This document shows, in pieces, positions 1 through 64,000 of a stretch of DNA of 64,000 bases; position 1 is the first letter of the stretch, and each line of letters starts with the position of its first letter. This DNA is from an uncultured Actinomycetota bacterium (GTDB taxonomy: Bacteria; Actinomycetota; Actinomycetes; Actinomycetales; CAWJMD01): NCBI GenBank assembly GCA_963825505.1, contig CAWGTL010000010.1, forward strand, positions 64,080 to 128,079, given 5' to 3'. The position numbers were made by a program, and so were the translations under genes. Below the pieces are notes generated by a model, which ran no database searches, had not been told where the DNA came from, and worked only from the letters and a program-made list of their open reading frames with translations.

Positions 1-1
1 C

Positions 2-997
2 AAGTTCATCCGGGCGGGCCTGGCCGCCGACCTGACCGAGGTGCTCGGGCCGGACACCGAGTGGGGCTCCACGATCGCGCCGGCCGCGCTCAAGACCTTC
101 GAGCTGGACGGCAAGAACTACGGCCTGCCCATCAACCTCGACGCCAAGTACCTCGCCTACAACACCGAGCTGTTCGACAGCGCCGGGGTCGAGGTGCCGG
201 AGACGCTCGAGGACCTGCTCACGGCGTGCGACCAGCTGAAGGCCGAGGGCATCCAGCCGATCGCCCTGGGCAACCAGTTCGGCTGGCCGGCGATCCACTA
301 CCTGACCCAGCTCAACGCCTACAACGTCGACCCCGAGACCCTGGCCAAGGACTACGCGCCGGAGTCGGGCGAGTTCACCGACCCGGGCTATGTCGCCGCG
401 CTGCAGCAGTTCTCGGACATCAACGACCGCTGCGGCTCCGCCGACGCCAACGGGCTCGCCCACGAGGCCGCCCAGGCGAACTTCCTCGCCGGCGACGCCG
501 CCATGCAGTACGTGGAGTCGGTGGAGTTCGGGGTCTTCACCGAGGAGGGCGGCGCCTCGCCCGAGCTCGCGAGCTCGTGGGACTTCTTCCGGCTGCCGGC
601 ACCTGCCGACGCAGCGGGGGACACCGACGCCCTCACCGGGGCCCCGGACGGCTTCCTGGTCAACGCCAAGAGCGAGAACGCCGGCCTGGCCGTGGACTTC
701 CTGAAGTTCTTCTCGTCCAAGGAGAACGCGTCGACCATGACCGAGGACCTCGGTTGGTTGAGCCCGGTCGAGGGCTCGGCGACGCAGGAGAACTCCTTCC
801 CGCAGCTGACCGCCACGCTGGACGACATCGGGCAGGCGAGCCAGTTCGCGGTGTGGCTCGACACCGTGGCCCACGCGGAGGTCGCGAGCGCCTACCTCGC
901 TGGTGTGGAGGGCATGCTCGGCGGCAACCTGACGCCCGAGCAGGTGATGCAGAGCGTCCAGGACGCCGCTGCGAAGGCGCAGGAGGAAGTCAACTGA
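2..997 (+). CDS. ABC transporter extracellular solute-binding protein (carbohydrate type), 5' end cut by window edge
   Basis: The frame of ORF 41..997 stays open back to base 2 (KFIRAGLAADLTE...). SBP-like sequence (YGLPINLDAKYLAYN, IQPIALGNQFGWP). Two ABC permease genes follow. Confidence 0.85.
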   Translation, partial: KFIRAGLAADLTEVLGPDTEWGSTIAPAALKTFELDGKNYGLPINLDAKYLAYNTELFDSAGVEVPETLEDLLTACDQLKAEGIQPIALGNQFGWPAIHYLTQLNAYNVDPETLAKDYAPESGEFTDPGYVAALQQFSDINDRCGSADANGLAHEAAQANFLAGDAAMQYVESVEFGVFTEEGGASPELASSWDFFRLPAPADAAGDTDALTGAPDGFLVNAKSENAGLAVDFLKFFSSKENASTMTEDLGWLSPVEGSATQENSFPQLTATLDDIGQASQFAVWLDTVAHAEVASAYLAGVEGMLGGNLTPEQVMQSVQDAAAKAQEEVN

Positions 998-1067
998 CCC
1001 GGCCCCCCGGGGCGGTACGCCCGTACCGCCCCGGGGTGGTCCCCGGCACGACGACGGAGGTGCTGGC

Positions 1068-1955
1068 GTGACGGCGACCCTGGTCCGCTGGCGGAGCTGG
1101 GCGTGGGTGCTGCCCGCGGTGCTGCTCCTGCTGGTGTTCGTCTACTACCCCGTCCTGGAGAACGTCCGACTGAGCTTCTTCTCGTGGAACGCGTTCAGTC
1201 CCTCGCCGGAGTTCGTCGGGCTGGAGAACTACCGCGAGGCGGCGCAGGACGAGATCTTCTGGCGTGCGCTCTGGAACAACACGGCCTACGCGGTCACCTC
1301 GCTGGTCTTCCAGGTCGGGTTCTCGCTCGTCCTGGCCGCCGTCCTCGAGGAGTTCGTGGGGCAGCGGCTGCGCGGGATCCTCCGCACGATCTACTTCATC
1401 CCCGCCGCCATGTCGATCACCGTCGTCGGCATCCTCTTCTCGTTCCTGTACAACCCGCAGTTCGGGCTGGTGAACAAGGCGCTGTCCGCGGTCGGCCTCG
1501 ACTCGCTGACCAGGACCTGGCTGGGCGAGGAGTCCACCGCGATCTGGAGCGTGATCGCGATGAGCCAGTGGCAGTCGATCGGTTACACCGCGCTGCTGTT
1601 CGTCGTGGCCATCCAGCGGATCCCCCGCGAGTACTACGAGGCCGTGCGGGTCGACGGCGCGGGCATGGTGCGCAGCTTCTTCACCATCACCGTGCCGATG
1701 GTGCGCGAGATGACCACGCTCGTGGTCATCCTCACGATCTCGGGCGCCTTCCTCGTGTTCAACGAGGTCATGGTGATGACCGCCGGCGGCCCGAACAACT
1801 CCAGCCAGGTGCTCGGTACCTGGCTCTACCGGCAGGCCTTCTTCGAGGACGACATGGGGTACGCGTCCACCGTCGCGACCGTGATCTTCGTCGTCACGTT
1901 CGCGATCGCCGCGATCCAGATCACCATCACCCGGCGCCGGAGGTTCGAGGCATGA
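1068..1955 (+). CDS. Carbohydrate ABC transporter permease (MalF-like)
   Basis: 295-aa multi-TM ORF with an EAA-loop-like segment (YEAVRVDGAGMVRSFFTITVPM). ATGA overlap with the next permease. Confidence 0.9.
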   Translation: MTATLVRWRSWAWVLPAVLLLLVFVYYPVLENVRLSFFSWNAFSPSPEFVGLENYREAAQDEIFWRALWNNTAYAVTSLVFQVGFSLVLAAVLEEFVGQRLRGILRTIYFIPAAMSITVVGILFSFLYNPQFGLVNKALSAVGLDSLTRTWLGEESTAIWSVIAMSQWQSIGYTALLFVVAIQRIPREYYEAVRVDGAGMVRSFFTITVPMVREMTTLVVILTISGAFLVFNEVMVMTAGGPNNSSQVLGTWLYRQAFFEDDMGYASTVATVIFVVTFAIAAIQITITRRRRFEA

Positions 1956-2857
1956 GCTCACCAGTCGCGCTGAAGCCCGCACCTGCGCCCGTGGCCGAGC
2001 CCGAGAGGCGGCGCCCGGTCGCCTCGCCGTGGGAGGTCCTGGCGCGGGTCACCGTCCGGCTGCTGGTGTGGGGCCTGCTCCTCACGCTCCTGCTCGCGAT
2101 CCTCTACCCCCTGCTGTGGATGGTCATGGGCGGGTTCAAGAGCAACGAGGAGGTCTTCAACACCCCCTGGGGACTTCCCGGGGAGCTGCGCTGGGAGAAC
2201 TACGCCAGGGCGTGGGAGCTCGGGGTGGTGCGGTACTTCACGAACAGCCTCGTCGTGACGGCTGTCTCCATCGTCTCCACGACGCTGCTGAGCGCCTGGG
2301 CCGCCTACGGCCTGACCCGGATCAGGATCCCGCTGGGCAACGCCGTCGTCCTGTTCCTGCTCGGCGGCCTGATGCTCGCGCCCACCGTGGCGCTCATCCC
2401 GCTGTTCCGCCTGCTGCAGACGCTCGGGATCTTCGACACCCACCTGGCGCTGATCATCCTGTACACGGCGTTCCGGATCCCGTTCACGACCTTCCTGATC
2501 CGGGCGTACATGATCGACCTGCCGCGGGAGGTCGACGAGGCCGCGACCGTCGACGGTGCGTCGAGGACCCAGACCTTCTGGCGCATCATCCTGCCGATGT
2601 GCCGCCCGATCCTCGTCTCGGCGGCGCTGCTGCAGGCGCTCTTCGCCTGGAACGAGTTCGTGTTCGCCCTGGTGTTCATCGGCAGCGACTCCTTGAAGAC
2701 GCTGCCGGTCGGGCTGGTCTCGATGCAGAGCCGGCTCCTGACCGACTGGCCCGTCGTCTTCGCCGGCCTGACCATCGCCGCGCTGCCGATGATCCTGCTG
2801 TTCCTCATCGGTCAGCGGCAGTTCCTGCGCGGTCTGACCGAGGGCGTCGGCAAGTAG
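1952..2857 (+). CDS. Carbohydrate ABC transporter permease (MalG-like)
   Basis: ATG 1952 is in frame within ORF 1103..2857 and the real protein begins MSSPVALKPAP. EAA loop DEAATVDGASRTQTFWRIILPM. Upstream part of the long ORF is off-frame overlap with the previous gene. Confidence 0.9.
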   Translation: MSSPVALKPAPAPVAEPERRRPVASPWEVLARVTVRLLVWGLLLTLLLAILYPLLWMVMGGFKSNEEVFNTPWGLPGELRWENYARAWELGVVRYFTNSLVVTAVSIVSTTLLSAWAAYGLTRIRIPLGNAVVLFLLGGLMLAPTVALIPLFRLLQTLGIFDTHLALIILYTAFRIPFTTFLIRAYMIDLPREVDEAATVDGASRTQTFWRIILPMCRPILVSAALLQALFAWNEFVFALVFIGSDSLKTLPVGLVSMQSRLLTDWPVVFAGLTIAALPMILLFLIGQRQFLRGLTEGVGK

Positions 2858-2887
2858 GGCGGGTGTCACGACGCCTCGAGGGCGAAG

Positions 2888-3691
2888 ATGGTCGGCATGG
2901 TCCGAACCGGTGTGGTGTTCCGCCCGCAGTCCCCGCCCGAGCGGCTGAGGGAGGTCGTGGAGGCGGCTGACGCGTCCGCCGTCGACGAGCTGTGGCTCTG
3001 GGAGGACTGCTTCCTCGAGGGCGGCCTCACGACCGCGGCCCTCGCCCTCGCCTGGTCGAGCCGGCTCACCGTCGGCATCGGGCTGCTGCCGGTGCCCCTG
3101 CGCAACCCCGCGGTCGTCGCGATGGAGGTCGCGGTCCTGGCGCGTACCTTCCCCGGCCGCTTCGTCCTCGGCCTCGGGCACGGGGTGCTCGACTGGATGG
3201 CCCAGGTCGGTGCGCGGGCGTCCTCGCCGATGACGCTGCTGCGCGAGCACACGATGGCCGTGCGCGGGCTGCTCGGCGGCGAGCGGGTCGACGTCGACGG
3301 CGACCACGTGCACCTGGACGGCGTCGCCCTCGACTGGCCGCCGCCCACGCCGCCGACAGTCCTGGTCGGGGCGCGCGGGCCGCGCACGCTGCGTCTCGCC
3401 GGCGAGGTGTCCGACGGCGTGATCCTCGACGCCGAGGTGACGAGTCCGGACGAGGTGCGCCGGGGACGGGCTCTGGCGCAGGAGGGCCGCGACGCCGCAG
3501 GGCGGGCAGGTCGCGTGCAGGTGACCGTCTACACCGAGCTGGGGCCGGACGCCGTCACGCCGGACGCCGTGGCCGAGCGGGTGGGGCTGGTGGCCGAGGC
3601 CGGCGCCGACGTCGTGGTGCTCCAGTCCGACGCCGAGACCCCCGAACCGCACGCGCTGCTCGCCGCGCTCGGCGCCGCCGGGTCGGGCTGA
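2888..3691 (+). CDS. LLM-class (luciferase-like) flavin/F420-dependent oxidoreductase
   Basis: 267-aa ORF with LLM-family features (DELWLWEDCF, GIGLLPVPLRNPAVVAMEVAVLA, GLGHGV). Exact start (2888/2897) is uncertain. Confidence 0.75.
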   Translation: MVGMVRTGVVFRPQSPPERLREVVEAADASAVDELWLWEDCFLEGGLTTAALALAWSSRLTVGIGLLPVPLRNPAVVAMEVAVLARTFPGRFVLGLGHGVLDWMAQVGARASSPMTLLREHTMAVRGLLGGERVDVDGDHVHLDGVALDWPPPTPPTVLVGARGPRTLRLAGEVSDGVILDAEVTSPDEVRRGRALAQEGRDAAGRAGRVQVTVYTELGPDAVTPDAVAERVGLVAEAGADVVVLQSDAETPEPHALLAALGAAGSG

Positions 3692-3692
3692 C

Positions 3693-4020
3693 TCACTCCA
3701 GGGCGAGCCGCATCACGACGCGCGGGAAGCCGTCGGTCACCGAGGGCGTGTCCGCCACCTTCACGAAGCCGGCGCTCTCGAACAGCGCGCGGGTGCCCAC
3801 GGAGGCCATCGTCAGGTCGACCTTCGTCCCGCCGTTGTCGACCGGGACGGCCTCGACGGCACAGCGCGCGGACGTACTCACCGCGCTCGCAGCCGACGAG
3901 CGAGCGGTTGGTCCTCGAGTCCAGCCGGTGGCTGAGGCACCAGCACACGCTGGCGTCGGGGTCCCGCTTCGGCCCCGTCGTGGTGACCTGCGGCGGGCCG
4001 TTCCAGCCGGCGCTGGGCAG
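3693..4020 (-). pseudogene. GNAT-family N-acetyltransferase remnant (N-terminus missing, internal out-of-frame deletion)
   Basis: One frame reads GPKRDPDASVCWCLSHRLDSRTNRSLVGCERGEYVRALC. It jumps frame near 3865-3880 to AVEAVPVDNGGTKVDLTMASVGTRALFESAGFVKVADTPSVTDGFPRVVMRLALE. The ~85-aa acetyl-CoA-binding core expected between them is absent. No start codon after the TAG of the upstream gene at 4021. Confidence 0.6.
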
Positions 4021-4488
4021 CTACCGCGACAACGTGGTCGTCGTCGCCGCGAGCCGCCGCAGCGAGTAGCCGATGAGCACGAACAGCACGCCCATGCCCA
4101 TCGCCATCGCGGCGATCCCGAAGGACACCACCGAGGTGAACAGCGAGGCCCGCAGGAACGAGCCGTTCATGACCGTGGCGCGCACGGGGTCCTCGCGGTC
4201 GAGCTCGGCGTAGGTCTTGCCCTCGGAGGCCTCGAGCGCGTGCTTCTCGATGATGTCGGCCTCGGAGTACGCGGTGAACGGGCCGTCGACCGCGTCGCCG
4301 GCGAACCAGCGGGCGTCCTCGGCGACGGTGATCTTCTCGGCGGACAGCGAGGTCTGCACCAGACCCCACGTGGCTGCGCCGCCCAGGGCGAGCACGATGC
4401 CGCCGACCATCACCAGCAGCGCGAGCAGGCGCAGCGGTCCCTGGGTGTGCTTCTGGGTCACGGCGGGCCTCGTCGCGGTCGTGGTCAT
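4021..4488 (-). CDS. Two-TM membrane protein of unknown function
   Basis: ATG 4488 is preceded by AAGGAGAA. MTTTATRPAVTQ..., hydrophobic helices near both ends, high GC3. The ORF-track start at 4593 is probably too far upstream. Confidence 0.7.
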   Translation of the reverse strand: MTTTATRPAVTQKHTQGPLRLLALLVMVGGIVLALGGAATWGLVQTSLSAEKITVAEDARWFAGDAVDGPFTAYSEADIIEKHALEASEGKTYAELDREDPVRATVMNGSFLRASLFTSVVSFGIAAMAMGMGVLFVLIGYSLRRLAATTTTLSR

Positions 4489-4638
4489 GGCGTTCTCCTT
4501 CGTCGGGGGATCCTGCGGGATCCTCGTGCCGGCGTCTCGCCGACACCTGGAGTGAAGCGGCCCGGCGCACCCGCGATCAGGGACCAGAGGCACGACCTCG
4601 GGGGACCTAGGTCCCGCGGCGGACGCGACCGACCGGTC

Positions 4639-5703
4639 TCAGCCGGTGAGGACGGCGCGCACGCCCCTGGCCAGCTCGAGGTCCTCACGCGCCTCCAGCA
4701 CCAGGGTGCGCACCGAGGCGTCCGGGGCGGTGATCTCGTGGTCGCCGTCGCCCGCGTCATCCTGGTCGTCGAGCGCGACACCGAGGTGCGCGAGCCGGTC
4801 GGCGAGTCCTGCGCGCACCACCGCCGAGCGCTCACCGACACCACCGGTCAGCACCAGAAGGTCGAGGCCGCCGAGGGAGACGGTCATCGCGGCGACCGCG
4901 CGGGCCAGGTGGTGCAGGTAGACGTCGAGGGCCGTCCGCACGTCCGGCTCGTCGAGCCTGGCCTCGATCTCGCGCAGGTCGCCGGTGCCGGCCAGGGCGG
5001 TGAGACCGCCGTCCCGGTCGACGCCGGCGGACACCTCGTGCGGGTCCAGCCCGCCGTGGGTGATGAGCCAGAGCAGCATGCCCGGGTCGAGATCGCCTGC
5101 GCGCGAGGACATGACGACACCGGCGGAGGGGGTGAACCCCATCGTGGTGTCCACGGACCGACCGTCCAGGACGGCGCAGACCGAGGCGCCGGAGCCGATG
5201 TGCGCCACCACCACCCGGCGCACGTCCGGCACGAGCTCGGCCGCACGTCGTGAGGCGTAGGCGTACGACAGGCCGTGAGCGCCGAACCGCCTGAGGCCGA
5301 ACCGCTCCCGCCACGCGGCGGGTACCGCGTAGGTCGACGCAGCCGCCGGCAGGTGGTGGTGGAACGCGGTGTCGAAGCACGCCACCGACGGCGCGTCGGG
5401 CGCCACGTCGCGGGCGACCCGGATGCCCTCGATCGCGGTGGGCTGGTGCAGCGGCGCGAGCGGGACCAGCTCCTCCAGGTCGCGCAGCATCTCGTCGTCG
5501 ACGAGCTCGGGGTCGACGTGCCGGCTGCCGCCGTGCACCACCCGGTGGCCCACGCCGTCGACCGCGCCGTGCTCGTCGAGGAGCGCCCGGACGCCCTCGG
5601 CGAGGTCGGACCGCTGCGCATCGGCCGAGCCGACCAGCTCCTCGCCGTCGAGGACGCGGAGCTTGAGGCTGCTGGACCCCGCGTTGACCGCGAGCACCCT
5701 CAC
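4639..5703 (-). CDS. ackA: Acetate kinase
   Basis: C-terminal 354 codons of ORF 4639..8295 read [15 protein letters not shown]...HRVVHGG...[14 protein letters not shown] 5703 overlaps the xfp stop (GTGA). Confidence 0.93.
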
Positions 5704-8063
5704 CCGCGCCACCGCCAGTCCCGCACCTCGGGTGCGTCCTCGCCGTGGTCGCGGGTCCAGCGCACGGCGGCGTCGCGCAGCCGGGTCATCTCGGCGCGCA
5801 CCCCCTGCGCGCCGCCTGCCAGGCCGGGCACCCGGTCGATCACGTCGCGCACCAGACCGAACCGGTCCAGGTCGTTGAGCCGCACCATGTCGAAGGGCGT
5901 GGTGGTCGTGCCCATCTCCTTGTACCCGCGCACGTGGATGTTGTCGTGGTTCGTGCGGCGGTACGTCAGCCGGTGGATGAGGGCCGGGTACCCGTGGTAG
6001 GCGAAGATCACCGGGGCACTGGTGGTGAAGGCCGCGTCGAAGTCCGCGTCGGACAGGCCGTGCGGGTGCTCGCGCTCGTCCTGCAACCGCATCAGGTCGA
6101 CCACGTTGACCACGCGCACCTTCAGCGCCGGGAGGTGGTCGCGGAGCAGCTGGGCGGCCGCCAGCACCTCGAACGTGGGGACGTCGCCGGCGCACGCCAG
6201 CACGACGTCGGGCTCCCCGTCGTCGAGGTGCCCGGCCCACTCCCACACGCCGAGCCCCCTGCGGCAGTGCTCGGCCGCCTCCTGCGGGCCCAGCCACGCG
6301 GGCATCGGGTTCTTCCCCGCGACGACCACGTTGACGGTGTCGGTGGTGCGCAGGCAGTGGTCCATCGTCGACAGCAGGGTGTTGGCGTCCGGCGGCAGGT
6401 ACACCCGCACGACGTCGGCCGACTTGTTGACCACGTGGTCGATGAAGCCCGGGTCCTGGTGCGAGAAACCGTTGTGGTCCTGACGCCAGACGTGGCTCGA
6501 GAGAAGGTAGTTCAGCGACGCGACGGGTGGGCGCCAGTCGAGCCGCTTGCTGGTCTGCAGCCACTTGGCGTGCTGGTTCACCATCGAGTCGACGATGTGG
6601 ACGAACGCCTCGTAGCAGTTGAAGATCCCGTGCCGGCCGGTGAGGGTGTACCCCTCGAGCCACCCCTGGCACAGGTGCTCGGACAGGATCTCCAGCACCC
6701 TGCCGTCCTGGGCGAGCGACACGTCGTCGTCGGAGACCTCGCCGAGCCAGCGGCGCGAGGTCACCTCGAACACCGCCTGCAACCGGTTCGACGCCGTCTC
6801 GTCCGGGCTGGTCATCAGGAACGTCCGCGGGTTCGCCCGGAAGACCTCGCGCACCCACTCGCCGAGAACGCCGGTGGGGGAGTGGTCCTCCGCGCCCGGT
6901 GCGTGGACCGCCACGGCGTGGTCGGCGATCGGGGGGAGGTCGAGCGCGCGGCGGATGCGCCCTCCGTTCGCGTGCGGGACCGCGCTCATCCGGCGGTCGC
7001 CCTCGGGTCGCAGCGGGTCGAGGTCCGCGACCAGCCGCCCGTCGTCGCCGAACAGCTCCTCGGGCCGGTACGAGCGCATCCACTCCTCGAGCTGGGCGCG
7101 GTGCGCGTCGTCGGTGCGGGTCTCGGCGAGCGGCACCTGGTGCGAGCGGTAGGTGCCCTCCACCCGCAGGCCGTCGACGACGGCCGGCCCGGTCCAGCCC
7201 TTCGGCGTGCGCAGCACGATCACGGGCCACGCCGGCCGCACCACGGGCCCGTCGTGGGAGCGGGCGTCGTGCTGGATCCGCCGGATCTCGTCGAGCACGT
7301 CGTCGAGCAGGTCGGCCATCCGGGCGTGCACCGAGGCGTGGTCCTCGTCCGCGTCGGCGGTGAACAGGTACGGCCGGAAGCCGTACCCGGTGAGCAGCGC
7401 CACGAGCTCGGGCTCCGGGATCCGGGCCAGCACCGTCGGGTTGGCGATCTTCCAGCCGTTGAGGTGGAGCACCGGCAGCACGGCGCCGTCGGTGCGCGGG
7501 TTGAGGAACTTCGTGGAGTGCCAGCTCGCGGCCAGGGCACCGGTCTCGGCCTCGCCGTCGCCGACCACGCAGGTCACCAGCAGGTCCGGGTTGTCGAAGG
7601 CGGCGCCGTAGGCGTGAGCCAGGCAGTACCCGAGCTCGCCGCCCTCGTTCATCGAGCCCGGCGTCTCCGGGGCCGCGTGGCTCGGGATGCCGCCGGGGAA
7701 CGAGAACTGCCGCATCAGCGCCTGCAGCCCGGCGGCGTCGCGCCCGACGCCGGGGTAGACCTCGGAGTAGGTGCCCTCCATCCACGCCTGGGCCACCACG
7801 GCCGGACCGCCGTGGCCCGGACCCGTGACGAACAGGACCTCCTGGTCGCGCTCGACGATCGCGCGGTTGAGGTGCGACCACACGAAGTTCAGCCCCGGCG
7901 TGGTGCCCCAGTGCCCGAGGAGCCGTGGCTTCACGTGGTCGGCGACGAGCCGTTCGCGCAGCAGCGGGTTGTCCAGGAGGTAGATCTGACCGACGGACAG
8001 GTAGTTGGCCGCCCGCCACCAGGCGTCGACCCGTGCCAGCTGCGCCTCGCGCTCGTTCACCAT
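5700..8063 (-). CDS. xfp: Xylulose-5-P/fructose-6-P phosphoketolase
   Basis: ORF 5700..8099 with [23 protein letters not shown] and [11 protein letters not shown] motifs. ATG 8063 is preferred over TTG 8099. Translationally coupled to ackA. Confidence 0.93.
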
Positions 8064-8120
8064 CGGCCCAGCCTTCGGGGTGCGCGTCCCCCGACGCAAC
8101 AGGTCCTCGGTCCCGACCTG

Positions 8121-10857
<2,737 letters not shown>

Positions 10858-10862
10858 TCGCC

Positions 10863-10880
10863 GCGGCCCGGACGGGCCGC
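10863..10880 (+). terminator. Stem-loop just after katG
   Basis: GCGGCCC-GGAC-GGGCCGC lies 6 nt after the katG stop. There is no U-tract, as is common in high-GC actinobacteria. Confidence 0.4.
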
Positions 10881-10977
10881 CACCGACGCCACGCGTCCGA
10901 CCCGAACTCGTCGGGCGCGTGGCGTCGTCGTGCCCAGCGTGGGCACGTACGCCACCACCGACACCCCTGGAGAACCG

Positions 10978-11148
10978 ATGACCGCTTCGGGCCCGGCGGG
11001 TCCCCGTCCCGTGCACCGGTTCCCGCCCGCGACGCTGGAGGCCGTCGTCGAGCCCGTGCACCCGACGCAGCGGATGCGCCTGCCGCGGCCGCGGATCGGC
11101 CCGGATCCGCTCGACCGGATGGCGTGGTTCCGCGAGAACCCGCGCTGA
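10978..11148 (+). CDS. Possible small protein (56 aa), unknown function
   Basis: ATG 10978 follows TGGAGAA. High third-position GC through to TGA 11148. An 8-bp inverted repeat GAGAACCC...GGGTTCTC (11134-11160) spans the stop. No recognisable family. Confidence 0.3.
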   Translation: MTASGPAGPRPVHRFPPATLEAVVEPVHPTQRMRLPRPRIGPDPLDRMAWFRENPR

Positions 11149-11181
11149 GCAGGGGTTCTCACGGAACCTGGCGGTGTCGCG

Positions 11182-14100
11182 CTAGCGGCGCGTGACCTGC
11201 ACCGCCGAGCTCACCACGGTGACGCCCGGCACCGCCGGCGTGCGCATCTGCGTCGTCACCGTGCCGTTCCCGGTCTTCACGCCCCTGACGGTGAACGTGT
11301 ACTGCAGGGAGGCGCCGGGGGTCGGGTCGGTCGAGGTGACCACCAGGTCGCCGGTGGGCAGGGTCGCCACCATGTCGCCCTCACCGGCGGCGTTCTCGGC
11401 GCCGACCAGGAAGTCCTGTCCAGCAGGGTCGCTCGGCATGTCGGCGGGGTCGTAGGCGTAGCTGATGTCCTGCACGCCGTTCACGCCGATCCAGGTCTGG
11501 AACGCGCGGGTGTCGGTGGTGCCGAACACGTTCACCCGGTGCTCGACGACGAGCCAGGTGCTCACGCCGTCATTGAGGGTGCCGGCGAGGATGCCTGCTG
11601 CGCCGGTGCCGTCCAGGTCGGTCCAGAACGGGGCGAGCACGTCGTTGGGCGGGCTCGGGTCAGGGCCGGCGGGCAGGTTGCAGCAGTTGTTGTCCTCGGA
11701 GGTCCCGCCGCCGACCACCAGGTAGCCGTTGGAGTTCACGCCGATCGAGGTGTAGGTCCGCCCGTTGTACTCGTACGCCGGGACGTTGAAGTTGATGAAC
11801 TCCTCGTCCCCGATCGCGATCGGCGCGATCCCGAACAGATCGAGCGGCAGGTACCCCGCCGGGCCGGCGCCCGGGTCGACCGACGGCACCCCGAGCTCGG
11901 CACCGTCGAGGGTGGCGCCACGCACCTCGAGGGCGCGTGGGCGGGTGATGGTGGCCCCGGTGGCGCTGACGGCGACGAGCTCGGTGTCCAGCGCGGTGTC
12001 GAGGTCGACCACGGCCGGGTCGAACGAGGCGTTGGTCGCCGTCACGCTGCACGTCGCGGTGGCCCGCAGCGCGATCGAGGACGGCGTGCAGGACTGCGCC
12101 AGCGAGACCTCGCCCTGCTCGTGGACGAAGGCGACCGGCAGGTGCAGCTGCGGGCTGCCGACCGGCTTGAGTTCGATCGTGCCGAACTGCTGCGCGCCGA
12201 GCGGTGCGTCGGTGGTGATCGTGATCTTCAGCGTCGCCGACCTCCCCGGTCGCAGGGTCAGCTTCGCCGGCTTGACCGTGATCTTCGACCCGGCGGGCGA
12301 CTGCGCGCTGGTCGCGATCCTCACGGCCCTGCTGCTCGTGCTCGTGATCACGCGCGTGGTCTCGAGGATCCCCGGCACGACGGGGGCGTTGACCGACGGC
12401 AGGTTGAGGTGCACGGCGGTCAGCGCGTCGTTGCCGAGCGCCGCGAACCGGGCCGCGGTCTCGTCCATCGTGAACGGCACCCGGTCCGAGGACCCGAGGT
12501 CGATCCGGCCCGCGCCCATGTCGAACGGGTCGGCCGGGGTGGTGAGGTCCTCCTTGACCACGCTGGTGAGTGCGGACGTCATCAGGGCCGACTTGATCTG
12601 CCCCGGCGACCAGGTGGGGTGCGTCGCGCGCAGGAGGATCGCGGCGCCGGCGACGTGCGGCGACGACATCGAGGTGCCGGCGATCGCCTGGTAGTACTCA
12701 CCCGGCGGGCCGGACTCGGTGGCCTCGGTGATCGGGGTGTCGCCGGCGAGGATCTGCACGCCGGGGGCGGTGACGTCGGGCTTGAGGAAGAGCCCGGCGG
12801 GGCCGCGGGACGAGAAGGCGGCCATCACGTCGCCCTGGCCGTCGCGCGCGGTGCCCGCGGTGAAGGTGGCGGTCAGGCCGGGGTGGGCGGCGGCGAACGC
12901 CACCAGCGAGGTGCCGTCGGCGAGGTGCACCGTCGGCAGCCAGTGCGTGTCGGTCTCGATGTCGGCGAGCGTCGGGTTGTAGAGCACCATGCCGGCCGCG
13001 CCGCCCTGCAGGACGTTGAAGCCCTTGTCCACGCGGGCGTTCACGCCGCGCTGGCAGGCGACGATCTTGCCCGCGAAGATCCCGGGCGGGGCCGGGACGT
13101 CGCACAGCGGCCGGCTGTAGGGCGCGGCCGAGGAGAAGACCAGCGGGAGCGGTCCGGCGCCGCCGGTGATCGAGGCGCCGTCCACCACCAGGCTCGCGCC
13201 GTCGCTGGAGGCGACGGTCAGGGTCGAGGCGAACTCACGGGTCTGGGTCGAGGCGGCGACGGTCATCGTCCACGGCGACAGGTGGTTCGCGGTGCCCGCG
13301 CCGGGACCGTTGTTGCCCGCCGAGGTGGAGACCAGGACGCCGGCCGCGTACGCGTCGAGGAAGGCCAGCTCGACCGGGTCGGTGAACGGGTCGGTGCCCC
13401 CGGAGATGGAGAAGTTGATGACGGTGACGCCGTCGAGGACCGCCTGCGCCACGGCGGCGGCCGAGTCGGACGAGAAGCAGCCCTCGATGCCGCACACCTT
13501 GTACGACATCACCCAGGCTCCGGGCGCCATGCCGTGGATCGGGGGCTTCGGCGACCCCAGGACCGACACCCCGTCCACCACGTTGCCGGCCGACGTCGTC
13601 GTGGTGTGGGTGCCGTGGCCGTTGGAGTCGCGGGCGGTGTGGAACGGCTCGGCCGCCGCCCGAGCGGGGCTCGACAGGTACGTGGCGAGGAACGGACGGC
13701 CGCCGATGAGCTTCTTCTGGCAGACGAACGGGTCGGTCGCCGGCGTCAACGGGTTGTCGCCGAAGTCGCACACGCGCGCCGGTCCGGGCGGGGCGGCGAG
13801 GTTGCCCTGGTCGGCGAGGGAGGGGTGCTCGGGCCACACGCCGGAGTCGAGGTTGCCGTAGATGACGCCCTGGCCGGCGTCCGCCGTGCTGCCGAGGGCG
13901 GTGTAGACAGGCTGGGTGTTGAGGAAAGCCGCGCTGGAGTCGGTGAGCAGCTGGCGCGGGGTGTCGGCCTGGACGGCGGTGACGCCGTCGATCGCGAGCA
14001 CGGCCTCGACGCTGCTGGCCGGGATGGTCGCGGCGATGCCGCCGTACACCGTCCGCAGCCGCTGGCCCACCTGCGCCGACGGCACCGCGGCGCGCAGGGC

Positions 14101-14502
14101 GGCGACCACGGATGCCTCGCGGCCCTGCTGGTAGCGCTGGTAGGCCGTCTCGGCCGTCGTCGCACCCGTGAGGGCCTTGCCGGTCACGCCCGGGCTGGTC
14201 GCGGCGAGCCCGGCGACGCCTCCGGCGTAGGACGCCGAGCCGTCGTGGTCGAGCTTGATCATCACCGTGACCGGTGCGGAGTCGGTGCGCGCCAGGAGGG
14301 CGGGGTCGGTGCGGGCGAGCCTGCTCGCCGCCGACTTGGCGCCGGACACCGTGGCGGCGGCCGTCAGACCGGTCGCGGTGAACCGGTCCGCGCCGGTGGG
14401 GGTGCCGGGCGCCGCCTGGGCCGGTGCCACCACCCCGGCCGCGGCCAGCAGCAGGGCGGCCAGACCACCGACGAGGACTCGGGACGTGGTGCGACCGGAC
14501 AT
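11182..14502 (-). CDS. Secreted S8-family (subtilisin-like) serine peptidase, 1106 aa
   Basis: ATG 14502 follows CGGAGG. Signal peptide MSGRTTSRVLVGGLAALLLAAAGVVAPAQA. Catalytic motifs DSGVWPEHPS, HGTHTTT, GTSMSSPHVAG. Confidence 0.92.
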   Translation of the reverse strand: MSGRTTSRVLVGGLAALLLAAAGVVAPAQAAPGTPTGADRFTATGLTAAATVSGAKSAASRLARTDPALLARTDSAPVTVMIKLDHDGSASYAGGVAGLAATSPGVTGKALTGATTAETAYQRYQQGREASVVAALRAAVPSAQVGQRLRTVYGGIAATIPASSVEAVLAIDGVTAVQADTPRQLLTDSSAAFLNTQPVYTALGSTADAGQGVIYGNLDSGVWPEHPSLADQGNLAAPPGPARVCDFGDNPLTPATDPFVCQKKLIGGRPFLATYLSSPARAAAEPFHTARDSNGHGTHTTTTSAGNVVDGVSVLGSPKPPIHGMAPGAWVMSYKVCGIEGCFSSDSAAAVAQAVLDGVTVINFSISGGTDPFTDPVELAFLDAYAAGVLVSTSAGNNGPGAGTANHLSPWTMTVAASTQTREFASTLTVASSDGASLVVDGASITGGAGPLPLVFSSAAPYSRPLCDVPAPPGIFAGKIVACQRGVNARVDKGFNVLQGGAAGMVLYNPTLADIETDTHWLPTVHLADGTSLVAFAAAHPGLTATFTAGTARDGQGDVMAAFSSRGPAGLFLKPDVTAPGVQILAGDTPITEATESGPPGEYYQAIAGTSMSSPHVAGAAILLRATHPTWSPGQIKSALMTSALTSVVKEDLTTPADPFDMGAGRIDLGSSDRVPFTMDETAARFAALGNDALTAVHLNLPSVNAPVVPGILETTRVITSTSSRAVRIATSAQSPAGSKITVKPAKLTLRPGRSATLKITITTDAPLGAQQFGTIELKPVGSPQLHLPVAFVHEQGEVSLAQSCTPSSIALRATATCSVTATNASFDPAVVDLDTALDTELVAVSATGATITRPRALEVRGATLDGAELGVPSVDPGAGPAGYLPLDLFGIAPIAIGDEEFINFNVPAYEYNGRTYTSIGVNSNGYLVVGGGTSEDNNCCNLPAGPDPSPPNDVLAPFWTDLDGTGAAGILAGTLNDGVSTWLVVEHRVNVFGTTDTRAFQTWIGVNGVQDISYAYDPADMPSDPAGQDFLVGAENAAGEGDMVATLPTGDLVVTSTDPTPGASLQYTFTVRGVKTGNGTVTTQMRTPAVPGVTVVSSAVQVTRR

Positions 14503-14678
14503 GCCAGCCTCCGGGTTCGACGAGCAGGAGTTGCCCGATCGACGGGCGGTCGATGACCCCTCGAAGGGGTGAGGCTGGTGCGCGGGCTCAGTGAACCACC
14601 ACCCGTAGCGCGTGACAATGCCCTGTCCCCGTGCGGATTTCACGTAGTGTGACGGTTTGGCCCGGTGTGCCCTTCCCG

Positions 14679-15416
14679 TCAGGCGTCGGAGTTGCCCTTC
14701 CGGGCACGACCCAGGTAGACGCTGCACGCCGACCTGCCGCCGGTCACCGGGTTCGGGAAGTCGACGACCTCGCCGTGGACGTCGTCGAGCACCTCGCGCA
14801 TCACGTCGAGGTACACGGCGGTCGGCGGGTCGTCGGACCACAGCCCGAACACCCCACCGGGACGCAGGTAGCGCACCAGCCGGCGCAAGCCGTCGGACGT
14901 GTAGAAGGCCCCGTGGCCGGGGTGCAGCGTGTGGTCCGGCGTGTGGTCGATGTCGACGAGCACGGCGTCGACCACCCGACCCGGCGCGTCCGGGTCGAAC
15001 CCGTCGCCGGCTGCCATCGCGAAGAAGTCGCCGTGCACGAGCCGGGTGCGCGGGTCCTCGGCCAGCTCGGCGCCGCCGGGCACCAGATCCTCACGGTGCC
15101 AACGGATCACCTCGTCCAGCGCGTCGATCACGAGCACCTGGCCGACCCGATCGTCCGCGAGCACGGTGCGGGCCGTCCACCCGAGGCCCAGCCCACCGAC
15201 CACGACGTCGAGGTGGTCGGAACCAGCAGGGAGCATCGCGAGCCCCAGCGTGGCGAGCGCCACCTCGGACGCGGTGAAGAGGCTGGTCATGAGGTACTCC
15301 TCGCCCAGCCGCACCTCGTACACCTCGACGCCGAGCGACGGCTCGATCCGCCGGCGCAGCGCGATCTCCCCCATGGGGGTCTCGGCCCAGGCCAGCTCCT
15401 CGATCCGCGGTGACAT
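14679..15416 (-). CDS. Spermidine-synthase-like class I methyltransferase-fold protein
   Basis: 245-aa ORF. The VVVGGLGLG glycine motif and the VLVDIDHTPD segment are typical of spermine/spermidine synthase-like proteins. Confidence 0.7.
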   Translation of the reverse strand: MSPRIEELAWAETPMGEIALRRRIEPSLGVEVYEVRLGEEYLMTSLFTASEVALATLGLAMLPAGSDHLDVVVGGLGLGWTARTVLADDRVGQVLVIDALDEVIRWHREDLVPGGAELAEDPRTRLVHGDFFAMAAGDGFDPDAPGRVVDAVLVDIDHTPDHTLHPGHGAFYTSDGLRRLVRYLRPGGVFGLWSDDPPTAVYLDVMREVLDDVHGEVVDFPNPVTGGRSACSVYLGRARKGNSDA

Positions 15417-15437
15417 CCCCCGACCGTAGTGCCGGGC

Positions 15438-16409
15438 TCAGCCGCCGAGCGCCTCCAGGGCGAGCGCGGTCGCGCGGGCCACGGCCTCGTCCGACGGCTC
15501 GTCGGCGTCCTCGTCCCGGCTGGTCAGGACGGCCACGACCAGCGGCGCCCGACCGGGCGGATGCAGCACCGCGAGGTCGTTGCGGTTGCCGAAGTCGCCG
15601 GTGCCCGACTTGCTGCCCACCACCCAACCAGCCGGGGCGGCTGCGCGGACCAGGCCGTCGCCGGTCTCGCTCGCCCGCAGCCAGCCGTCCAGGAGGGCGC
15701 GGTCGTCCTGTGCCAGGCCGTCGTCGACCACCAGCAGGCGCAGGTCCGCGGCCAGCGCGCGCGGCGTCGAGGTGTCGCGCTCGTCGCCGGGCACGGCCGA
15801 GCTCATCTGCGGCTCGACCCGGTCGGTGCGCGTCGTGGTGTCGCCGAGGTCGCGCAACGCCGCCTGCAGCCCGACCGGCCCGCCGACGTGCTCGAGCAGC
15901 AGGTTGGTGGCGGCGTTGTCGCTCACCCGCACGGCGGCGTCGCACAGCTCGCGCAGCGTCATGGTGGTGCCGAGCCGGGTCTGCGCCACGGGGGAGTGCT
16001 GCACCAGGTCGCGCTGCTCGACCGGCAGCGCCACGGCGTCGAGGTCGGTGGCGCTCGCGCGGTCGAGCACCACCGCCGCGAGCAGCGCCTTGAACGTCGA
16101 GGCGTGGGCGAACCGCTCGTCGGCGCGGTGCTGCACCGTCGCGCCGGTGCCGGTGTCGACGGCCAGCAGCCCGATCCGCACGTCCAGCTCGGTCTCCAGC
16201 CGGGTGATCGCGGTCAGCTCGACGGGCGCGGGCGGTGTCGTCGGTGCGGGCGGTGTCGTCGGTGCGGGCGAGGACGTCGCGGCGGAGCTCGTCGTGGAGG
16301 GCGCCGGGCCCGACCGGTCAGCCAGGTCGCCGGACGGTCCCGTCGTGCACGCCGCCAGCAGCAGGCACGCCGTCACCGCGACCTGCGGCGCGCAGCGCCG
16401 TCGGGTCAC
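15438..16409 (-). CDS. Class A beta-lactamase, probable lipoprotein
   Basis: STFK (SxxK), SDN and KSG motifs in the expected order. N-terminal lipobox LLLAAC. GTGA overlap with the upstream VOC gene. Confidence 0.9.
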   Translation of the reverse strand: MTRRRCAPQVAVTACLLLAACTTGPSGDLADRSGPAPSTTSSAATSSPAPTTPPAPTTPPAPVELTAITRLETELDVRIGLLAVDTGTGATVQHRADERFAHASTFKALLAAVVLDRASATDLDAVALPVEQRDLVQHSPVAQTRLGTTMTLRELCDAAVRVSDNAATNLLLEHVGGPVGLQAALRDLGDTTTRTDRVEPQMSSAVPGDERDTSTPRALAADLRLLVVDDGLAQDDRALLDGWLRASETGDGLVRAAAPAGWVVGSKSGTGDFGNRNDLAVLHPPGRAPLVVAVLTSRDEDADEPSDEAVARATALALEALGG

Positions 16410-16780
16410 CCTCGAGCCTCACGGGCCGGGTCGTCCGCCGGGCGCAGCAGGCAGAACTCGTTGCCCTCGGGGTCGCGCAGCACCTTCCACCGGTCGCCGT
16501 CGTAGACGTCGTCCGCGGTGGACGCGCCGACCTCGAGCGCGTGCCGGACGGCCGCCTCGAAGTCGTCGGTGCGCAGGTCCAGGTGCAGCCGGTTCTTGAC
16601 CTGCTTGCCCTCCGGCACCAGCCCGAAGTCGAGCCGCACCGAGGCGTTCCGCAGCTCGACGAAACCCTCCTCGTCGGCCTCGACCTCGCCCCCGAGCAGC
16701 CGCTGCCAGAACCGCGCGAGCGCCAGCGGGTCGTGGCAGTCGAACGCGACGGCGGCGATCCCCGTGATCGGTGTCCCCAT
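16406..16780 (-). CDS. VOC (glyoxalase/bleomycin-resistance fold) family protein
   Basis: ATG 16780 is in frame in ORF 16406..16915. MGTPITGIAAVAFDCHDPLALARFWQRLLGG...RDPEGNEFCLL. Confidence 0.8.
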   Translation of the reverse strand: MGTPITGIAAVAFDCHDPLALARFWQRLLGGEVEADEEGFVELRNASVRLDFGLVPEGKQVKNRLHLDLRTDDFEAAVRHALEVGASTADDVYDGDRWKVLRDPEGNEFCLLRPADDPAREARG

Positions 16781-16802
16781 CGCCTCATCCCAGCACACCG
16801 GC

Positions 16803-17735
16803 TCAGCCGAGGGCGTGGACGAGGTCGAGCGCCGCCGGGGCCAGCGCCTGCTGCCGGGCCGCCCACACGGCGTCGGGCGAGGCGGTGCCGGCCACCAGCA
16901 GGGCCGTGACCGCACGCACCAGGAGCAGCGCCGACGCCGCGTCGAGCCCGGAGTCGGCGAGCACCTGGGCGCGCTCGTCCGCCGGGCCGGGCAGGTGCGC
17001 GCACAGGTACGCCAGGTCCCAGCCGGGCGGGCCGGCGCACAGGTGCTCGAGGTCGATCAGGCGCAGCCTGGCGTCGCCGTCGAGCAGCCAGTTGCCCGGG
17101 TGCGGGTCGGCGTGGGTCGCCACGGCCGGCAGCTCCCACCACAGCGCGGTGCCGTCGTCGTCCACGACCGGGCCCGCGCTGACGGCCCAGTAGGCCGTCA
17201 GCAGGTCCTCGGCGAGGTCGGGGGCGTCGGGGAGCGCGGCGCGCACCCGGGAGGCCAGCTGCGGACGCGGCTTGGCGACGTCGGTGGCGGGCAGCGGCCG
17301 CAGCCCGTGGGCGGGCACCTGGGCGAGGTCGTCGAGCACCCGGGCCGCCGCGGCCAGCGTCGTGGAGTCCCAGGCCGACGCCGGTCCGCCGGGCACGGCC
17401 TGCATCACCAGGGCGGGCACCGTCGGGTCGGTGGCGATCGAGGCCGCCACCTGGTCGAACCGGTGCGCGCGCAGGTGCGACAGCGCCTCGCCCTCGCGCA
17501 CCACCGCCTGCCCGGCCTTGGAGCCGGGCCCGTCGGTGGCCCACTTCACCACCACCTCGTGCCCGTCGGCCAGGTGGACGCGCACGACCTGCATCCCGGA
17601 GAACCCGCCGGACAGCGGCTGGGTGGCGACCGCCTCACCCAGCGTCACGCCGATGAACGCGACCAGGGCCGCGGGCAGGGCGAGGTCGCCGGCCTCGACG
17701 ACGACGCCGGCTGCGGTGGCGGGTGCGGTGCTCAC
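16803..17735 (-). CDS. Aminoglycoside/choline-kinase-like phosphotransferase (APH family)
   Basis: HADPHPGNWLL (HxDxxxxN) and IDLE motifs. Start is GTG 17735 or the ORF-track start 17816. Confidence 0.75.
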   Translation of the reverse strand: MSTAPATAAGVVVEAGDLALPAALVAFIGVTLGEAVATQPLSGGFSGMQVVRVHLADGHEVVVKWATDGPGSKAGQAVVREGEALSHLRAHRFDQVAASIATDPTVPALVMQAVPGGPASAWDSTTLAAAARVLDDLAQVPAHGLRPLPATDVAKPRPQLASRVRAALPDAPDLAEDLLTAYWAVSAGPVVDDDGTALWWELPAVATHADPHPGNWLLDGDARLRLIDLEHLCAGPPGWDLAYLCAHLPGPADERAQVLADSGLDAASALLLVRAVTALLVAGTASPDAVWAARQQALAPAALDLVHALG

Positions 17736-17821
17736 GACCGCGGCAGCATCGCAGCAGGACGGCCGGTGCGGGACCCCCGGGTCGCCTCGCGGCGTGCCGC
17801 GAGGACCGGTAGACACGACCG

Positions 17822-18784
17822 GTGACCGTCGTCGGCTTCCACGCCTCCCACGAGCAGGTGCACCCCCGCGAGCTGCTGCGCGCCGTCCGCCGCGCCGAGG
17901 AGGTGGGGTTCGACGCGGCGATGTGCTCCGACCACTTCTCGCCGTGGAGCGAGCGGCAGGGCCACTCCGGCTTCGCGTGGTCCTGGCTCGGCGCCGCCCT
18001 CGCCACCACCGACCTCACCTTCGGGGTGGTGAACGCACCGGGGCAGCGCTACCACCCGGCGGTGATCGCGCAGGCGATCGCGACGCTGAACGCGATGTTC
18101 GACGGGCGGCTGTGGGTGGCGCTCGGGTCGGGGGAGCTGTCGAACGAGCACATCACCGGCGCGGTCTGGCCGCGCAAGGAGCTGCGCGACCGCCGCCTGC
18201 GCGAGTGCGTCGAGGTGATCCGCGCGCTGCTGCGCGGCGAGGAGGTCAGCCACGACGGGCTCGTGCACGTCGACCGGGCGCGGATCTGGACCCTGCCGGA
18301 CGAGCAGCCGCTGCTGATCGGCGCGGCCGTCTCGCCGAAGACCGCTGCGGCGCACGCCGACTGGGCCGACGGTCTGGCCACCGTCAACCAGCCGGCCGAC
18401 GTCCTGCGCGAGGTCGTCGCCGCCTACCGCGACGCCGGCGGCCGCGGCGACGCCACGCTGCAGGTGCACGTCTGCTGGGACCCGGACCAGGCGCGCGCCG
18501 AGCAGATCGCGCACGACCAGTGGCGCTCGAACGTGCTCGGGCCGCCCGCGAGCTGGGACATCGACTCGGCCGCGGTGTTCGACCAGGTCAGCGCGCACGT
18601 CACCGTGGACGCGGTGAAGGACGCGGTGGTCGTCGAGCACGACCTCGGCCGGCTCACCGAGCGGCTGCGCGAGCTCGTCGCGATCGGCTTCGACCGGGTG
18701 TACGTGCACCACGTGGGCCAGGAGCAGCTGCCGTTCCTCGACGCCTTCGGCGAGCACGTCCTGCCCGGGCTGAAGGCCGCCTGA
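17822..18784 (+). CDS. LLM-class FMN-dependent oxidoreductase (TIGR03885-like)
   Basis: 320-aa ORF reading GFHASHEQVHPRELL...MCSDHFSPWSERQGHSGFAWSWLGAAL. Confidence 0.8.
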   Translation: MTVVGFHASHEQVHPRELLRAVRRAEEVGFDAAMCSDHFSPWSERQGHSGFAWSWLGAALATTDLTFGVVNAPGQRYHPAVIAQAIATLNAMFDGRLWVALGSGELSNEHITGAVWPRKELRDRRLRECVEVIRALLRGEEVSHDGLVHVDRARIWTLPDEQPLLIGAAVSPKTAAAHADWADGLATVNQPADVLREVVAAYRDAGGRGDATLQVHVCWDPDQARAEQIAHDQWRSNVLGPPASWDIDSAAVFDQVSAHVTVDAVKDAVVVEHDLGRLTERLRELVAIGFDRVYVHHVGQEQLPFLDAFGEHVLPGLKAA

Positions 18785-20481
18785 TGGACCTCACCCTCAC
18801 CGGCGACCTGTGGTGGAAGACCGCCGTCGTGTACTGCCTCGACGTCGAGACCTACTTCGACTCCGACGGCGACGGCGTCGGCGACCTCGCCGGACTCGCC
18901 CAGCGGATCGAGCACCTCGCCGACCTCGGGGTCACCTGCCTGTGGCTGATGCCCTTCTACCCCACGGCGGAGAAGGACGACGGGTACGACATCACCGACT
19001 TCTACGCCGTCGACCCGCGCCTCGGCACCCTCGGCGACCTGGTCGAGGTGGTGCGCACCGCCCACGACCGCGGCATCCGGGTCATCGTCGACCTGGTGGT
19101 CAACCACACCTCCGACCAGCACCCGTGGTTCCGGTCGGCGCGGCGCAGCAAGAGCTCCCCGTACCGCGACTACTACGTCTGGCGGTCCGACCCGCCGCCG
19201 GACACCGGCGACGAGGTCGTCTTCCCGGGCGAGCAGGACGCGATCTGGACGCTGGACGAGCGGACCGGCGAGTACTACCTGCACCGCTTCTACCGGCACC
19301 AGCCCGACCTCGACGTGACCAACCCGGCGGTCCGCGACGAGATCGCCAAGATCGTCGGCTTCTGGCTGGCACTGGGCATCGACGGGTTCCGGGTCGACGC
19401 CGTGCCGTTCCTGATCGAGAGCAGGGGCGCCTCGGCCGCGGGGGCGAAGGACCTCGGGGACGGGCACCAGCTGCTCAAGGACCTGCGCGCGTTCCTGGGC
19501 CGCCGCAACGGCGAGGCGATCCTGCTGGGGGAGGTCAACGTGCCCTACAAGGACCAGGTGAAGTTCTTCGGAGGGGCCGACGGCGACGAGCTGACGATGC
19601 AGTTCGACTTCATCGGCATGCAGCAGACCTACCTCTCGCTCGCCCGGCGGGACGCGCGGCCGCTGGCGCGCACGCTGCGCAAGCGACCTGCCCTGCGCGA
19701 CACGCAGTGGGCGTCGTTCCTGCGCAACCACGACGAGCTCACCCTCGACAAGCTCACCGACGCCGAGCGCCAGGAGGTGTTCGACGCCTTCGGGCCGGAG
19801 CCCGAGATGCAGGTCTACGGACGGGGTCTGGTGCGCCGGCTGCCGCCCATGCTCGACGGCGACCCGCGCCGGCTCCGGATGGCGTACAGCCTGATGTTCT
19901 CCCTGCCGGGGACCCCGGTGCTGTTCTACGGCGAGGAGATCGGGATGGGGGAGAACCTCGCCGCCGGCGGACGGCAGGCGGTCCGCACGCCGATGCAGTG
20001 GTCGGGCGACCAGCGCAACGGCGGCTTCTCCGACGCCGCGCCGTCGCGGCTGCCCAACCCGGTGGTCGAGGGGGCGTACGGGCCGAGGTTCGTCAACGTC
20101 GCCGACCAGCGGCGCGACGACGACTCGCTGCTCGCGTTCATCACCCTGCTGGCCCGCCGCTACCGCGAGTGCCCCGAGCTCGGGTGGTCCGACGTCGAGG
20201 TGCTGGACCAGCCGCACCGCCCGGTGCTCGCGCACCTGGCGCGCTGGGACGACGGCGTGATGGTGGGTCTGCACAACGTCGGCGACGACGCGCTCGTGGT
20301 GCCGCTGCAGCTGCCCGCGGAGCTGCGGCCGGAGGGTGCCTGGGGAGGGTGCGAGCTGGTCGACCTGCTGCAGGACGGGCGCACAGCCCTCGACGGCCGC
20401 GGTCGCGCCGAGCTCGCGCTCGACGGCTACGGGTACCGGTGGCTGCGGCTCACCCGGCCGGGGGACCGCAGGCTGCTCTGA
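18784..20481 (+). CDS. Alpha-amylase family (GH13) enzyme, trehalose-synthase/alpha-glucosidase-like
   Basis: ATG 18784 overlaps the previous stop (TGATG). WWKTAVVYCLDVETY, DGYDITDFYAVDPRLGT, VIVDLVVNHTSDQHPWF, GFRVDAVPFL. Confidence 0.88.
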   Translation: MDLTLTGDLWWKTAVVYCLDVETYFDSDGDGVGDLAGLAQRIEHLADLGVTCLWLMPFYPTAEKDDGYDITDFYAVDPRLGTLGDLVEVVRTAHDRGIRVIVDLVVNHTSDQHPWFRSARRSKSSPYRDYYVWRSDPPPDTGDEVVFPGEQDAIWTLDERTGEYYLHRFYRHQPDLDVTNPAVRDEIAKIVGFWLALGIDGFRVDAVPFLIESRGASAAGAKDLGDGHQLLKDLRAFLGRRNGEAILLGEVNVPYKDQVKFFGGADGDELTMQFDFIGMQQTYLSLARRDARPLARTLRKRPALRDTQWASFLRNHDELTLDKLTDAERQEVFDAFGPEPEMQVYGRGLVRRLPPMLDGDPRRLRMAYSLMFSLPGTPVLFYGEEIGMGENLAAGGRQAVRTPMQWSGDQRNGGFSDAAPSRLPNPVVEGAYGPRFVNVADQRRDDDSLLAFITLLARRYRECPELGWSDVEVLDQPHRPVLAHLARWDDGVMVGLHNVGDDALVVPLQLPAELRPEGAWGGCELVDLLQDGRTALDGRGRAELALDGYGYRWLRLTRPGDRRLL

Positions 20482-20572
20482 CGGGCCCTGCTCGCCGTCC
20501 TGGCCGCCCACGAGCTCGTGCGCCCGCTCACCCGGCTGGTGTGGGGCGGGCATCTCGAGCGGTCCGGTCTGA

Positions 20573-21886
20573 TCAGGGCAGCGGGCCGAGCGCCACGTCC
20601 AGGGCCGGGTCGCGACCGGCCATGACGTCCTGCGCCGTCGGCGCCACCGGCAGGTGCGGCTCGATCGTCAGGCGCGGGTCGTCCGGGGTGCTGCGCTCCC
20701 AGTAGCGCGTGCTCACGCCCACCTGCAGCGGCACCGGGAGGTGGTCGAGCCCGACCTGGGTCACGTCGTCCCAGAAGTTCAGCCCGCCGCCCATCGGCTC
20801 GCCCACGACCACCGGCTCCAGCGCCCGCTCGACGTCGGTGGCGAGGTTGCTGGCGGCGGAGAACGTGACCCTGTCGGTGAGCAGCACCACCCGCGCGCCG
20901 GCGCGGGTCGAGACCAACCGCTGCAGGGTGGCGAGGGTCGCGCCGTTGTTGGTGTTGTCGCCCCCCGGGTTCTGCCGCAGGTCGAGCAGCACGCGATCGA
21001 TCTCGGGGGCGGCCACCAGGGCGTCGACGGCCTGCCGGGCCTCGGGCCCGGGCGGACGGATCTGGGTCAGCCGCCAGTAGACGGCCGAGGTGCCGGGCAG
21101 CCGCTCGGACCACATCGTCTCGTCGTAGCGGCGGTAGCGCGTCCGGTCGTCCTGGGGGAGCCGGAGCTCGGCGAAATCGCCTGCCCACGAGACGAACTCG
21201 GCGTGCGGCAGCGGATCGACGTCTGTCTCCCACGGCGTTCCGTCCCGCTCCAGGCCGAGCCGGACCGGACCGTCCCCGACCAGGCCGAGGCCGCGCAGCA
21301 CCTGCAGCCGTCGCAGCAGGAGCGGACGGAAGGTCGGCACCGTCGCCGGCCCGTCGCGCGGCACGAGCGGCTCGACCGCGGCCAGCACGTCCTCGGCCGG
21401 GTGGTCCCCGATCCGCACCAGCCAGGAGCCGGCGAGCCGGTCGTCCCCGTCCGGCGTCGCGGTCACCAGCAGCCGGCCGTCCAGCTCCCACAGCCCGAGG
21501 GGGAGCAGGTCCCCCTCGTGCCCCGGCCGGGGCAGGGCGAACTGGTGGCCGTCGCGACCCTCCCGGCTGAGCATCGCCACCAGCCGCATCACCGCGACCG
21601 TGGTCTCGTCCGCCGAGAGCGTGGCGAGCCGGTCCTGCAGGTCGCGCAGCGCGCCGACGAACTCCTCCCGCGGCACCCCGTGGAACGGCTCGGGGTGGAT
21701 CACCTCGAGCCGGCGCAGCAGCTCGTCCAGGTCGGCGACCGCCTGCGCCGCGCTCCCGGACGCGGTGCTGCTCCCGGTCGGGGACCCGGCGCCCGTCGTG
21801 GCCGGCGGGCGCGCCGCGCCGGGTCCGCACCCCGCCAGCAGCGCGACCGCGCCCGCCAGGGCGCCACGCCGGGTGATCTCCGCCAC
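20573..21886 (-). CDS. S41-like peptidase, Tat/lipoprotein-type N-terminus
   Basis: GTG 21886 is in frame in ORF 20573..22663. TRRGALAGAVALLAGC signal. LDLRQNPGGDN and TFSAASN segments are typical of S41/tail-specific protease-like proteins. Confidence 0.65.
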   Translation of the reverse strand: MAEITRRGALAGAVALLAGCGPGAARPPATTGAGSPTGSSTASGSAAQAVADLDELLRRLEVIHPEPFHGVPREEFVGALRDLQDRLATLSADETTVAVMRLVAMLSREGRDGHQFALPRPGHEGDLLPLGLWELDGRLLVTATPDGDDRLAGSWLVRIGDHPAEDVLAAVEPLVPRDGPATVPTFRPLLLRRLQVLRGLGLVGDGPVRLGLERDGTPWETDVDPLPHAEFVSWAGDFAELRLPQDDRTRYRRYDETMWSERLPGTSAVYWRLTQIRPPGPEARQAVDALVAAPEIDRVLLDLRQNPGGDNTNNGATLATLQRLVSTRAGARVVLLTDRVTFSAASNLATDVERALEPVVVGEPMGGGLNFWDDVTQVGLDHLPVPLQVGVSTRYWERSTPDDPRLTIEPHLPVAPTAQDVMAGRDPALDVALGPLP

Positions 21887-21994
21887 GTCCGCGAAAGTAG
21901 TACGGCGCCGTAGTATCTCGGAAGGGCCCGGCGTCCGGCGACACCGGATCGTGACGCGGGCCGAGGTCGCCGGACCGGAAGGGCGGGTGAGGAC

Positions 21995-22498
21995 GTGACC
22001 GTCGCCGCACCTCGACGGGTCAAGGGCACCTCCCTGCTGTTCGACGTCTTCGTGCTGGCCCAGGGCGTGGGGGAGATGCTCGGCGAGGCGCTCGCGGAGG
22101 GGCCGCTGACGGCGGAGGAGTACGCCGTGTACAGCCACCTGCTGGAGACCGGTGCGTGCACGCCCACGCAGGTCTCCCGCGAGCTGAGGGCACCGGCGAC
22201 CACGGTCTCGGACTGGGTCCGGACGATGTCCGGCCGCGGGCACGTCCGCCGCCGGCGCAGCCGCACCGACGGGCGGTCCTACGAGCTGGTCCTCACCGCC
22301 GCCGGCGTGCGTGCTCACCGGGAGACCAACCGCCTGTTCGAGGACGTCAACGCCCGGTTCCTCGAGCGGCTCGGCCGTCCGGAGGGCGAGGTGCGGCAGG
22401 TCCTGGCCGAGGTGCTGGCCGCCACCGGCCCCCCGACGGCGGTGCCGTCGGCGCCGGCGAGCGCGCGGGTGGTCGGGGACGACCCGCGCGGCCGGTAG
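21995..22498 (+). CDS. MarR-family transcriptional regulator
   Basis: 167-aa ORF with a winged-HTH segment (CTPTQVSRELRAPATTVSDWVRTMSGRGHVRR). Divergent from the S41 gene. Confidence 0.85.
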   Translation: MTVAAPRRVKGTSLLFDVFVLAQGVGEMLGEALAEGPLTAEEYAVYSHLLETGACTPTQVSRELRAPATTVSDWVRTMSGRGHVRRRRSRTDGRSYELVLTAAGVRAHRETNRLFEDVNARFLERLGRPEGEVRQVLAEVLAATGPPTAVPSAPASARVVGDDPRGR

Positions 22499-22804
22499 AC
22501 TCCTGCGTACCGGTCCACTGACGTGACCGGACCTCCCGCGGACGAGATGTCCGCCCGGGTCGCTCCCCGTGAGACGTCCGCACCACCCGACGTCCCTCCA
22601 CGAATCACCACGTTGCGGCCTTCGATCGCGACGGAGCTGTTCTCGCATGCCTGGCACCACCACGTCCTCGTCCTCCTCTGCCCGCGGCTACGGCCAGCGC
22701 TCCTCCGGGGCCGCTCCCGGGGCCAGCGCCCCCAGCGCGGCCGGCCGGCGTACGGCTCCTCCGGGGCCTCCCGCCGTCCGCGCACCGACACCGCGACCCT
22801 GGCG

Positions 22805-24145
22805 ATGGAGGCGGCGCTCGACGCCGCCGCCAAGGCCCCCGAGCCCGCGGAGCGCTCGTTCTCCGACCTCGGCCTGCCGTCCGCCCTGGTGGCGGCCCTG
22901 GCGCAGGCGGGTGTGCACACCCCGTTCGCCATCCAGCGGCGCACCCTGCCCGACGCGCTCGCCGGCCACGACGTCCTGGGCCGCGCCCAGACCGGGTCCG
23001 GCAAGACGCTCGGGTTCGGCCTGCCGGTGCTGACCCGGCTCGAGGGCGCGCGCCGCACGACCAAGTCGCCGCGCGGCCTCGTGCTCGTCCCCACCCGCGA
23101 GCTGGCCCAGCAGGTGGCCGGCGCGCTGACGCCGCTGGCCGGCAGCCTCGGCCTGCGCGTCACCACCGTCTACGGTGGCGCGCCGATCGGCCGCCAGATC
23201 GCCGATCTCGAGCGCGGTGTCGACCTCGTGGTGGCCACCCCGGGCCGGCTGATCGACCTGATGGAGCGCCGCAGCGTGGTGCTCGACCGGGTCGAGGTCG
23301 CCGTGATCGACGAGGCCGACTACATGGCCGACCTCGGCTTCATGCCGGCCGTGAAGCAGATCATGGACGCCACGCCGGACGGCGGGCAGCGGATGCTGTT
23401 CTCCGCCACCCTCGACCGCGGCGTCGGCACACTGGTGCAGGCCTACCTCGTCGACCCGAAGGTCCACGCCGTCGCGGCGACCGCGGCGCAGGTCGACCTG
23501 ATGGACCACCGCGTGCTCAGCGTCCGCACCGAGCACAAGGTCGCCGTCGCCACCGAGGTCGCGGGTCGTCCTGGCCGGACGCTGTTCTTCGTCCGCACCA
23601 AGAACGGCGCCGACCGACTGACCCAGCAGCTCACCGTCGCGGGCGTGCCGGCGACCACGATCCACGGCAACCTCAACCAGAGCGCGCGGCAGCGCTCGCT
23701 GGCCCAGTTCACCTCCGGCCACCGCCGGGTGCTGGTCGCCACCGACGTCGCCGCCCGCGGGATCCACGTCGACGACGTCGACCTGGTCGTGCACTTCGAC
23801 CCGCCGAACGACCACAAGGACTACCTGCACCGCTCGGGCCGGACCGCGCGCGCCGGCAGCTCCGGCACCGTCGTCTCGCTGGTCAGCCCCAGCCAGCTGC
23901 GGACGATGGCCCGGCTGCACTCCGACGCCGGCGTCACCGCCCGCACCACCGCCGTGCAGCCCGGCCACGCCGAGGTGCGCGAGATCGCGACCTCCGGCGA
24001 GCCGGTCGTGGTCACCGAGATGCCGCGGCAGGAGCGCACCTGGAAGGGCCGTCCCCGCCGCCAGGGCCCGGGCCGCCCGAGCCAGGGGTCGGGCCGACCG
24101 TCCGGCAGCCGCTACCAGGGTCGCGACTCCCGCCGCGAGCGGTAG
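22805..24145 (+). CDS. DEAD-box ATP-dependent RNA helicase (conservative start; N-terminal Arg/Gly-rich extension unresolved)
   Basis: Q-motif FSDLGL...TPFAIQ, AQTGSGKT, DEAD, SAT, HRSGRTARAG. Upstream, ATG 22647 opens a different high-GC3 frame, so a frameshift near 22740 is possible. Confidence 0.9.
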   Translation: MEAALDAAAKAPEPAERSFSDLGLPSALVAALAQAGVHTPFAIQRRTLPDALAGHDVLGRAQTGSGKTLGFGLPVLTRLEGARRTTKSPRGLVLVPTRELAQQVAGALTPLAGSLGLRVTTVYGGAPIGRQIADLERGVDLVVATPGRLIDLMERRSVVLDRVEVAVIDEADYMADLGFMPAVKQIMDATPDGGQRMLFSATLDRGVGTLVQAYLVDPKVHAVAATAAQVDLMDHRVLSVRTEHKVAVATEVAGRPGRTLFFVRTKNGADRLTQQLTVAGVPATTIHGNLNQSARQRSLAQFTSGHRRVLVATDVAARGIHVDDVDLVVHFDPPNDHKDYLHRSGRTARAGSSGTVVSLVSPSQLRTMARLHSDAGVTARTTAVQPGHAEVREIATSGEPVVVTEMPRQERTWKGRPRRQGPGRPSQGSGRPSGSRYQGRDSRRER

Positions 24146-24150
24146 AGCGA

Positions 24151-24180
24151 CCAGCACGACCCAGCACGACCCAGCACGCA
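24151..24180. repeat. 10-bp tandem repeat CCAGCACGAC x3 (third copy imperfect)
   Basis: Read directly: ccagcacgac ccagcacgac ccagcacgca, immediately after the helicase stop. Confidence 0.8.
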
Positions 24181-24184
24181 CCGA

Positions 24185-24213
24185 GGGCCCCGGACATCCA
24201 CCGTCCGGGGCCC
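24185..24213. terminator. Perfect 11-bp stem-loop between convergent genes (bidirectional terminator candidate)
   Basis: GGGCCCCGGAC-atccacc-GTCCGGGGCCC lies between the helicase (+) and the 52-aa membrane-protein gene (-). Confidence 0.6.
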
Positions 24214-24230
24214 TCGTGCCGTGCCGCTCG

Positions 24231-24389
24231 TCAGAACCAGTGCTTGCGTCCCCCGATGGCGCGTCCGGTGCCGCCGAGGACGGCGAGGACCAGTCCGATC
24301 ACGATCAGGATGGCCCCGATCGTGACGAGGATGCTGAGGCTGTCTACCAGCAAACCCAGGATCAGGAGGATGACGCCGAGGACGATCAT
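24231..24389 (-). CDS. Small hydrophobic membrane protein (52 aa)
   Basis: ATG 24389 follows GGAGG. MIVLGVILLILGLLVDSLSILVTIGAILIVIGLVLAVLGGTGRAIGGRKHWF. Only the last 52 codons of ORF 24231..25064 look real. Confidence 0.7.
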   Translation of the reverse strand: MIVLGVILLILGLLVDSLSILVTIGAILIVIGLVLAVLGGTGRAIGGRKHWF

Positions 24390-24566
24390 GCAGGTGACCT
24401 CCAGGTCGGGCGGTGCACCACTGAGCACACGAGGGGGTCTCGCGCCCGGCACCGCGCCCCACATGGTGGTCGCTCCGGCGCCCGTGCGCGACTCGACACT
24501 CCGGGACCGGACCGGAGGGGGCGTGGCCGCGGCGCGGTACCGGCACCGGTCCGGCATGATGCGCTG

Positions 24567-25091
24567 ATGGCTGCCGACCCCACGACCGACCGCGACGTGC
24601 CCGCTCACGTGCGGGCCGGCAACAAGCTCCTCGAGGTGGCCGAGACCGTCGTCTACGTCGGGATCGCCGCCCTCCTGGTGGTCATCGCCATCACCGTGAT
24701 CGGCGTCACCGCCGTCAACGTGCCGTCGATGGTCGGCACCGACTTCGACGGCACCCAGTCGGCCGCGCTGGAGCTGCTCGACTCGCTGCTGCTGGTGTTC
24801 ATCGTCGTCGAGCTGCTGTACGCGGTGCGCGCCACGATCGCCGAGCGGCAGCTGGTCGCCGAGCCGTTCCTGCTCGTGGGCGTCATCGCCTCGATCAAGG
24901 AGATCGTCGTGCTGTCGGTGAAGGCGGCCGACCTGGTGGGCGAGCCCGAGTTCGCGGACGCCGCGTGGGAGATCGGCCTGCTCGGAGGGCTCGTCCTGGC
25001 CCTGGGGTTCACCGCGTGGCTGCTGCGGCTCAAGGAGCGCGAGCCGGACGAGACCGACGACCAACCGGTCGTCGAGAAGGCGCAGGCGTGA
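24567..25091 (+). CDS. PsiE-like (phosphate-starvation-inducible family) membrane protein
   Basis: ATG 24567 is in frame in ORF 24216..25091. Four predicted helices, LLDSLLLVFIVVELLYAV segment. Confidence 0.5.
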   Translation: MAADPTTDRDVPAHVRAGNKLLEVAETVVYVGIAALLVVIAITVIGVTAVNVPSMVGTDFDGTQSAALELLDSLLLVFIVVELLYAVRATIAERQLVAEPFLLVGVIASIKEIVVLSVKAADLVGEPEFADAAWEIGLLGGLVLALGFTAWLLRLKEREPDETDDQPVVEKAQA

Positions 25092-25825
25092 GCGACCTCC
25101 TGCGGGAGAGCCGGCGCGACCTCGCCCTGGCGATCGGTGTGATGGCCTGGATCGGCGGGGTGCTGTGGTGCGACCGGTCCGGCCCGATGGCCGAGCAGGT
25201 CGTCCTCGGCGCGCTGACGTGGGGCGTGCTGCTGCTGGCGCTGCGGCGCGAGACGCCGCAGGTGCGCACGCAGACCGGCATCGTCGTGGTGCTCGCCACG
25301 CTGGTGGAGTACACCTTCTCGCCGCTGCTCGAGGCGTACACCTACCGGCTCGACACCGTGCCCGCGTTCGTCCCGCCGGGGCACGGCCTGGTGTACCTCG
25401 CTGCGCTCGCGCTCGGGCGCACCGCGCTGTTCGTCGCCCTCCGCCGACCCCTCGTGGTCGGCACCGTCGTCGTGGGCGGGGCGTGGGCGGCCCACGGCCT
25501 GCTGCTGGCCGAGCGGCCGGACGCCCTGGGGGCGTTCTGGTTCTGCTGCCTCGTGGGGTTCCTGCTGTGGGGTCGCTCGCAGCTGCTCTACGTGGGCGCG
25601 TTCCTCGTGGTCTCCTGGCTGGAGCTGCTCGGCACGGCGTGGGGCAACTGGGCCTGGGCGACGCACGACCCCGTGCTCGGCGTGGTGAGCCAGGGCAACC
25701 CGCCGTCGGGCGCCGCCGGCGGCTACGGCTGGTTCGACCTCTGGGCGATCCTGCTCGCGCCCTGGGTGCTCGGCCGGGTCCACGCTGTGCGCGCTGCGGT
25801 GCAGCAGGTGCGGTCCGCGGCCTGA
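25088..25825 (+). CDS. Polytopic membrane protein, unknown function
   Basis: GTG 25088 overlaps the previous stop (GTGA). 245 aa and highly hydrophobic. Confidence 0.6.
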   Translation: MSDLLRESRRDLALAIGVMAWIGGVLWCDRSGPMAEQVVLGALTWGVLLLALRRETPQVRTQTGIVVVLATLVEYTFSPLLEAYTYRLDTVPAFVPPGHGLVYLAALALGRTALFVALRRPLVVGTVVVGGAWAAHGLLLAERPDALGAFWFCCLVGFLLWGRSQLLYVGAFLVVSWLELLGTAWGNWAWATHDPVLGVVSQGNPPSGAAGGYGWFDLWAILLAPWVLGRVHAVRAAVQQVRSAA

Positions 25826-25847
25826 TCCGCTCCGGACCGCCTGTCCC

Positions 25848-26802
25848 TCAGGCGATCTCGACGACGACCTTGCCGAGCGCGCGACCCTCGCCCACGTGCG
25901 CGAGCGCCTCGGCCGACCTGGTCGAGCCGGTAGGTGCGGTCGACGTGGATGCGCACCTCCCCGTCGGCGCAGAGCCGGGCGAGCGGTTCGACGTGAGACG
26001 GTCCCTGCCGTACCACGAGGACCCCGATGTCGCGACGGCCCACGGCACCGAGCAGCCTGCCGAGCGTCGCGACCGACAGCATCGTGCGGACGGGCCCGCC
26101 GACGCACCGGTACCGGCCACCGGGCGCGAGCGCGCGCCGGTACGCGATCACCGAGCGGCGGGCGACCAGGTCGAGGACGCGGTCGTAGGGACCTGTGCGC
26201 GTCCAGTCGGTCGCGCGGTGGTCGAGCACCTCGTCGGCGCCGAGGGACCGCATGTGCGCGAGCTTGCCCGCGTTGTCGACCGCCGTGACGTGGGCCCCGC
26301 TGCGCCGGGCGAGCTGGATCGCGAACGACCCGGTGCCGCCCCCGCCGCCGTTGACGAGCCACCGGACGCCGGGCGCGAGCCCGGCGGTGCCCTGCAGGGC
26401 GATCGCGCCGCACTGAGGGAGGGCCGCGGCATGGACAAAGTCCAGACCCGCCGGCAGAGGAGCGAGCGCCCGCTCGGGCGCGACGGCCAGCTCGGCGAAA
26501 CCGCCCATCAGCTCGAGGTTGTCGCCGTAGACGGGGTCGCCGGGCCGGAACCGGGTGACCTCGTCGCCGACCGCCTCGACCGTCCCCGCCAGGTCGGATC
26601 CCAGCACCCGGCGGGCAGGGGTGCGCAGACCGCCGATCCGGGCGTAGGCCGGCGAACCGACGAGGCACTCCCAGTCGCTGAGGTTGACCGACGTCGCCGC
26701 CACCCGCACCAGCACCTGCCGCGGTCCGGGCACCGGGACCGGGACGTCCTCCAGCCGCAGCACGTCCGGGCCCCCGTAGCGATCCCGGACGACGGCCTTC
26801 AC
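25848..26802 (-). pseudogene. Zinc-type/MDR quinone oxidoreductase (NADPH-dependent), reading frame broken once near 25912
   Basis: VKAVVRDRYGGPDVLRLEDVPVP...NGGGGGTGSFAIQLA in ORF 25723..27810. The C-terminus AEALAHVGEGRALGKVVVEIA is in ORF 25848..26120. One extra base lies in CAGGTCGGCCGAG. Span length leaves remainder 1 on division by 3. Confidence 0.8.
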
Positions 26803-27674
26803 GTCGCCGGCGGGTCCGACCGCGCGAGCGCGGCCAGCGCCGCCTCGTGCAGGTGGCCGTTGGTGGCGAGCGCGTTGCCCCCGAAGGGACCGTCCACCCC
26901 GTCGACCGAGGTGAACCGGCCTCCGGCCTCGGTGACGATCGGCACCAGGGCCGCCATGTCGTGCAGCTCGAGCTCGGGTTCCACGGCGACGTCGACCGCT
27001 CCCTCCGCCACGAGCACGTACGAGTAGAAGTCGCCGTAGGCGCGGGTGCGCCAGCAGCTGCGGGTGAGGTCGAGGAAGTCGTCCAGCCGCCCGCGCTCCT
27101 CCCACCCGTGCAGGCTCGAGTACGACAACGAGGCGTCCTCCATCCGCGACACCGACGACACGTGCAGCCGGGTCGCGGACGACAGCGAGCGCCCGGTCCA
27201 GGCGCCGGAGCCGGTGGCGGCCCACCAGCGGCGGTTCAGGGCCGGGGCCGAGACCACGCCGAGCACGGGGCGTCCGGCGTCCAGAAGCGCCAGCAGGGTC
27301 GCCCACACGGGCACGCCGCGGACGAAGCTCTTGGTGCCGTCGATCGGGTCGACCACCCACTGCCGCGGGCCGTGCCCGGTGTCCTCGTACTCCTCGCCGA
27401 CCACGGCGTCTCGCGGACGGGTCCGGCGCAGCTGCGTGCGCACCAGCTCCTCGGCGCCGCGATCGGCGTCGGTGACCGGCGTGAGGTCGGGCTTGCTCTC
27501 GACGGCGAGGTCGAGGGCCTTGAACCGCGAGGTGGTGAGGGCGTCGACCTGGTCGCAGATGACGTGCGCGAGCCGCAGGTCGTCGTCGTACGACGCGACC
27601 CGGCGCTGGCTCTCCTCGCTCACGAGGGGACCGTACCGGGCGCCGACCGGGGTCACCGGGATGTCGGACGACAC
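26799..27674 (-). CDS. hisN: Inositol-monophosphatase-family histidinol-phosphatase
   Basis: 291-aa ORF with DLTPVTDADRGAE, WVVDPIDGTKSF and DFYSYVLVAEG motifs. Its stop overlaps the MDR start (GTGA). Confidence 0.85.
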   Translation of the reverse strand: MSSDIPVTPVGARYGPLVSEESQRRVASYDDDLRLAHVICDQVDALTTSRFKALDLAVESKPDLTPVTDADRGAEELVRTQLRRTRPRDAVVGEEYEDTGHGPRQWVVDPIDGTKSFVRGVPVWATLLALLDAGRPVLGVVSAPALNRRWWAATGSGAWTGRSLSSATRLHVSSVSRMEDASLSYSSLHGWEERGRLDDFLDLTRSCWRTRAYGDFYSYVLVAEGAVDVAVEPELELHDMAALVPIVTEAGGRFTSVDGVDGPFGGNALATNGHLHEAALAALARSDPPAT

Positions 27675-27703
27675 CCGTCGGCAGCAGGGGTGAGGATGGC
27701 GGG

Positions 27704-28000
27704 GTGGAACGGATGCCCCTGCACCTCGCCCTCGCCGACCGCGACAAGGTCCTGGCGGTGTACCTCGACGACGACGGCCGGATCACGCAGATGCCGCGCA
27801 AGAACCGCAAGAAGCTGGTGGTGCTCGACCACGTCAGCCGCGTGTTCGACCCCGGCGTGCGCTACGACGAGAGCGAGGTCAACGCGCTGTGCCGCTCGTT
27901 CCACGACGACGTCGCGATGCTGCGGCGGGCCCTGGTCGACGAGGCGTTCCTGGCCCGCGCCGACGGCGTCTACTGGCGGATCGGCGGCACGGTGGAGTGA
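27704..28000 (+). CDS. DUF2087-like protein
   Basis: 98-aa ORF reading QMPRKNRKKLVVLDHVSRVFDPGVRYDESEVNALC. Confidence 0.65.
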   Translation: MERMPLHLALADRDKVLAVYLDDDGRITQMPRKNRKKLVVLDHVSRVFDPGVRYDESEVNALCRSFHDDVAMLRRALVDEAFLARADGVYWRIGGTVE

Positions 28001-28053
28001 CCGCGACCACGTCTTGACGTCCGCTTGAGGTCGGCTCTGCCCATACTTCCTGC

Positions 28054-28503
28054 ATGGACGACCTCTTCGGCTCGATCGCCGGCCTGCCGCTCCACCCGCT
28101 CGTCGTGCACGGCGTCGTGGTGCTGCTGCCTCTCATGGCCGTCGTCACGGTGCTCGTGACGTTCGTCAGCCGGTGGCGCGGCGCCGCCTGGCTCGTCGTC
28201 GTCGCCAACGCCGGGGTCACCGTGATGGCGCTGGTGGCCAAGGAGAGCGGCGAGCGCCTCAAGGACGCGCTGCCGGTCGAGAGCGACGCCATCGACCGCC
28301 ACGCCGAGCTCGGCGACGTGCTGCCGCTGTTCGCGCTCGGCCTCCTGGTCGCGTCGCTGGTCGCGGCCCTGCTGCGCTCCAGCGCCCGGCTGCGCTGGCT
28401 GGGGATCGTCCTGGCCGTCGTCGCCGGCGCGGCTGCGGTCACCTGGACCGTGCTCACCGGCCACAGCGGGTCGACGGCGGTGTGGGAGGGCATCACCCCC
28501 TGA
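28054..28503 (+). CDS. DUF2231-like membrane protein
   Basis: 149-aa ORF with HPLVVHGVVVLLPL N-terminal motif and four helices. Confidence 0.65.
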   Translation: MDDLFGSIAGLPLHPLVVHGVVVLLPLMAVVTVLVTFVSRWRGAAWLVVVANAGVTVMALVAKESGERLKDALPVESDAIDRHAELGDVLPLFALGLLVASLVAALLRSSARLRWLGIVLAVVAGAAAVTWTVLTGHSGSTAVWEGITP

Positions 28504-28506
28504 CGC

Positions 28507-28875
28507 TCACGCCGGCGGAGGCACCGGGTCGCCGAGAACCCACGGGGTGACGGCCCGGACGGCGGCGACGGGCACCGGTCCGTACACGTGCGGGTAGGGG
28601 TCGTCCTGGCCGGGCACCTGCTCCCAGCGCACGGGTGACCCCGACGCCTCGAGGGCCGCGACGTCGATCTCGAGCAGCACCAGGGGGTCCTGGACGTCGA
28701 CGTAGTACCGCCGCGCGACACCGTCGAGCTGTGCGGGCGTGCTCGCGTGGATGTAGCCCTCCTCGGCGAGCGTGATCCCGAGGGTCGACCACTCGTAGCG
28801 TCCGAGCGCCACGGCGTCCTCCCAGTCCCGCAGCAGGGCCAGGTGCCAGATCGGTTCTCGGACGCCCTGTTCCAT
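28507..28875 (-). CDS. DUF952-like protein
   Basis: ATG 28875 is in frame in ORF 28507..29172. IWHLALLRDWEDA...EGYIHASTPAQL. Confidence 0.7.
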   Translation of the reverse strand: MEQGVREPIWHLALLRDWEDAVALGRYEWSTLGITLAEEGYIHASTPAQLDGVARRYYVDVQDPLVLLEIDVAALEASGSPVRWEQVPGQDDPYPHVYGPVPVAAVRAVTPWVLGDPVPPPA

Positions 28876-29279
28876 CAGAGCGCGCGCACCTGGTTGTTCC
28901 TGGCGTCGTGGGTGAGCTCGGCCAGCCCCAGCGCCTCCAGCAGCGGCGGCAGGTACATGCCGAAGCGGCCGCGGTAGCCCTTGCGCAGGCCGTACCAGCC
29001 GCCCACCGGGTTGGTGTCCGAGCGTCCCCACGCCTCGACGGTCCCGTCGGCGGCGTCCTTCTTCTCGTCGGCGGCGCCGAGCGGGACCCAGCCGCCCTGC
29101 TCGCGCAGCCACGCGTGCAGGTCGTCCACGGCCGACAGGTGGTACCGAAGGGTGGTGCTGCCGACCTGGCACACCAGCGCGGGCGGGTCGGCGTCGGTGT
29201 CGCGGTGCATCGTGTAGGTCGACGACCCGGGCGCGGTGGTGAGCTGCCAGGGGTCGTCAGCGGTCCCGGTACCGGTCAT
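28875..29279 (-). CDS. Conserved-looking hypothetical protein (134 aa)
   Basis: ATG 29279 (MTGTGTADDPWQL...). High GC3. Its stop overlaps the DUF952 start by 1 nt. Confidence 0.6.
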   Translation of the reverse strand: MTGTGTADDPWQLTTAPGSSTYTMHRDTDADPPALVCQVGSTTLRYHLSAVDDLHAWLREQGGWVPLGAADEKKDAADGTVEAWGRSDTNPVGGWYGLRKGYRGRFGMYLPPLLEALGLAELTHDARNNQVRAL

Positions 29280-29342
29280 CCACCCACTCTGGCACCGCAC
29301 GGCACGCAGCGGAACGGCCGACCGATCACCGACCGCGAACGC

Positions 29343-29763
29343 TCACCAGTGCACTCCGCCGGCCATCAGGGCGGTCTCGGCGTCGAAGCGCTGCATCGTG
29401 GTCAGGGGCGTGCGGTCGGCGTCGTGGTCGACCCCGATCACCCGGCAGGTGCGCAGCAGCACGTCGTCGTAGGCGCCCTCGGACGCGCGCACGCGCTCGT
29501 ACTTCCCGGGCTCGTCGCACGCGTGCGCACGCTGCACCAGGCGCGAGAGCCGCTGCAGCTCGAGGGTGCAGATCAGCAGCTCCACCGGCTCCTCCGGCGC
29601 GGGCTCCGCACGGGGCCGGACGCCGACCCCCTGGAGGACGGCTCCGCGCCACCCGCCGCAACCGTGGCCACGGCCGTCGTCGCAGGGCGCACCAGAGCCG
29701 GCCGGCGAGCCCCGTCGCGAGCGCCAGCGACACCGTGAACACCAAGACCACGAGCAGCGTCAT
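29343..29763 (-). pseudogene. Hypothetical membrane-anchored protein, frame broken once near 29.70 kb
   Basis: ATG 29763 follows GGGAG and gives the TM helix MTLLVVLVFTVSLALATGLAG in one frame. The well-coded C-terminal 80 aa (ORF 29343..29585) are in another frame. Span length leaves remainder 1 on division by 3. Confidence 0.4.
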
Positions 29764-29851
29764 CACTCCCTGGTCCAGTGTGCGACGAGACGGGCCCACC
29801 GCGCCACGCAGATGCCCGGTCCCACCCGGCCGGCCGTGCTGGCTAGGGTCG

Positions 29852-30607
29852 ATGGCCGTGACGACCCCGATCCGCTCCGGCACCGTCCTGCCCGCCCGTC
29901 GCGAGGACGTCGAGCTGCACACCGCGGACGGTCTCACGCTGGTCGGCGAGCTCGCCCTGCCGCTCGACCGCGACCCCGTGGCCACGCTGGTGACGCTGCA
30001 CCCGCTGCCCACGCACGGCGGGTTCATGGACAGCCACGTGTTCCGCAAGGCGTCGTGGCGGCTGCCCGCCCTGGCCGGCATCGCGGTGCTCCGGTTCAAC
30101 CTGCGCGGCGTCAGCAGCCCGCGCGGCACCAGCGAGGGTGCCTTCGACTCCGGCGACGCCGAGCGCTACGACGTGGCGGCGGCGATCGAGCTGGCCGAGT
30201 TCCGCGACCTGCCGAACCGCTGGCTGGTGGGCTGGTCGTTCGGCACCGACCTGGCCCTCATGCACGGCAACGACCCCTCGGTGGAGGGCGCGATCCTGCT
30301 CTCGCCGCCGCTGCGGTTCTCCGCGCCGCCGCACCTGCACGCCTGGGCCGAGTCCGGCCACCCGGTGCTCGCGCTCGTCCCCGAGCTGGACGACTACCTG
30401 CAGCCCGACGAGGCCCGCGAGCGGTTCGCCGCCATCCCGCAGGCGCGGGTCGTGGGCGTCGAGGGTGCCAAGCACCTGTGGGTGGGCGAGGCCGCGGTGC
30501 GCCGCGTGCTCGACGAGGTCGTGGCCCAGGTGGCGCCCGGCGTGCCCGTCCCGCTCCCGACCACCTGGGACGGTCCGTCCGAGACCCACGACGACCTGCG
30601 GCGCTGA
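29852..30607 (+). CDS. Alpha/beta hydrolase
   Basis: ATG 29852 is in frame in ORF 29735..30607. LVGWSFGTDLAL nucleophile-elbow-like segment; 251 aa. Confidence 0.75.
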   Translation: MAVTTPIRSGTVLPARREDVELHTADGLTLVGELALPLDRDPVATLVTLHPLPTHGGFMDSHVFRKASWRLPALAGIAVLRFNLRGVSSPRGTSEGAFDSGDAERYDVAAAIELAEFRDLPNRWLVGWSFGTDLALMHGNDPSVEGAILLSPPLRFSAPPHLHAWAESGHPVLALVPELDDYLQPDEARERFAAIPQARVVGVEGAKHLWVGEAAVRRVLDEVVAQVAPGVPVPLPTTWDGPSETHDDLRR

Positions 30608-30614
30608 GCGCCTC

Positions 30615-31007
30615 TCACCGCGCACCGTCGCGGGTCCAGGGCGCGGACCGACCGGCCGTCGCCAGGTGCAGCGGCCGCATGCTCACGCCGGTGGCGGCGA
30701 GCGAGCCGAGCGCCTGCGCCCACGCCCGGTCGCACGCGTCGACCGCCGAGGGGCCGGGCCGGCTGAGCAGCATCGCCACCGAGCCCCCTGGGGCCTGCTC
30801 CTCCAGCACGCTCCCCGCGACGTGGCCGAGCCCGTCGAGCACCTGCCCGTGCGGGTGCCGGGGCAGCTCGACCGGCATCACGACGGGGAGCATCCGCCGG
30901 CGTCGAACCAGATCACCACAGGGTCCGCTCGTCGAAGGGCTCCGAGGCGACGACCTCCTGCCACCGCGGCGCAGCTCGGCGTCGGACCGGTTCGTCGTCT
31001 CGCTCAT
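30615..31007 (-). pseudogene. Hypothetical protein (~130 aa) with three closely spaced frame changes
   Basis: High-GC3 coding runs pass through three frames in order. MSETTNRSDAELRR, then WQEVVASEPFDERTLW, then VVIWFDAGG, then MLPVVMPVELPRHPHGQVL...SVAMLLSRPGPSAVD. Shifts lie near 30975, 30918 and 30895. Confidence 0.4.
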
Positions 31008-31090
31008 GACCCGACCCTCGCCGCGGACGGCGCGGGCGTCGTCCACAGGCGACGCACGCCCTGCTGTCCACAGGGCCTGACCACGGCTCG

Positions 31091-32419
31091 TCAGGCCGTG
31101 CGGCGGTGCCACGCGAGCATCGCGTGGTTGAGCTGGACGACCGGTTCGGTACTGCTGGTCGTCGATGGGTGGCCGAGGACCGGTGGTGGGTGTGAGCTGT
31201 AGGTGTGGCCGGTCGGGGTGGTGGTGGTGACGGTGCCGTCGGGATCTCGTTGCGCCGACCAGCCCGGTGCTTGTTTGGCGAGGTTGCAGCGGCGGCAGAG
31301 GCCTTGGGCGTTCTCGCGTGCGGTGGGGCCGTCGTCGGCGTAGTCCTCGACGTGGTCGGTCTCGGCGATCGGGGCGTCGCACCACGGGGTGCGGCAGGAC
31401 TGGTCGGAGAGCCGGACCAGGTGGGCCAGTCCGTCGGGGAAGCGGCGGGAGCGGGAGTCCATCGCGACCAGGGCGGTGCGGTCGGGGGTGGTGTAGAGCC
31501 GGCGGAGCCAGGCCCGCCCGGCCGCACCGGCGCGGGCGACCAGGGTGCGGGCGATCAGGCCGGGGATCGGGACGGGGACCTGGCCGCGGGCGTGGACCGT
31601 GGCCGAGGCGCCGCCGTGGCCGAGCAGGGTGGTGTCGGTCATCACCAGGTCGACGTGCACGGGCACGGGCTCGGTGAGCGGGTCGCGGCCGGTGACCCTG
31701 GCGACGAACGCGTCGGCCATCACCTGCCCGCGCGAGCGGGGGTCGCCGGTGGCGGCGGCCCGGGCGGCGTCCTGCCGCAGGGCGGCGAAGCACGCCACGC
31801 CCTCGGCCACCGGCACCAGCGCGCTGAGGTAGACCATCGTGTCCGGCGCCGGCCGGATCGTGACCGTGCGGTCGGCCTCTGCCTTCGCCGCCCGCTTCAC
31901 CGCCGACTCGGGGTCGAGCCTCTGGGCCAGGCCCTTGGCGGCGCGGGTGAGCCGGCCGGTGGAGGTGCCGGGCTGCTCGAGCATGTCGGCGAGCCGGGCA
32001 TCGACCTCGGTGCGGTCGTCGGCCTGCAGGACCGCGGTCTCACGGACCAGGCAGGTCGCGGTCCACTCGGTGATCCGGCCGCTGCTGAGGGCGGCCAGTG
32101 CAGTTCGGCATCTCGTGCACCAGCGCGGTGGCCATCCCGACGAGCTTGCCGCCCTGGTGCGGCGACTCCCCGCGCGCCAGCGCGACCTGCTCGACCACGC
32201 CACGGTGTGCCCGCTGGTTCGGTACCCCCGCCGCGACCTGCACGGCCCGCTGCGAGGCGACCAGGTCTGCGGTGATCCGCGCCTGGGTCGCCGACGCCGC
32301 CCGTTTCAGCTCCTCCAGCTCCCGGATCTGCTCGACCCGACCCGCGTCGTCACCGCCGGCTCGAGAGCGCGCACGTCCGCGACGATCTCGGCGAGCGCCG
32401 ACGGCAGGGTGTCGAACAC
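31091..32419 (-). pseudogene. DUF222/HNH endonuclease (REP13E12-like family), two frame disruptions
   Basis: N-terminus VFDTLPSALAEIVADVRALEP, then (shift ~32352) RVEQIRELEELKRAASATQARITADL...LVGMATALVHEMP. Then (shift ~32105) TALAALSSGRITEW...CRTPWCDAPIAETDHV...GLCRRCNLAK (HNH). Confidence 0.8.
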
Positions 32420-32479
32420 GTGTTCGATTCTACCTGAGCACGTCCCTGATGACAAGGGTCTTCAGTGACGAACGAGTCG

Positions 32480-33934
32480 CTAGAGCCGGTCCTGCCGCGG
32501 CATCAGGACCTCCTGCACGACCAGCAGGACGCCGGCGGCGATGGGGATCGCGATCAGGGCACCGAGCGCGCCGAGCAGGGTGCCGCCGACGAGGGCCGCC
32601 ACGAGCGCGACCGCGCCGGGCACCGAGACGGTGCGGGCCATGATCTTCGGTGCGATCAGGTAGTTCTCGACCTGCTGGTAGACGATGTAGTAGACGAGCA
32701 CGATCAGCGCCGTGGGCAGGCTGACGAACAGCGCGACCACCACGACCACGACCGCGCCGAGGGTCGCGCCGACGAGCGGGATCAGGCCGAAGACGCCGAC
32801 CACGATCGCGAGCACCGCGGGGTACGGGATGCCCAGGATCAGCATCATCACGTACGAGCAGAGGCCGTTCAGGGCCGCGATGGCGATCTGGCCGCCCACG
32901 TAGCCGCCGATGCGCTTGCTGATCTCGTCGCCGATCAGGGTGACCCGCTGGCGGCGAGTGGCCGGCACGAGGGCGTAACCGGTGCTGCGCAGGGTGCGCA
33001 TCGAGGCGAGGAAGTACAGGGTGAGGATCAGCACGGTCAGGGTGCTGAACACCCCGCCGAGGAGCGCCTGGCCGGCACCGAGCACGCCGCCGAAGAGGGC
33101 GGCGAACGTCTCGCCGTTGCCGAGGCGCTGCTGCACCTCCTGCGTGACCCGCCCGACGATGTCGTACCGGTTGTCGAGGTCGACGAACCACGGCGCCTTC
33201 TGCACGTCCTGGACGTACTGCGGCAGCTGGGTGGCGAGCTCGGTGCCCTGCTCGACGATGATCGGCGCGACCATGAAGCCGAAGCCGACGAAGACGCCGA
33301 TCGACGGCGAGGAACACGACAGCGATGGCCCAGCCACGGTGCAGCCCACGGCGATCGGAGCCACTCCACGACCGGCTCGAGGCCGAGGGCCAGGAACAGG
33401 GCGACGACGAGCAGGGTGATGACGTGCGAGATGCGGCCGAGCGCCTCGACCAGGCCGACCGCCACCAGCACGCCGATCGCGCCGACGAAGCCGACGTAGA
33501 AGGGGTGCGCGCGGTCGAAGTCGCGGCCCGGGTCGCCCGAACCGCCCGTGGCAGCGGAGGCGATGGTGGACGGAGGCGCGTCGGCGGCGGGGCGGTCCGA
33601 CGGGTCCTCGGCGGGACGGCGGCGGTGACGTCAGCTCCTGCGGCGGTGGCAGTGCGTCGCACGGGCGGCCGCCCGCTCGGCGAGCATCTGGTCGAGCGTG
33701 GGGAAGCCGGTGTGGCTGCGGCCCAGCTCGCGGCGCTGGGCCAGCGCGGCGCGCACCTCGCGGCGACCGTCGGCGGAGCCGAGCAGCGAGCGCAAGCGGC
33801 GGATCGCCCCCGGCCGCGCGGGGAACCGCGGTTCGCGCGGCGGGCGGGGTGCCCTCCTGGGCGAGTCCGTCGTGCTCCCCGAGGTGCTCGGAGGAGTCCT
33901 TCCCGGTGGACCCGCCGGTCCCGTCAGCCGTCAC
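32480..33934 (-). CDS. AI-2E (PerM/UPF0118) family transporter; ORF is open but internally out of frame, N-terminal boundary unresolved
   Basis: The C-terminal ~270 aa are clear AI-2E in the ORF frame. TM1-2 (FYVGFVGAIGVLVAVGLVEALGRISHVITLLVVALFLALGLEPVVEWL; RRGLHRGWAIAVVFLAV) lie in the other two frames (shifts ~33345, ~33300). A third shift lies near 33850, and the best-coded frame carries a TGA at 33631. Confidence 0.7.
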   Translation of the reverse strand: MTADGTGGSTGKDSSEHLGEHDGLAQEGTPPAARTAVPRAAGGDPPLALAARLRRRSPRGARRAGPAPRAGPQPHRLPHARPDARRAGGRPCDALPPPQELTSPPPSRRGPVGPPRRRRASVHHRLRCHGRFGRPGPRLRPRAPLLRRLRRRDRRAGGGRPGRGARPHLARHHPARRRPVPGPRPRAGRGVAPIAVGCTVAGPSLSCSSPSIGVFVGFGFMVAPIIVEQGTELATQLPQYVQDVQKAPWFVDLDNRYDIVGRVTQEVQQRLGNGETFAALFGGVLGAGQALLGGVFSTLTVLILTLYFLASMRTLRSTGYALVPATRRQRVTLIGDEISKRIGGYVGGQIAIAALNGLCSYVMMLILGIPYPAVLAIVVGVFGLIPLVGATLGAVVVVVVALFVSLPTALIVLVYYIVYQQVENYLIAPKIMARTVSVPGAVALVAALVGGTLLGALGALIAIPIAAGVLLVVQEVLMPRQDRL

Positions 33935-34041
33935 GCCACGTCCTTCCGCACGCCCGAGCAGGTCGCGGCGAGCCTAGCCGTGCGGCGACCGACGACGCCC
34001 GTCGGGACAGGCCGGGACGCGCGAGGTCCGTGACCGCGCGC

Positions 34042-35374
34042 TCAGACGTCGCGGAAGCGGTTGATCTGCGTCTCGAACCGCGCGCGGGTCTCGGTGTCGG
34101 TGATGCCGAGACCCTCCTGCGGCGACAGCGCCAGCACGCCGACCTTGCCCTGGTGCACGTTGCGGTGGACGTCGTGCGCGGCCTGCCCGACGTCGTCGAG
34201 GGAGTAGGTGCGCGAGAGCGTGGGGTGGACGATGCCGCGGGCGATCAGGTCGTTGGCCTCCCACGCCTCGCGGTAGTTGGCGAAGTGCGACCCGACGATC
34301 CGCTTCAGGCTCATCCAGAGGTAGCGGTTGTCGTACTCGTGCATGTACCCGGACGTGGAGGCGCAGGTGACGATCGTGCCGCCCTTGCGGGCTGCGTAGA
34401 CGCTGGCGCCGAACGTCTCCCGGCCCGGGTGCTCGAACACGACGTCGACGTCGTAGCCGCCGGTCAGCTCGCGCACGCGCTTGCCGAAGCGGCGCCACTC
34501 GGCCGGGTCCTGGGTGGTCTCGTCCTTCCAGAACCGGTAGTCCTCGGCGCGCCGGTCGATGATCAGGTCGGCGCCCATCCGGCGGCAGATCTCGGCCTTG
34601 TCCTCGCTGGAGACCACGCACACCGGCGTCGCGCCCGCGGCCAGCGCCATCTGCGTGGCGTACGAGCCGAGGCCGCCCGAGGCGCCCCAGATCAGCACGC
34701 GGTCACCGAGCTTGAGACCGGCGCCGTTGCGAGAGATCAGCTGCCGGTAGGCGGTGGAGTTCACCAGGCCGGGGGCGGCGGCCTCCTCCCAGCTGAGGTG
34801 GGCGGGCTTGGGCATCAGCTGGTTCGACTTCACCAGCGCGAGGTGGGCCAGGCCGCCGAAGTTGGTCTCGAAGCCCCAGATCCGCTGCTCGGGGTCGAGC
34901 ATCGTGTCGTTGTGGCCGTCCGGGTGCTCGAGCTCCACCGACAGGCAGTGCGCCACGACCTGGTCGCCGGGCTTCCACGTGTGCACGCCCACCCCGGTGC
35001 GCAGGACGACGCCGGCGAGGTCGGAGCCGACCACGTGGTACGGCAGGTCGTGGCGGGCGGCCAGGGGGGACGTGCGGCCGTACCGCTCGAGGAAGCCGAA
35101 GGTCGAGACCGGCTCGAAGATCGAGGTCCAGACGGTGTTGTAGTTGATCGCGCTGGCCATCACGGCGACCAGCGCCTCGCCCGGTCCGAGCTCGGGGGTG
35201 GCGACGTCCTCGAGGTGGAGCGAGCGCCGCGGGTCCTTGTCGCGGCTGTCGACGCCGTCGAACATGCGCGACCTCGTCCTTGTGCACCGTGACCGCGCGG
35301 TAGTGGTCCGGGATGTCGAGGTGGCCGACCTGGTCGAGCTCGCCGGCGAGGATCGCGTCGCGGATCTGGTCCAT
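34042..35374 (-). pseudogene. ccr: Crotonyl-CoA carboxylase/reductase, one extra base near 35268
   Basis: MDQIRDAILAGELDQVGHLDIPDHYRAVTVHKDEVA (ORF 34703..35464 frame) joins MFDGVDSRDKDPRRSLHLEDV...FETNFGGLAHLALV (ORF 34042..35265). Span length leaves remainder 1 on division by 3. Confidence 0.88.
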
Positions 35375-35396
35375 GCCGCCGGAGGTTACTGACGAG

Positions 35397-35867
35397 TCAG
35401 GTCCCGTGGGGTGCGGTGTGATCGACGCCACCGGCAGCGGGCTCCACCAGCTCCACCAGGACACCGCCGGCGTCCTTCGGGTGCACGAAGTTGACTCTGC
35501 TGCCTGCGGTCCCGCGTCGCGGGGCGTCGTAGAGCAGCCGCAGACCCCGCTCGCGCAGGGTCGCGGAGACCGCCTCGACGTCGGTGACGCGGTACGCCAC
35601 CTGCTGCACGCCCGGCCCGCTGCGGTCGAGGAACCTCGCGATCGTCGACTCCGGCGAGAGCGGCGCGAGCAGCTGCACGGCGGCGTCGCCCACGCCCATC
35701 ATCGCCTCGCGCACGCCCTGCTCCTCGTTCACCTCCTCGTGCAGCAGCGCCATCCCGTAGGTGTCGCGGTAGAACGCGATCGCGACGTCGAGGTCGGGGA
35801 CGGCCACGCCCACGTGGTCGATCTGGGTGAACAGCGGCTCGGCCGCGCCGGCGGGTGAGGTGGTCAT
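35397..35867 (-). CDS. Methylmalonyl-CoA epimerase (VOC family)
   Basis: ATG 35867. IDHVGVAVPDLDVAIAFYRDTYG...VNFVHPKDAGGVLVELVE. Located upstream of ccr on the same strand. Confidence 0.85.
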   Translation of the reverse strand: MTTSPAGAAEPLFTQIDHVGVAVPDLDVAIAFYRDTYGMALLHEEVNEEQGVREAMMGVGDAAVQLLAPLSPESTIARFLDRSGPGVQQVAYRVTDVEAVSATLRERGLRLLYDAPRRGTAGSRVNFVHPKDAGGVLVELVEPAAGGVDHTAPHGT

Positions 35868-36014
35868 GCCCGGCAGGGTAGGCGCGCGGCACACCCGGGC
35901 GCCGCGTGAGGTGGCTCACCGCGAGGTCGTCGCGGACGGGTCGTGGGTACGCTGCCGGGAGGCCGTCAGCCGCACCCGGACGGACGGCCCGTCGCGTCGC
36001 CGCAGGAGGAAACC

Positions 36015-37216
36015 GTGCCCAGCCGCTCGTCCGTCATCGTCGCCGGAGCCCGCACCCCGATGGGCCGGATGCTCGGCTCGCTCAAGGACTTCTCCGCCGC
36101 CGACCTCGGCGCGGTGGCCATCCGCGGGGCGCTCGAGAAGGCCGGCGTGGCGCCGGAGCAGGTCGAGTACGTGATCCTCGGCCAGGTGCTCCCCGCGGGC
36201 GCCGGGCAGGCCCCGTACCGGCAGGCCGCGGCCGCCGCGGGCATCCCGATGGACGTCCCGTCGCTCGGGGATCAACAAGGTCTGCCTGTCCGGCATCGAC
36301 GCCATCGCCCTGGCCGACCAGCTCATCCGCGCCGGGGAGTTCGACGTCGTGGTGGCGGGCGGCATGGAGTCGATGACGCAGGCGCCGCACCTGCTCGAGC
36401 GCTCGCGGTCCGGGTACAAGTACGGCGACGTCACGGTGCGCGACCACATGGCCCACGACGGCCTGTGGGACGCCTTCACCGACCAGGCGATGGGCGGGCT
36501 CACCGAGGCCGCCAACACCGGCTCGCAGGAGTTCACGCGCGAGGAGCAGGACGCGTTCGCCGCGCGCAGCCACCAGCTCGCCGCCCGCGCCTGGAAGGAC
36601 GGCCTGTTCGACGACGAGGTGGTCGCCGTCGAGATCCCGCAGCGCAAGGGCGATCCGGTCGTGTTCAAGGACGACGAGGGCGTGCGGGCCGACACCACCA
36701 CCGAGTCGCTGTCGCGGCTGCGTCCGGCGTTCCGCAAGGACGGCACCATCACCGCCGGGTCGGCGTCCCAGATCTCCGACGGCGCCTGCGCGGTCGTCGT
36801 GATGAGCCGGGAGAAGGCGGAGGAGCTCGGGCTGCTCGTGGATCGCGGAGATCGGCGCCCACGGCGTGGTCGCCGGTCCCGACTCCGCGCTGCAGAGCCA
36901 GCCGGCCCGTGCGATCGAGAAGGCCTGTGCCCGAGAGGGTATCGACCCCAAGGACCTCGACCTGGTCGAGATCAACGAGGCGTTCGCGGCCGTCGGCCTG
37001 GCGTCCACCAAGGAGCTCGGGCTCGACCCGGAGAGGGTCAACGTCAACGGCGGGGCCATCGCGATGGGGCACCCGATCGGCATGTCCGGCGCGCGGATCG
37101 TCCTGCACCTCGCCCTCGAGCTCGGGCGCCGCGGTGGCGGCACCGGCGTGGCGGCGCTGTGCGGCGGAGGCGGCCAGGGCGACGCGCTCATCGTCCGCGT
37201 CCCCGCCTCGGCCTGA
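36015..37216 (+). pseudogene. Acetyl-CoA C-acetyltransferase (thiolase), two extra bases (~36270, ~36836)
   Basis: GTG 36015 follows [21 protein letters not shown]...SLG | [14 protein letters not shown]...[10 protein letters not shown] | [10 protein letters not shown]...[20 protein letters not shown] across three frames. Span length leaves remainder 2 on division by 3. Confidence 0.9.
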
Positions 37217-37260
37217 GCAGCAGACGGGCCAGGCGGGCTGCGGCGCAACGGATCTCGCGC

Positions 37261-38243
37261 GTGGCTGACCGCCGGGCGCCTGGTCCTGACGTGGCCTCGC
37301 TGGTCGCGGAGGCCCGCGAGGGTTCGCCTCGTGCGGTCGCCCGGCTGATCTCGCTGGTCGAGGACGCCTCGCCGTTGCTGCGCGAGGTGATGGCCGCCCT
37401 CGCGCCGCACGCCGGGTTCGGCGTGGGTGGTCGGCGTCACCGGGGCGCCGGGCGTCGGCAAGTCGACGACCACGACCGCGCTCGTCACCGCCTGGCGCGC
37501 CAGGGACCTGCGGGTCGGCGTGCTCGCCGTCGATCCGACCTCACCGTTCTCGGGCGGCGCGCTGCTCGGCGACCGGGTGCGGATGGGCGAGCACGCCCTC
37601 GATCCCCACGTCTACATCCGCTCGATGGCCAGCCGCGGCCACCTCGGCGGCCTGAGCCGGGCCACGCCGCAGGCGCTGCGCGTGCTCGACGCCGCCGGGT
37701 GCGACGTCGTGCTGGTGGAGACGGTCGGCGTGGGCCAGAGCGAGGTCGAGGTCGCCGGCGCCGCCGACACCACGCTGGTGCTGCTGGCTCCCGGGATGGG
37801 CGACGGGATCCAGGCGGCCAAGGCCGGGATCCTCGAGGTGGCCGACGTCCTGGCCGTCAACAAGGCGGACCGCGACGGCGCCGACGCCACCGTCCGCGAC
37901 CTGCGCGGCACGGTCTCGCTGGCCGAGCGCCGGCAGGCCGGCGACTGGCGGCCACCGGTCGTCCGGCTGGTGGCGGCGCGGTCCGAGGGCGTGGACGACC
38001 TGGTGGAGGCGCTGGAGAAGCACCGGACGTGGGCGCGGGGCTCGGGCGAGCTCGAGCGCCGGCGCCGGGCCCGGGCCGCCGGCGAGATCGAGGAGATCGC
38101 GCTGGAGGCGCTGCGCGACGCGGATCGGCGACCTGCGCGGCGGCGGGGGAGCGAGCCTGGACGACCTCGCGAGCGAGGTGCTCGCCGGACGCACCGACCC
38201 CTACGCCGCCGCCGACCTGCTGCGCGAGCACCTCACGCGGTGA
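37261..38243 (+). pseudogene. meaB: Methylmalonyl-CoA-mutase-associated GTPase MeaB/ArgK, two extra bases (~37426, ~38121)
   Basis: [14 protein letters not shown]...APHAGFG | [16 protein letters not shown]...[10 protein letters not shown]...[10 protein letters not shown] | [39 protein letters not shown]. Span length leaves remainder 2 on division by 3. Confidence 0.88.
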
Positions 38244-38246
38244 GCG

Positions 38247-38663
38247 TCAGCCGCCGAAGGGGGCGCGCAGCGGGAGGTCGCGGCGGGTCTGGACCACCTG
38301 GGCGCCGCGGCCGGTGCCGGCGTTGACCACGACCGGGGCCATCTGGTTGACCGTGGTGTCCGCCAGGGTGTCGGCCGGGTTGAGCACCAGCAGCACCAGG
38401 GCGTCCTCGGGCGCGGTGATGCCGAGCTCGCCGGCCACGTCGTCGTCGACCTCGGCCTCGTAGCCGGGCGCGCACACCCACGGGGCGCCGAGCAGGAGCC
38501 GCACCGAGGTGTCCTCGAGGCTGCGCAGCGCGAACAGGCCACCCACCTCGTCGAGCCGGACGAGGGCGAAGCGGTGCAGGCCGTCCAGGCCGGGCAGCCC
38601 GGTCGGGAAGGTGAGCTCGGGCAGGTCGGTGCCCGTCTGCGGCGGCGCGGTCATCACGCTCAT
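38247..38663 (-). CDS. fliW: Flagellar assembly factor FliW
   Basis: 138-aa ORF reading [21 protein letters not shown]...LLVLNP...[11 protein letters not shown]. Last gene of the flgN-flgK-flgL unit. Confidence 0.85.
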
Positions 38664-38700
38664 CGTAGGTCGCCCCGGTGCCCGGAGAGGGAGGCGCGCG

Positions 38701-39589
38701 TCACCGCAGGAAGTCCATCAGCGTCGGCTGGATGACCTTGGCCGTGGCGGCGAGCGAGGCCTGGTAGGCCACCTGCTGGGTCTGCAGCTCGAGCACCGTC
38801 CTCGGCAGGTCGATCTCCTCCACCTGCGCGAGCCGGCCGGTGGCGGCGAGCGAGGCGTCCCTGACGCCCTGCGCCATCCGCTCGGTGCGGGCGTAGCGGG
38901 TGCCGAGTGTCGGCGACGGCGCCGGTGAACCGCGCGAACGCCGCGTCCAACGCGTCCAGCTCGGCGCCCAGCGCCTGGGGGTCGGAGACCACGCTCGCGG
39001 CGATCCGGTCCAGCACCGCCAGCACCGACGTCGTCGGGTCGCCGCCGAACACCGCGGCGCCGGCCGTGTCGACCCGCACGGTCGTCGTCGCGTCGAGCCG
39101 GCGGTTCACCGTCCCGCCGTCGCCGACGTAGGTGCCGTCCGGCGCGAACGCGACCTCGCCCGCGGTGGTCCCGCCGAACACGGGACGACCGAGGTAGCGT
39201 CGTGTTCGCCACGGCGAGGAGGTCCTCGCGCAGGCCGGCCTATCTCCACGGCGATCGCCTGACGCGACTCGGCGGAGGCCGAGCCCGTGCTGAGGCCCTG
39301 CAGGGTGAGATCGCGGGCACGGCGCAGCAGGTCGGTGCCGGAGCGCAGCGCGTCCTCGCCGGCGGTCAGCCAGGCCAGACCGTCCTCGGCGTTGCGCGCG
39401 TGCTGGGCCTGCGCCTTGAGGTCCGAGCGCAGCCCGAGGGCGGTGACCGTGCCGGCCGGGTCGTCGGACGCCTTGGCGATGGCGCGACCGCTGGTCATCC
39501 GGGCGTTCAGGTCGCTGACGGTCGGACATCCGCGACTGCAGGTTGCGCAGCGCGCTGTCGGCCATCATCCGGTGCGTGACGCGAGTCAT
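38701..39589 (-). pseudogene. flgL: Flagellar hook-associated protein 3 FlgL, four single-base insertions
   Basis: MTRVTHRMMADSALRNLQSRMS | VSDLNARMTSGRAIAKASDDPAG...AIAVEIG | LREDLLAVANTT | YLGRPVFGGTTAGEV...FTGAVAD | LGTRYARTERMAQGV...VIQPTLMDFLR*. Shifts lie near 39522, 39238, 39197 and 38909. Its ATG overlaps the flgK stop. Confidence 0.85.
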
Positions 39590-40978
39590 CGGCCCACCAC
39601 CCCCGTGCGGTTGATCAGGGTGTCCAGCGCCTGGTCGACGGCCGTCATCACGCGGGCCGCCCCCTCGTACGCGCGCTGGAACATCACCAGGTTGGTCATC
39701 TCCTCGTCCAGGTCGACCCCGGTGGCCGACAGCAGCGCGTCCTGCGCGCTCGCCGCCACCCTCGCGGCCACCGCGGCCCGGCCGTCGAGGGCGTTGACCT
39801 CGACGCCGGTGCGGACCACGAACCGGCCCCACAGCTCGTCCGGCCCGCCGGCCGCGGAGGCGAGTGCGGCGATCCGGTCGGCGAGCGAGCCGTCCTTGGC
39901 GCCGGCGCCGGCCTCGGCCGCCGCCAGCAGCATCGGGTTCGCCATCAGGTCCGGGTTCACCGCGATCGTCGCGGCCGAGGACCCGGTGCCGAGGACGAAG
40001 AACGCGCGCCCGGAGGAGCCGTCCGGCGCCTGGCCGGGGGTGTGCAGCGCGTTGAGCCGGGTGACCAGGGCGGTCGCGACCTCGTCGTAGCCGGCGGCGA
40101 CGCCGGGAAGCGTGGTCTGCAGGCCCTCGGTGAGCGCGCCGAGCACGCCTCCGCCGGAGACCGTGCTGCCGTCCGGCCAGGTGAAGCGCACGGGCGAGGA
40201 CGCGCTGACGTCCTGCATCTGCAGCGGCGCCTGCAGCGTGATCGCGGTGGCGCGGTCGCCGTCGACCAGCGGGATGCCGCCGACCAGGACGCGGGCGGTG
40301 CCGTCCGGCCGCAGCTGCGCGGTGGCGCCGGTGAGCTCGGACAGCCGCAGGACGAGCTGGTCGCGCTGGTCGGTGAGCTCGTGGGCCTGGCCGTCGGACT
40401 CGCGGATGTGCTTGTTCAGCTGGGCGATCGAGCCGGCCAGGGTGGTGACCTCGGTCTGCAGCGCGGTGGCCTGCGAGCGGGTCTCCTGCCACTGGCCCTG
40501 CACGCCCCGGCTGCCGGCGTGCAGCAGGTCGGCCACGTGGCTGGCCTGCTGGAGCACGGCGACGCGGGCGGCCGGGTCGGCGGGGGAGTTCGACAGGTCG
40601 CCGAACGCCTGCCACAGCTCGCCGAGCGCGGCCTGCAGGCCGTCGTCACCGGGCTCGGCGAAGCGGTTCTCCACCTGCGCGAGCAGGTCGGCGCGGGTGG
40701 TGAGGAAGCCGTGGTCGGCGGTGGACGAGCGCACCCGGGCGGCGGCGAGCTCGTCGGACAGCCGGACGACGCCCGCGACGGTGACGCCCGACCCGTAGGG
40801 GAGCGTCGCGCCCTGCAGCGAGTGCAGCGAGACCGGGCCGAGCGCCTGCAGGTCCGCGCGCTGGCGGGTGTAGCCGACGGTGCTGGCGTTGGAGACGTTC
40901 TGGCCCGGTCACGTCCATCGCCCGCCGCTGGGACAGCAGCGACGACAGCGCGATCGACAGGCCGCCGAAGCTGCTCAT
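39586..40978 (-). pseudogene. flgK: Flagellar hook-associated protein 1 FlgK, one extra base near 40904
   Basis: MSSFGGLSIALSSLLSQRRAMDVTG | QNVSNASTVGYTRQRADL... continues into ORF 39586..40734, which ends LDEEMTNLVMFQRAYEGAARVMTAVDQ. Confidence 0.88.
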
Positions 40979-41478
40979 CAGAGCGCCTCGTCGACGAGGT
41001 GGGCGCGGCCGGCGGTGGCGGCGGCCGGACGGCCGTGCGGGTCGTAGGTGGTGCCGGCGCCGGCGCGGGGGTCCTCGGTCAGGGTGCGCAGGGCCTCCTG
41101 GGTGGCGCGCTGGCCGGCGCTGAGGACGTCCCGGTTGGCCTGGGCCAGCTGGGAGATCTCCTGGGTCAGGGCGAGGAAGGCCTCGCGGTGGCCGTGCAGC
41201 AGCTCGCCCCACGGCTCGCCGGCGGCGTCGGCCAGCTCGCGCAGGCTCGGGCCGGGACGCAGGCCGAGCTCGGCCGCGGCGGCGTCGACCTCGGCGGCGC
41301 GCAGCACCTCGGCGCTGCGGATCTGCTCGAGCACCAGCTCGACCTCGCGGGTGGCGTGCGGCAGCCAGCGGGTGCGGCCGGCGGTGAGGAGCAGCTGCTC
41401 CTCCTCGAGCTTGAAGAGGAGCTGCTCCAGCAGCTCGCGTGCGTGCCACAGCACGGTGGAGACCTCGGGAAGGCCCAT
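40978..41478 (-). CDS. flgN: FlgN-family flagellar export chaperone
   Basis: 166-aa helical ORF (LWHARELLEQLLFKLEEEQLLL) directly upstream of flgK, overlapping it by 1 nt. Confidence 0.7.
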   Translation of the reverse strand: MGLPEVSTVLWHARELLEQLLFKLEEEQLLLTAGRTRWLPHATREVELVLEQIRSAEVLRAAEVDAAAAELGLRPGPSLRELADAAGEPWGELLHGHREAFLALTQEISQLAQANRDVLSAGQRATQEALRTLTEDPRAGAGTTYDPHGRPAAATAGRAHLVDEAL

Positions 41479-41492
41479 GGCGTCCTCTCGGC

Positions 41493-41513
41493 GAGGTCAC
41501 GGGGTGTGACCTC
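41493..41513 (-). promoter_or_regulatory. Perfect 8-bp inverted repeat in the flgN leader
   Basis: GAGGTCAC-N5-GTGACCTC lies between the predicted -10 element and the flgN ATG. It could be an RNA hairpin or an operator. Confidence 0.4.
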
Positions 41514-41522
41514 TTCCCCCTC

Positions 41523-41551
41523 CCATCGGCAGGGGAGTGGGCCACCTGAGG
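41523..41551 (-). promoter_or_regulatory. Sigma-28 (FliA)-type promoter for flgN-flgK-flgL-fliW
   Basis: Minus strand reads gtCCTCAGGTggcccactcccctGCCGATGGGagg, i.e. TCAG-N15-GCCGATGG. The -10 element ends ~45 nt upstream of the flgN ATG. Confidence 0.6.
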
Positions 41552-41648
41552 ACTTCTCACCGATCAAGGCGCTCCGGCGCGCGACGCCCCCGCGCGGGTT
41601 GCGGGTGAGCGCTCAAGGATCGGATCGATCGGGACGAAGGCTCTGGGC

Positions 41649-42569
41649 GTGACCACCACCAGCACCGGGCCCGTCGCCCGTGACGCCGCGCCGACCGCGC
41701 GCGAGCTGGACGACCTCGTCCGCACCCACCTGCCGGTCGTCGGCTACGTGGTGCACGAGGTCGCCGCCCGGCTCCCCGGGCACGTCGACCGCGACGAGCT
41801 GGTGTCGGCCGGTATGGCCGGCCTGGTCCGCGCGGCACAGGCGTTCGACGCCTCGACCGGCGTCCCCTTCTCGCGGTACGCCAACACCCGGATCCGCGGT
41901 GCGATCCTCGACGAGCTGCGCGGCATGGACTGGAGCAGCAGGGGCGCGCGCCGCCGCTCGCGCGAGCTCGTCGCAGGCGGAGGACTCCCTCACCTCGCGG
42001 CTCGGCCGCGCCGCCACGACGCGAGGAGCTCGCCGCCGAGCTCGAAGGTGGAGGTCGGCGAGCTCGACCGCCGCCGCGCCGAGCGCGAACGTGCCCTGCT
42101 GTCCCTGGACGCCTTCGACGGCGCCGTCGCCGACGTCCTGCCCGCCAGCGCGCCGGACCCCGAGCAGCACGCCCTGGCCGTGGAGCGGATGGGTTACCTG
42201 CGCGCGTCGGTCGACGCCCTGCCGGAGCGGCTGCGCGACGTCGTGGTCGGCGTCTTCCTCGAGCAGCGGCCGATGGCCGAGATCGCCGCCGAGCTCGGCG
42301 TCTCGGAGTCGCGGGTCAGCCAGCTGCGCGCCGAGGCCCTGGTGCTGCTGCGCGACGCGATGAACAGCCAGCTCGCCCCGGAGCGGCTGCCGGCCGCCGG
42401 CGCGCTCGGACCGACGGTCACCCGCCGGCGCGAGGCGCTGTACGCCCAGGTCGCCGCGAACGCCCTCGCCGCCGGCGTCGTCGCGCGCTCGCGCGCCTCC
42501 GACCCGGTGCGGGACCTGGTGCCGGCCCAGCGCCGTCCCGAGCACGACGCCGTCTCCTGGACGGCGTAG
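41649..42569 (+). CDS. fliA: Flagellar sigma factor FliA/WhiG (sigma-28); ORF is open but ~75 nt are read out of frame
   Basis: Region 2 (FSRYANTRIRGAILDELR) and region 4 (MAEIAAELGVSESRVSQLRAEAL) are present. Between 41973 and 42047 the sensible reading QAEDSLTSRLGRAATT / EELAAELE lies in the other two frames. Confidence 0.88.
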   Translation: MTTTSTGPVARDAAPTARELDDLVRTHLPVVGYVVHEVAARLPGHVDRDELVSAGMAGLVRAAQAFDASTGVPFSRYANTRIRGAILDELRGMDWSSRGARRRSRELVAGGGLPHLAARPRRHDARSSPPSSKVEVGELDRRRAERERALLSLDAFDGAVADVLPASAPDPEQHALAVERMGYLRASVDALPERLRDVVVGVFLEQRPMAEIAAELGVSESRVSQLRAEALVLLRDAMNSQLAPERLPAAGALGPTVTRRREALYAQVAANALAAGVVARSRASDPVRDLVPAQRRPEHDAVSWTA

Positions 42570-42590
42570 GAGAAAAGTTCAGAGGCTTTC

Positions 42591-42620
42591 CCTCAGGTCC
42601 GGATCGGCCGGGCCGATGGG
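42591..42620 (+). promoter_or_regulatory. Sigma-28-type promoter for fliC
   Basis: cCCTCAGGTccggatcggccggGCCGATGGGtc, i.e. TCAG (42593-42596), N15, GCCGATGG (42612-42619). Confidence 0.65.
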
Positions 42621-42628
42621 TCGGGTGC

Positions 42629-42644
42629 AGCCCACGGAAGGGCT
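42629..42644 (+). promoter_or_regulatory. fliC leader stem-loop presenting ACGGAA (ANGGAN hexaloop)
   Basis: AGCCC-ACGGAA-GGGCT begins ~10 nt after the -10 element. A second ACGGAGG (42659-42665) forms the Shine-Dalgarno region. Confidence 0.5.
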
Positions 42645-42671
42645 ACGACACAACTCTCACGGAGGAACACC

Positions 42672-43472
42672 ATGTCCATGCGCATCAACACCAACGTCGC
42701 GGCGATGAACGCCTACCGGAACCTGTCGGTCACCGAGGGCGCGATGTCCAAGTCCCTGGAGAAGCTCTCCAGCGGCCTGCGCATCAACCGCGCTGCCGAC
42801 GACGCCGCCGGCCTCGCCATCTCCGAGGGCCTGCGCTCCCAGGTCGGTGGCCTCAAGGTCGCCGTCCGCAACGCCCAGGACGGCATCTCCGTCGCCCAGA
42901 CGGCTGAGGGCGCGCTCACCGAGGTCCACTCGATCCTGCAGCGGGTCCGCGACCTGACGGTCCAGGGGCTCAACGGCTCCAACAGCGCCGAGTCGCTGGC
43001 CGCCATCGACGCCGAGATCGACGCCATGGCCGAGGAGATCGGCGCGATCGGGGCCCGCACCCAGTTCAACGGGGTCGACCTGTTCGGCGACACGCTGACC
43101 TTCCAGGTCGGCGCCAACAGCGGCGACACCCTCGACGTCGACCTGAGCGGCGTGGACCTGGCTGCGCTGCAGACCACCGTCGCCGCTCTCGCGGCCGGCA
43201 CCGCCGACCCGGGCGCCGTCGACACCGAGATCACCGCGATCTCCACCGCCCGCGCCGGCCTGGGTGCTTCGCAGAACCGGCTCGAGCACAACATCAACTC
43301 GCTCAACGTCGCGATCGAGAACCTGTCCGCGTCGGAGAGCCGGATCCGCGACACCGACATGGCCGCGGAGATGGTCAACTTCACCAAGAGCCAGATCCTG
43401 CAGCAGGCCGGCACCGCGATGCTGGCGCAGGCCAACCAGTCCTCGCAGGGCGTGCTCCAGCTCCTGCGCTGA
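42672..43472 (+). CDS. fliC: Flagellin
   Basis: 266-aa ORF reading MRINTNVAAMNAYRNL...GLRINRAADDAAGLAISE...QILQQAGTAMLAQANQSSQGVLQLLR. Confidence 0.95.
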   Translation: MSMRINTNVAAMNAYRNLSVTEGAMSKSLEKLSSGLRINRAADDAAGLAISEGLRSQVGGLKVAVRNAQDGISVAQTAEGALTEVHSILQRVRDLTVQGLNGSNSAESLAAIDAEIDAMAEEIGAIGARTQFNGVDLFGDTLTFQVGANSGDTLDVDLSGVDLAALQTTVAALAAGTADPGAVDTEITAISTARAGLGASQNRLEHNINSLNVAIENLSASESRIRDTDMAAEMVNFTKSQILQQAGTAMLAQANQSSQGVLQLLR

Positions 43473-43483
43473 CCGAGCACGGC

Positions 43484-43514
43484 GCCGGCCCCCGCCCCAC
43501 CAGCGGGGGCCGGC
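43484..43514 (+). terminator. Perfect 12-bp stem-loop after fliC
   Basis: GCCGGCCCCCGC-cccacca-GCGGGGGCCGGC lies 12 nt after the fliC stop. It could attenuate read-through into fliD. Confidence 0.6.
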
Positions 43515-43545
43515 TCCGTGACCCCCACCCCGAGGAGGTGACCCG

Positions 43546-44823
43546 ATGGCCGGGATGCAGGTCAGCGGACTGGTGAGCGGTCTGGACACCGCCACCATCG
43601 TCAACCAGCTGATGCAGCTGGAGGCGGCACCTCAGAACGCCCTCAAGGCCAAGGTCACCCGAGCCGGCAGCCAGGTGACGGCCTACCAGGCCGTCAACAC
43701 CCGGCTCACCGCCGCGCTCGCGGCCGCCGACAAGCTCACGAAGGACGTGACGTGGGGGGCGGCAACCGCCAGCTCCTCCGTCTCGTCCGTCACCGTGACG
43801 AGCGCTCCGGGCGCCGTCACCGGCAGCCTGCGGTTCTCGGTCGACCGGCTGGCCACCGCCCACATGGTGGCCAGCCCGACCGTGGCGGCCGGCGGCTCGG
43901 TCGTCGAGGACGGCCTGACCGAGCTCACCCTCCTCCAGGGCGGGGTGGCCACGACCGTGCCGCTCGAGGGCAACGACCCGGTCTCGGTCGCCAAGGCCAT
44001 CAACGCCTCCGGTGCCGAGGTCCGGGCCGTCGCGCTGCCGGTCGCCAACGGCGTCTACCGCCTCCAGGTCACCTCCCTCGCGACGGGCGAGGCCGGCGCG
44101 TTCTCCGTGCAGGGGCTCACCGTCGACGACGCGGTCACCGTCCAGGGTCAGGACGCCCGGATCCTCGTGGGTGGCACGCTCCCGGTGCAGTCGGCCGACG
44201 GCCGGTTCACCGACGTGCTGCCCGGCACCACCTTCACCGTGGGTGCGGTCGTCGCCGACGTCCAGCTCACGGTGCGCAAGGACGACCTCGCCGTCACCGC
44301 CTCGGTCAAGGCCGTGGTGGACGCCCTCAACGCCGCGCTCAAGGAGATCGGCACGGCGTCGCGGTCCGGCACCGGCGCGCTCTCGGGCGACAGCCTGCTC
44401 AGGTCGCTGACGCAGCAGCTGGTCTCGACCGTCTCCGGTGGCACGACCTCCGCGGTCGCGGCCGGGGTGCAGACCACGCGCACCGGTGAGGTCGCCTTCG
44501 ACACCGAGCGCTTCACCTCGCTCCTGGCGTCCGACCCGACCAGGGCCCGGACCCTGGTGGAGGGCATCGCCTCCCGTGTCGCCGAGGTCGCTCGCGCCGC
44601 GTCGTCCGCGAGCGACGGCACGGTGACCGTCGCCGCGCGGCGCCGCCAGGACAGCATCCGCGGCCTGAACGAGCAGGTGGCCGCCTGGGACACCCGGCTC
44701 GAGATGCGGCGGGCGACCCTGGAGCGGCAGTACTCGGCGCTGGAGACCGCACTGGGCTCCTTGCAGAGCCAGTCCAGCTGGCTCGCCGGACAGCTCGGCG
44801 GCCTGCCGAGCTGGAGCAGCTGA
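43546..44823 (+). CDS. fliD: Flagellar filament cap protein FliD
   Basis: 425-aa ORF. Begins MQVSGLVSGLDTATIVNQLMQLEAAPQ and ends LERQYSALETALGSLQSQSSWL. Confidence 0.9.
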   Translation: MAGMQVSGLVSGLDTATIVNQLMQLEAAPQNALKAKVTRAGSQVTAYQAVNTRLTAALAAADKLTKDVTWGAATASSSVSSVTVTSAPGAVTGSLRFSVDRLATAHMVASPTVAAGGSVVEDGLTELTLLQGGVATTVPLEGNDPVSVAKAINASGAEVRAVALPVANGVYRLQVTSLATGEAGAFSVQGLTVDDAVTVQGQDARILVGGTLPVQSADGRFTDVLPGTTFTVGAVVADVQLTVRKDDLAVTASVKAVVDALNAALKEIGTASRSGTGALSGDSLLRSLTQQLVSTVSGGTTSAVAAGVQTTRTGEVAFDTERFTSLLASDPTRARTLVEGIASRVAEVARAASSASDGTVTVAARRRQDSIRGLNEQVAAWDTRLEMRRATLERQYSALETALGSLQSQSSWLAGQLGGLPSWSS

Positions 44824-44833
44824 CCCGACCCGC

Positions 44834-44906
44834 AGACCGACCCACCGACCTGTAGACAGACCGACAGACCAGACCGACAGACCGACCAGACCGACAGACA
44901 GACCGA
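44834..44906. repeat. Array of the octamer AGACCGAC (6 copies, dense block 44858-44906) in the fliD-fliS spacer
   Basis: Read directly: ...gcAGACCGACcc...gacAGACCGACagaccAGACCGACAGACCGACcAGACCGACagacAGACCGAggaggagga. It ends at the fliS ribosome-binding site. Confidence 0.85.
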
Positions 44907-44920
44907 GGAGGAGGACACCC

Positions 44921-45343
44921 GTGCACGCACCGACCTACACCGCCGCAGCCCGGGCACGGTTCGTCGACGACGCCCTCGCCACGGCGAGCCCCGCCGTCCT
45001 GCTCACCCGGTTGTACGACCGGCTGGTGCTCGACCTGGTGCGCGCGGAGACGGCCCAGCGGGACGGTGCCCGCCTCGCTGCCAGCTCGCAGCTGCTGCAC
45101 GCCCAGGACATCGTCGCCGAGCTGCTCTCCAGCCTGGACACCGCCGCCTGGGCGGGCGGCCCCGGGTTGGCCGCGCTCTACGGGTTCCTGCTCACCGAGC
45201 TGGTCGGCGCGAACGTGACCTGCGACCCGGAGCGCACGGCCTCGTGCCGCGCGCTGGTCGAGCCCCTGCGCGACGCGTGGCACGAGGCGGCCCGCGGCGC
45301 CGTCACCGGCGGCTCGGTCGTCGGCGTCGGCCAGGCGCTCTGA
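44921..45343 (+). CDS. fliS: Flagellin-specific export chaperone FliS
   Basis: 140-aa ORF (LLTRLYDRLVLDL...AQDIVAELLSSLD...LYGFLLTEL) directly downstream of fliD. Confidence 0.8.
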   Translation: MHAPTYTAAARARFVDDALATASPAVLLTRLYDRLVLDLVRAETAQRDGARLAASSQLLHAQDIVAELLSSLDTAAWAGGPGLAALYGFLLTELVGANVTCDPERTASCRALVEPLRDAWHEAARGAVTGGSVVGVGQAL

Positions 45344-45348
45344 GCCCC

Positions 45349-45702
45349 GTGCCGACGACCGTCGCGCCCCCAGCGCCCTGGCAGCGCGAGTGGGAGCTCG
45401 CGCTGGAGTCGCTCGAGCTCGACGTCTCGGCCGCCGAGGACCTGCTCCGCGCGCTGCACGCGCAGACCGACCTGCCGGACGGCGCCGAGGTGATGCGGTC
45501 GCGCTGGACGCCGCCGCCCGGCACCCTCGGCCCGATCCCGCGGCCGCTCGTCGAGCGGGCCCGCACGTTGCTGCAGCGCCAGCACGAGGTGGCCGAGCGG
45601 CTCGTCGTCGCCGCACGGAGCAACCGGGCGCACGCGCGCGTGGCGAACCAGGTCGCCGAGACCGGGTCCAGCGCACCCGTCTACGTCGACGTCGCGCTCT
45701 GA
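45349..45702 (+). CDS. Hypothetical flagellar-locus protein (117 aa)
   Basis: GTG 45349 lies 6 nt after the fliS stop, in frame in ORF 45244..45702. Helical, no family recognised. Confidence 0.55.
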   Translation: MPTTVAPPAPWQREWELALESLELDVSAAEDLLRALHAQTDLPDGAEVMRSRWTPPPGTLGPIPRPLVERARTLLQRQHEVAERLVVAARSNRAHARVANQVAETGSSAPVYVDVAL

Positions 45703-45703
45703 G

Positions 45704-45737
45704 CGGACGGCCGCTGGACCCGGACGGCCGCTGACCC
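45704..45737. repeat. 17-bp tandem duplication CGGACGGCCGCTG(G)ACC x2
   Basis: Read directly after the stop of the 117-aa gene. Confidence 0.7.
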
Positions 45738-45924
45738 GGGTGGGAGCAGCGGCCGGTGCGGGTCGCACCCGGACCGGTGACGGCCGGCCCGGCGCCGACC
45801 GGGTCGTTCACCCGCGCAGCCCCACCGCCGTCGCCGGTGTGGACGTCGTCGCCGCGGTGGGAGGACCCTGGGGGTGCGGGAGGTCCCCTCGTCGGCAGCG
45901 GGACGCGCGGGCGGGAGGTGCGCG

Positions 45925-46835
45925 ATGACCTACTCGCTCGCCAACGCGCCCGCCCTCGCCTACGACCTGGTGCGTCTGCCCGCACGGAGCGCAGGTCCTC
46001 GCCGTGCTGCGCACCGCCCTGGCCTGCGGCAGCGAGGAGCTCGCCGCCCTGGCCGCCCGGCACCCCGGCCCGCACCGCGCCGGACGGTGGGCCGCGGTGC
46101 AGCAGGTGGGTGCCCGCGAGCCGGCCCGGCGCGCGGTCGCGTCCGCCGGCGCCGCGGCCGACCTCGCCCTGGCCGGCGACGTCGCCGGCAGCACCGCGCT
46201 CGTGCGCCGGCTCGAGCGGGCGACGCTCGGCGACGTCGCGGCCCTGGACCGGATGCTGCGCCACGACGTCCTGGACTGGACCTGGCTCGGCGACCGCCGC
46301 CCGGGCGGTCTGGCGGTCCAGGACCCCGAGGCGTCCGAGGCGTGCGACGTGCTGGCCGACGCCGCCGCGTCCGCGTACTGCTCCGAGCGGCTCGACCCGG
46401 CGACGCGGCGGTCGATGGCTGCGCCGTTCCGCGGCGGCGCTGCTCCCCCTGCCCGACCGCACCGGCCACCCCGGCGTCGACCACGCCGTGCGGGTGCTGC
46501 GCGGCCTGGACGCGGACGGTCGCGAACGCTGGCGGCGCGCGGTCGACCACCAGCGGGCCGCGACCACGGCCTGGGCCCCTGCCATGCACGAGGCCACCGG
46601 CGCCCTCGGCGTGGTCGACCGCCTGCACCTGGCGGCCGACGCCCAGCTCGCCGCCGCCGAGGCCTTCCTCGCGGCCGGCTTCAGCACCCAGGACGCCGCC
46701 TACGGCGTCTGGAACGCGGTGAGCGGGAGCATCCAGGCCGTGGTGTCCGGCGACCTGCTGCCCGCTGCCAGCGCGCACGTCCTGCTGCGGTGCTGGCGCC
46801 GCGTCCACGGCTCGGCGCCCGACGACCGGTCCTGA
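45925..46835 (+). pseudogene. Hypothetical flagellar-locus protein (~302 aa), two extra bases (~45990, ~46435)
   Basis: MTYSLANAPALAYDLVRLPARS | QVLAVLRTALACGSEELAAL...MAAPFR | ALLPLPDRTGHPGVDHAVRVL...CWRRVHGSAPDDRS* across three frames, each with high GC3. Span length leaves remainder 2 on division by 3. Confidence 0.5.
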
Positions 46836-46869
46836 CCCGAGCCGGTGGTGAGCACCACCCGACCGGCGT

Positions 46870-46899
46870 CCTCAGGTTCGACCCCGAACGGCCGATGGG
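46870..46899 (+). promoter_or_regulatory. Sigma-28-type promoter upstream of the small ORF / EAL-HDOD unit
   Basis: tCCTCAGGTtcgaccccgaacgGCCGATGGGac, i.e. TCAG 46872-46875, N15, GCCGATGG 46891-46898. Confidence 0.6.
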
Positions 46900-46943
46900 A
46901 CTGGTGCGGGGCGCGTTCCGGCAGGTCCGGCACCGCCACGCGG

Positions 46944-46963
46944 GCGTCGCACGGATGCGGCGC
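46944..46963 (+). promoter_or_regulatory. Leader stem-loop with ACGGAT hexaloop
   Basis: GCGTCGC-ACGGAT-GCGGCGC (7 bp, one G-U pair). A second ACGGACGAGGGG (46973-46984) overlaps the SD of the small ORF. Confidence 0.45.
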
Positions 46964-46988
46964 ACCACCATCACGGACGAGGGGCACC

Positions 46989-47105
46989 ATGCACATCCCG
47001 ATCGCGGGCGAGCGCCGCGGCACCGCCGAGCGCCGGGGCACGGCCGAGAGGTCCCGTGGGCGCCGGGGTACCGTCGAGTCCTCGACACCCGGGGGGACCA
47101 CGTGA
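46989..47105 (+). CDS. Candidate 38-aa Arg/Gly-rich leader peptide, translationally coupled to the EAL-HDOD gene
   Basis: ATG 46989 follows GAGGGG. MHIPIAGERRGTAERRGTAERSRGRRGTVESSTPGGTT. Very high GC3. Its TGA (47103-47105) overlaps GTG 47102 of the next gene (GTGA). Contains an 18-bp tandem repeat (47010-47045). Confidence 0.4.
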   Translation: MHIPIAGERRGTAERRGTAERSRGRRGTVESSTPGGTT

Positions 47106-48406
47106 GCAGCGTCTGGAAGCTGTTGGAGCAGGTGCCCGAGGTGGCGCCCGCCACCCGCATCGCCCGGCAGGGGATCTACGACCGCGACGGCCGGCTCGTC
47201 GCCGGCGAGCTGCTCTTCCGCGGCCACCACGCCGACCAGGCCGGACTCCCCTCCACCTGGGACGCCGTGCACGACGACTCGCTGGCGGCGATCGCCGCCG
47301 AGGCGGCGGCCGACCAGGCCACCTCTCACGTCATCGTCACCACGTTCGGCGACTTCGGCGTCGAGCGGCTCGGTGGCGGACGACCGCTGTTCATCAACGT
47401 GACCCGCTCGTTCCTCGCCGGGGACTACCCGCTGCCGTTCGGGCCCGAGGGCGTCGTGCTCGAGATCCTGGAGAACGTCCAGGTCGACCAGGAGGTGCTG
47501 GACGGCGTCGCGGCGCTGCGCGAGCGCGGCTTCCGGTTCGCGCTCGACGACTACGTCGGCGAGGAGCACCGCGCCCCGCTCGTCGACCTCGTCGACGTCG
47601 TCAAGGTCGACGTCCTCGCCCCGGGCATCGACACCGCGGCGGTGGCCGCCGCCGTCCGGGCCCGCCGGCCCGGCGTCCAGCTGCTGGCCGAGCGGGTCGA
47701 GTCGGCCGAGGTGCTGCGCGCCTGCCACGACGCCGGGTACGAGCTGTTCCAGGGCTTCCACCTCTCGCACCCCGACGTGATGGAGTCGGCCAGCATCTCG
47801 CCGTCCCAGGTGATCTGCATGCGCCTGCTGCAGGCGCTCGGCGACCCGGCGTCGGACGCCGACGACCTCGAGGGGATCGTCGCGGCCGACCCGGGCCTGG
47901 CGGTGCGGGTGCTGCGCACCGCCAACTCGGCCAGCACCGGGAGCCGTCGCGAGATCTCCTCGCTGCGCCAGGCCGTGGTGCTGCTGGGGCCGCGCCCCCT
48001 GCGGTCGTGGGTGCTGCTCACGCTCCTCGGCGGGATGGCCGCCGGACGCCTCGACGACCTGGTGACGGTGCTCGCGCGGGCGGAGGCCTGCGAGGCCGTG
48101 GCCGCCGCCACCGGGGTCGACCCCGCCGCGGCGTACACCACCGGCCTGCTGTCGGGCGTGGCGCAGGTGCTGCGCACCCCGGGCGCCGAGGTCGCGCGCG
48201 ACGCCGGCGTCAGCGACGACGTGCGCCGGGCGCTCGCCGAGGGGGAGGGCCCGCTCGGCGAGGTGCTCCGGGTGGTGCGGGCCCACGAGCTCGGTCTCCC
48301 GGACGCGGCGCAAGGAAGCAGCCTGTCGCCCCTGGTGCTGTCGAGCCTGTGCCTCGAGGCCTGGGCCACCGCGCAGGCCACCGTCACGGCGATGGCCAGG
48401 GGGTAG
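47102..48406 (+). CDS. EAL-domain plus HDOD-domain signalling protein (c-di-GMP related)
   Basis: GTG 47102 is in frame in ORF 46004..48406. EAL-like core (GELLFR, VVLEILENV, RFALDDYV, VKVD, AERVE, ELFQGF) followed by HDOD-like LQALGDPASDADDLEGIVAADPGLAVRVLRTANSA. Confidence 0.8.
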   Translation: MSSVWKLLEQVPEVAPATRIARQGIYDRDGRLVAGELLFRGHHADQAGLPSTWDAVHDDSLAAIAAEAAADQATSHVIVTTFGDFGVERLGGGRPLFINVTRSFLAGDYPLPFGPEGVVLEILENVQVDQEVLDGVAALRERGFRFALDDYVGEEHRAPLVDLVDVVKVDVLAPGIDTAAVAAAVRARRPGVQLLAERVESAEVLRACHDAGYELFQGFHLSHPDVMESASISPSQVICMRLLQALGDPASDADDLEGIVAADPGLAVRVLRTANSASTGSRREISSLRQAVVLLGPRPLRSWVLLTLLGGMAAGRLDDLVTVLARAEACEAVAAATGVDPAAAYTTGLLSGVAQVLRTPGAEVARDAGVSDDVRRALAEGEGPLGEVLRVVRAHELGLPDAAQGSSLSPLVLSSLCLEAWATAQATVTAMARG

Positions 48407-48517
48407 TCCGCCCGGACCACCAGAACCGTTGCGCCGCTGCTCCGTCCGGGCGCACCGGCGGCGCTGTGTGGATCGCCGGCACCGCCCGGACGGCGGGTGA
48501 GTTTCCGCCCTCTCAGC

Positions 48518-48547
48518 GCTCAAGTAGTCCTCCCGTCCACCGATGGA
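48518..48547 (+). promoter_or_regulatory. Sigma-28-type promoter for the flgB...flgE hook-basal-body operon
   Basis: cGCTCAAGTagtcctcccgtccACCGATGGAct, i.e. TCAA 48520-48523, N15, ACCGATGG 48539-48546. Confidence 0.55.
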
Positions 48548-48553
48548 CTACAG

Positions 48554-48589
48554 GAGCGACGGATCGCTCGTGATGGCCACGGACCGGCC
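48554..48589 (+). promoter_or_regulatory. Two adjacent GGA-presenting stem-loops in the flgB leader
   Basis: GAGCGA-CGGA-TCGCTC (48554-48569) and GGCC-ACGGACC-GGCC (48575-48589). Confidence 0.4.
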
Positions 48590-48629
48590 GACTGTCTCTT
48601 CGTCATCAGGACGAGAACGGGGTAGGTCC

Positions 48630-48971
48630 GTGTTCAACGACGTCACCGGCGCGGCGCTCCACAGCGCCCTCACCGGCCTCGCGACCCGTCAGCGCACCAT
48701 CGCCGACAACGTCGCCAACATCCAGACCCCCGGCTTCCTCGCCGGCCGGGTGCAGTTCGAGGACGCCCTGCGCAGCGCGGTCTCCGGCGGCACCGGGGCC
48801 GTCGCGCCGACCACCGCGCGCTCCCTCGAGCCGACCCGCGAGGACGGCAACAACGTCAACCTGGACCACGAGGTCATCTCCAACATCGACACCGGCCTGC
48901 GGTACCAGCTGGTGACCCGCGCCGTCGACGACAGGTTCTCGCTGCTGCGGGCCTCCCTGCGGACGCAGTGA
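48630..48971 (+). CDS. flgB: Flagellar basal-body rod protein FlgB
   Basis: GTG 48630 is in frame in ORF 48543..48971. LTGLATRQRTIADNVANIQTPGF. The upstream part of the ORF overlaps the promoter and has low GC3. Confidence 0.88.
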   Translation: MFNDVTGAALHSALTGLATRQRTIADNVANIQTPGFLAGRVQFEDALRSAVSGGTGAVAPTTARSLEPTREDGNNVNLDHEVISNIDTGLRYQLVTRAVDDRFSLLRASLRTQ

Positions 48972-48981
48972 GCGGGCGACC

Positions 48982-49386
48982 ATGACCATCTTCAACGCGA
49001 TCGGCGTCGCCGGCACCGGCGTCACCGTCTACCGCAAGTGGCTCGACGCGGTCAGCGACAACATCGCCAACATCAACACCGTCCGGTCGACCGACGAGGA
49101 GGCGTTCCGCGCCAAGTACGTCGTGGCGCAGGCGGTCGACGGCTCCGGCACCGGCGGCGTGCAGGTCGGCGGCATCCAGCTCGGGTCGGCCGAGGGCCGG
49201 CTGGTCTACGACCCGCAGAACCCGCTGGCCGACGAGGGCGGCTACGTGCGCTACCCCGACATCGATCTGGCCAGCCAGATGACGCAGCTGATCATGGCCC
49301 AGCGCGGCTACCAGGCGAACCTCACCGTGATCGACCGGGCCAAGGACTCCTACCAGGCCGCCCTCGGGATCGGACGCGGGGCGTGA
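48982..49386 (+). CDS. flgC: Flagellar basal-body rod protein FlgC
   Basis: 134-aa ORF reading [11 protein letters not shown]...[18 protein letters not shown]. Confidence 0.92.
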
Positions 49387-49730
49387 GCCCGGTCGCGGGG
49401 GTCTCCGGCGTCTCGGGCGTGGGCGGTTCGTCGGCGATGAGCGCCGTCACCGCCGCGACCCGCGTGCTCGGGGCGCAGTCCACCGGTGCGAGCGAGGGCG
49501 CCACCCAGGCCGGCTCGTTCGCCGCCACGCTCACCCGTCACCTCGACGGCGTGCAGCAGCTCCAGGGCACCGCCGACTCGCTGGCCGTCCAGGCCGCGAC
49601 CGGTGACCTCACCGACGTGCACGACTACATGATCGCGGCCACGCAGGCGCAGGTGGCCACCGAGCTCACCGTCGCCGTGCGCAACAAGGCCGTCGACGCC
49701 TTCAACGAGATCATGAGGATGCAGGCCTGA
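49383..49730 (+). CDS. fliE: Flagellar hook-basal body complex protein FliE
   Basis: GTG 49383 overlaps the flgC stop (GTGA). C-terminus [37 protein letters not shown]. Confidence 0.85.
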
Positions 49731-51316
49731 TGCAGCAGCGACTCGTCGGGGCGCTCCGTGGCGCCGGTTCGACGTTCTCCCAGTTCAGCACCCCCCAGAA
49801 GCTGATCGCCGCCATCGGCATCGGCGTCCTGGTGCTCGGCGGCGCCGCGTTCATGCGGTGGGCCAGCACGCCGACGCTGCAGCCGCTGTTCACCAACCTC
49901 GCGGCCAGCGACGCCAGCGCGATCGTCGACCAGCTCGACTCCCAGGGCGTGCGGTACGAGCTCGCCGACGGGGGCAGCAGCGTCCTGGTCCCCCGCGAGG
50001 ACGTGTACCGGATGCGGCTGGCGATGTCGTCGGCCGGCCTGCCGTCGAGCACCGACTCCGGCTACTCGCTGCTCGACGAGCAGGGCGTGACCGCCTCGCA
50101 GTTCCAGCAGCAGGTGACCTGGCAGCGCGCCCTGCAGGGGGAGCTCGCCCGCACGATCAGCTCGATCGACGGCGTGGAGGCCGCGACGGTCAACCTCGCC
50201 ATCCCGGCCAAGGACGTGTTCCTGGACGAGACCGCGGCGCCGACGGGCTCGGTGCTGGTCGAGACGAGCCCGGGTGCCGACCTGCCGGCTCAGCAGGTGC
50301 AGTCGATCGTCCACCTCGTCGCCTCGAGCGTCGAGAACCTCTCTCCCGACGACGTGACCGTGGTCGACGGTGAGGGCCGCCTCCTGTCGGCGGCCGGTTC
50401 CGGCGGTGGCGCGGCCGGCGGCCTGCGCGACCAGCAGACCAGCGACTACGAGAGCCGCGTGTCGGCCGCCCTGCAGGGTGTGCTCGACCGGGTCGTGGGT
50501 GCCGGCAACGGCTTCGCGACGGTGACGGCCGACCTCGACTTCGACGCGGTGGACCGCACGTCCGAGACGTTCTCGGCCCCCGAGGACACCCCGCCCCTGT
50601 CGTCCAGCACCACCTCGGAGGAGTACACCGGCGGCGGCGCGGCGGCGGGTGGCGTGCTCGGCCCCGACAACATCCAGGTGCCGTCCGGCACCGCCGCGGG
50701 CTCGGACTCCAGCTACACCAAGACGGCCACGACCGAGAACAACTCGGTGAACAAGGTGACCGAGCGCACCACGCAGGCGCCGGGATCGCTGACGCGCCAG
50801 TCGGTCTCGGTGGTCGTCAACAGCCGGGCCGTCGGCGACCTCGACATCACGGCGCTGCGCGAGGCCGTGACGGCCGCCGCCGGCGTCGACGAGGAGCGCG
50901 GGGACGTGCTGTCGGTGGCGCGGATGCCGTTCGACACCACCACGGCCGAGGCGGCCACGGAGGCTCTCGGCGCCGCGAAGGCGGAGGCGGCGGCGGAGCA
51001 GCGCAGCGAGCTGGTCCGCACCGGCGCCATCGCCGCGGCTGTCCTGCTCCTCGCGGTGGTCGCGTTCCTGGTGTCGCGCAAGCGTCGTCGTCGCAACCCG
51101 CAGCCGGTGGACCTCGGCGAGATGCGCGTCCTGGGGCGGGACGGCCAGCGCGAGCTGGACTGGATCGACGAGGGCGCCGACCCACGCTCGATGCTGCCGC
51201 GCCAGCGGACCGGCGAGGCCGCGGACCGCCGCAACGAGGTGATCGAGCTCGTCGAGCGCCAGCCCGACGACGTCGCCGAGCTGCTCCGCGGCTGGCTCGC
51301 CGACCGGAGGGCCTGA
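49730..51316 (+). CDS. fliF: Flagellar M-ring protein FliF
   Basis: 528-aa ORF reading PLFTNLAASDASAIVDQLDSQGVRYEL...GYSLLDEQG; C-terminal TM segment. Confidence 0.93.
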   Translation: MQQRLVGALRGAGSTFSQFSTPQKLIAAIGIGVLVLGGAAFMRWASTPTLQPLFTNLAASDASAIVDQLDSQGVRYELADGGSSVLVPREDVYRMRLAMSSAGLPSSTDSGYSLLDEQGVTASQFQQQVTWQRALQGELARTISSIDGVEAATVNLAIPAKDVFLDETAAPTGSVLVETSPGADLPAQQVQSIVHLVASSVENLSPDDVTVVDGEGRLLSAAGSGGGAAGGLRDQQTSDYESRVSAALQGVLDRVVGAGNGFATVTADLDFDAVDRTSETFSAPEDTPPLSSSTTSEEYTGGGAAAGGVLGPDNIQVPSGTAAGSDSSYTKTATTENNSVNKVTERTTQAPGSLTRQSVSVVVNSRAVGDLDITALREAVTAAAGVDEERGDVLSVARMPFDTTTAEAATEALGAAKAEAAAEQRSELVRTGAIAAAVLLLAVVAFLVSRKRRRRNPQPVDLGEMRVLGRDGQRELDWIDEGADPRSMLPRQRTGEAADRRNEVIELVERQPDDVAELLRGWLADRRA

Positions 51317-52347
51317 TGACCCTCGAGCTGCACGAGCAGACTCTCACCGGCAGCCAGCGTGCCGCGATCCTGCTGGTGAACCTGGGGCGCGAGAACGCGT
51401 CCCGGGTGCTGGCCTCGATGTCCGAGACCGAGGTCGAGGAGATCTCGGCCGAGATCGTCAAGCTCGGCACCGTCGACCCGCTCCTGGTCGCCCACGTCCT
51501 CGAGGAGGTCGCGGTCCAGATGGGTACCGGCGCGAACGGCGCCGGCCGGGGCGGGGTCCTCGTGGCCCGCGAGCTGCTCGAGGGCTCGCTCGGTGCGCGC
51601 CGCGCGGAGACCGTCATGGAGCGGATCGCCAAGGCGCCGAGCCCCCAGCCGTTCGCCTTCCTGCGCGAGGCCGACCCGCGCCAGCTGCAGAACTTCCTGG
51701 CGACCGAGCACCCGCAGACGATCGCGCTGGTGCTGGTGCACCTGCGTCCGGACCAGGCCTCGACGGTGCTGGGTGCGCTCGACGCCGAGACCGGCGCCGA
51801 CGTGGCGCACCGGATCGCCGTGATGGACCGCACGACGCCGGAGATGGTCCGCGTGGTGGCCGAGGTCCTGCACCGTCGGACGTCGTCGGTGCTGGCACCG
51901 GTGCAGGAGAGCGTGGTCGGCGGTCTGCAGCCGCTCGTCGACATCATCAACCGCGCGGACCCGAGCACCGAGAAGCTCATCCTCGAGGGCCTCGACGAGC
52001 GCGACCAGGTGATCGCCGAGCAGGTCCGCAGCCGCATGTTCGTCTTCGACGACATCATCGGGCTCGAGGACCGGGCGGTGCAGCTGGTGCTGCGCGCCGT
52101 GGAGACCAGCGTGCTGGCGAAGGCGCTCAAGGGCGCCCAGCAGGTCGTGCACGACAAGGTCACGTCGAACGTGTCCGAGCGCGCCCGCGAGACGTTGCTC
52201 GAGGAGATCGACCTGCTCGGCCGCGTGCGCCTCAGCGAGGTCGAGGAGGCACGGGCGTCGGTCGTGGCGGCCATCCGCACCCTCGAGGCGACCGGCGAGA
52301 TCGTCCTGCGCCGGGGTGGCGACGACGACGACGAGTACGTCGGATGA
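51316..52347 (+). CDS. fliG: Flagellar motor switch protein FliG
   Basis: 343-aa ORF reading GSQRAAILLVNLG...EHPQTIALVL...MFVFDDI...LEATGEIV. Confidence 0.95.
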   Translation: MTLELHEQTLTGSQRAAILLVNLGRENASRVLASMSETEVEEISAEIVKLGTVDPLLVAHVLEEVAVQMGTGANGAGRGGVLVARELLEGSLGARRAETVMERIAKAPSPQPFAFLREADPRQLQNFLATEHPQTIALVLVHLRPDQASTVLGALDAETGADVAHRIAVMDRTTPEMVRVVAEVLHRRTSSVLAPVQESVVGGLQPLVDIINRADPSTEKLILEGLDERDQVIAEQVRSRMFVFDDIIGLEDRAVQLVLRAVETSVLAKALKGAQQVVHDKVTSNVSERARETLLEEIDLLGRVRLSEVEEARASVVAAIRTLEATGEIVLRRGGDDDDEYVG

Positions 52348-52922
52348 GCGCAGCCACCACGGTGCACGGCACGACCGGCACCGCCGAGCGTGAGCGCGCC
52401 GCCGCCCGCGCGAGCGGCTACGCCGCCGGCTGGGCCAGCGGGGCGCAGGCGGCGCACGCCACCGCCCGCACCCGGCTCGACGAGCAGGTCGCCCTGCTCG
52501 AGCAGGCTCGCGAGGACGAGCTCGCCCGGCTGGCCGCGGCGCGCTCCGCGCTCGAGCGTGCCGTCGCGCAGGCGGCGGTGGCCGCCGTCCCCGCCGTCGA
52601 GGCGGTCGCGGACGCGGTGCTGGACGCCGCACTGCGACTGGCGGCGGCGGTGCTCGGTCACGAAACGCTCGCCTCCGCCGAACCGGGCCGCGACGCGCTG
52701 CGCCGCGCCCTCCTGACGACTCCCTCCGTCACCACCGCCAGCGTGCGGCTGCACCCTGCCGACGCCGCCACGCTCGCCGCGGCCGACGTCCCGGCAGGAG
52801 TCACCGTCGTCGCGGACCCGGCTGTGGCGCAGGGTGACTCGGTCCTCCAGCACGCGCACGGCACGGTCGAGGTCATGCTCCAGGCGGCCGTCGAGCGGGC
52901 CCGGGCGGAGCTGCGCGGATGA
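52344..52922 (+). CDS. fliH: Flagellar assembly protein FliH
   Basis: 192-aa Ala-rich ORF between fliG and fliI, with ATGA overlaps on both sides. Confidence 0.75.
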   Translation: MSAATTVHGTTGTAERERAAARASGYAAGWASGAQAAHATARTRLDEQVALLEQAREDELARLAAARSALERAVAQAAVAAVPAVEAVADAVLDAALRLAAAVLGHETLASAEPGRDALRRALLTTPSVTTASVRLHPADAATLAAADVPAGVTVVADPAVAQGDSVLQHAHGTVEVMLQAAVERARAELRG

Positions 52923-54241
52923 CCGTGAACTTCGCGTCGCGCCTCGAGCTGGCCGAGCGCGCGTGCCGTCCCGAGCGTGTAGGCGTCGTGCGCTCGGCCG
53001 TCGGGCTCTCGCTCGACGTCGCGGGCGTCGAGGCCGCCGTCGGCGACCTCGTCACCGTGTCCGGCCCGGACGGCGACGTGGCGGCCGAGGTCGTGGCGGT
53101 GCAGCCCGACGGCGTCCGCTGCATGCCGCTCGCGCACCCGGTGGGTCTGCGCGCGGGGCTCCCCGTGCGGCTCACCGGCGCCCCGCTGCGGGTGCCGGTC
53201 GGCGGCGCGCTGCTCGGCCGCGTGCTCGACGGACTGGGCCGTCCGGTCGACGGCCGCGGCCCGGTCGTGGGCGCGCAGATGGTCGAGGTGCACGGCACCC
53301 CGCCGAACCCGCTGCTGCGTGGGCGCGTCTCCCAGCCGCTGCCTCTCGGCGTGCGCGCGCTCGACACCCTCGTTCCCGCCGGCCGCGGCCAGCGCTTCGG
53401 GCTGTTCGCCGGCTCCGGCGTCGGCAAGTCGAGCCTGCTGTCGATGGTCGCCCGCGGCACCACCGCCGACGTCGTCGTGCTCGCCCTCATCGGGGAGCGC
53501 GGTCGCGAGGTGCGCGAGTTCCTCGAGGACGACCTGGGGGCCGAGGGCCTGGCCCGCAGCGTCGTCGTGGTCGCCACCTCGGACGAGCCGGCCCTGGTCC
53601 GCCTTCGCGCCGCGATGACCGCCACCCGGATCGCCGAGCACTACCGCGACCAGGGGCTCGACGTCGTGCTGATGATGGACTCGCTCACCCGGTTCTGCAT
53701 GGCGCAGAGGGAGATCGGGCTGTCGGCGGGGGAGCCGCCGGCCACCCGGGGCTACCCACCGTCGACCTTCGCGATGCTCCCGCGCCTGCTCGAGCGCGCG
53801 GGCCCGGGGGTCGTCGGCTCGATCACCGGCATCTACACCGTCCTGGTCGACGGCGACGACCACGACGAACCCGTCGCTGACGCCGCCCGCTCGATCCTCG
53901 ACGGCCACGTCGTCCTGGACCGCAGGCTCGCCACGGCCGGGCACTTCCCGAGCATCGACGTCCTCGGCTCGGTGTCGCGCGTCGCGACCCGCGTCACCAC
54001 CGCCGAGCAGCGCGACGCGGCGACCGTCGTGCGCCGGGCGATGGCGGCGCGTCGCGACGTGCAGGACCTGCTCGACGTCGGGGCGTACGTCACCGGCACC
54101 AACCCGACCGTCGACGCCGCGCTGGCCGCCTGGCCCGCGGTCGAGGACTTCCTGCAGCAGCCGGTGGAGCGCGTCGCAGGCTCCGACGAGTCGTGGGCCC
54201 GGCTGCACCACCTCGCGTCGGTCCTCGGGGGTGCCCGGTGA
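52919..54241 (+). CDS. fliI: Flagellum-specific ATPase FliI
   Basis: Walker A GSGVGKSSL and Walker B VVLMMDSLTRF; 440 aa. Confidence 0.95.
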   Translation: MTVNFASRLELAERACRPERVGVVRSAVGLSLDVAGVEAAVGDLVTVSGPDGDVAAEVVAVQPDGVRCMPLAHPVGLRAGLPVRLTGAPLRVPVGGALLGRVLDGLGRPVDGRGPVVGAQMVEVHGTPPNPLLRGRVSQPLPLGVRALDTLVPAGRGQRFGLFAGSGVGKSSLLSMVARGTTADVVVLALIGERGREVREFLEDDLGAEGLARSVVVVATSDEPALVRLRAAMTATRIAEHYRDQGLDVVLMMDSLTRFCMAQREIGLSAGEPPATRGYPPSTFAMLPRLLERAGPGVVGSITGIYTVLVDGDDHDEPVADAARSILDGHVVLDRRLATAGHFPSIDVLGSVSRVATRVTTAEQRDAATVVRRAMAARRDVQDLLDVGAYVTGTNPTVDAALAAWPAVEDFLQQPVERVAGSDESWARLHHLASVLGGAR

Positions 54242-54666
54242 ACGGGTTCCGGCTCGCCGGCCTGCTCCGGCTGCGCAAGCTGCAGCAGGACCACGCCGCC
54301 GCCGACCTCGCCCGGGCCAACGCCGCGAGCCGGACCGCGGCCGAGCTGGCCGTCCGTCGGCGGGAGGCGCTGGCGGCCCACCGGATGCCGGACGAGACCG
54401 GTGCCCTGGCGTTCACCGCGGCCGCAGCAGCGCGTGCCGCACTCAGCACCGCGGGCATCGAGTCCGCCGAGCACGCTGCGACCGCTGCGCAGGAGGCCGG
54501 CCAGGCCACCGACGCGTGGAACGTGGCCCGCGCCCGGAGTCGCGCCCTGGAGCACCTCGAGGAGCGCTTCGTCGAGGGCGTCGTGCGGGCCGGCCGTGAC
54601 GCGGAGCAACGGCGACTCGACGAGCACAGCAGCCGCAGACCGCGCCCGGGCGGTGAGGCGCCGTGA
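54238..54666 (+). CDS. fliJ: Flagellar export protein FliJ (by position and coiled-coil character)
   Basis: GTG 54238 overlaps the fliI stop. 142-aa helical protein (LRLRKLQQDHAAADLARA...). Confidence 0.6.
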   Translation: MNGFRLAGLLRLRKLQQDHAAADLARANAASRTAAELAVRRREALAAHRMPDETGALAFTAAAAARAALSTAGIESAEHAATAAQEAGQATDAWNVARARSRALEHLEERFVEGVVRAGRDAEQRRLDEHSSRRPRPGGEAP

Positions 54667-55667
54667 ACGGCCTGCTCGCAGTGCAGTCCCGCATCGCCGA
54701 GCTGCAGGGACGGATCGAGCAGCTCAACCCCGCGCGCACGACCAGCGCGACCTCGGTGTCGAGCCTGCAGTTCGCGGGTGCGCTCACTTCGGCGCTCGGC
54801 AGCACGGGCCCCGACGGCGTGGGCTCCACGCCGGGCACGACGGCCTCCGGCGGTGCGACCGGCGAGGCGCTGGTGGAGTCGGCCAGGAAGTACCTCGGCG
54901 TGCCCTACCAGTGGGGAGGCACCGACCCGGCCACGGGCCTGGACTGCTCCGCACTGGTGCAGCGCGCGATGAAGGACCTCGGCGTCGACGTCCCGCGCGT
55001 CGTGGCCGACCAGCGCCATCTGGGCACCGAGGTGCCCAGCCTGGCCCAGGCGCGCCCCGGCGACCTCGTCGTCCTCGGCGGGAGCAGGCACATCGGGATC
55101 TACGTGGGCGACGGCAAGATGCTGCACGCGCCGAAGACCGGTGACGTCGTGCGGATCGGCTCGGTCTACGAGACCCCCACCTCGATCCGGCGGGTGCTCC
55201 CGCAGTCCTCGGCGCCGTCCGTCTCGTCCGCGTCGTGGCCCTCGGCGGCGAGCGTCGCTTCCGGTTCCGGTGCCGGCATCTCCGCGGCGGTGCGGCGCTA
55301 CGAGCCGCTGTTCGCGCAGGCGACGGCCACGTACGGCCTGCCACCGGGCCTGCTCGCGGCGGTCGCCCAGGTGGAGTCGGCCGGCAACCCCTCCGCCGTC
55401 AGCCACGCCGGCGCGCAGGGCCTGATGCAGCTGATGCCCGCCACGGCGAAAGGGCTCGGCGTGAACGCGCTCGACCCGGCGCAGGCGGTGGACGGTGCGG
55501 CCCGGTTGCTGAAGGGCCACCTCGGCTCGTTCGGCTCGCTCGAGCTGGCGCTCGCGGCGTACAACGCCGGCCCGGGTGCGGTGCGCCGCTACGACGGCGT
55601 GCCGCCCTACGCCGAGACGCAGTCGTACGTGCGCAAGGTCGGCGCACTTCTCGGCGGTGTGCGATGA
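54663..55667 (+). CDS. Bifunctional peptidoglycan hydrolase: NlpC/P60 endopeptidase + SLT lytic transglycosylase (FlgJ-like role)
   Basis: YLGVPYQWGGTDPATGLDCSALVQ...HIGIYVGDGKMLHAP (NlpC/P60), then AVAQVESAGNPSAVSHAGAQGLMQLMPATA...AAYNAGPGAV (SLT). Coupled to fliJ and fliK by overlapping stop and start codons. Confidence 0.85.
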   Translation: MNGLLAVQSRIAELQGRIEQLNPARTTSATSVSSLQFAGALTSALGSTGPDGVGSTPGTTASGGATGEALVESARKYLGVPYQWGGTDPATGLDCSALVQRAMKDLGVDVPRVVADQRHLGTEVPSLAQARPGDLVVLGGSRHIGIYVGDGKMLHAPKTGDVVRIGSVYETPTSIRRVLPQSSAPSVSSASWPSAASVASGSGAGISAAVRRYEPLFAQATATYGLPPGLLAAVAQVESAGNPSAVSHAGAQGLMQLMPATAKGLGVNALDPAQAVDGAARLLKGHLGSFGSLELALAAYNAGPGAVRRYDGVPPYAETQSYVRKVGALLGGVR

Positions 55668-56824
55668 GCGTGCCCACGCTGGCCTCTCTGCCCACCTCCG
55701 CGCCCGCACGCGGGACGGCAGCGCCGTCCGGCGCGCGTCGTGACCACTCCGGTCAGGACGCAGGCGTCGCAGGCGATTTCGCTGCCGTGCTCGAGGCAAC
55801 CAGCTCGATCGCCTCCGCCGAGGACGTGACCGTCACCGAGGGGTCGACGGGCGACACCGAGACGACCACCGGGGCCGTGGCTCCCACCGGCGCCGTGCTC
55901 GGCAGCCCGGTCGTGCCGGTCGTCGTGCCGCCGGTGCCCGTGCCGCCGGTGCCCGTGCCGCCGGCGCCCGTGCCGGCCGACGAGGCGCTCGCGTCGTCCG
56001 GCCCCGAGCTCGTGACCCCGGCGCCGGCCACCCTGCCGGACGTGGCCCCGACCCCGGACAGCAGCCCCGCTGCCGCCGAGTTCGTCGCACCAGCTGTGGC
56101 CGCCGGACCCGTTGCCGCGCAGGCCGTCCCGTCCACCGCAACCTCCTCGCCGCCGTCCGAGGAGCGTGCGGCGGGCGGCGCCGCCCCCCAGGACGGGCGG
56201 GGCGCGCAGCCGGGACCAGCCGCGGGCGCGACGCCGTTCCCCGCGCCGGCCCCGGAGGCGACGGCCACCATCGGTGCGTCGACGAGTCTGCCCGAGCCGC
56301 AGCCCGTTTCGCTGCCGGCCCCGACCACCGGTCCCGCTGCTCCAGCCGCCGCAGCCGCCGTGCGCACGCTCGACACCGGCCAGGCTCCGGCTGCCCCGGC
56401 CGTCCCGCACACACCTGTGGTGGTGCCGCTCGCGACGCAGCTGGCACCGCGCGTCAGCAGCCTGCGCGCCCTCGGTGAGGGTGTGCACCGGCTGGTGATG
56501 CGGGTGCAGCCGGAGGAGATCGGTTCGGTCCGCGTTGTCGCCGAGATCACCTCGGACAGAGTGCGGATCGAGCTCCACGGCGGCACCGAGCAGGCCCGGG
56601 AGGCACTCCGAGCGGCCCTGCCCGACCTGCGGCGCGACCTGCTCGGCACGGACCCGCCGGGCACGCGCGCGGAGCTCGACCTGGGCTCCGCCGGGCGCCA
56701 GCCGGGACGCGACCGCGGCCGTCCGGGGACATCCGGCGAGCCACCCGGCCCGGACGGCGTGCCCGCACCGGTGCAGCTCGTGCTGCCGCGCGCGGGCACT
56801 GGGCGTCTGGACGTCGTGACGTGA
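55664..56824 (+). CDS. fliK: Flagellar hook-length control protein FliK
   Basis: ATG 55664 is in frame in ORF 55235..56824. Pro-rich linker; C-terminal LVMRVQPEEIGSVRVVAEITSDRVRIELHGGTEQAREAL. Confidence 0.8.
   Translation: MSVPTLASLPTSAPARGTAAPSGARRDHSGQDAGVAGDFAAVLEATSSIASAEDVTVTEGSTGDTETTTGAVAPTGAVLGSPVVPVVVPPVPVPPVPVPPAPVPADEALASSGPELVTPAPATLPDVAPTPDSSPAAAEFVAPAVAAGPVAAQAVPSTATSSPPSEERAAGGAAPQDGRGAQPGPAAGATPFPAPAPEATATIGASTSLPEPQPVSLPAPTTGPAAPAAAAAVRTLDTGQAPAAPAVPHTPVVVPLATQLAPRVSSLRALGEGVHRLVMRVQPEEIGSVRVVAEITSDRVRIELHGGTEQAREALRAALPDLRRDLLGTDPPGTRAELDLGSAGRQPGRDRGRPGTSGEPPGPDGVPAPVQLVLPRAGTGRLDVVT
55925..55978 (+). repeat. 15-bp tandem repeat GTGCCGCCGGTGCCC x3.6 encoding (VPPVP)n in FliK
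   Basis: Read directly. In-frame coding repeat in the Pro-rich linker. Confidence 0.8.
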
Positions 56825-56930
56825 TGCGTACCAACCGAACTGGTCGCACTTCTGGCTTGAGTCGGAAGGCGTGCGTGCCGACAACACCCCAGGGCGACCG
56901 AGGTGGTCACCCGCGACGAAGGAGGACGGC

Positions 56931-57368
56931 GTGCCGGTCGACGGCGTGATCACAGGCACTCCCATCAGCCAGGTCCTCGGGCAGAACGTGAACGGCACGT
57001 CCGGCCCGAAGAACGAGCTCGACAAGGACGCCTTCCTCAAGCTCCTCGTGGCGCAGCTGCGCTACCAGGACCCCACCGCCCCCATGGACACCTCGGCGTT
57101 CATGGCGCAGACGTCGCAGCTCACGAGCGTGGAGAAGCTCAGCGAGCTGGCCGAGACGACGCGGGCGTCCTTCGACGTCCAGCAACGTCTCGGCGCGGCG
57201 TCCCTCGTCGGCCGCCAGGTCTCCTGGACCGCCGAGGACGGCTCGACCTCCAGCGGCACGGTCTCCGCGGTGACGCTGCTGGGCACCACCCCTCTCCTGC
57301 GCGTCGGTGACACGGATGTCGCCCTCGACAAGGTGACCGCGGTCGTCGCGGGCACCGGCTCCGCCTGA
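56931..57368 (+). CDS. flgD: Flagellar hook assembly/capping protein FlgD
   Basis: GTG 56931 follows GAAGGAGGA. LDKDAFLKLLVAQLRYQDPTAPMD. Confidence 0.9.
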   Translation: MPVDGVITGTPISQVLGQNVNGTSGPKNELDKDAFLKLLVAQLRYQDPTAPMDTSAFMAQTSQLTSVEKLSELAETTRASFDVQQRLGAASLVGRQVSWTAEDGSTSSGTVSAVTLLGTTPLLRVGDTDVALDKVTAVVAGTGSA

Positions 57369-57465
57369 CGACCCTGCCTGACGGCTCAGCCAGACAACCG
57401 ATATCCACCACCACGCACCGGGCGCCCGAGGCGCCGCGAAGACACCCTTCGAGGAGGGACCCCCC

Positions 57466-58647
57466 ATGCTCCGTTCCCTGTTCTCCGGCATCAGCGGGCT
57501 GCGCTCGCACCAGACGATGATGGACGTCACCGGCAACAACATCGCCAACGTCAACACCAACGGCTTCAAGTCGTCCAGCACCCAGTTCCAGGACACCCTC
57601 AGCCAGCTGCTGCGCGCCGCCGGTGCACCGCAGGGCACCACGGCCGGCTCCAACCCCTCGCAGGTCGGGCTCGGCGTGCGGGTCGCGGGCGTCACCACGA
57701 ACTTCGGCCAGGGCTCGGCGCAGCAGACCGGCCGCAGCCTCGACCTGATGATCAACGGCGACGGCTTCTTCGTCACCCAGTCGGTCAACGAGACGCTCTA
57801 CACCCGCGCCGGCGCGCTGACCTTCGACGTCAACGGCACCCTGATCACCAGCGAGGGCTACAAGGTCCAGGGCTGGCAGGCCGACGCCTCGACCGGCGCG
57901 ATCAGCACCACCGGCGGCGTCGGCGACATCAAGCTGCCGATCAGCACGCTGATGCAGCCGCGCTCCACAGGCACCACGACGTTCGAGGGCAACCTGCCCG
58001 CCGACGCCGCGACCGGCACCACGCTCCCGGCCTCGATCGACGTCTACGACGCGCAGGGCACCCGCTCCACGCTGTCGGTGACCTTCCGCAAGGACGACGC
58101 CGACACCTGGTCGGTGCTCGAGGGTGCCACCGTCCTCGGCACGGTCGACTTCACCGGCGGCGGCGGCGCCCACACCACGACCCCGGCCACGCTGACCTCC
58201 GCGTCCGGCATCGACCTGGACCTGTCGACCGTCACCGGCTTCTCCGGCACGACGTCGATCAAGACCAGCGGCCAGGACGGCTACCAGGTCGGCAGCCTCA
58301 CCGCCTTCACCATCGGCCCGGACGGCGTCCTCACCGGCATCTTCAGCAACGGCCTGAAGCAGCCCGTCGCGCAGATCGCCACCGCGACGTTCGCCAACGT
58401 GGCGGGCCTGGAGAAGGCCGGCGGCTCGACCTACCGCACCACGGTCAACTCCGGCTCGGCCCGTGTCGGCGCCCCCGGTCTGGACGACCGCGGCGCCCTC
58501 TCCAGCGGCATGCTCGAGATGTCGAACGTCGACCTCGCCGCCGAGTTCACCAACCTGATCATCGCCCAGCGCGGTTTCCAGGCGAACTCGCGCGTCATCA
58601 CCTCCTCGGACGAGCTGCTCCAGGACCTGGTCAACCTCAAGCGCTGA
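57466..58647 (+). CDS. flgE: Flagellar hook protein FlgE
   Basis: 393-aa ORF reading MLRSLFSGISGLRSHQTMMDVTGNNIANVNTNGFK...LEMSNVDLAAEFTNLIIAQRGFQANSRVITSSDELLQDLVNLKR. Confidence 0.95.
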   Translation: MLRSLFSGISGLRSHQTMMDVTGNNIANVNTNGFKSSSTQFQDTLSQLLRAAGAPQGTTAGSNPSQVGLGVRVAGVTTNFGQGSAQQTGRSLDLMINGDGFFVTQSVNETLYTRAGALTFDVNGTLITSEGYKVQGWQADASTGAISTTGGVGDIKLPISTLMQPRSTGTTTFEGNLPADAATGTTLPASIDVYDAQGTRSTLSVTFRKDDADTWSVLEGATVLGTVDFTGGGGAHTTTPATLTSASGIDLDLSTVTGFSGTTSIKTSGQDGYQVGSLTAFTIGPDGVLTGIFSNGLKQPVAQIATATFANVAGLEKAGGSTYRTTVNSGSARVGAPGLDDRGALSSGMLEMSNVDLAAEFTNLIIAQRGFQANSRVITSSDELLQDLVNLKR

Positions 58648-58656
58648 CGCATCCCC

Positions 58657-59623
58657 TCACGCGGCGCCCGGCGGCCCCGACCCCTGCGGGGGCGGGGCCG
58701 CCGCGCTGCCGGCGGCGCCTCCCGCTGCGGCGCCCGTGCGGCGCAGCACCTCGGCCACCTCGCGCACCGAGGGGGTGCGGCTGCGACGGGTGAGCAGGAA
58801 GACCTCGCGACCCACCGCGGCGGACCGCAGCGGGCGGACCACCACCCCGGGCGGGTCGAACCCGAGGACGAGGTCGGGCAGCAGCGCGCCGGCGCCGGTG
58901 GTGCGGACGAGCTCGAGCTGGATGAGGAAGTCGTCGGAGGTGTACCGCACGTCCGGCTCGAAGCCGCCGATCTCACGGCACGCCCGCACGTGCATGTCGT
59001 GGTGCCCGGTCCCGGGCTGGCTGGTGGTCCACGGCATCTCGGCCAGGCGCGACAGCGGCAGCCGGTCCACCGTCGCCTCCGGGTGGTCGGCGGGCAGCAC
59101 CAGGTCGATGCCCTCGCGCAGGACCGTCTCGCGCTCGAGCTCCGGGTGCAGCACCCGCGGCTGGCCCACGTACTCGTCGCCGACGAGGACGTCGAGCTGG
59201 TGCAGGCGCAGGGCGGGCACGGCCTGCTCGACCTCGGACTCGGTGGCCTCGACCCGGATGCCGGGGTGGGTGCGCGACAGGGTGCGGATCGTCGGCGCCA
59301 CCATCCGCAGGAACGCGGACTGGAAGGCCGCCACCCGCACCGTGCCCGCGAGCCGGCCGGCCGCGACGGCGGCGACCTCCGCCTGCGCCGCGTCCATGCC
59401 CGTCGAGCAGCCCGTCGGCGTGCCGCACCAGCACCGCGCCGGCCTCGGTGAGACGCACACCGCGCCCGACGCGCTCCAGCAGCGCCGTGCCGGCCTCGCG
59501 CTCGAGCGCGGCGAGCTGCTGGGAGATCGCGCTGGGGGTGTACCCGAGAGCGCGCGCGGCGGCGTGCAGCGTCCCGCGGACGTGCACCTCCCGCAGGACG
59601 CGCAGCCGGCGCAGGTCGATCAC
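58657..59623 (-). pseudogene. LysR-family transcriptional regulator, one extra base near 59399
   Basis: HTH MIDLRRLRVLREVHVRGTLHAAARALGYTPSAISQQLAALE...VLVRHADGLLDG (ORF 58973..59623) joins MDAAQAEVAAVAAGRLAGTVRVAAFQSAF... (ORF 58657..59460). Confidence 0.85.
58670..58702. terminator. Strong GC stem-loop after flgE (overlaps the 3' end of the convergent LysR gene)
   Basis: GGCGGCCCCGACCCC-tgc-GGGGGCGGGGCCGCC, a 15-bp stem with one mismatch. Confidence 0.5.
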
Positions 59624-59717
59624 CAGGACGATCCGATCATCCGTTCAGGATATCTGCACGGTTCGGTGAAGCAGGTCGCGCTGGACGTGAACGATCGTCC
59701 GGCCTCACGCTGGCCGG

Positions 59718-60629
59718 GTGGGAGCCCTCGCCTGTGTCGCGTCCGCCGTCGCCTTCGGGCTGCTGGCGGTGTTCGCCAAGCTGGCCTACGGCGAGGGCGT
59801 CGACCTCGACGCCCTGCTGCTCCTGCGCTTCGGTGCCGCCGGGGCGCTGCTGCTGGCCGTCGCGGCCTGCACCGGGCGGCTGCGCGGGCTGCACCCGCGG
59901 GTCGTGGTGGGCGGTCTCGCGATGGGCGCCGTCGGTTACGCCGCCCAGTCCGGGCTCTACCTCGCTGCGCTCGGACGGGTCGAGGCGTCCCAGACGGCGC
60001 TGCTGTTCTGCGGCTACCCGCTCCTGGTGATGGTCGGTGCCGTGCTGACCCGCCGCGAGCCGCCGTCGCGCCGCCGGGGCGCGGCGCTGGTCCTGGCGCT
60101 GCTCGGCGTCGCGCTGGTGCTGGGCGGCGCCTCCGCGGGCGAGGTCGACCTGCTCGGCGCAGCCTGCGCGATCGGGTCCGCCGTGGTCTACACCGGCTAC
60201 ATCCTGGTCGGCGACCGCATCGGCGCGCCCGACCCGCTGGCGTTCGCGGCCCTGGTGTGCGGGGGCGCGGCCTGCACCTTCGGCCTGTGGTCGCTCGTGC
60301 ACGGCGCGCCCGGCCTCGGCTTCGGTGCCGGCGGCTGGCTCTGGCTCGCTCTCATCGCGCTGGTGAGCACCGTCGCGGCGATCGTGCTGTTCTTCGCGGG
60401 GCTGGCGCGCGTGGGCCCGACCGCCGCCGCGCTGCTGTCGACCGTCGAGCCCGTCGTCACCGTCGTCGGTGCGGCGCTGGTCTTCGGCGAGGTGCTCACG
60501 CTCCAGCAGGCGGTCGGCGGCGTGCTCGTCCTCGGCACCGTCCTGCTCGTGCAGTGGCCGGCGCGACGCCGGCTGCCGGCGGCGGCCCCGGCTCCGCCTG
60601 TGCCGGAACGGGTCCCAGCGGGTCGCTGA
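59718..60629 (+). CDS. EamA/DMT-family transporter
   Basis: 303-aa protein with ~10 TM segments. Divergent from the LysR gene. Confidence 0.8.
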   Translation: MGALACVASAVAFGLLAVFAKLAYGEGVDLDALLLLRFGAAGALLLAVAACTGRLRGLHPRVVVGGLAMGAVGYAAQSGLYLAALGRVEASQTALLFCGYPLLVMVGAVLTRREPPSRRRGAALVLALLGVALVLGGASAGEVDLLGAACAIGSAVVYTGYILVGDRIGAPDPLAFAALVCGGAACTFGLWSLVHGAPGLGFGAGGWLWLALIALVSTVAAIVLFFAGLARVGPTAAALLSTVEPVVTVVGAALVFGEVLTLQQAVGGVLVLGTVLLVQWPARRRLPAAAPAPPVPERVPAGR

Positions 60630-60666
60630 GGCGACGGCCCGCGCAGGCAGCTGCGCGTGCCGAACT

Positions 60667-60696
60667 CCTCAGGTGGTCGGGGTCCCGGCCGATGGG
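60667..60696 (+). promoter_or_regulatory. Sigma-28-type promoter for flbD-motA-motB-fliL
   Basis: tCCTCAGGTggtcggggtcccgGCCGATGGGag, i.e. TCAG 60669-60672, N15, GCCGATGG 60688-60695. Confidence 0.62.
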
Positions 60697-60705
60697 AGTC
60701 GTGAA

Positions 60706-60721
60706 GGCCCACGGACGGGCT
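60706..60721 (+). promoter_or_regulatory. flbD leader stem-loop with ACGGAC hexaloop
   Basis: GGCCC-ACGGAC-GGGCT matches the fliC leader hairpin at 14 of 16 positions. A second ACGGAC (60740-60745) lies within the SD region AAGGACGGAC. Confidence 0.5.
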
Positions 60722-60748
60722 GCCACGCACCATCCAAGGACGGACGTC

Positions 60749-61033
60749 ATGATCATCCTCACGCGCCTGAACGGCGAGCGGTTCGCACTGAACCCCGACC
60801 TGCTCGAACGGGTCGACAGCACGCCCGACACCGTGCTGACGCTGCTGGGCGGCACCAAGTACGTCGTCAGCGAGTCGATGGAGCTCGTCATCGAGCGGGT
60901 CCGCGACTTCCGCGCCGGCGTCATCAGCGCCAGCCACGTGCCGCTCGGCCTCGTGCCGGACCTCCACGAGCAGGACGACGACGTCACCGGCGTCGCCGGC
61001 GCCGTGCCGCTGCGTCCGCGCCGGCGGTCCTGA
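60749..61033 (+). CDS. flbD: Flagellar protein FlbD
   Basis: Last 94 codons of ORF 58736..61033 read MIILTRLNGERFALNPDLLERVDSTPDTVLTLLGGTKYVVSESMELVIERV. Confidence 0.85.
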   Translation: MIILTRLNGERFALNPDLLERVDSTPDTVLTLLGGTKYVVSESMELVIERVRDFRAGVISASHVPLGLVPDLHEQDDDVTGVAGAVPLRPRRRS

Positions 61034-61818
61034 TGGATCCCGCGACCCTCATCGGCCTGGCCGTCGGCTTCGGCGCGATCATCACCGCGATGATCCTCGA
61101 GGGCGGGAACCCGGCCTCGATCCTGCTCCCCGCCCCGATGGTGCTCGTCTTCGGCGGGACGCTCGGCGTCGGGATCGCCGGCGGGCTGCTGCGCGACCTC
61201 AAGACCATCGTGGCCGGGGTGAAGAAGGCGCTGCTCGGCGGCTCCAAGCCCCCGACCGACACCATCGCCGAGATCGTCTCGCTCGCCGAGCGCGCGCGCC
61301 GCGAGGGACTTCTCGCGCTGGAGGAGGCGATCAGCTCGGTCGAGGACGAGTTCCTCAAGGACAGCCTGCAGTCGGCCGTGGACGGCACCGACCCCGAGGA
61401 CCTGCGCACGATCATGCTCGACCGGATCGACGCGAAGACCGCCAGCGACAAGGTGGCCTCGAAGTTCTTCACCGACCTCGGCGGCTTCGCCCCGACGATC
61501 GGCATCATCGGCACCGTCATCAGCCTCGTGCACGTCCTGGAGAACCTCGGCAACCCCGACGACCTCGGTCACATGATCGCGGCGGCGTTCGTCGCGACGC
61601 TGTGGGGCGTGCTGTCGGCCAACGTGATGTGGCTGCCGATCGCCAACAGGCTCAAGCGGCTCACCGAGACCGAGGTGGCGCAGATGCACCTCGTGGTCGA
61701 GGGCGTCGTCGCGATCCAGGCCGGCGCCAACCCGCGCCTGGTGCAGCAGCGGCTGTCCAGCCTCCTGCCCCCCGCGGACGCCGAGGCGGCGGCGGCGACG
61801 GCGAAGAAGGCGGCGTGA
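61033..61818 (+). CDS. motA: Flagellar motor stator protein MotA
   Basis: ATG 61033 overlaps the flbD stop. FAPTIGIIGTVISLV...AFVATLWGVLSANVMWLPIANRL. Confidence 0.9.
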   Translation: MDPATLIGLAVGFGAIITAMILEGGNPASILLPAPMVLVFGGTLGVGIAGGLLRDLKTIVAGVKKALLGGSKPPTDTIAEIVSLAERARREGLLALEEAISSVEDEFLKDSLQSAVDGTDPEDLRTIMLDRIDAKTASDKVASKFFTDLGGFAPTIGIIGTVISLVHVLENLGNPDDLGHMIAAAFVATLWGVLSANVMWLPIANRLKRLTETEVAQMHLVVEGVVAIQAGANPRLVQQRLSSLLPPADAEAAAATAKKAA

Positions 61819-62738
61819 GCTCGGGCGCGGCCCGCCGCGGTCGTCGCGGCGGGCACGAGGAGGAGCACGAGAACCACGAGCGGTGGCTGGTCAGCTACGC
61901 CGACATGATCACCGTGCTGATGGCGCTGTTCATCGTGCTGTTCGCGATCAGCCAGGTCGACCAGCAGAAGTTCCTCGAGCTCAAGAGCGGTCTCGCGGAC
62001 GGCTTCGGCGCCAGCTCGGCGATCCCGGTGGACGGGGGAGCGGGTCTGCTGTCCAGCCCCGACGGCCCGCCCAACCCGGCCCGGCTCGAGGTCGACGCGG
62101 CGCCCGCGCCGGTCGATCTCGCCAGCACCGGCGAGGGCCGGACCGACGACGGAACCGCCGAGGCGGAGACGCGGCTCGCGGCCGCCGAGGCCGAGCTCGA
62201 CCGGCTGCAGCAGATCCAGGCCGCCCTCGAGGCGGCGCTGGACGCCGAGGGCCTCGGCGACCGGGTGCGGTTCCGGATCACCGAGCGCGGCCTGGTCGCC
62301 GCGGTGGTGGCCGACGACGTGTTCTTCGCCAGCGCCAGCGCCACCATCGAGCCCCGCGGGCTCGACGTGCTCGACGTGATGGCCCCGGTGCTCGACGAGC
62401 TGCCGGAGGACGTCGCGGTCGAGGGCCACGCCAACCACCTGCGGATCACCGGCGGGCAGTACCCGAGCAACTGGGAGCTGTCCGGCGCGCGCGCCACCGC
62501 GGTGGTGCGGCACCTCATCGACGCCGACGGGCTGGAGCCGACCCGGCTGTCGGCCACCGGGTTCGGCGACACCCGTCCCCTGTTCCCGGTGGGTGACCCG
62601 CAGGCCGTGACCGGGAACCGCCGGGTCGACCTCGTGGTGCTCGACCAGCAGCCGGCCACCGTCCGCGCCCTGATCCCGCAGATCGCCGCCGCCCGCGGCC
62701 TGGCCACCGACCTGGACCCCGTCACCGGCGAGGGCTGA
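61815..62738 (+). CDS. motB: Flagellar motor stator protein MotB (OmpA-like C-terminal domain)
   Basis: GTG 61815 overlaps the motA stop. ERWLVSYADMITVLMALFIVLFAIS; C-terminus NWELSGARATAVVRHL...NRRVDLVV. Confidence 0.9.
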   Translation: MSSGAARRGRRGGHEEEHENHERWLVSYADMITVLMALFIVLFAISQVDQQKFLELKSGLADGFGASSAIPVDGGAGLLSSPDGPPNPARLEVDAAPAPVDLASTGEGRTDDGTAEAETRLAAAEAELDRLQQIQAALEAALDAEGLGDRVRFRITERGLVAAVVADDVFFASASATIEPRGLDVLDVMAPVLDELPEDVAVEGHANHLRITGGQYPSNWELSGARATAVVRHLIDADGLEPTRLSATGFGDTRPLFPVGDPQAVTGNRRVDLVVLDQQPATVRALIPQIAAARGLATDLDPVTGEG

Positions 62739-62813
62739 ACCGTGCCCCCGTCACCCACCACCACCCAGCAGACCACCCCCGCCGGCACGACCCGACAGAC
62801 CCTGGAGAGAGTC

Positions 62814-63290
62814 ATGGCCACAGCCACCGCCGTCCGCCCCGGAGCGGGCCCCACCACCGCCGGCGAGGCGGAGGAGGCGACCACCAAGGGCGGCAGGAAG
62901 AAGCTCGTCCTCGTGGCGGTCCTCGTCGTCGCGCTCGTGGCCGCCGGCGCGTGGTGGTTCCTGCTCAAGCCGTCCGGCGGTGAGGAGGAGGCCGCGCCGG
63001 AGCCGGTGCCGGGCGACGTCGTCGCGCTCGAGGCGATCAGCGTCAACCTCGCGGACGGGCACTACCTGCGGGTCGGGATCGCGCTGCAGGCCACCGCCGA
63101 CGCCGCGCACGCCCCCGAGGGCAGCCACGCGCTCAACCTGCTGATCGACACCTTCACCGGCCGCACGGTCGAGGAGCTCGCCACCACCGAGACCCGCGCC
63201 GCGCTGCAGGAGGAGCTCGCCCACCAGGTCGAGGAGGCCTACCACCACGAGGTGATGGACGTGTACTTCACCGAGTTCGTCACCCAGTAG
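62814..63290 (+). CDS. fliL: Flagellar basal-body-associated protein FliL
   Basis: ATG 62814 follows GGAGAGAG, in frame in ORF 62742..63290. Single TM segment, then ISVNLADGHYLRVGIALQ. Confidence 0.8.
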   Translation: MATATAVRPGAGPTTAGEAEEATTKGGRKKLVLVAVLVVALVAAGAWWFLLKPSGGEEEAAPEPVPGDVVALEAISVNLADGHYLRVGIALQATADAAHAPEGSHALNLLIDTFTGRTVEELATTETRAALQEELAHQVEEAYHHEVMDVYFTEFVTQ

Positions 63291-63440
63291 GAGGGCACGT
63301 CCTGGACGCTCTTCCGTCGACCGAGCTCGTCACCCAGGAGGCCGCCACCGGAGGACGGCCGGCGCGGCAGCGGTCCCGGAGGGGAGGACCGCTGCTGCGC
63401 CGGTGGCGCGAACCGGACGGGATCTGTCGACCCGTACGGC

Positions 63441-63468
63441 TCAACATCGGGTGCACGCCGTCCGATAG
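63441..63468 (+). promoter_or_regulatory. Weak sigma-28-like element immediately upstream of fliM
   Basis: TCAA-N16-TCCGATAG. The spacing and the -10 differ from the five strong sites. The -10 ends 8 nt before GTG 63476, so any transcript would be nearly leaderless. Confidence 0.2.
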
Positions 63469-63475
63469 ACCCGGG

Positions 63476-64000
63476 GTGAGCGAGACGACCACCAGGCCGA
63501 CTGCGCGTTCCGGCACGCGTCCGCGCGGCCGGGGGACCGTCACGGAGTACGACTTCGCCGCCCCCGCCCGGCTCTCTCGCGAGCACGCCCGGCTGCTCGA
63601 GGTGGCCAACGACACCTTCGCGCGGCAGTGGACCACCCAGCTCGGCACCCGGCTGCGCTGCGCCGTCTCGATCACCTTCACCGGCGTGACCCAGTCGACC
63701 TACGACGCCTACGTCGAGTCGATCCCGGCGCACCCGGCGATGGTGCTGTTCCAGCTCGACCTCGACGAGCCCGCGACCGGCGTCCTGCAGCTGACCACCG
63801 GCAGCGCGCTGGCCCACCTCGACCACGCCCTCGGCGGCCCCGGCGGCCGGGACGGCGAGCAGCCGTCCCGCCTGCTCACCGAGATCGAGACCTCCCTCAC
63901 CCTCGGCATGTGCACCCGGGTGCTCGGCACCCTCGGGTACGCCTTCGCCGCGCTCGGCTCGCCGGCGGCGACCGTCGACGGCCTGCAGCAGGACGCCCAG
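63476..64000 (+). CDS. fliM: Flagellar motor switch protein FliM, 3' end beyond window (not in the supplied ORF track)
   Basis: My translation from GTG 63476 gives 175 codons with no stop. VSETTTRP...TEYDFAAPARLSREHARLLEVANDTFARQWTTQLGTRLR...YDAYVESIPAHPAMVLFQL... has the FliM N-terminal domain pattern and high GC3. Confidence 0.8.
   Translation, partial: MSETTTRPTARSGTRPRGRGTVTEYDFAAPARLSREHARLLEVANDTFARQWTTQLGTRLRCAVSITFTGVTQSTYDAYVESIPAHPAMVLFQLDLDEPATGVLQLTTGSALAHLDHALGGPGGRDGEQPSRLLTEIETSLTLGMCTRVLGTLGYAFAALGSPAATVDGLQQDAQ

Follow-up and report, generated by a model that had tools for sequence, protein, structure and literature searches.

Other flagellated actinobacteria are already known to place all flagellar operons under one sigma factor. 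In Actinoplanes missouriensis every flagellar unit is under FliA1/FliA2 promoters according to the excerpt of PMC13083903 that summarises Jang 2016 and Hashiguchi 2020. As that excerpt presents it, the cluster resembles the arrangement proposed below in being split into many units, all with FliA-family promoters and hence a sigma-28-type control common to early and late genes, and differs in having several FliA paralogues, TcrA as an activator and a life cycle with sporangia; the window analysed here, a 64,000-nt stretch of 74% GC from an uncultured actinobacterium, shows one sigma gene. Several predicted WhiG1 promoters per actinobacterial flagellar cluster were reported by Denis et al. (mSystems 2026; PMC13595943), with clusters carrying several sites in Cellulomonas, Geodermatophilus and Actinoplanes and an actinobacterial WhiG consensus of xT(C/A)Ax at -35 and GCCGA at -10. 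DGC/PDE genes were the most widespread predicted WhiG targets, some WhiG genes were self-targets and FlgM was absent. Members of the WhiG1 clade have the sigma gene within the flagellar cluster, as here, whereas the present lineage lies outside that survey, which required GCCGA within 200 bp of the start codon and in which leaderless fliM/fliA arrangements and leader RNA elements are not described (PMC13595943). For the WhiG of Rubrobacter radiotolerans, TAAA/GCCGATAA promoters were validated by 5'-end capture, including five before DGC/PDE genes, although RsiG and c-di-GMP gate that regulon, which controls type IV pili (PMC8325347), while the locus here is flagellar.

Enteric bacteria transcribe their flgB and fliF operons as class 2 units, through FlhDC with sigma-70, and FlgM gates sigma-28, whereas the present locus has a sigma-28-type box before flgB and fliM. 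The enteric class 3 FliA promoters (TAAAGTTT-N11-GCCGATAA) have the same two boxes in the same 19-nt register and share flagellin, stator, chaperone and hook-associated genes as targets, and E. coli pdeH (yhjH), encoding an EAL phosphodiesterase, is a FliA-dependent class 3 gene. In Bacillus subtilis a weak sigma-D promoter (PD-3) lies before flgB besides the main promoter, sigD is autoregulated, and the gene order flgB...flgE-flbD(swrD)-fliL-fliM is the same as in the window. The B. subtilis genes form a long operon, while the locus here is cut into separately promoted units with the sigma-28 gene between flgN and fliC. Of the two CsrA sites in the B. subtilis hag leader, one lies within a hairpin and the other covers the SD.

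The bipartite element CCTCAGGT-N13-GCCGATGGG had four exact copies in the window against 0.01 expected from shuffles, and none of 100 shuffles had at least four. Taken singly, the half-sites were at chance frequency (12 RCCGATGG against 7.1 expected, 8 CTCARGT against 8.7) and only their pairing at fixed spacing was exceptional. A sequence-only reading had described five near-identical elements; four are identical, while the flgB copy is degenerate and matches 13 of the 17 specified bases. The spacing it described is the same at all five intergenic sites (N13), with 19 nt from the -35 T to the -10 G, and the genes it placed downstream were identified by Pfam as flgN, a sigma-70 r2/r4 protein, fliC, EAL+HDOD, flgB and FlbD. 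It had noted three lone octamers, and these are unpaired as stated, but seven are present (Table 1). The parallel it drew with the sigma-28/SigD consensus also held, as the register equals that of TAAA-N15-GCCGATAA, six of eight bases agree between GCCGATGG and the -10 consensus GCCGATAA, and four of six agree between TCAGGT and TAAAGT at -35, which fits the actinobacterial xT(C/A)Ax. The host is a soil bacterium related to the Micrococcales/Cellulomonas group.

Table 1. Features of the flagellar locus, numbered from the first nucleotide of the window
Feature	Position	Strand	Basis
Unit flgN-flgK-flgL-fliW	38247..41478	-	Pfam, NCBIfam
fliW	38247-38663	-	Pfam FliW
flgL-like	38660-39583	-	weak NCBIfam FlgL match
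flgK	39586-40908	-	Pfam FlgK_D1
flgN	40978-41478	-	Pfam FlgN
Sigma-28-type promoter of flgN-flgK-flgL-fliW, CCTCAGGT-N13-GCCGATGGG	41522..41551	-	exact; 24.4 bits; 10/10 loci
Candidate weak fliA promoter, GCTCAAGGA-N13-GACGAAGG, 8 nt, GTG 41649	41611..41640	+	conservation
fliA, FliA/WhiG-family sigma factor	41649..42569	+	Pfam Sigma70_r2/r4
Sigma-28-type promoter of fliC-fliD-fliS-unk1-unk2	42591..42620	+	exact; 23.0 bits; 12 loci
fliC leader hairpin, 5'-proximal, ACGGAA loop	42626..42648	+	covariance model R1, fold
Unit fliC, fliD, fliS and two ORFs (45390-45734, 45756-46835)	42672..46835	+	Pfam
Sigma-28-type promoter of 38-codon ORF and EAL-HDOD gene	46870..46899	+	exact match
Small-ORF/EAL leader hairpin, CGGA loop, CGCACGGATGCG	46943..46981	+	R1 match 6, fold
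38-codon small ORF (46989-47105) and EAL-HDOD gene (47102-48406)	46989..48406	+	Pfam
Degenerate sigma-28-type promoter before flgB, GCTCAAGT-N13-ACCGATGGA	48518..48547	+	13.7-15.9 bits, conservation
flgB leader, two hairpins, ACGGA loops, GAGCGACGGATCGCTC and GGCCACGGACCGGCC	48554..48593	+	R1 match 7
Unit flgB-flgC-fliE-fliF-fliG-fliH-fliI-fliJ-(NlpC/P60+SLT hydrolase)-fliK-flgD-flgE	48630..58647	+	Pfam
Sigma-28-type promoter of flbD-motA-motB-fliL	60667..60696	+	exact; 11/12 genome loci
flbD leader hairpin, ACGGAC loop	60703..60725	+	alignment of 18 distinct sequences
Unit flbD, motA, motB, fliL	60749..63290	+	Pfam FlbD, MotA_ExbB, MotB_plug/OmpA, FliL; L016 gene calls
Sixth candidate, GCTCAAC-N14-TCCGATAGA, 6 nt (CCCGGG), fliM GTG 63476	63439..63469	+	12.4 bits
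Unpaired RCCGATGG octamers	1694, 8060, 20791, 42269, 49812, 56268, 58310		

The boxes were kept in up to 24 related loci (L numbers below), spanning FliF identities from 97% down to about 45%, while the spacers diverged. Orthologous boxes were found at flgN in 10 of 10 loci, at flgB in 9 of 13 (by regex), at flbD in 11 of 12 genome loci and in most metagenome loci as well, and at fliC in 10 of 12 by regex and 12 of 12 by eye, where the loose pattern had a background rate of 5% per 323-nt segment. In Conyzicola, a lower-GC relative (69% GC), the corresponding positions carry CTAAC-N-GCCGATAG, near the canonical sigma-28 consensus. A fixed-spacing matrix built from 23 orthologous sites in relatives, with the window and L001 excluded, scored 128,000 positions with all five window sites in the best six, and at 15 bits or more there were 4 matches against 0.37 in shuffles. 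With a spacing-flexible two-block matrix, also from relatives only, the four exact sites scored 23-24.4 bits and the flgB site 15.9. All four strong window sites share the GCCGAT core without change, and it dominates among the 23 orthologous sites; T and A were the most informative -35 columns in the information profile.

The gene fliA, the sole sigma gene of the locus, sits within the flagellar cluster between flgN and fliC. Its product best matched TIGR02479 FliA_WhiG among NCBIfam models (136.8 bits; 168.9 for the intact L001 copy), and since this is under the curated cutoff of 189.6 the family assignment draws on best match and context; the best PDB matches were WhiG and FliA (E about 1e-25 (2e-25)), with other sigma factors at 5e-7 or worse. 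The assembly loses the frame over the middle part of the product (about residues 107-133), probably through an assembly error, as the gene is intact in the 99.4% identical contig L059. Because matrix, box conservation, register and sigma gene agree, the sigma-28 reading is well supported in silico, and the element is very probably a promoter recognised by RNA polymerase with the locus's own sigma-28 factor of the FliA/WhiG family. The -35 (C)CTCAGGT would be a GC-rich form of the sigma-28 TAAAGT, and the -10 GCCGATGG(G) would correspond to GCCGATAA.

The perfect copies would drive the late or peripheral units, namely flgN-flgK-flgL-fliW, fliC-fliD-fliS with two ORFs, the small ORF with the EAL-HDOD gene of c-di-GMP type, and flbD-motA-motB-fliL. 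Across the five units the first start codon follows the end of the -10 box at a distance of 43-89 nt (flgN 43, fliC 51, flbD 52, flgB 82 and the small ORF 89, with the EAL-HDOD GTG at 202). The two ORFs after fliS had no family or PDB match. No flgM was found next to flgN, which is the first gene after its own promoter, and tblastn with the FlgM of B. subtilis gave no match, though such a search is a weak test where a small protein has diverged.

Degenerate copies, with GCTCAA at -35, stand before flgB, whose unit covers rod, MS ring, export ATPase and hook, before fliM and probably before fliA. The flgB site was missed at three or fewer mismatches, as only 13 of its 17 specified bases match, and was recovered with TCA[AG]G[TG]-N12-14-[AG]CCGAT[GA][GA]. 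Orthologous sites were present in L001-L006, L009 and L015, with good boxes (GCCGATGG/GCCGATAG) in L005, L006, L009 and L015; its score lies in the range that shuffles reach too, and position and conservation argue for it. The distance given above refers to the conserved GTG 48630, and the listed flgB ORF start, ATG 48543, falls within the -10 box. Neighbouring genes from flgB to fliK have overlapping or abutting start and stop codons, and the 106-nt and 97-nt gaps before flgD and flgE contain no sigma-28 box or terminator-like site. A sigma-28 box ahead of either gene was also absent from 11 relatives, as the sequence-only reading had claimed for the window, and flgB through flgE is a probable single unit of roughly 10 kb.

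The fliM site lies outside the range covered by that earlier reading. Its GTG start was taken from the L016 gene call, and an orthologous CTCA-N-GCCGAT with GTG 7-9 nt past the -10 was found in L017, L022, L023, L025, L034, L040, L046, L047 and L048 (GCCGATGG in L022, L025 and L048); the GTG at this distance is kept in 10 lineages. At fliA, the window and L001-L004 agree fully in CTCAAGGA, GACGA and the GTG, and L005, L006 and L015 have a similar CTCAAGT...CCCGAA/GCCGAC with GTG 7-8 nt later. The earlier statement that fliA has no such element holds as far as a good match is concerned, but a conserved degenerate copy exists; as it scored below 10 bits with the spacing-flexible matrix, the case for it is one of conservation. 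The T-to-G register is 1 nt longer in the fliA and fliM sites and in the flgB site of L001. Because the GTG follows the -10 box by 7-8 nt, transcription of fliM and fliA probably starts at the start codon itself, which suggests a leaderless mRNA for fliM (GTG 7 nt past the -10 box) and makes one probable for fliA. The GTG of fliM in many lineages and that of fliA, 7-9 nt past the box, lend indirect support to a start some 6-9 nt downstream, as expected of a sigma-28 promoter. The fliA site is a candidate autoregulatory promoter that would give the sigma factor positive autoregulation.

It is unlikely that only the four perfect copies work, with the flgB, fliM and fliA copies non-functional or minor and the early genes and fliA transcribed mainly through a housekeeping sigma factor or an activator in a conventional early/late hierarchy. 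Scores at the three sites are 12-16 bits or lower, which shuffled sequence can attain, the flgB -10 box of L003 has decayed to AACCGAAC, and 4 of 13 loci had no regex match before flgB. A cascade also requires a sigma-28-independent entry point: a sigma factor needed by every unit including its own gene cannot self-start, so at least one further promoter or activator has to be at work; none was found in the locus. Against this hierarchy, the degenerate sites hold position across many lineages, good boxes stand before flgB and fliM in several relatives, and a scan, poorly suited to high-GC actinobacteria, detected no sigma-70-like promoter. Early units of A. missouriensis are also under FliA-type promoters in the excerpt cited above (PMC13083903). 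The locus departs from the enteric three-tier cascade in the sigma-28-type box before flgB and, by the weak test described, in the lack of a FlgM found with flgN. The sequence-only reading had proposed that early and late genes would share one sigma factor, unlike in the enteric cascade, with a c-di-GMP-type gene in the regulon; the sites are present, but the contrast with known systems was overstated in view of A. missouriensis, the WhiG1 survey, the sigma-D promoter before flgB in B. subtilis and pdeH in E. coli.

Recognition by another sigma factor, or an operator for a transcription factor common to flagellar genes, is very unlikely: CCTCAGG at -35 is in part palindromic (CCTNAGG) and exceeds a minimal TAAA in length and invariance, but the core invariant over lineages is T.A...GCCGAT at the sigma-28 register and not the palindrome, lower-GC relatives converge toward the canonical consensus, and the element always points to the downstream gene in a locus whose sole sigma factor is FliA/WhiG-like. 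A dispersed repeat (mobile or REP-like) or chance is most unlikely and already contradicted by the conservation pattern. Four identical 8-nt and 9-nt blocks inside 20 kb would speak for it, but the spacers and flanks are unrelated between copies, only 0.01 matches are expected by chance, and all copies are intergenic, point to the next gene and keep orthologous positions in distant relatives.

Four of the leaders downstream of the putative sigma-28 promoters (fliC, flbD, flgB and the EAL small ORF) had conserved GGA-loop hairpins resembling CsrA sites. The fliC hairpin (R1 match 2, 21 bits, E 0.018) was found in 12 loci and in the MFE fold, with a second GGA at the SD (CACGGAGGA, 42656-42664). 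In the flbD hairpin 88% of cells were paired and 4 of 6 pairs had compensatory changes, none of 500 shuffles did as well, and the SD has a second GGA (CCAAGGACGG). The two flgB hairpins, without a GGA at the SD, include ACGGAT and GGCCA.GGA blocks invariant in 9 loci (fold z-score -2.9). The small-ORF leader has TCACGGACGAGG before the ATG, and its hairpin region is identical in L001. The hag-type layout of a loop GGA and a second GGA over the SD was thus present in the fliC, flbD and EAL small-ORF leaders; before fliC, with fliW present, this resembles the B. subtilis Hag-FliW-CsrA system, whereas the hairpins on the flgB, flbD and EAL leaders are unlike it.

We tentatively put forward, as a possible though less than even reading, that one WhiG1-type sigma-28 drives every flagellar unit through seven promoters with CsrA-FliW as a post-transcriptional checkpoint. 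The promoters would fall into two classes of strength, with perfect CCTCAGGT/GCCGATGGG at the late units and GCTCAA with a degenerate -10 ahead of flgB, fliM and the leaderless fliA. In a FlgM-less lineage CsrA-FliW would fill the place of the missing assembly checkpoint, and CsrA would act on the conserved GGA-loop hairpins with which at least four sigma-28 transcripts begin, namely those of flagellin, of the flgB operon for rod, export and hook, of the stator operon flbD-motAB and of the EAL-HDOD c-di-GMP gene. If true, the flagellar CsrA regulon would be far wider than the single hag target known in B. subtilis. No csrA was found within the window, and the region after flhA lies beyond it; in the close relative L017, with an FlhB identity of 88%, the locus terminates with csrA (Pfam CsrA, 88 bits) behind flhA, and csrA also comes after flhA in 9 other loci.

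The EAL-HDOD protein had Pfam matches to EAL (46.1 bits) and HDOD (73.5 bits), and the stop of the small ORF, also called in L058 and L059, overlaps its GTG start (GTGA). Conservation of the EAL-HDOD promoter was confined to the closest relatives L001, L057 and L059. The Cellulomonas MAG L015 has a separate promoter of this kind (607-581) before an EAL-like gene that itself follows fliW.

Four exact copies of the bipartite element CCTCAGGT-N13-GCCGATGGG were located in the window (73.8% GC) against 0.01 expected from dinucleotide-preserving shuffles, and with four identical copies the promoter set is unusually clean. Neither half-site was enriched in the window on its own (RCCGATGG, 12 against 7.1 expected; CTCARGT, 8 against 8.7) and the signal is the pairing of the two at a single spacing. 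The sequence-only reading had described five near-identical promoters; four are indeed exact, while the fifth, before flgB, carried 4 changes among the 17 specified bases, was missed by a search allowing up to 3 mismatches and fits the core TCA[AG]G[TG]-N12-14-[AG]CCGAT[GA][GA]. The three lone octamers it had listed are unpaired as described, although seven partnerless RCCGATGG octamers exist in the window. Every motif copy was intergenic and oriented toward the next gene, with 43-89 nt between the end of the -10 box and the first start codon. flgB truly begins at a conserved GTG (48630), and the ATG at 48543 falls within the -10 box. A repeat or mobile-element origin was dismissed because the copies have only the boxes in common.

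Genes, promoter-like sites and leader hairpins of the flagellar locus (gene rows from Pfam and NCBIfam scans)
Feature	Position	Strand	Basis or remark
fliW	38247-38663	minus	
flgL-like gene, flgK	between fliW and flgN	minus	
flgN	40978-41478	minus	
Exact bipartite site	41522-41551	minus	exact pattern search
CTCAAGGA-N13-GACGA(A/C)G	41611-41651		conservation; 8 nt 5' of fliA GTG
FliA/WhiG-like sigma gene (fliA)	41649-42569	plus	
Exact bipartite site	42591-42620	plus	exact pattern search
GGA-loop hairpin CCCACGGAAGGG	42626-42648		fliC leader
fliC, fliD, fliS, two ORFs without known family	up to 46835	plus	
Exact bipartite site	46870-46899	plus	exact pattern search
GGA-loop hairpin CGCACGGATGCG	46943-46981		EAL leader
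38-codon ORF	46989-47105	plus	stop overlaps EAL-HDOD GTG (GTGA)
EAL-HDOD gene	47102-48406	plus	
Degenerate site GCTCAAGT-N13-ACCGATGGA before flgB	48518-48547		core-pattern match
GGA-loop hairpins GAGCGACGGATCGCTC and GGCCACGGACCGGCC	48554-48593		flgB leader
flgB, flgC, fliE, fliF, fliG, fliH, fliI, fliJ, NlpC/P60+SLT hydrolase, fliK, flgD, flgE	48630-58647		
LysR gene, frameshifted	between flgE and flbD	minus	
EamA transporter gene	between flgE and flbD		
Exact bipartite site	60667-60696	plus	exact pattern search
GGA-loop hairpin GCCCACGGACGGGC	60703-60725		flbD leader
flbD, motA, motB, fliL	60749-63290		
Candidate box GCTCAAC-N14-TCCGATAGA	63439-63469		fliM GTG (63476) 7 nt past -10 box
fliM	from 63476		window ends within fliM

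A FliF search yielded 15 related loci (L001-L015, with L001 the 97% relative), including uncultured Actinomycetota MAGs at 97, 84, 71 and 67% FliF identity and more distant relatives at ~45-55% (Micrococcales, Cellulomonas, Conyzicola), and gene order was kept across them. The loose pattern T[CA]A-N14-19-[GAC]CCGA[TA], found in 5% of random 323-nt segments, was matched at orthologous positions upstream of flgN (10/10 loci), fliC (10/12, the remaining two carrying TCCGAT versions), flgB (9/13) and flbD (11/12). The boxes were retained while the spacers varied freely, and sites in Conyzicola nivalis (69% GC) of the form CTAAC...GCCGATAG form a bridge to the canonical TAAA/GCCGATAA. When 23 sites of the relatives, with the window and its 97% relative excluded, were made into a fixed-spacing matrix, the five window sites came out among the six best of 128,000 positions (21.2, 17.6, 17.0, 16.5 and 13.7 bits), and shuffled sequence gave 0.37 matches at 15 bits or above. 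With a two-block spacing-flexible matrix the four perfect sites scored 23-24.4 bits and the flgB site 15.9. Matrix scanning of positions 1-38000 gave no additional good site. A 16.2-bit match at 38231-38261, in the converging coding regions of MeaB and fliW, and a match antisense in motA (61526-61492) were treated as chance, and a near-motif before flgE, CTCAG-N7-ACCGATAT, was rejected because its spacing is wrong and it is not conserved. In this lineage GCTCAA is common to the three degenerate sites and CCTCAGGT to the four perfect ones, which hints at two promoter strength classes; the split breaks down in distant relatives.

The best solved-structure matches of the sigma protein were WhiG and FliA (E 2e-25 to 5e-20), with other sigma families at 5e-7 or worse. 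Its best NCBIfam model was TIGR02479 FliA_WhiG, at 136.8 bits in the window and 168.9 bits in the intact L001 protein, neither reaching the curated cutoff of 189.6. Relative to L001, three local shifts (41960-42050) put residues ~107-133 of the window's protein out of frame, after which the frame is restored. The sigma protein is intact in L059, a contig of another sample with 99.4% identity, and a third contig (L057) carries a different local shift, so that the disruption most likely reflects errors of long-read metagenome assembly. Counted from the T of TCAGGT, the G of GCCGAT lies 19 nt on, the register of TAAA-N15-GCCGATAA and of the enteric TAAAGTTT-N11-GCCGATAA, and TCAGGT agrees with TAAAGT in 4 of its 6 bases. 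No sigma-70 promoter was found on scanning 38000-50000 and 54000-64000, and terminator matches in the same regions were at chance level; the scans indicated neither operon ends nor an entry promoter independent of sigma-28. The proposed sigma-28 promoter mechanism is well supported, by footprinting across the related loci and by analogy to other Actinomycetota, A. missouriensis among them. Confidence in it is high for the four perfect sites, moderate for the flgB and fliM sites and lower for the fliA site.

Control of early and late genes by one sigma-28 factor, earlier contrasted with the enteric three-tier cascade, has already been reported. All flagellar genes of A. missouriensis, in 11 transcription units, are under promoters recognised by FliA1/FliA2 (PMC13083903). 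The survey by Denis et al. 2026 (PMC13595943) gives an actinobacterial WhiG consensus of xT(C/A)Ax at -35 and GCCGA at -10, ties WhiG1 sigmas to flagellar clusters, and predicts that the flagellar clusters of Actinoplanes, Cellulomonas and Geodermatophilus hold several sites each. The arrangement is therefore already known for flagellated Actinomycetota and its novelty is low; the finding carries a described pattern into an uncultured soil lineage. The EAL-HDOD gene does have a sigma-28-type box in the window, but this c-di-GMP link is no departure from known systems, since pdeH of E. coli belongs to class 3. Likewise, WhiG promoters lie upstream of DGC/PDE genes in Rubrobacter (PMC8325347), and DGC/PDE genes are the most widespread predicted WhiG targets in the 2026 survey (PMC13595943).

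The EAL promoter of the window was common only to its closest relatives (L001, L057 and L059), and in L002-L004 no box of its own separates the EAL-HDOD gene from the fliS-adjacent ORF before it. In L015, a Cellulomonas MAG, an EAL-like gene directly after fliW has its own CTCAGGT-N13-GCCGATGG box (543-607, minus strand), and therefore a sigma-28-type promoter is paired with an EAL gene a second time, elsewhere in the locus. The 38-codon ORF in the EAL-HDOD leader is arginine/glycine-rich and may act as an upstream ORF in coupling or regulation; the gene calls of L058 (32 aa) and L059 (38 aa) include it as well.

No good matrix match precedes fliA (below 10 bits), in line with its supposed lack of an element, yet a conserved degenerate element exists. 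In the flgN-fliA intergenic alignment of the window and L001-L004, CTCAAGGA is invariant with GACGA 13 nt on and an invariant GTG 8-9 nt later, while L005, L006 and L015 have CTCAAGT/TCAAGA...CCCGAA/GCCGAC with a GTG after 7-8 nt. Because the score is low, it is this conservation that suggests weak positive autoregulation through a leaderless transcript. A Shine-Dalgarno role for the GAAGG before fliA was rejected, as L002-L004 retain GACGA and lose the GG. A ~32-nt GC-rich insertion (41565-41605) in the window and L001, relative to L002-L004, was placed between the flgN promoter and this element. Upstream of fliM, about ten other lineages have a CTCA...GCCGAT box with a GTG 7-9 nt downstream. 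fliM would thus be a sixth unit with a sigma-28-like box, implying a leaderless mRNA, and the fixed box-GTG distance is an in silico indication of the transcription start.

Coding regions from flgB through fliK abut or overlap. The gaps before flgD and flgE had been described as without an element, which was confirmed in the relatives (0/12 loci each), and they were free of boxes in all loci and of terminator-like sites; flgB to flgE is probably a single unit. It includes, between fliJ and fliK, a fusion of NlpC/P60 and SLT lytic transglycosylase domains (54663-55667), which presumably takes the part of FlgJ and opens the peptidoglycan during rod assembly. The LysR gene is split between two frames in the window and likewise in the 99.87% identical locus L016. 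The LysR and EamA region (58657-60629) is absent from L002 and L004, where flgE is directly followed by the promoter and flbD, and this pair is read from the comparison as an insertion 5' of the ancestral flbD promoter.

Small conserved hairpins with GGA in the loop, (A/C)(C/U)GGA throughout, directly follow the -10 boxes at the predicted transcript 5' ends, and fliC, flbD and the small ORF have an additional GGA across their Shine-Dalgarno. The plus strand of the window holds 17 copies of CACGGA, six of them within ~440 nt of leader sequence. The flbD hairpin, in 18 distinct sequences, had 88% paired cells, an invariant GGA and compensatory changes in 4 of 6 pairs, with no shuffled or slid control coming near. 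A covariance model built from it returned the fliC hairpin as second match in the window (E 0.018), with the EAL and flgB hairpins among the top seven. Rfam, searched over 38000-64000, matched none of the leaders to a known RNA family. B. subtilis hag has CsrA sites in the same two-GGA layout. The leader hairpins resemble CsrA-type sites, and binding by CsrA would be expected by analogy.

fliW lies inside the window. By tblastn, csrA (B. subtilis and E. coli CsrA queries) and flgM (B. subtilis FlgM query) were not found in the window or L001-L015. In L017, with an FlhB 88% identical, csrA (Pfam CsrA, 88 bits; 15150-15410) is located ~1.8 kb past flhA, and it follows flhA in nine other loci (L021, L025, L026, L032-L035, L037 and L056), so closing the flagellar locus on its far side. 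The flhA-csrA part of the source genome is beyond the window and L016 stops just after flhB. The csrA position in the relatives fits what is described for Kineococcus and other actinobacteria (PMC2587704). In the 2026 survey WhiG self-targeting is reported in some species, FlgM is absent and its replacement in actinobacterial flagellar control is an open question (PMC13595943). Leads on a substitute here are the self-promoted, probably leaderless sigma gene, the two apparent promoter strength classes, and, combined with fliW and the csrA that ends the locus in relatives, the CsrA-type hairpins of several sigma-28 leaders. A FlgM-less circuit of one self-promoted sigma-28 and a multi-operon CsrA-FliW checkpoint is offered tentatively, as somewhat less likely than not.

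Because FlgM and FliT are missing, the two ORFs after fliS (45390-45734, 114 aa; 45756-46835, 359 aa) are candidates for a chaperone or regulator. Neither had a Pfam, NCBIfam or PDB sequence match; an ORF of ~115 aa after fliS is also present in L002 and L003, and the 359-aa ORF is missing from both. The flgN leader (41471-41513, minus strand) forms a strong hairpin GGTCACACCCCGTGACC with a fold z-score of -2.7, which lacks GGA in its loop, unlike the other sigma-28 leaders, and is kept in L001 and L003.

Follow-up and report, generated by a model that had tools for sequence, protein, structure and literature searches.

Indel errors of long-read (Nanopore/PacBio) sequencing are known to corrupt protein prediction, and they are usually detected by tests of protein length such as IDEEL (PMC9262707). 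Indels have been documented in nanopore-only assemblies at modest coverage (PMC9262707; for MAG pipelines built on Flye and Medaka, PMC12313526), and the Microflora Danica ('MFD') MAG pipeline consists of Flye and one round of Medaka on nanopore reads (PMC12313526). In such artifacts, called genes are frameshifted by single-base consensus errors, which become more severe at low coverage and in microdiverse populations and are distributed patchily within MAGs. Real compensated frameshifts leave a short out-of-frame segment between in-frame flanks, an open ORF and an ancestral sequence that the other frames still reveal; they are shared by a clade or reproducible, have intact neighbors and usually consist of a +1 shift paired with a −1 shift. 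The fliA gene described here has the same segment, flanks, open ORF and recoverable ancestral sequence, but it is a singleton, is surrounded by about 30 similar uncompensated lesions and combines three events of the same sign. The lesions of this stretch also differ from the usual long-read indel errors, since they are insertion-only, lie mostly outside homopolymers and fall on strain SNPs with both alleles present, while those in fliA sum to +3, such that the ORF (306 versus 305 aa) would not be caught by a pseudogene filter or by a comparison of length ratios.

The window, that is, the whole stretch of 64,000 nucleotides that was analyzed, carries a fliA/whiG-type sigma-28 gene at positions 41649–42569 of the plus strand (GTG start, stop codon included), which was identified from the ORF list, Pfam and NCBIfam and encodes 306 amino acids as written. 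Upstream of it, the minus strand carries fliW, flgL, flgK and flgN, with flgN directly adjoining, and the flagellin gene (fliC), fliD and fliS are located downstream. Sigma-28 is a late flagellar sigma factor and not a master regulator, and the label of 'master' flagellar sigma factor in the first-pass annotation is corrected here. The flagellar cluster is that of a Kineosporiaceae-like actinobacterium; among named relatives, the protein is closest to one from Angustibacter speluncae, which is found in its 75%-identity cluster. A 310-aa ORF antisense to fliA (41613–42545, minus strand) is Arg/Gly-rich and represents a typical high-GC shadow ORF, not a gene.

As written, FliA contains sigma region 2 (PF04542, Sigma70_r2, 44.9 bits, residues 23–95) and region 4 (PF04545, Sigma70_r4, 45.9 bits, residues 189–235) according to Pfam, whereas region 3 (PF04539, Sigma70_r3) was not detected at E ≤ 0.1. 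When three extra bases were removed from the gene, PF04539 was found with 32.1 bits (cutoff 25.3) at residues 105–171; region 3 is thus missing because of these three bases, while the gene itself is sound. The top NCBIfam match of the as-written protein was TIGR02479 (FliA_WhiG) with 136.8 bits, and the repaired protein reached 172.4 bits, a gain of 36 bits that places it beside the intact orthologs P0002, P0128 and P0005 (168–172 bits). The curated cutoff of TIGR02479 is 189.6 bits, and the entire clade, including its intact members, scores just below it, although TIGR02479 is still the best family for all of them. Compared with the FliA/WhiG sigma-28 family (TIGR02479; structures 6pfv for WhiG, 1rp3 and 6pmi for FliA), the window gene therefore has intact regions 2 and 4 and, when read in three frames, an intact region 3 with a score equal to that of the orthologs (172 bits), while the as-written protein departs from the family in carrying unrelated sequence for the first region-3 helices. 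Almost certainly, the true gene is a colinear 305-aa FliA/WhiG sigma-28 gene with an intact region 3, and the sigma-28 of the organism is an ordinary one.

The window was compared with closely related contigs and with a cleaner relative. L001, an independent contig (ENA ERZ25039516, contig_68660, 8,717 bp), covers window positions 38755–47483 and carries P0002. L077 (ENA ERZ25039476, contig_7550) is 96% identical over 31769–52583, and L078 (contig_3045 of the same sample as L077) is 100% identical over 18055–19526 and ∼99.9% identical over 21–29.4 kb. L075 (GCA_016850845.1) is the cleaner relative and served as the source of intact proteins for tblastn.

The scrambled stretch of fliA spans positions 41973–42047 of the plus strand, where 25 as-written codons (AGGGLPHLAARPRRHDARSSPPSSK) stand in place of 24 ancestral region-3 codons. 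Frame 0 reads ...RELVAGGGLPHLAARPRRHDARSSPPSSKVEVGELD... as written and resumes at 42048 with VEVGELDRRRAERERALLSLD. The first extra base, a G at 41973, shifts the reading from frame 0 to frame 1, and the following piece in frame +1 (41974–42021, plus strand) encodes QAEDSLTSRLGRAATT where orthologs have RAEDSLTSRLGRAATT or QAEDQLTSRLGRAATT. The second is one surplus base in the GCG at 42021–42023, which shifts the reading from frame 1 to frame 2 and corresponds to 42023 (G) relative to L001 or, equivalently, to 42021 relative to the other relatives. The piece in frame +2 (42023–42046) encodes EELAAELE, for which the orthologs have (E/Q)ELAAEL(E/R/K). The third extra base is one of the two A at 42045–42046 (L001: CTCGA-GGTGG) and brings the reading back to frame 0; all lie on the plus strand. 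In a four-way DNA alignment of the window, L001, L077 and L075, the three bases are present in the window only. The first-pass annotation had placed them at about 41973, 42022 and 42047, whereas L001 places them at 41973, 42023 and 42046, a discrepancy of 1–2 nt at most, and its translations in the three frames (QAEDSLTSRLGRAATT from 41974, EELAAELE from 42023, frame 0 again at 42048) were reproduced exactly.

Deletion of the three bases yields a protein of 305 aa, the same length as P0002, whose segment reads RELVRAEDSLTSRLGRAATTQELAAELEVEVGELD. The as-written segment, described earlier as not sigma-like, shares 1 identical residue among the 24 compared with P0002 and has no Sigma70_r3 match, while the joined reading RELV-QAEDSLTSRLGRAATT-EELAAELE-VEVGELD, proposed as sigma-28-like, is identical to P0002 at 22 of 24 positions and regains region 3. 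The segment is, however, not a region-3 linker, as had been supposed, but forms the helices at the N-terminal end of region 3 (Pfam region 3 at residues 105–171; alignment to 6pfv), and it is colinear with approximately residues 133–157 of the WhiG structure 6pfv. The alignment to orthologs suggested in the first-pass annotation was carried out, and the ∼15 close homologs are all colinear across the segment with the three-frame reading and not with the single-frame translation. Codon usage differs accordingly between the frames: A/T-ending codons make up 5 of the 25 codons in the as-written segment versus 3.2% of the remaining fliA codons (P = 0.001), and only one of 24 in the three-frame reading, namely the GAA that holds the surplus A. 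As expected from that annotation, a net-zero triple of +1 shifts is hidden from ORF calling, since the exact 306-aa protein has already been called in an NCBI/ENA-derived collection. This entry (P0001, on a contig of 230,488 bp) is the sole member of its 90% cluster and is recorded as an ordinary called protein without a region-3 domain. Among the JGI metagenome contigs, both the as-written 39-mer and a degenerate colinear 37-mer gave no matches, and this search has no bearing either way.

Four GAGCTC palindromes occur within 41964–42060 (window average 1.1 per kb), and every fliA insertion lies ≤9 nt from one of them. A methylation of this motif was considered as a cause and dropped, since the other nine insertions relative to L001 are 59–816 nt away from any GAGCTC and no motif is common to the twelve contexts; the proximity probably arises by chance from Glu-Leu codons.

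Over the 8.7 kb shared with L001, the window is 99.44% identical, with 37 substitutions and 12 indels between the two. Each of these indels is one extra base in the window (38906, 39196, 39241, 39525, 40903, 41973, 42023, 42046, 42572, 45978, 46432, and 46853), no deletions were found, and the majority of the insertions are not homopolymer extensions. L077 sides with the window at three of these sites (39196, 42572, and 46853). Among the 35 coding substitutions, 22 fall on codon position 3, and 21 are synonymous while 14 are not. As judged from these sequences, the substitutions appear biological and the indels do not. The fliA gene alone holds 14 of the 37 substitutions, which corresponds to 1.5% versus ∼0.3% elsewhere. 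Five of the substitutions in fliA are non-synonymous, most of the substitutions are located in the C-terminal tail past region 4, and divergence between strains peaks locally in this gene. In a test for switching between L001-like and L077-like haplotypes within the window, 25 of the 37 substitutions matched L077, and most of these also L075; they are likely to be changes specific to L001 and hence uninformative on haplotype switching.

Two further observations concern variation between strains. At 19527–20509, the window differs from L078 by ∼35 substitutions in 1 kb within a region that is otherwise 99.9–100% identical, which resembles a small inter-strain recombined segment. At 47023–47038 and 45703–45729, blocks of 7–16 nt that are apparently intergenic are missing from L077 and are likely real indel polymorphisms.

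The extra bases are not confined to fliA but characterize an error-rich assembly patch of ∼16 kb (∼30900–46900) that includes this gene and contains ∼2 errors per kb versus 0–0.2 per kb in the flanks. Compared with L077, 30 single bases are found only in the window between 31.8 and 46.9 kb and none between 47 and 52.6 kb, and compared with L078, only two such bases (25910 and 29646) were observed between 18.0 and 30.8 kb, with divergence and indels climbing from ∼30.6 kb. The extra base at 25910 coincides with a frame switch of the hidden Markov model (HMM) described below, where an alcohol-dehydrogenase-like gene ends. The sibling assemblies break within the patch: contig_3045 stops at window position 34077, and contig_68660 extends only over 38755–47483.

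Alignment of the L075 proteins to the window by tblastn revealed hops from frame n to n+1 in the genes of an AI-2E transporter (two), an alcohol dehydrogenase, a thiolase (two) and MeaB (two) as well as in flgL and flgK, and two further hops in a gene whose orthologs have 298 aa (L075) and 302 aa (L001). The affected genes include housekeeping ones. The thiolase and MeaB genes (35990–38248, plus strand) each contain two uncompensated +1 shifts (∼36268, 36834, 37418, and 38119), which were seen as tblastn frame changes 3>1>2 and 1>2>3 and by a frame HMM. The flgK gene (39586–40978, minus strand) carries an uncompensated extra base at 40903, where tblastn hops from frame −1 to −2 at ∼40904. The frame HMM, which is a codon-position HMM and counts frame switches that have no stop codon at the junction, detected 12 such switches in the window; nearly all of these are +1, and 10 of the 12 lie between 33.3 and 46.4 kb. 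The controls L001, L075 and L076 and isolate genomes showed 0–1 switch per 20 kb. A switch called at 3860 is false, as a real stop codon at 4021 accounts for it. Outside the patch, a gene for a LysR-type regulator (58657–59623, minus strand) has a +1 frameshift at ∼59400 that separates the HTH (ORF 58973–59623) from the substrate-binding domain (ORF 58657–59460). From sequence comparison, a genome with breaks in all of the patch genes listed above but 99.4% identity to an intact sibling would not be credible.

Many of the insertions coincide with sites at which the relatives differ from each other. At site 2 of fliA, L001 reads GAC-GC-AGG, L077 and L075 read GAC-CG-AGG, and the window has GACGCGAGG, in which both alleles are merged (42021–42023: GC and CG in the relatives, GCG in the window). 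At 40903, L001 has CTG-C-CCGG, L077 and L075 have CTG-G-CCGG, and the window contains both alleles (CTGGCCCGG). The alleles at 36834 are C and G, with GC in the window, and those at 46432 are CG and GC, with CGC in the window. A strict test identified such unions of both alleles at six or seven sites (33303, 36834, 38906, 40903, 42023, and 46432), thus including the second fliA site, and three more are apparent by eye only (38119, 39525, and 45978). With the relatives at hand, only about half of the insertions could be demonstrated as both-allele merges. At site 1 of fliA, the strict test gave no exact match, but a Val-Gln allele (GTC CAG) and an Ala-Gln allele (GCG CAG) may have been combined into CTCGTCGCAGG. 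At site 3, the codon of the relatives specifies E (P0002), K (P0126), or R (the others), and CTCGAAGG may represent GAG and AAG merged, as suggested by these protein variants. Statistically, of the 12 sites at which the window and L001 differ by an indel, 8 are no more than 1 nt away from a difference between L001 and L077, compared with a background of 9.3% (P = 2e-6); without the three sites at which L077 equals the window, this holds for 5 of 9 (roughly P = 6e-4, own binomial estimate). Under a uniform rate of insertion, the probability of finding at least three within 75 nt is 0.04–0.08, and the three of fliA span 73 nt, which represents a mild excess. Since a uniform rate underpredicts it, this cluster requires errors that track the local density of SNPs.

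It is established that the extra bases exist in the window, that the three-frame reading of fliA is the ancestral one and that the lesions are patch-wide, insertion-only and located at polymorphic sites. Judging by these patterns in the assembled sequences, the three extra bases are very probably assembly consensus errors that are absent from the genome of the organism. The ∼16-kb stretch (∼30.9–46.9 kb) would have been built from long reads whose support was poor or mixed, most likely reads from at least two closely related strains; L001, L077 and many of the related MAG loci bear Flye-style contig names. At substitutions between these strains, both alleles may have been retained in tandem in the consensus, by which a SNP would become a 1-nt insertion; fliA varies most between strains of all genes in the stretch and would have acquired three of these insertions in 73 nt. 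The merging of alleles at strain SNPs would account at once for the insertion-only bias, the non-homopolymer contexts, the confinement to a microdiverse stretch and the cluster in fliA. Three +1 insertions always add up to a whole codon, so the ORF remains open and is called as an intact protein of 306 aa; that the shifts in fliA sum to net zero is a matter of chance. The first-pass annotation had left the choice between a marker of local assembly error and a real scrambled sigma factor. The former option is favored by ∼30 window-only insertions in ∼16 kb, by the broken neighboring genes and by near-identical assemblies without these bases, while a singleton allele with the same type of lesion in the neighboring genes and colinear relatives speaks against the latter.

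If taken at face value, the sequence would describe a genuine compensated allele, in which three real +1 insertions replaced the first region-3 helices by a Gly/Pro/Arg-rich segment of 25 residues, and sigma-28 would be hypomorphic or inactive. This agrees with a sequence that is deposited as such, with an open ORF and a called protein, and with insertions that are somewhat more clustered than uniform noise; moreover, wrong frames rarely hold stop codons at high GC, so that intermediates would not have been truncated early. However, alleles that had gained only one or two of the insertions would lack region 4, so that selection could not favor them, and the 90% cluster has one member only, with all other relatives being colinear. 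At least nine neighboring genes bear the same type of lesion in uncompensated form (∼30 in the patch), and insertions only, mostly outside homopolymers and at SNP sites, do not correspond to a known mutational spectrum. The substitutions in fliA show purifying selection, and codon usage tracks the ancestral frames. We consider a genuine allele highly unlikely, and even less is to be said for real insertions whose unrelated 25-mer, reached via three same-sign shifts at polymorphic codons, is tolerated by, or inactivates, a natural FliA/WhiG sigma-28.

The damage to the neighboring genes could in turn reflect a real decay of the locus, with the flagellar region and its surroundings pseudogenizing in this strain and fliA being one of many affected genes. 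Bacteria often lose motility genes, and flgK, flgL and fliA are among the many frameshifted genes between 31 and 47 kb, but the thiolase, MeaB, alcohol dehydrogenase and transporter genes are damaged equally. Stop-codon substitutions and larger deletions were not found in the locus, the ratio of insertions to deletions versus L001 is 12 to 0, and the identity to an intact sibling is 99.4% with mostly synonymous substitutions. Decay also leaves the hits in housekeeping genes and the signature of purifying selection unexplained. As the both-allele signature has no biological mechanism and related assemblies, some apparently from the same project, are equivalently damaged at other positions, there is very little probability that the locus is decaying. 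Practically negligible, finally, is a recoding of the gene by three programmed +1 ribosomal frameshifts or by transcriptional slippage. It would restore the ancestral protein, in line with a three-frame reading that is a perfect sigma-28, yet the orthologs, one of them 99.4% identical, encode the segment colinearly and the shifts are thus not conserved. Neither a motif nor a slippery run is common to the three sites, the same lesions occur in the neighboring genes, and we know of no precedent for three programmed +1 shifts that follow one another within 75 nt.

With consensus error as the preferred reading, the scramble in fliA has no biological significance and is of modest value as an example of data quality. 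Net-zero consensus insertions slip past gene callers as well as past pseudogene filters and checks of length ratio such as IDEEL. The scrambled 306-aa protein already sits in an NCBI/ENA-derived collection, where it appears as a sigma factor lacking region 3. The tandem-allele signature at strain SNPs is a simple diagnostic that does not require reads, and it could be used to flag microdiverse patches of long-read MAGs.

Similar damage was observed in related assemblies. The fliA gene of L077 (P0007, L077 positions 10001–10819) contains a compensated scramble of its own at window positions ∼42044–42138, where a −1 shift near site 3 is followed by a +1 shift ∼90 nt later and the protein reads ...AAELRWRSASSTAAAPSASGPCCPWTPSTAPSPTSLPA... 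as a result. Many other genes of L077 are fragmented, including those for AI-2E, ADH, thiolase and MeaB as well as fliW, flgL, fliD and fliF. In P0125 (481 aa, NCBI/ENA, on a contig of 455,819 bp), which derives from another related MAG, fliA is fused via frameshifts to the downstream flagellin, whose part is out of frame near the end; this is another database protein produced by indel errors. Around fliA, the number of no-stop switches per 20 kb amounted to 9 in L020 (MFD02159.bin.2.55), 10 in L038 (MFD01213.bin.2.165) and 2 in L033 (MFD01275.bin.c.21), most of them +1, while the other MAG loci of the MFD series and the isolate genomes showed 0–1 switch, indicating that the noise is patchy across the collection.

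Follow-up and report, generated by a model that had tools for sequence, protein, structure and literature searches.

The stretch of DNA analysed here, called the window throughout, spans 64 kb and holds a high-GC actinobacterial flagellar cluster. A sigma-70-family sigma factor gene adjoins fliC, a synteny common to all related loci, and its position and the type of promoter nearby suggest that its product is FliA/WhiG-like. When the window was searched with the pattern CTCARG-N13-17-CCGATGG, five matches were found (0.06 expected), one before each of five leaders, and we therefore take them to be five promoters of the FliA/WhiG type. The features are collected in Table 1.

Table 1. Leader elements and associated genes in the window
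Feature	Position	Strand	Basis
fliW, last gene of its operon	38247-38663	-	Pfam FliW, E = 8e-26
Fifth FliA/WhiG-type promoter (41523-41550) and flgN-flgK-flgL-fliW leader	41493-41550	-	
Sigma-70-family sigma factor gene adjoining fliC	41649-42569	+	Pfam Sigma70_r2 and r4
fliC promoter, FliA/WhiG type, CTCAGGT-N-GCCGATGG	42592-42619	+	Pattern search; conserved in L001
fliC hairpin AGCCC-ACGGAA-GGGCT (site 1, ANGGAN hexaloop)	42629-42644	+	Sequence; MFE and centroid folds; ortholog covariation
fliC site 2, CACGGAGG, overlapping the Shine-Dalgarno sequence, 7 nt before ATG at 42672	42658-42665	+	Sequence
EAL-HDOD unit promoter, FliA/WhiG type	46871-46898	+	Pattern search; conserved in L001
EAL leader hairpin GCGTCGC-ACGGAT-GCGGCGC	46944-46963	+	Sequence; folds
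EAL leader site 2, CACGGACGAGGGG, on small-ORF ribosome-binding site	46972-46984	+	Sequence
38-codon leader ORF, stop overlapping (GTGA) the probable GTG start of the EAL-HDOD gene	46989-47105	+	
EAL-HDOD protein gene, putatively c-di-GMP-related	47102-48406	+	Pfam EAL 3e-11, HDOD 6e-20; start inferred
flgB operon promoter, FliA/WhiG type, CTCAAGT-N-CACCGATGG	48519-48546	+	Pattern search
flgB hairpin 1, GAGCG-ACGGAT-CGCTC (GAGCGACGGATCGCTC)	48554-48569	+	Sequence; MFE and centroid folds
flgB hairpin 2, GGCC-ACGGACC-GGCC	48575-48589	+	Sequence
GGTCCGTG at flgB ribosome-binding site and GTG start	48625-48632	+	Exact complement of CACGGACC (48578-48585) in hairpin 2
flbD-motA-motB-fliL promoter, FliA/WhiG type	60668-60695	+	Pattern search
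flbD hairpin GGCCC-ACGGAC-GGGCT	60706-60721	+	Sequence; MFE and centroid folds
flbD site 2, AAGGACGGAC, at ribosome-binding site before ATG at 60749	60736-60745	+	Sequence

Together the five leaders comprise 323 nt and contain eight copies of ACGGA, their most frequent pentamer, against 0.124 expected at the rate of the whole window (Poisson P = 1.2e-12). When the leaders themselves were shuffled with dinucleotides preserved, the mean was 1.15 copies and the maximum seven, so that none of 20,000 shuffles reached eight. The original prediction had estimated that ACGGA was far above chance and that four of five leaders carried it in pairs; both points are borne out, with pairs behind the fliC, EAL, flgB, and flbD promoters. 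Five of the eight copies lie in hairpin loops and three at ribosome-binding sites; the ten other plus-strand copies between 36 and 64 kb all fall within coding sequence. The hairpins and motifs are where that prediction had placed them, except that flbD site 2 starts at 60736 and not, 2 nt off, at 60738.

Four leaders of this one cluster thus show A-N-GGA in hairpins. In both the MFE and centroid folds, ACGGA occupies a loop in the fliC, flbD, and EAL hairpins and in flgB hairpin 1, and the window contains five hairpins in which ANGGA is enclosed by 5 bp or more of stem. Folding energies of whole leaders are ordinary relative to shuffles (z between -2.05 and +0.6), and a scan of 36-64 kb with the Rfam 15 covariance models (E <= 5) returned chance-level matches alone, none at the leaders. 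The fliC, flbD, and flgB hairpins begin 7-10 nt past the -10 element, which would put them right at the start of the transcript. At 52 and 53 nt, the fliC and flbD leaders have much the same length, their layout is alike as well, and their hairpins are identical at 14 of 16 positions. Measured from the A of one ANGGA to the A of the next, the two sites are 25 nt apart in fliC, 25 or 29 nt in flbD, and 22 nt in the EAL leader. In flgB a further hairpin, at a distance of 20 nt, takes the place of the Shine-Dalgarno sequence as the second site; this tandem pair lies right at the 5' end, with about 40 nt between it and the start codon, and the MFE fold pairs GGTCCGTG with CACGGACC. The flgN-flgK-flgL-fliW leader has a hairpin, GAGGTCAC-ACCCC-GTGACCTC (41493-41513), without an ANGGA loop, and the sole GGA near the start lies within GAGAGGACG at the ribosome-binding site; four relatives (L002, L006, L003, L004) have ACGGA in this leader.

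Conservation of the leaders among relatives

Orthologous leaders were compared across dozens of flagellated actinobacteria and low-GC fliW-csrA loci. They share a layout with a fixed A-N-GGA loop, variable at N and closed by a C-G pair, on stems that show strong covariation; a second ANGGA lies on the Shine-Dalgarno sequence, its GGA 20-29 nt 3' of the loop site. The original prediction had likened the sites to those of CsrA/RsmE, and the invariant A-N-GGA-N hexaloop, its C-G closure, the covarying stems, and the second GGA on the Shine-Dalgarno sequence all support that architecture.

The fliC leader supplies the largest sample. In 57 of 75 orthologous leaders, an ANGGA(N) loop located at -38 to -52 is closed by 4 bp or more of stem, against a background of 15.6% for all ANGGA in the fliC-ortholog loci, and most of the leaders have ANGGA at -9 to -19 as well. 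These hairpins use 18 different inner stems. Across the 50 distinct ones, 87.1% of cells are paired (54.1% in shuffles), both sides change at all 7 pairs, and covariation scores 0.729, compared with 0.160 in shuffles, none of which (500 in all) reached the observed value. The loop is closed by C-G in 48 of the 50, and the C-ANGGAN-G consensus holds over 50 orthologs.

The check on covariation had been set beforehand, and its outcome is that the fliC and flbD stems covary strongly around a fixed GGA, while flgB is conserved with stems that vary little. At flbD, two relatives with about 60% FliG identity (L002 and L006) have GCGACCC-ACGGAC-GGGTCGC, with an identical loop and a stem that is altered yet complementary; at the position of site 2 they have AGGGACGGA(T/C). 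At flgB, an equivalent of hairpin 1, GAGC-ANGGAN(N)-GCTC, is found in 20 of 20 distinct actinobacterial leaders aligned. The same 20 keep hairpin 2, with N = C/G/A/T while GGA never varies and an outer stem pair that is GC in 14, CG in 3, and GU in 2. As the flgB stems hardly vary, they offer weak evidence of covariation (score 0.122 vs 0.080). The long-range flgB pairing shows a compensatory change, as L002 and L006 have CACGGAAC/GTTCCGTG in place of GGTCCGTG/CACGGACC.

A much closer relative, L001 (assembly CAVVQA01, 97% FliG identity to the window), differs in its leaders by several substitutions and indels, none of them in the hairpins or ACGGA boxes, and this comparison argues that both are under ongoing selection in the lineage of the window. 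The EAL leader was compared with this one near-identical relative: its hairpin is identical despite differing flanking leader sequence, and the leader ORF has 32 codons instead of 38, an 18-nt difference that stays in frame, with its end and the EAL-HDOD overlap unchanged.

The same hairpins, those of the fliC and flgB leaders, occur in actinobacterial loci with csrA directly after fliW (L081, L088, L101, L105, L126, L155) and in low-GC fliW-csrA-fliC loci (L159, L162). The C-ANGGAN-G consensus is the same in csrA-linked and csrA-unlinked lineages, and of five actinobacterial csrA genes inspected, four have ACGGA on the ribosome-binding site of csrA itself.

FliW and the location of csrA

The original prediction had recognised fliW in the window, as the Pfam match confirms, and had no csrA in view. 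Indeed, the 64 kb gave no tblastn match to CsrA of Bacillus, E. coli, or actinobacteria, and a search of the window's ORFs in all six frames with a CsrA HMM (filters off, E <= 10) was likewise empty. Most relatives have csrA directly after fliW, in the usual order flgK-flgL-fliW-csrA; here that place is empty of csrA, and the stop codons of fliW and a convergent MeaB/ArgK-like gene are separated by about 10 nt. L084, L167, L096, and L129 likewise have fliW at the end of its operon, in L084 and L167 on short contigs. In L171, three genes separate fliW from csrA, which forms a unit of its own, so adjacency of the two genes is typical and not obligatory.

Aligned to 5DMB (whose numbering we use), the FliW of the window keeps the equivalents of N108, A111, and Q124, which cluster at the contact with CsrA N55; Q124 and N108 are reported to be invariant where FliW and CsrA are both encoded. 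Position 58, to which loss-of-function mutations of B. subtilis FliW map, is L and not F in all seven fliW-last lineages of the FliW tree. Because this group retains both the ANGGA sites and the CsrA-contacting FliW residues, csrA of this genome is most likely encoded elsewhere, outside the 64 kb. The original prediction had left a choice between csrA elsewhere and a different RNA-binding factor; the former appears better supported, since csrA stands apart from fliW in L171 and the sites and FliW residues are conserved in this lineage.

An ancestral loss of csrA is conceivable because the seven fliW-last lineages, window included, form one clade in the FliW tree and have no csrA in the available DNA; in five other fliW-last lineages (L093, L096, L102, L129, L134) none lies in the 12-17 kb around the flagellin gene. 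The sites would then be real protein-binding RNA elements, and a non-homologous or very divergent protein, perhaps controlled by FliW, would read ANGGA in this genome, the Thalassiella-like L084 and L167 (fliW-last as well), and those five. The common F-to-L change, in the CsrA-N55-proximal cluster, fits such a loss, as does the precedent of multiple independent losses of the CsrA-FliW system (PMC13443453). If true, the CsrA code would now be read by a protein other than CsrA, which FliW might still control. We nevertheless think this improbable. A change of reader is hard to reconcile with a loop consensus that is unchanged between csrA-linked and csrA-unlinked lineages; FliW retains Q124 and N108; L153 has L at position 58, yet csrA is present; no conserved replacement ORF follows fliW in the fliW-last loci; and L171 offers an example of simple displacement of csrA.

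A candidate CsrA circuit and its alternatives

Our preferred reading is that the hairpins and the ACGGA boxes at ribosome-binding sites are probably sites for a CsrA-family (PF02599) protein within an actinobacterial flagellin-FliW-CsrA homeostasis circuit. We infer from sequence that CsrA itself reads them in this genome. A CsrA dimer would bind the A-N-GGA loop near the mRNA 5' end (site 1) and also the Shine-Dalgarno ANGGA 20-29 nt downstream (site 2), and in doing so would block 30S binding on fliC, on flbD of the flbD-motAB-fliL operon, and on the EAL leader ORF. Translational coupling of that ORF to the EAL-HDOD gene would bring the latter within the block. On the flgB operon, a bound protein would more likely alter mRNA stability or the pairing between hairpin 2 and the flgB start region. 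FliW would release CsrA-mediated control upon flagellin export; like the direction of regulation, its role in this circuit is what we infer. If this is true, translation of four units behind FliA/WhiG-type promoters is tied to the state of filament assembly.

The hairpins could instead be 5'-terminal stabilisers or copied promoter-leader modules, with ACGGA kept by descent or as an extra Shine-Dalgarno-like landing site and no trans-acting reader. The position of the fliC, flbD, and flgB hairpins at the RNA 5' end, the likeness of the fliC and flbD leaders, and the fact that GGA belongs to the Shine-Dalgarno sequence are all in keeping with this. It is an unlikely account, in our view, in that a stabilising hairpin needs no fixed loop, and here the loop is invariant across 18 different inner stems, in lineages that have replaced their stems entirely, with N varying and GGA constant. 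Low-GC organisms in which csrA adjoins fliC have this loop too, and ACGGA also lies on the ribosome-binding site of csrA. Stabilising and reader-bound roles for the hairpins are mutually compatible.

That the inverted repeats, which lie at about +2 to +20 of four promoters in one regulon, are DNA operators of a dimeric transcription factor just downstream of the promoters is very improbable, as operators would conserve half-sites around a free centre, whereas here the arms vary but stay complementary around a fixed, non-palindromic ACGGA(N), the stems include G-T (G·U) pairs that form in RNA only, and the second ACGGA copies at ribosome-binding sites lie outside the repeats.

Comparison with known systems

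The CsrA reading can be set against several described systems. In Bacillus subtilis, the hag leader is controlled by CsrA and FliW through the Hag-FliW-CsrA partner switch (Yakhnin 2007 and Mukherjee 2011, in the accounts given by PMC13443453 and bioRxiv 10.1101/2020.07.02.184341). As there, the flagellin mRNA arises from a sigma-28-type promoter and has one GGA in a hairpin loop and another on the Shine-Dalgarno sequence, fliW belongs to a flgN(yvyG)-flgK-flgL-fliW operon, and the FliW residues contacting CsrA N55 are conserved. Unlike in Bacillus, where csrA follows fliW, csrA is absent from that place and from the 64 kb. Furthermore, hag is the target described in those two accounts of Bacillus (PMC13443453, bioRxiv 10.1101/2020.07.02.184341), whereas here three further units have paired sites: the flgB operon, flbD-motAB-fliL, and EAL-HDOD.

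In C. jejuni, FliW is the CsrA antagonist, CsrA binds mostly flagellar class 2 and class 3 mRNAs, and the flaA 5'UTR has two ANGGA-loop stem-loops, the second over the ribosome-binding site, with compensatory changes in support (PMC4894983). Control of several flagellar operons by CsrA is thus already known, and the leaders of the window resemble flaA in having ANGGA-loop stem-loops and a site at the ribosome-binding site. The present case differs in phylum and in its set of leaders, in the deeply conserved tandem hairpin pair of the flgB leader, far from the start codon, and in the inclusion of a c-di-GMP-type gene with a leader ORF.

High-affinity CsrA sites, as in RsmE-hcnA and SELEX RNAs, reportedly take the form of an A/U-C-A-N-GGA-N-G-U/A hexaloop. 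The EAL leader, flgB hairpin 1, and most fliC orthologs match this with an ACGGAU loop closed by C-G; those RNAs are gammaproteobacterial or were selected in vitro, and the present sites are predicted from sequence. In the E. coli flhDC leader, CsrA at the 5' end is said to protect the mRNA from RNase E. The flgB leader likewise has two CsrA-type sites at its extreme 5' end, distant from the start codon; gene and nuclease set are different, and the likeness covers the layout of the sites, not the direction of regulation. Taken as a whole, these comparisons support the view that the leaders of the window represent an actinobacterial version of the known flagellin-FliW-CsrA feedback loop, one in which csrA does not lie beside fliW.

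The flagellar cluster and the loci compared with it

By Pfam assignment, the flagellar gene cluster runs from about 38.2 kb to the end of the window at 64 kb. On the plus strand, the sigma-70-family sigma gene (see table) is followed by fliC, fliD, fliS, two ORFs, and the EAL-HDOD gene; then by flgB, flgC, fliE, fliF, fliG, fliH, and fliI; by a lytic transglycosylase/NlpC gene, fliK, flgD, and flgE; and, after a LysR/EamA insertion, by flbD, motA, motB, and fliL. In this stretch of 73.8% G+C, a pattern search for CTCARG-N13-17-CCGATGG returned five matches versus 0.06 expected, one upstream of each of flgN, fliC, the EAL gene, flgB, and flbD, and these correspond to the sigma-28-type promoters of the original prediction.

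Orthologous loci from other genomes and MAGs carry handles beginning with L. A FliG-based scan of reference genomes gave seven useful actinobacterial loci: a MAG that is 97% identical (L001), two MAGs at ~60% identity (L002 and L006), an Angustibacter MAG (L005), Actinoplanes (L003), Symbioplanes (L004), and an Actinomycetes MAG at 43% identity (L019). A further 80 loci came from a metagenome scan based on flagellin, and several others from genomic-context look-ups.

Some features of the cluster are recorded here for their own sake. The EamA gene between flgE and flbD is also present in L001 and is not found in L002 or L006, where flbD directly follows flgE. Neither of the two ORFs 3' of fliS has a Pfam match; in the longer one, conservation with L001 is limited to the C-terminal third. 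The GAGCGCTCAAGGA element is common to the window and L001, the adjacent sequence differing; it includes an AAGGA and a CTCAAG box resembling the -35 element of the flgB promoter.

Features of the window and of orthologous loci, with coordinates
Feature	Position	Strand	Remarks
MeaB/ArgK-like GTPase gene	~36900-38240	plus	convergent with fliW
fliW, in flgN-flgK-flgL-fliW	38247-38663	minus	Pfam
GAGCGCTCAAGGA	41600-41648		upstream of the sigma gene
Sigma-70-family sigma gene	41649-42569	plus	Pfam
Two ORFs	45390-46835	plus	114 aa and up to 359 aa; 3' of fliS, 5' of the EAL promoter
Leader ORF of the EAL-HDOD gene	46989-47105		38 codons
EAL-HDOD gene start (probable)	47102		GTG
CACGGACC	48578-48585		in flgB hairpin 2
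GGTCCGTG	48625-48632		flgB ribosome-binding site and GTG start
Hairpin GGTGAC-ACGGAT-GTCGCC	57306-57323		inside 3' end of flgD, ~145 nt 5' of flgE start
Further ANGGA hairpins	e.g. 19817, 25848, 28875, 57312		within coding sequence or including a start codon
LysR-type regulator and EamA transporter genes	58657-60629	minus; plus	inserted between flgE and flbD
csrA ribosome-binding site, L081	L081:10480-10575		CC-ACGGA-(A/G)GG
csrA ribosome-binding site, L085	L085:3680-3768		CC-ACGGA-(A/G)GG
csrA ribosome-binding site, L169	L169:4900-5004		CC-ACGGA-(A/G)GG
csrA ribosome-binding site, L171	L171:4900-5004		CC-ACGGA-(A/G)GG
csrA unlinked from fliW, L171	L171:1362-5321		3.7-Mb MAG contig

ACGGA hairpins and their conservation

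All of the predicted hairpins and ACGGA boxes were found, either exactly in place or displaced by no more than 2 nt. Taken as the sequence between the -10 element and the start codon, the five leaders sum to 323 nt and contain eight copies of ACGGA, which is their commonest pentamer. The window-wide rate on both strands would give 0.124 copies (Poisson P = 1.2e-12), and dinucleotide-preserving shuffles of the leaders average 1.15, with none of 20,000 reaching eight; the excess over chance, originally an estimate, is thus borne out by calculation. The 10 other plus-strand copies between 36 and 64 kb all lie within coding sequence. The window holds 183 ANGGA motifs; for 14 of them the flanks form a stem of 5 bp or more, and the leader hairpins account for five of the 14. 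In both MFE and centroid structures, ACGGA is looped out in the fliC, flbD, and EAL hairpins and in flgB hairpin 1. The overall folding energy of the leaders is not unusual, and therefore folding evidence alone would be weak. The flgN leader of the window, considered as a possible fifth target, is without ANGGA, the loop of its hairpin being ACCCC; in relatives it has an ACGGA, but inside a stem. An Rfam search matched no family for any of these leaders. The hairpin inside flgD could be an internal CsrA-type site or a chance occurrence, its conservation being confounded by coding constraints.

In fliC, 57 of 75 orthologous leaders place an ANGGA(N) loop on a stem of 4 bp or more at positions -38 to -52 relative to the start codon, usually with a second ANGGA at -9 to -19; such a stem is found at only 15.6% of all ANGGA in the same loci. 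The hairpins use 18 different inner stems. For a set of 50 distinct hairpins, the paired fraction of cells is 87.1%; shuffling lowers it to 54.1% and sliding the 3' partner to 28-49%, although the choice of the best-stemmed ANGGA per leader within a 40-nt range somewhat favors pairing. Two-sided changes occur at all seven pairs, C-G closes the loop in 48 of the 50, and the covariation score is 0.729 versus 0.160, a value that none of 500 shuffles reached. The flbD stem changes from GGCCC/GGGCT (window and L001) to GCGACCC/GGGTCGC (L002 and L006), still complementary, while the loop ACGGAC and an (A/G)GGACGGA box at the ribosome-binding site are the same in all four. For these two genes the orthologs display the covarying stems that the original prediction had proposed to look for, here around a fixed GGA.

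For flgB, the tandem hairpins GAGC-ANGGAN(N)-GCTC and GGCC-ANGGANN-GGCC are present in all 20 distinct actinobacterial leaders aligned, with GGA constant and N represented by all four bases, but covariation is only modest (0.122 versus 0.080; 4 of 500 shuffles reach the observed score) because the stems hardly vary. At the outer pair of hairpin 2, 14 leaders have GC, three CG, and two GU.

The EAL leader can be compared only with L001, where the hairpin and box are identical and the sequence 5' of both differs. Behind the box lies the 38-codon leader ORF (MHIPIAGERRGTAERRGTAERS...), with a duplicated RRGTAE unit; its stop is overlapped (GTGA) by what is probably the GTG start of the EAL-HDOD gene. 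Its L001 counterpart has 32 codons, the 18-nt difference being in frame, and many amino-acid changes, with the same end and overlap. Across all leaders, substitutions and indels between the window and L001 spare the hairpins and ACGGA boxes, which argues for selection on these sites in the window's own lineage.

CsrA as the candidate reader

The elements share the consensus C-A-N-GGA-N-G in a hairpin loop, with another GGA, 20-29 nt distant, on the Shine-Dalgarno sequence, and this matches the described architecture of CsrA/RsmA sites. The same hairpins also occur beside csrA itself. L081, a Kineosporiaceae MAG, has the operon flgN-flgK-flgL-fliW-csrA together with these hairpins in its fliC and flgB leaders, and csrA follows fliW in L085, L088, L101, L105, L123, L126, L155, L166, and L169 as well. 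In the low-GC L159 and L162, fliW-csrA lies just 5' of a fliC leader reading TTCCAC-ACGGAT-GTGGAA ... TTCAAGGAGG. The conserved C-ANGGAN-G hairpins and their presence in csrA-bearing loci support the CsrA/RsmE reading originally put forward. Four of the five actinobacterial csrA genes examined have an ACGGA on their own ribosome-binding site, L166 having CCGGAGGA instead, which suggests that CsrA is autoregulated. The pattern of conservation led us to reject a reading of the inverted repeats as DNA operators.

We infer that initiation on fliC, flbD, and the EAL leader ORF would be blocked by a CsrA dimer that clamps the loop site together with the Shine-Dalgarno site, and that FliW would relieve the block once flagellin leaves the cell. 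Given the probable overlap of the EAL start with the small-ORF stop, whatever regulates the small ORF would act on the EAL gene as well, through translational coupling. For flgB, CACGGACC is the exact reverse complement of GGTCCGTG and pairs with it in the MFE fold, so that a protein bound to hairpin 2 could expose or sequester the start region. A compensatory pair, CACGGAAC / GTTCCGTG, occupies this alternative pairing in L002 and L006; the alternative pairing itself is not seen in Actinoplanes or L081, and may therefore be local to part of the group.

The absence of csrA from the 64-kb window was confirmed. In tblastn searches with the CsrA sequences of Bacillus, E. coli, Kineosporiaceae, and L085 as the four queries, no hit was better than E = 0.27, and an HMM derived from 120 actinobacterial CsrAs and applied with filters off to all six-frame ORFs of the window found nothing at E <= 10; the same HMM recovered every csrA of the control loci. 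The stop of fliW lies ~10 nt from that of the convergent MeaB/ArgK-like gene. That gene is seemingly split over at least two reading frames, with the P-loop part in one and the N- and C-terminal parts in others, which suggests assembly indel errors or a pseudogene.

The fliW gene also ends the operon in L084 (FliW 73% identical to that of Thalassiella azotivora), L093, L096, L102, L129, L134, and L167. What comes after it is a terminator-like inverted repeat in L084, a response regulator gene (OmpR-type) in L096, a hydrolase gene in L129, and a convergent BKACE gene in L167. With such differing neighbors, the MeaB-like gene of the window included, there is no conserved replacement ORF after fliW. 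In a neighbor-joining tree of FliW (no bootstrap; L167 left out), the window and the first six of these loci form a single clade nested among csrA-linked actinobacterial lineages, which suggests one ancestral loss or relocation of csrA.

That csrA was lost and another protein replaced CsrA as the reader of the ANGGA sites is, by our estimate, improbable. The leader hairpins are kept in all seven lineages of this clade, as are FliW N108, A111, and Q124, which surround CsrA N55; Q124 and N55 have been reported as invariant where both proteins are encoded. FliW position 58 (5DMB numbering) is L in all seven and F in 11 of 12 csrA-linked lineages, L153 having L there with csrA still present. In B. 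subtilis FliW, the F58S change, located in the cluster near CsrA N55, causes loss of function. As the seven lineages are one clade, L at this position may be only a clade marker. The L171 locus demonstrates that csrA can be displaced from fliW: between them lie a pair of glycosyltransferase genes and a formate/nitrite transporter gene of opposite orientation, and csrA keeps its ACGGA ribosome-binding site. Our estimate is that the csrA of the window's organism likewise lies elsewhere in the genome. An explanation by which Nocardioides-type genomes lack CsrA, the genus being absent from a 2015 CsrA/FliW table, was rejected, as csrA follows fliW in L088. We place L088 with this type from the ranking of database FliWs, those 88% identical to its own standing beside named Nocardioides and Marmoricola entries.

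A predicted regulon and its precedents

The predicted regulon is compact and could be tested in flagellated actinobacteria, some of which, like Actinoplanes, can be cultured. It would comprise flagellin and the flgB basal-body operon and, in the window's lineage, also the stator operon (flbD-motAB-fliL) and the EAL-HDOD gene, so that motor supply, and perhaps c-di-GMP signaling, would be coupled to filament assembly. The fliW-last clade is a natural experiment on whether FliW and the RNA sites can be maintained once csrA is no longer linked. The literature searched contained no study of CsrA control of flagellin in Actinobacteria. What is new here is the phylum, the deeply conserved tandem-hairpin leader of the flgB operon, which is in no RNA family library, the inclusion of the stator operon and the EAL-HDOD gene in the window's lineage, and a clade with csrA not linked to fliW.

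CsrA control of flagellin in Bacillus and Campylobacter is textbook knowledge, and the fliC part is the classical hag/flaA arrangement, here in another phylum. The flgB leader, with both sites at its extreme 5' end, ~40 nt from the start, resembles the E. coli flhDC leader, whose 5' end is protected by CsrA. Multi-operon flagellar control by CsrA-FliW is already known from Campylobacter: in C. jejuni, the CsrA targets are mainly class 2 and class 3 flagellar mRNAs, and the flaA 5'UTR has two ANGGA-loop stem-loops, which are supported by compensatory changes and the second of which spans the ribosome-binding site (PMC4894983).
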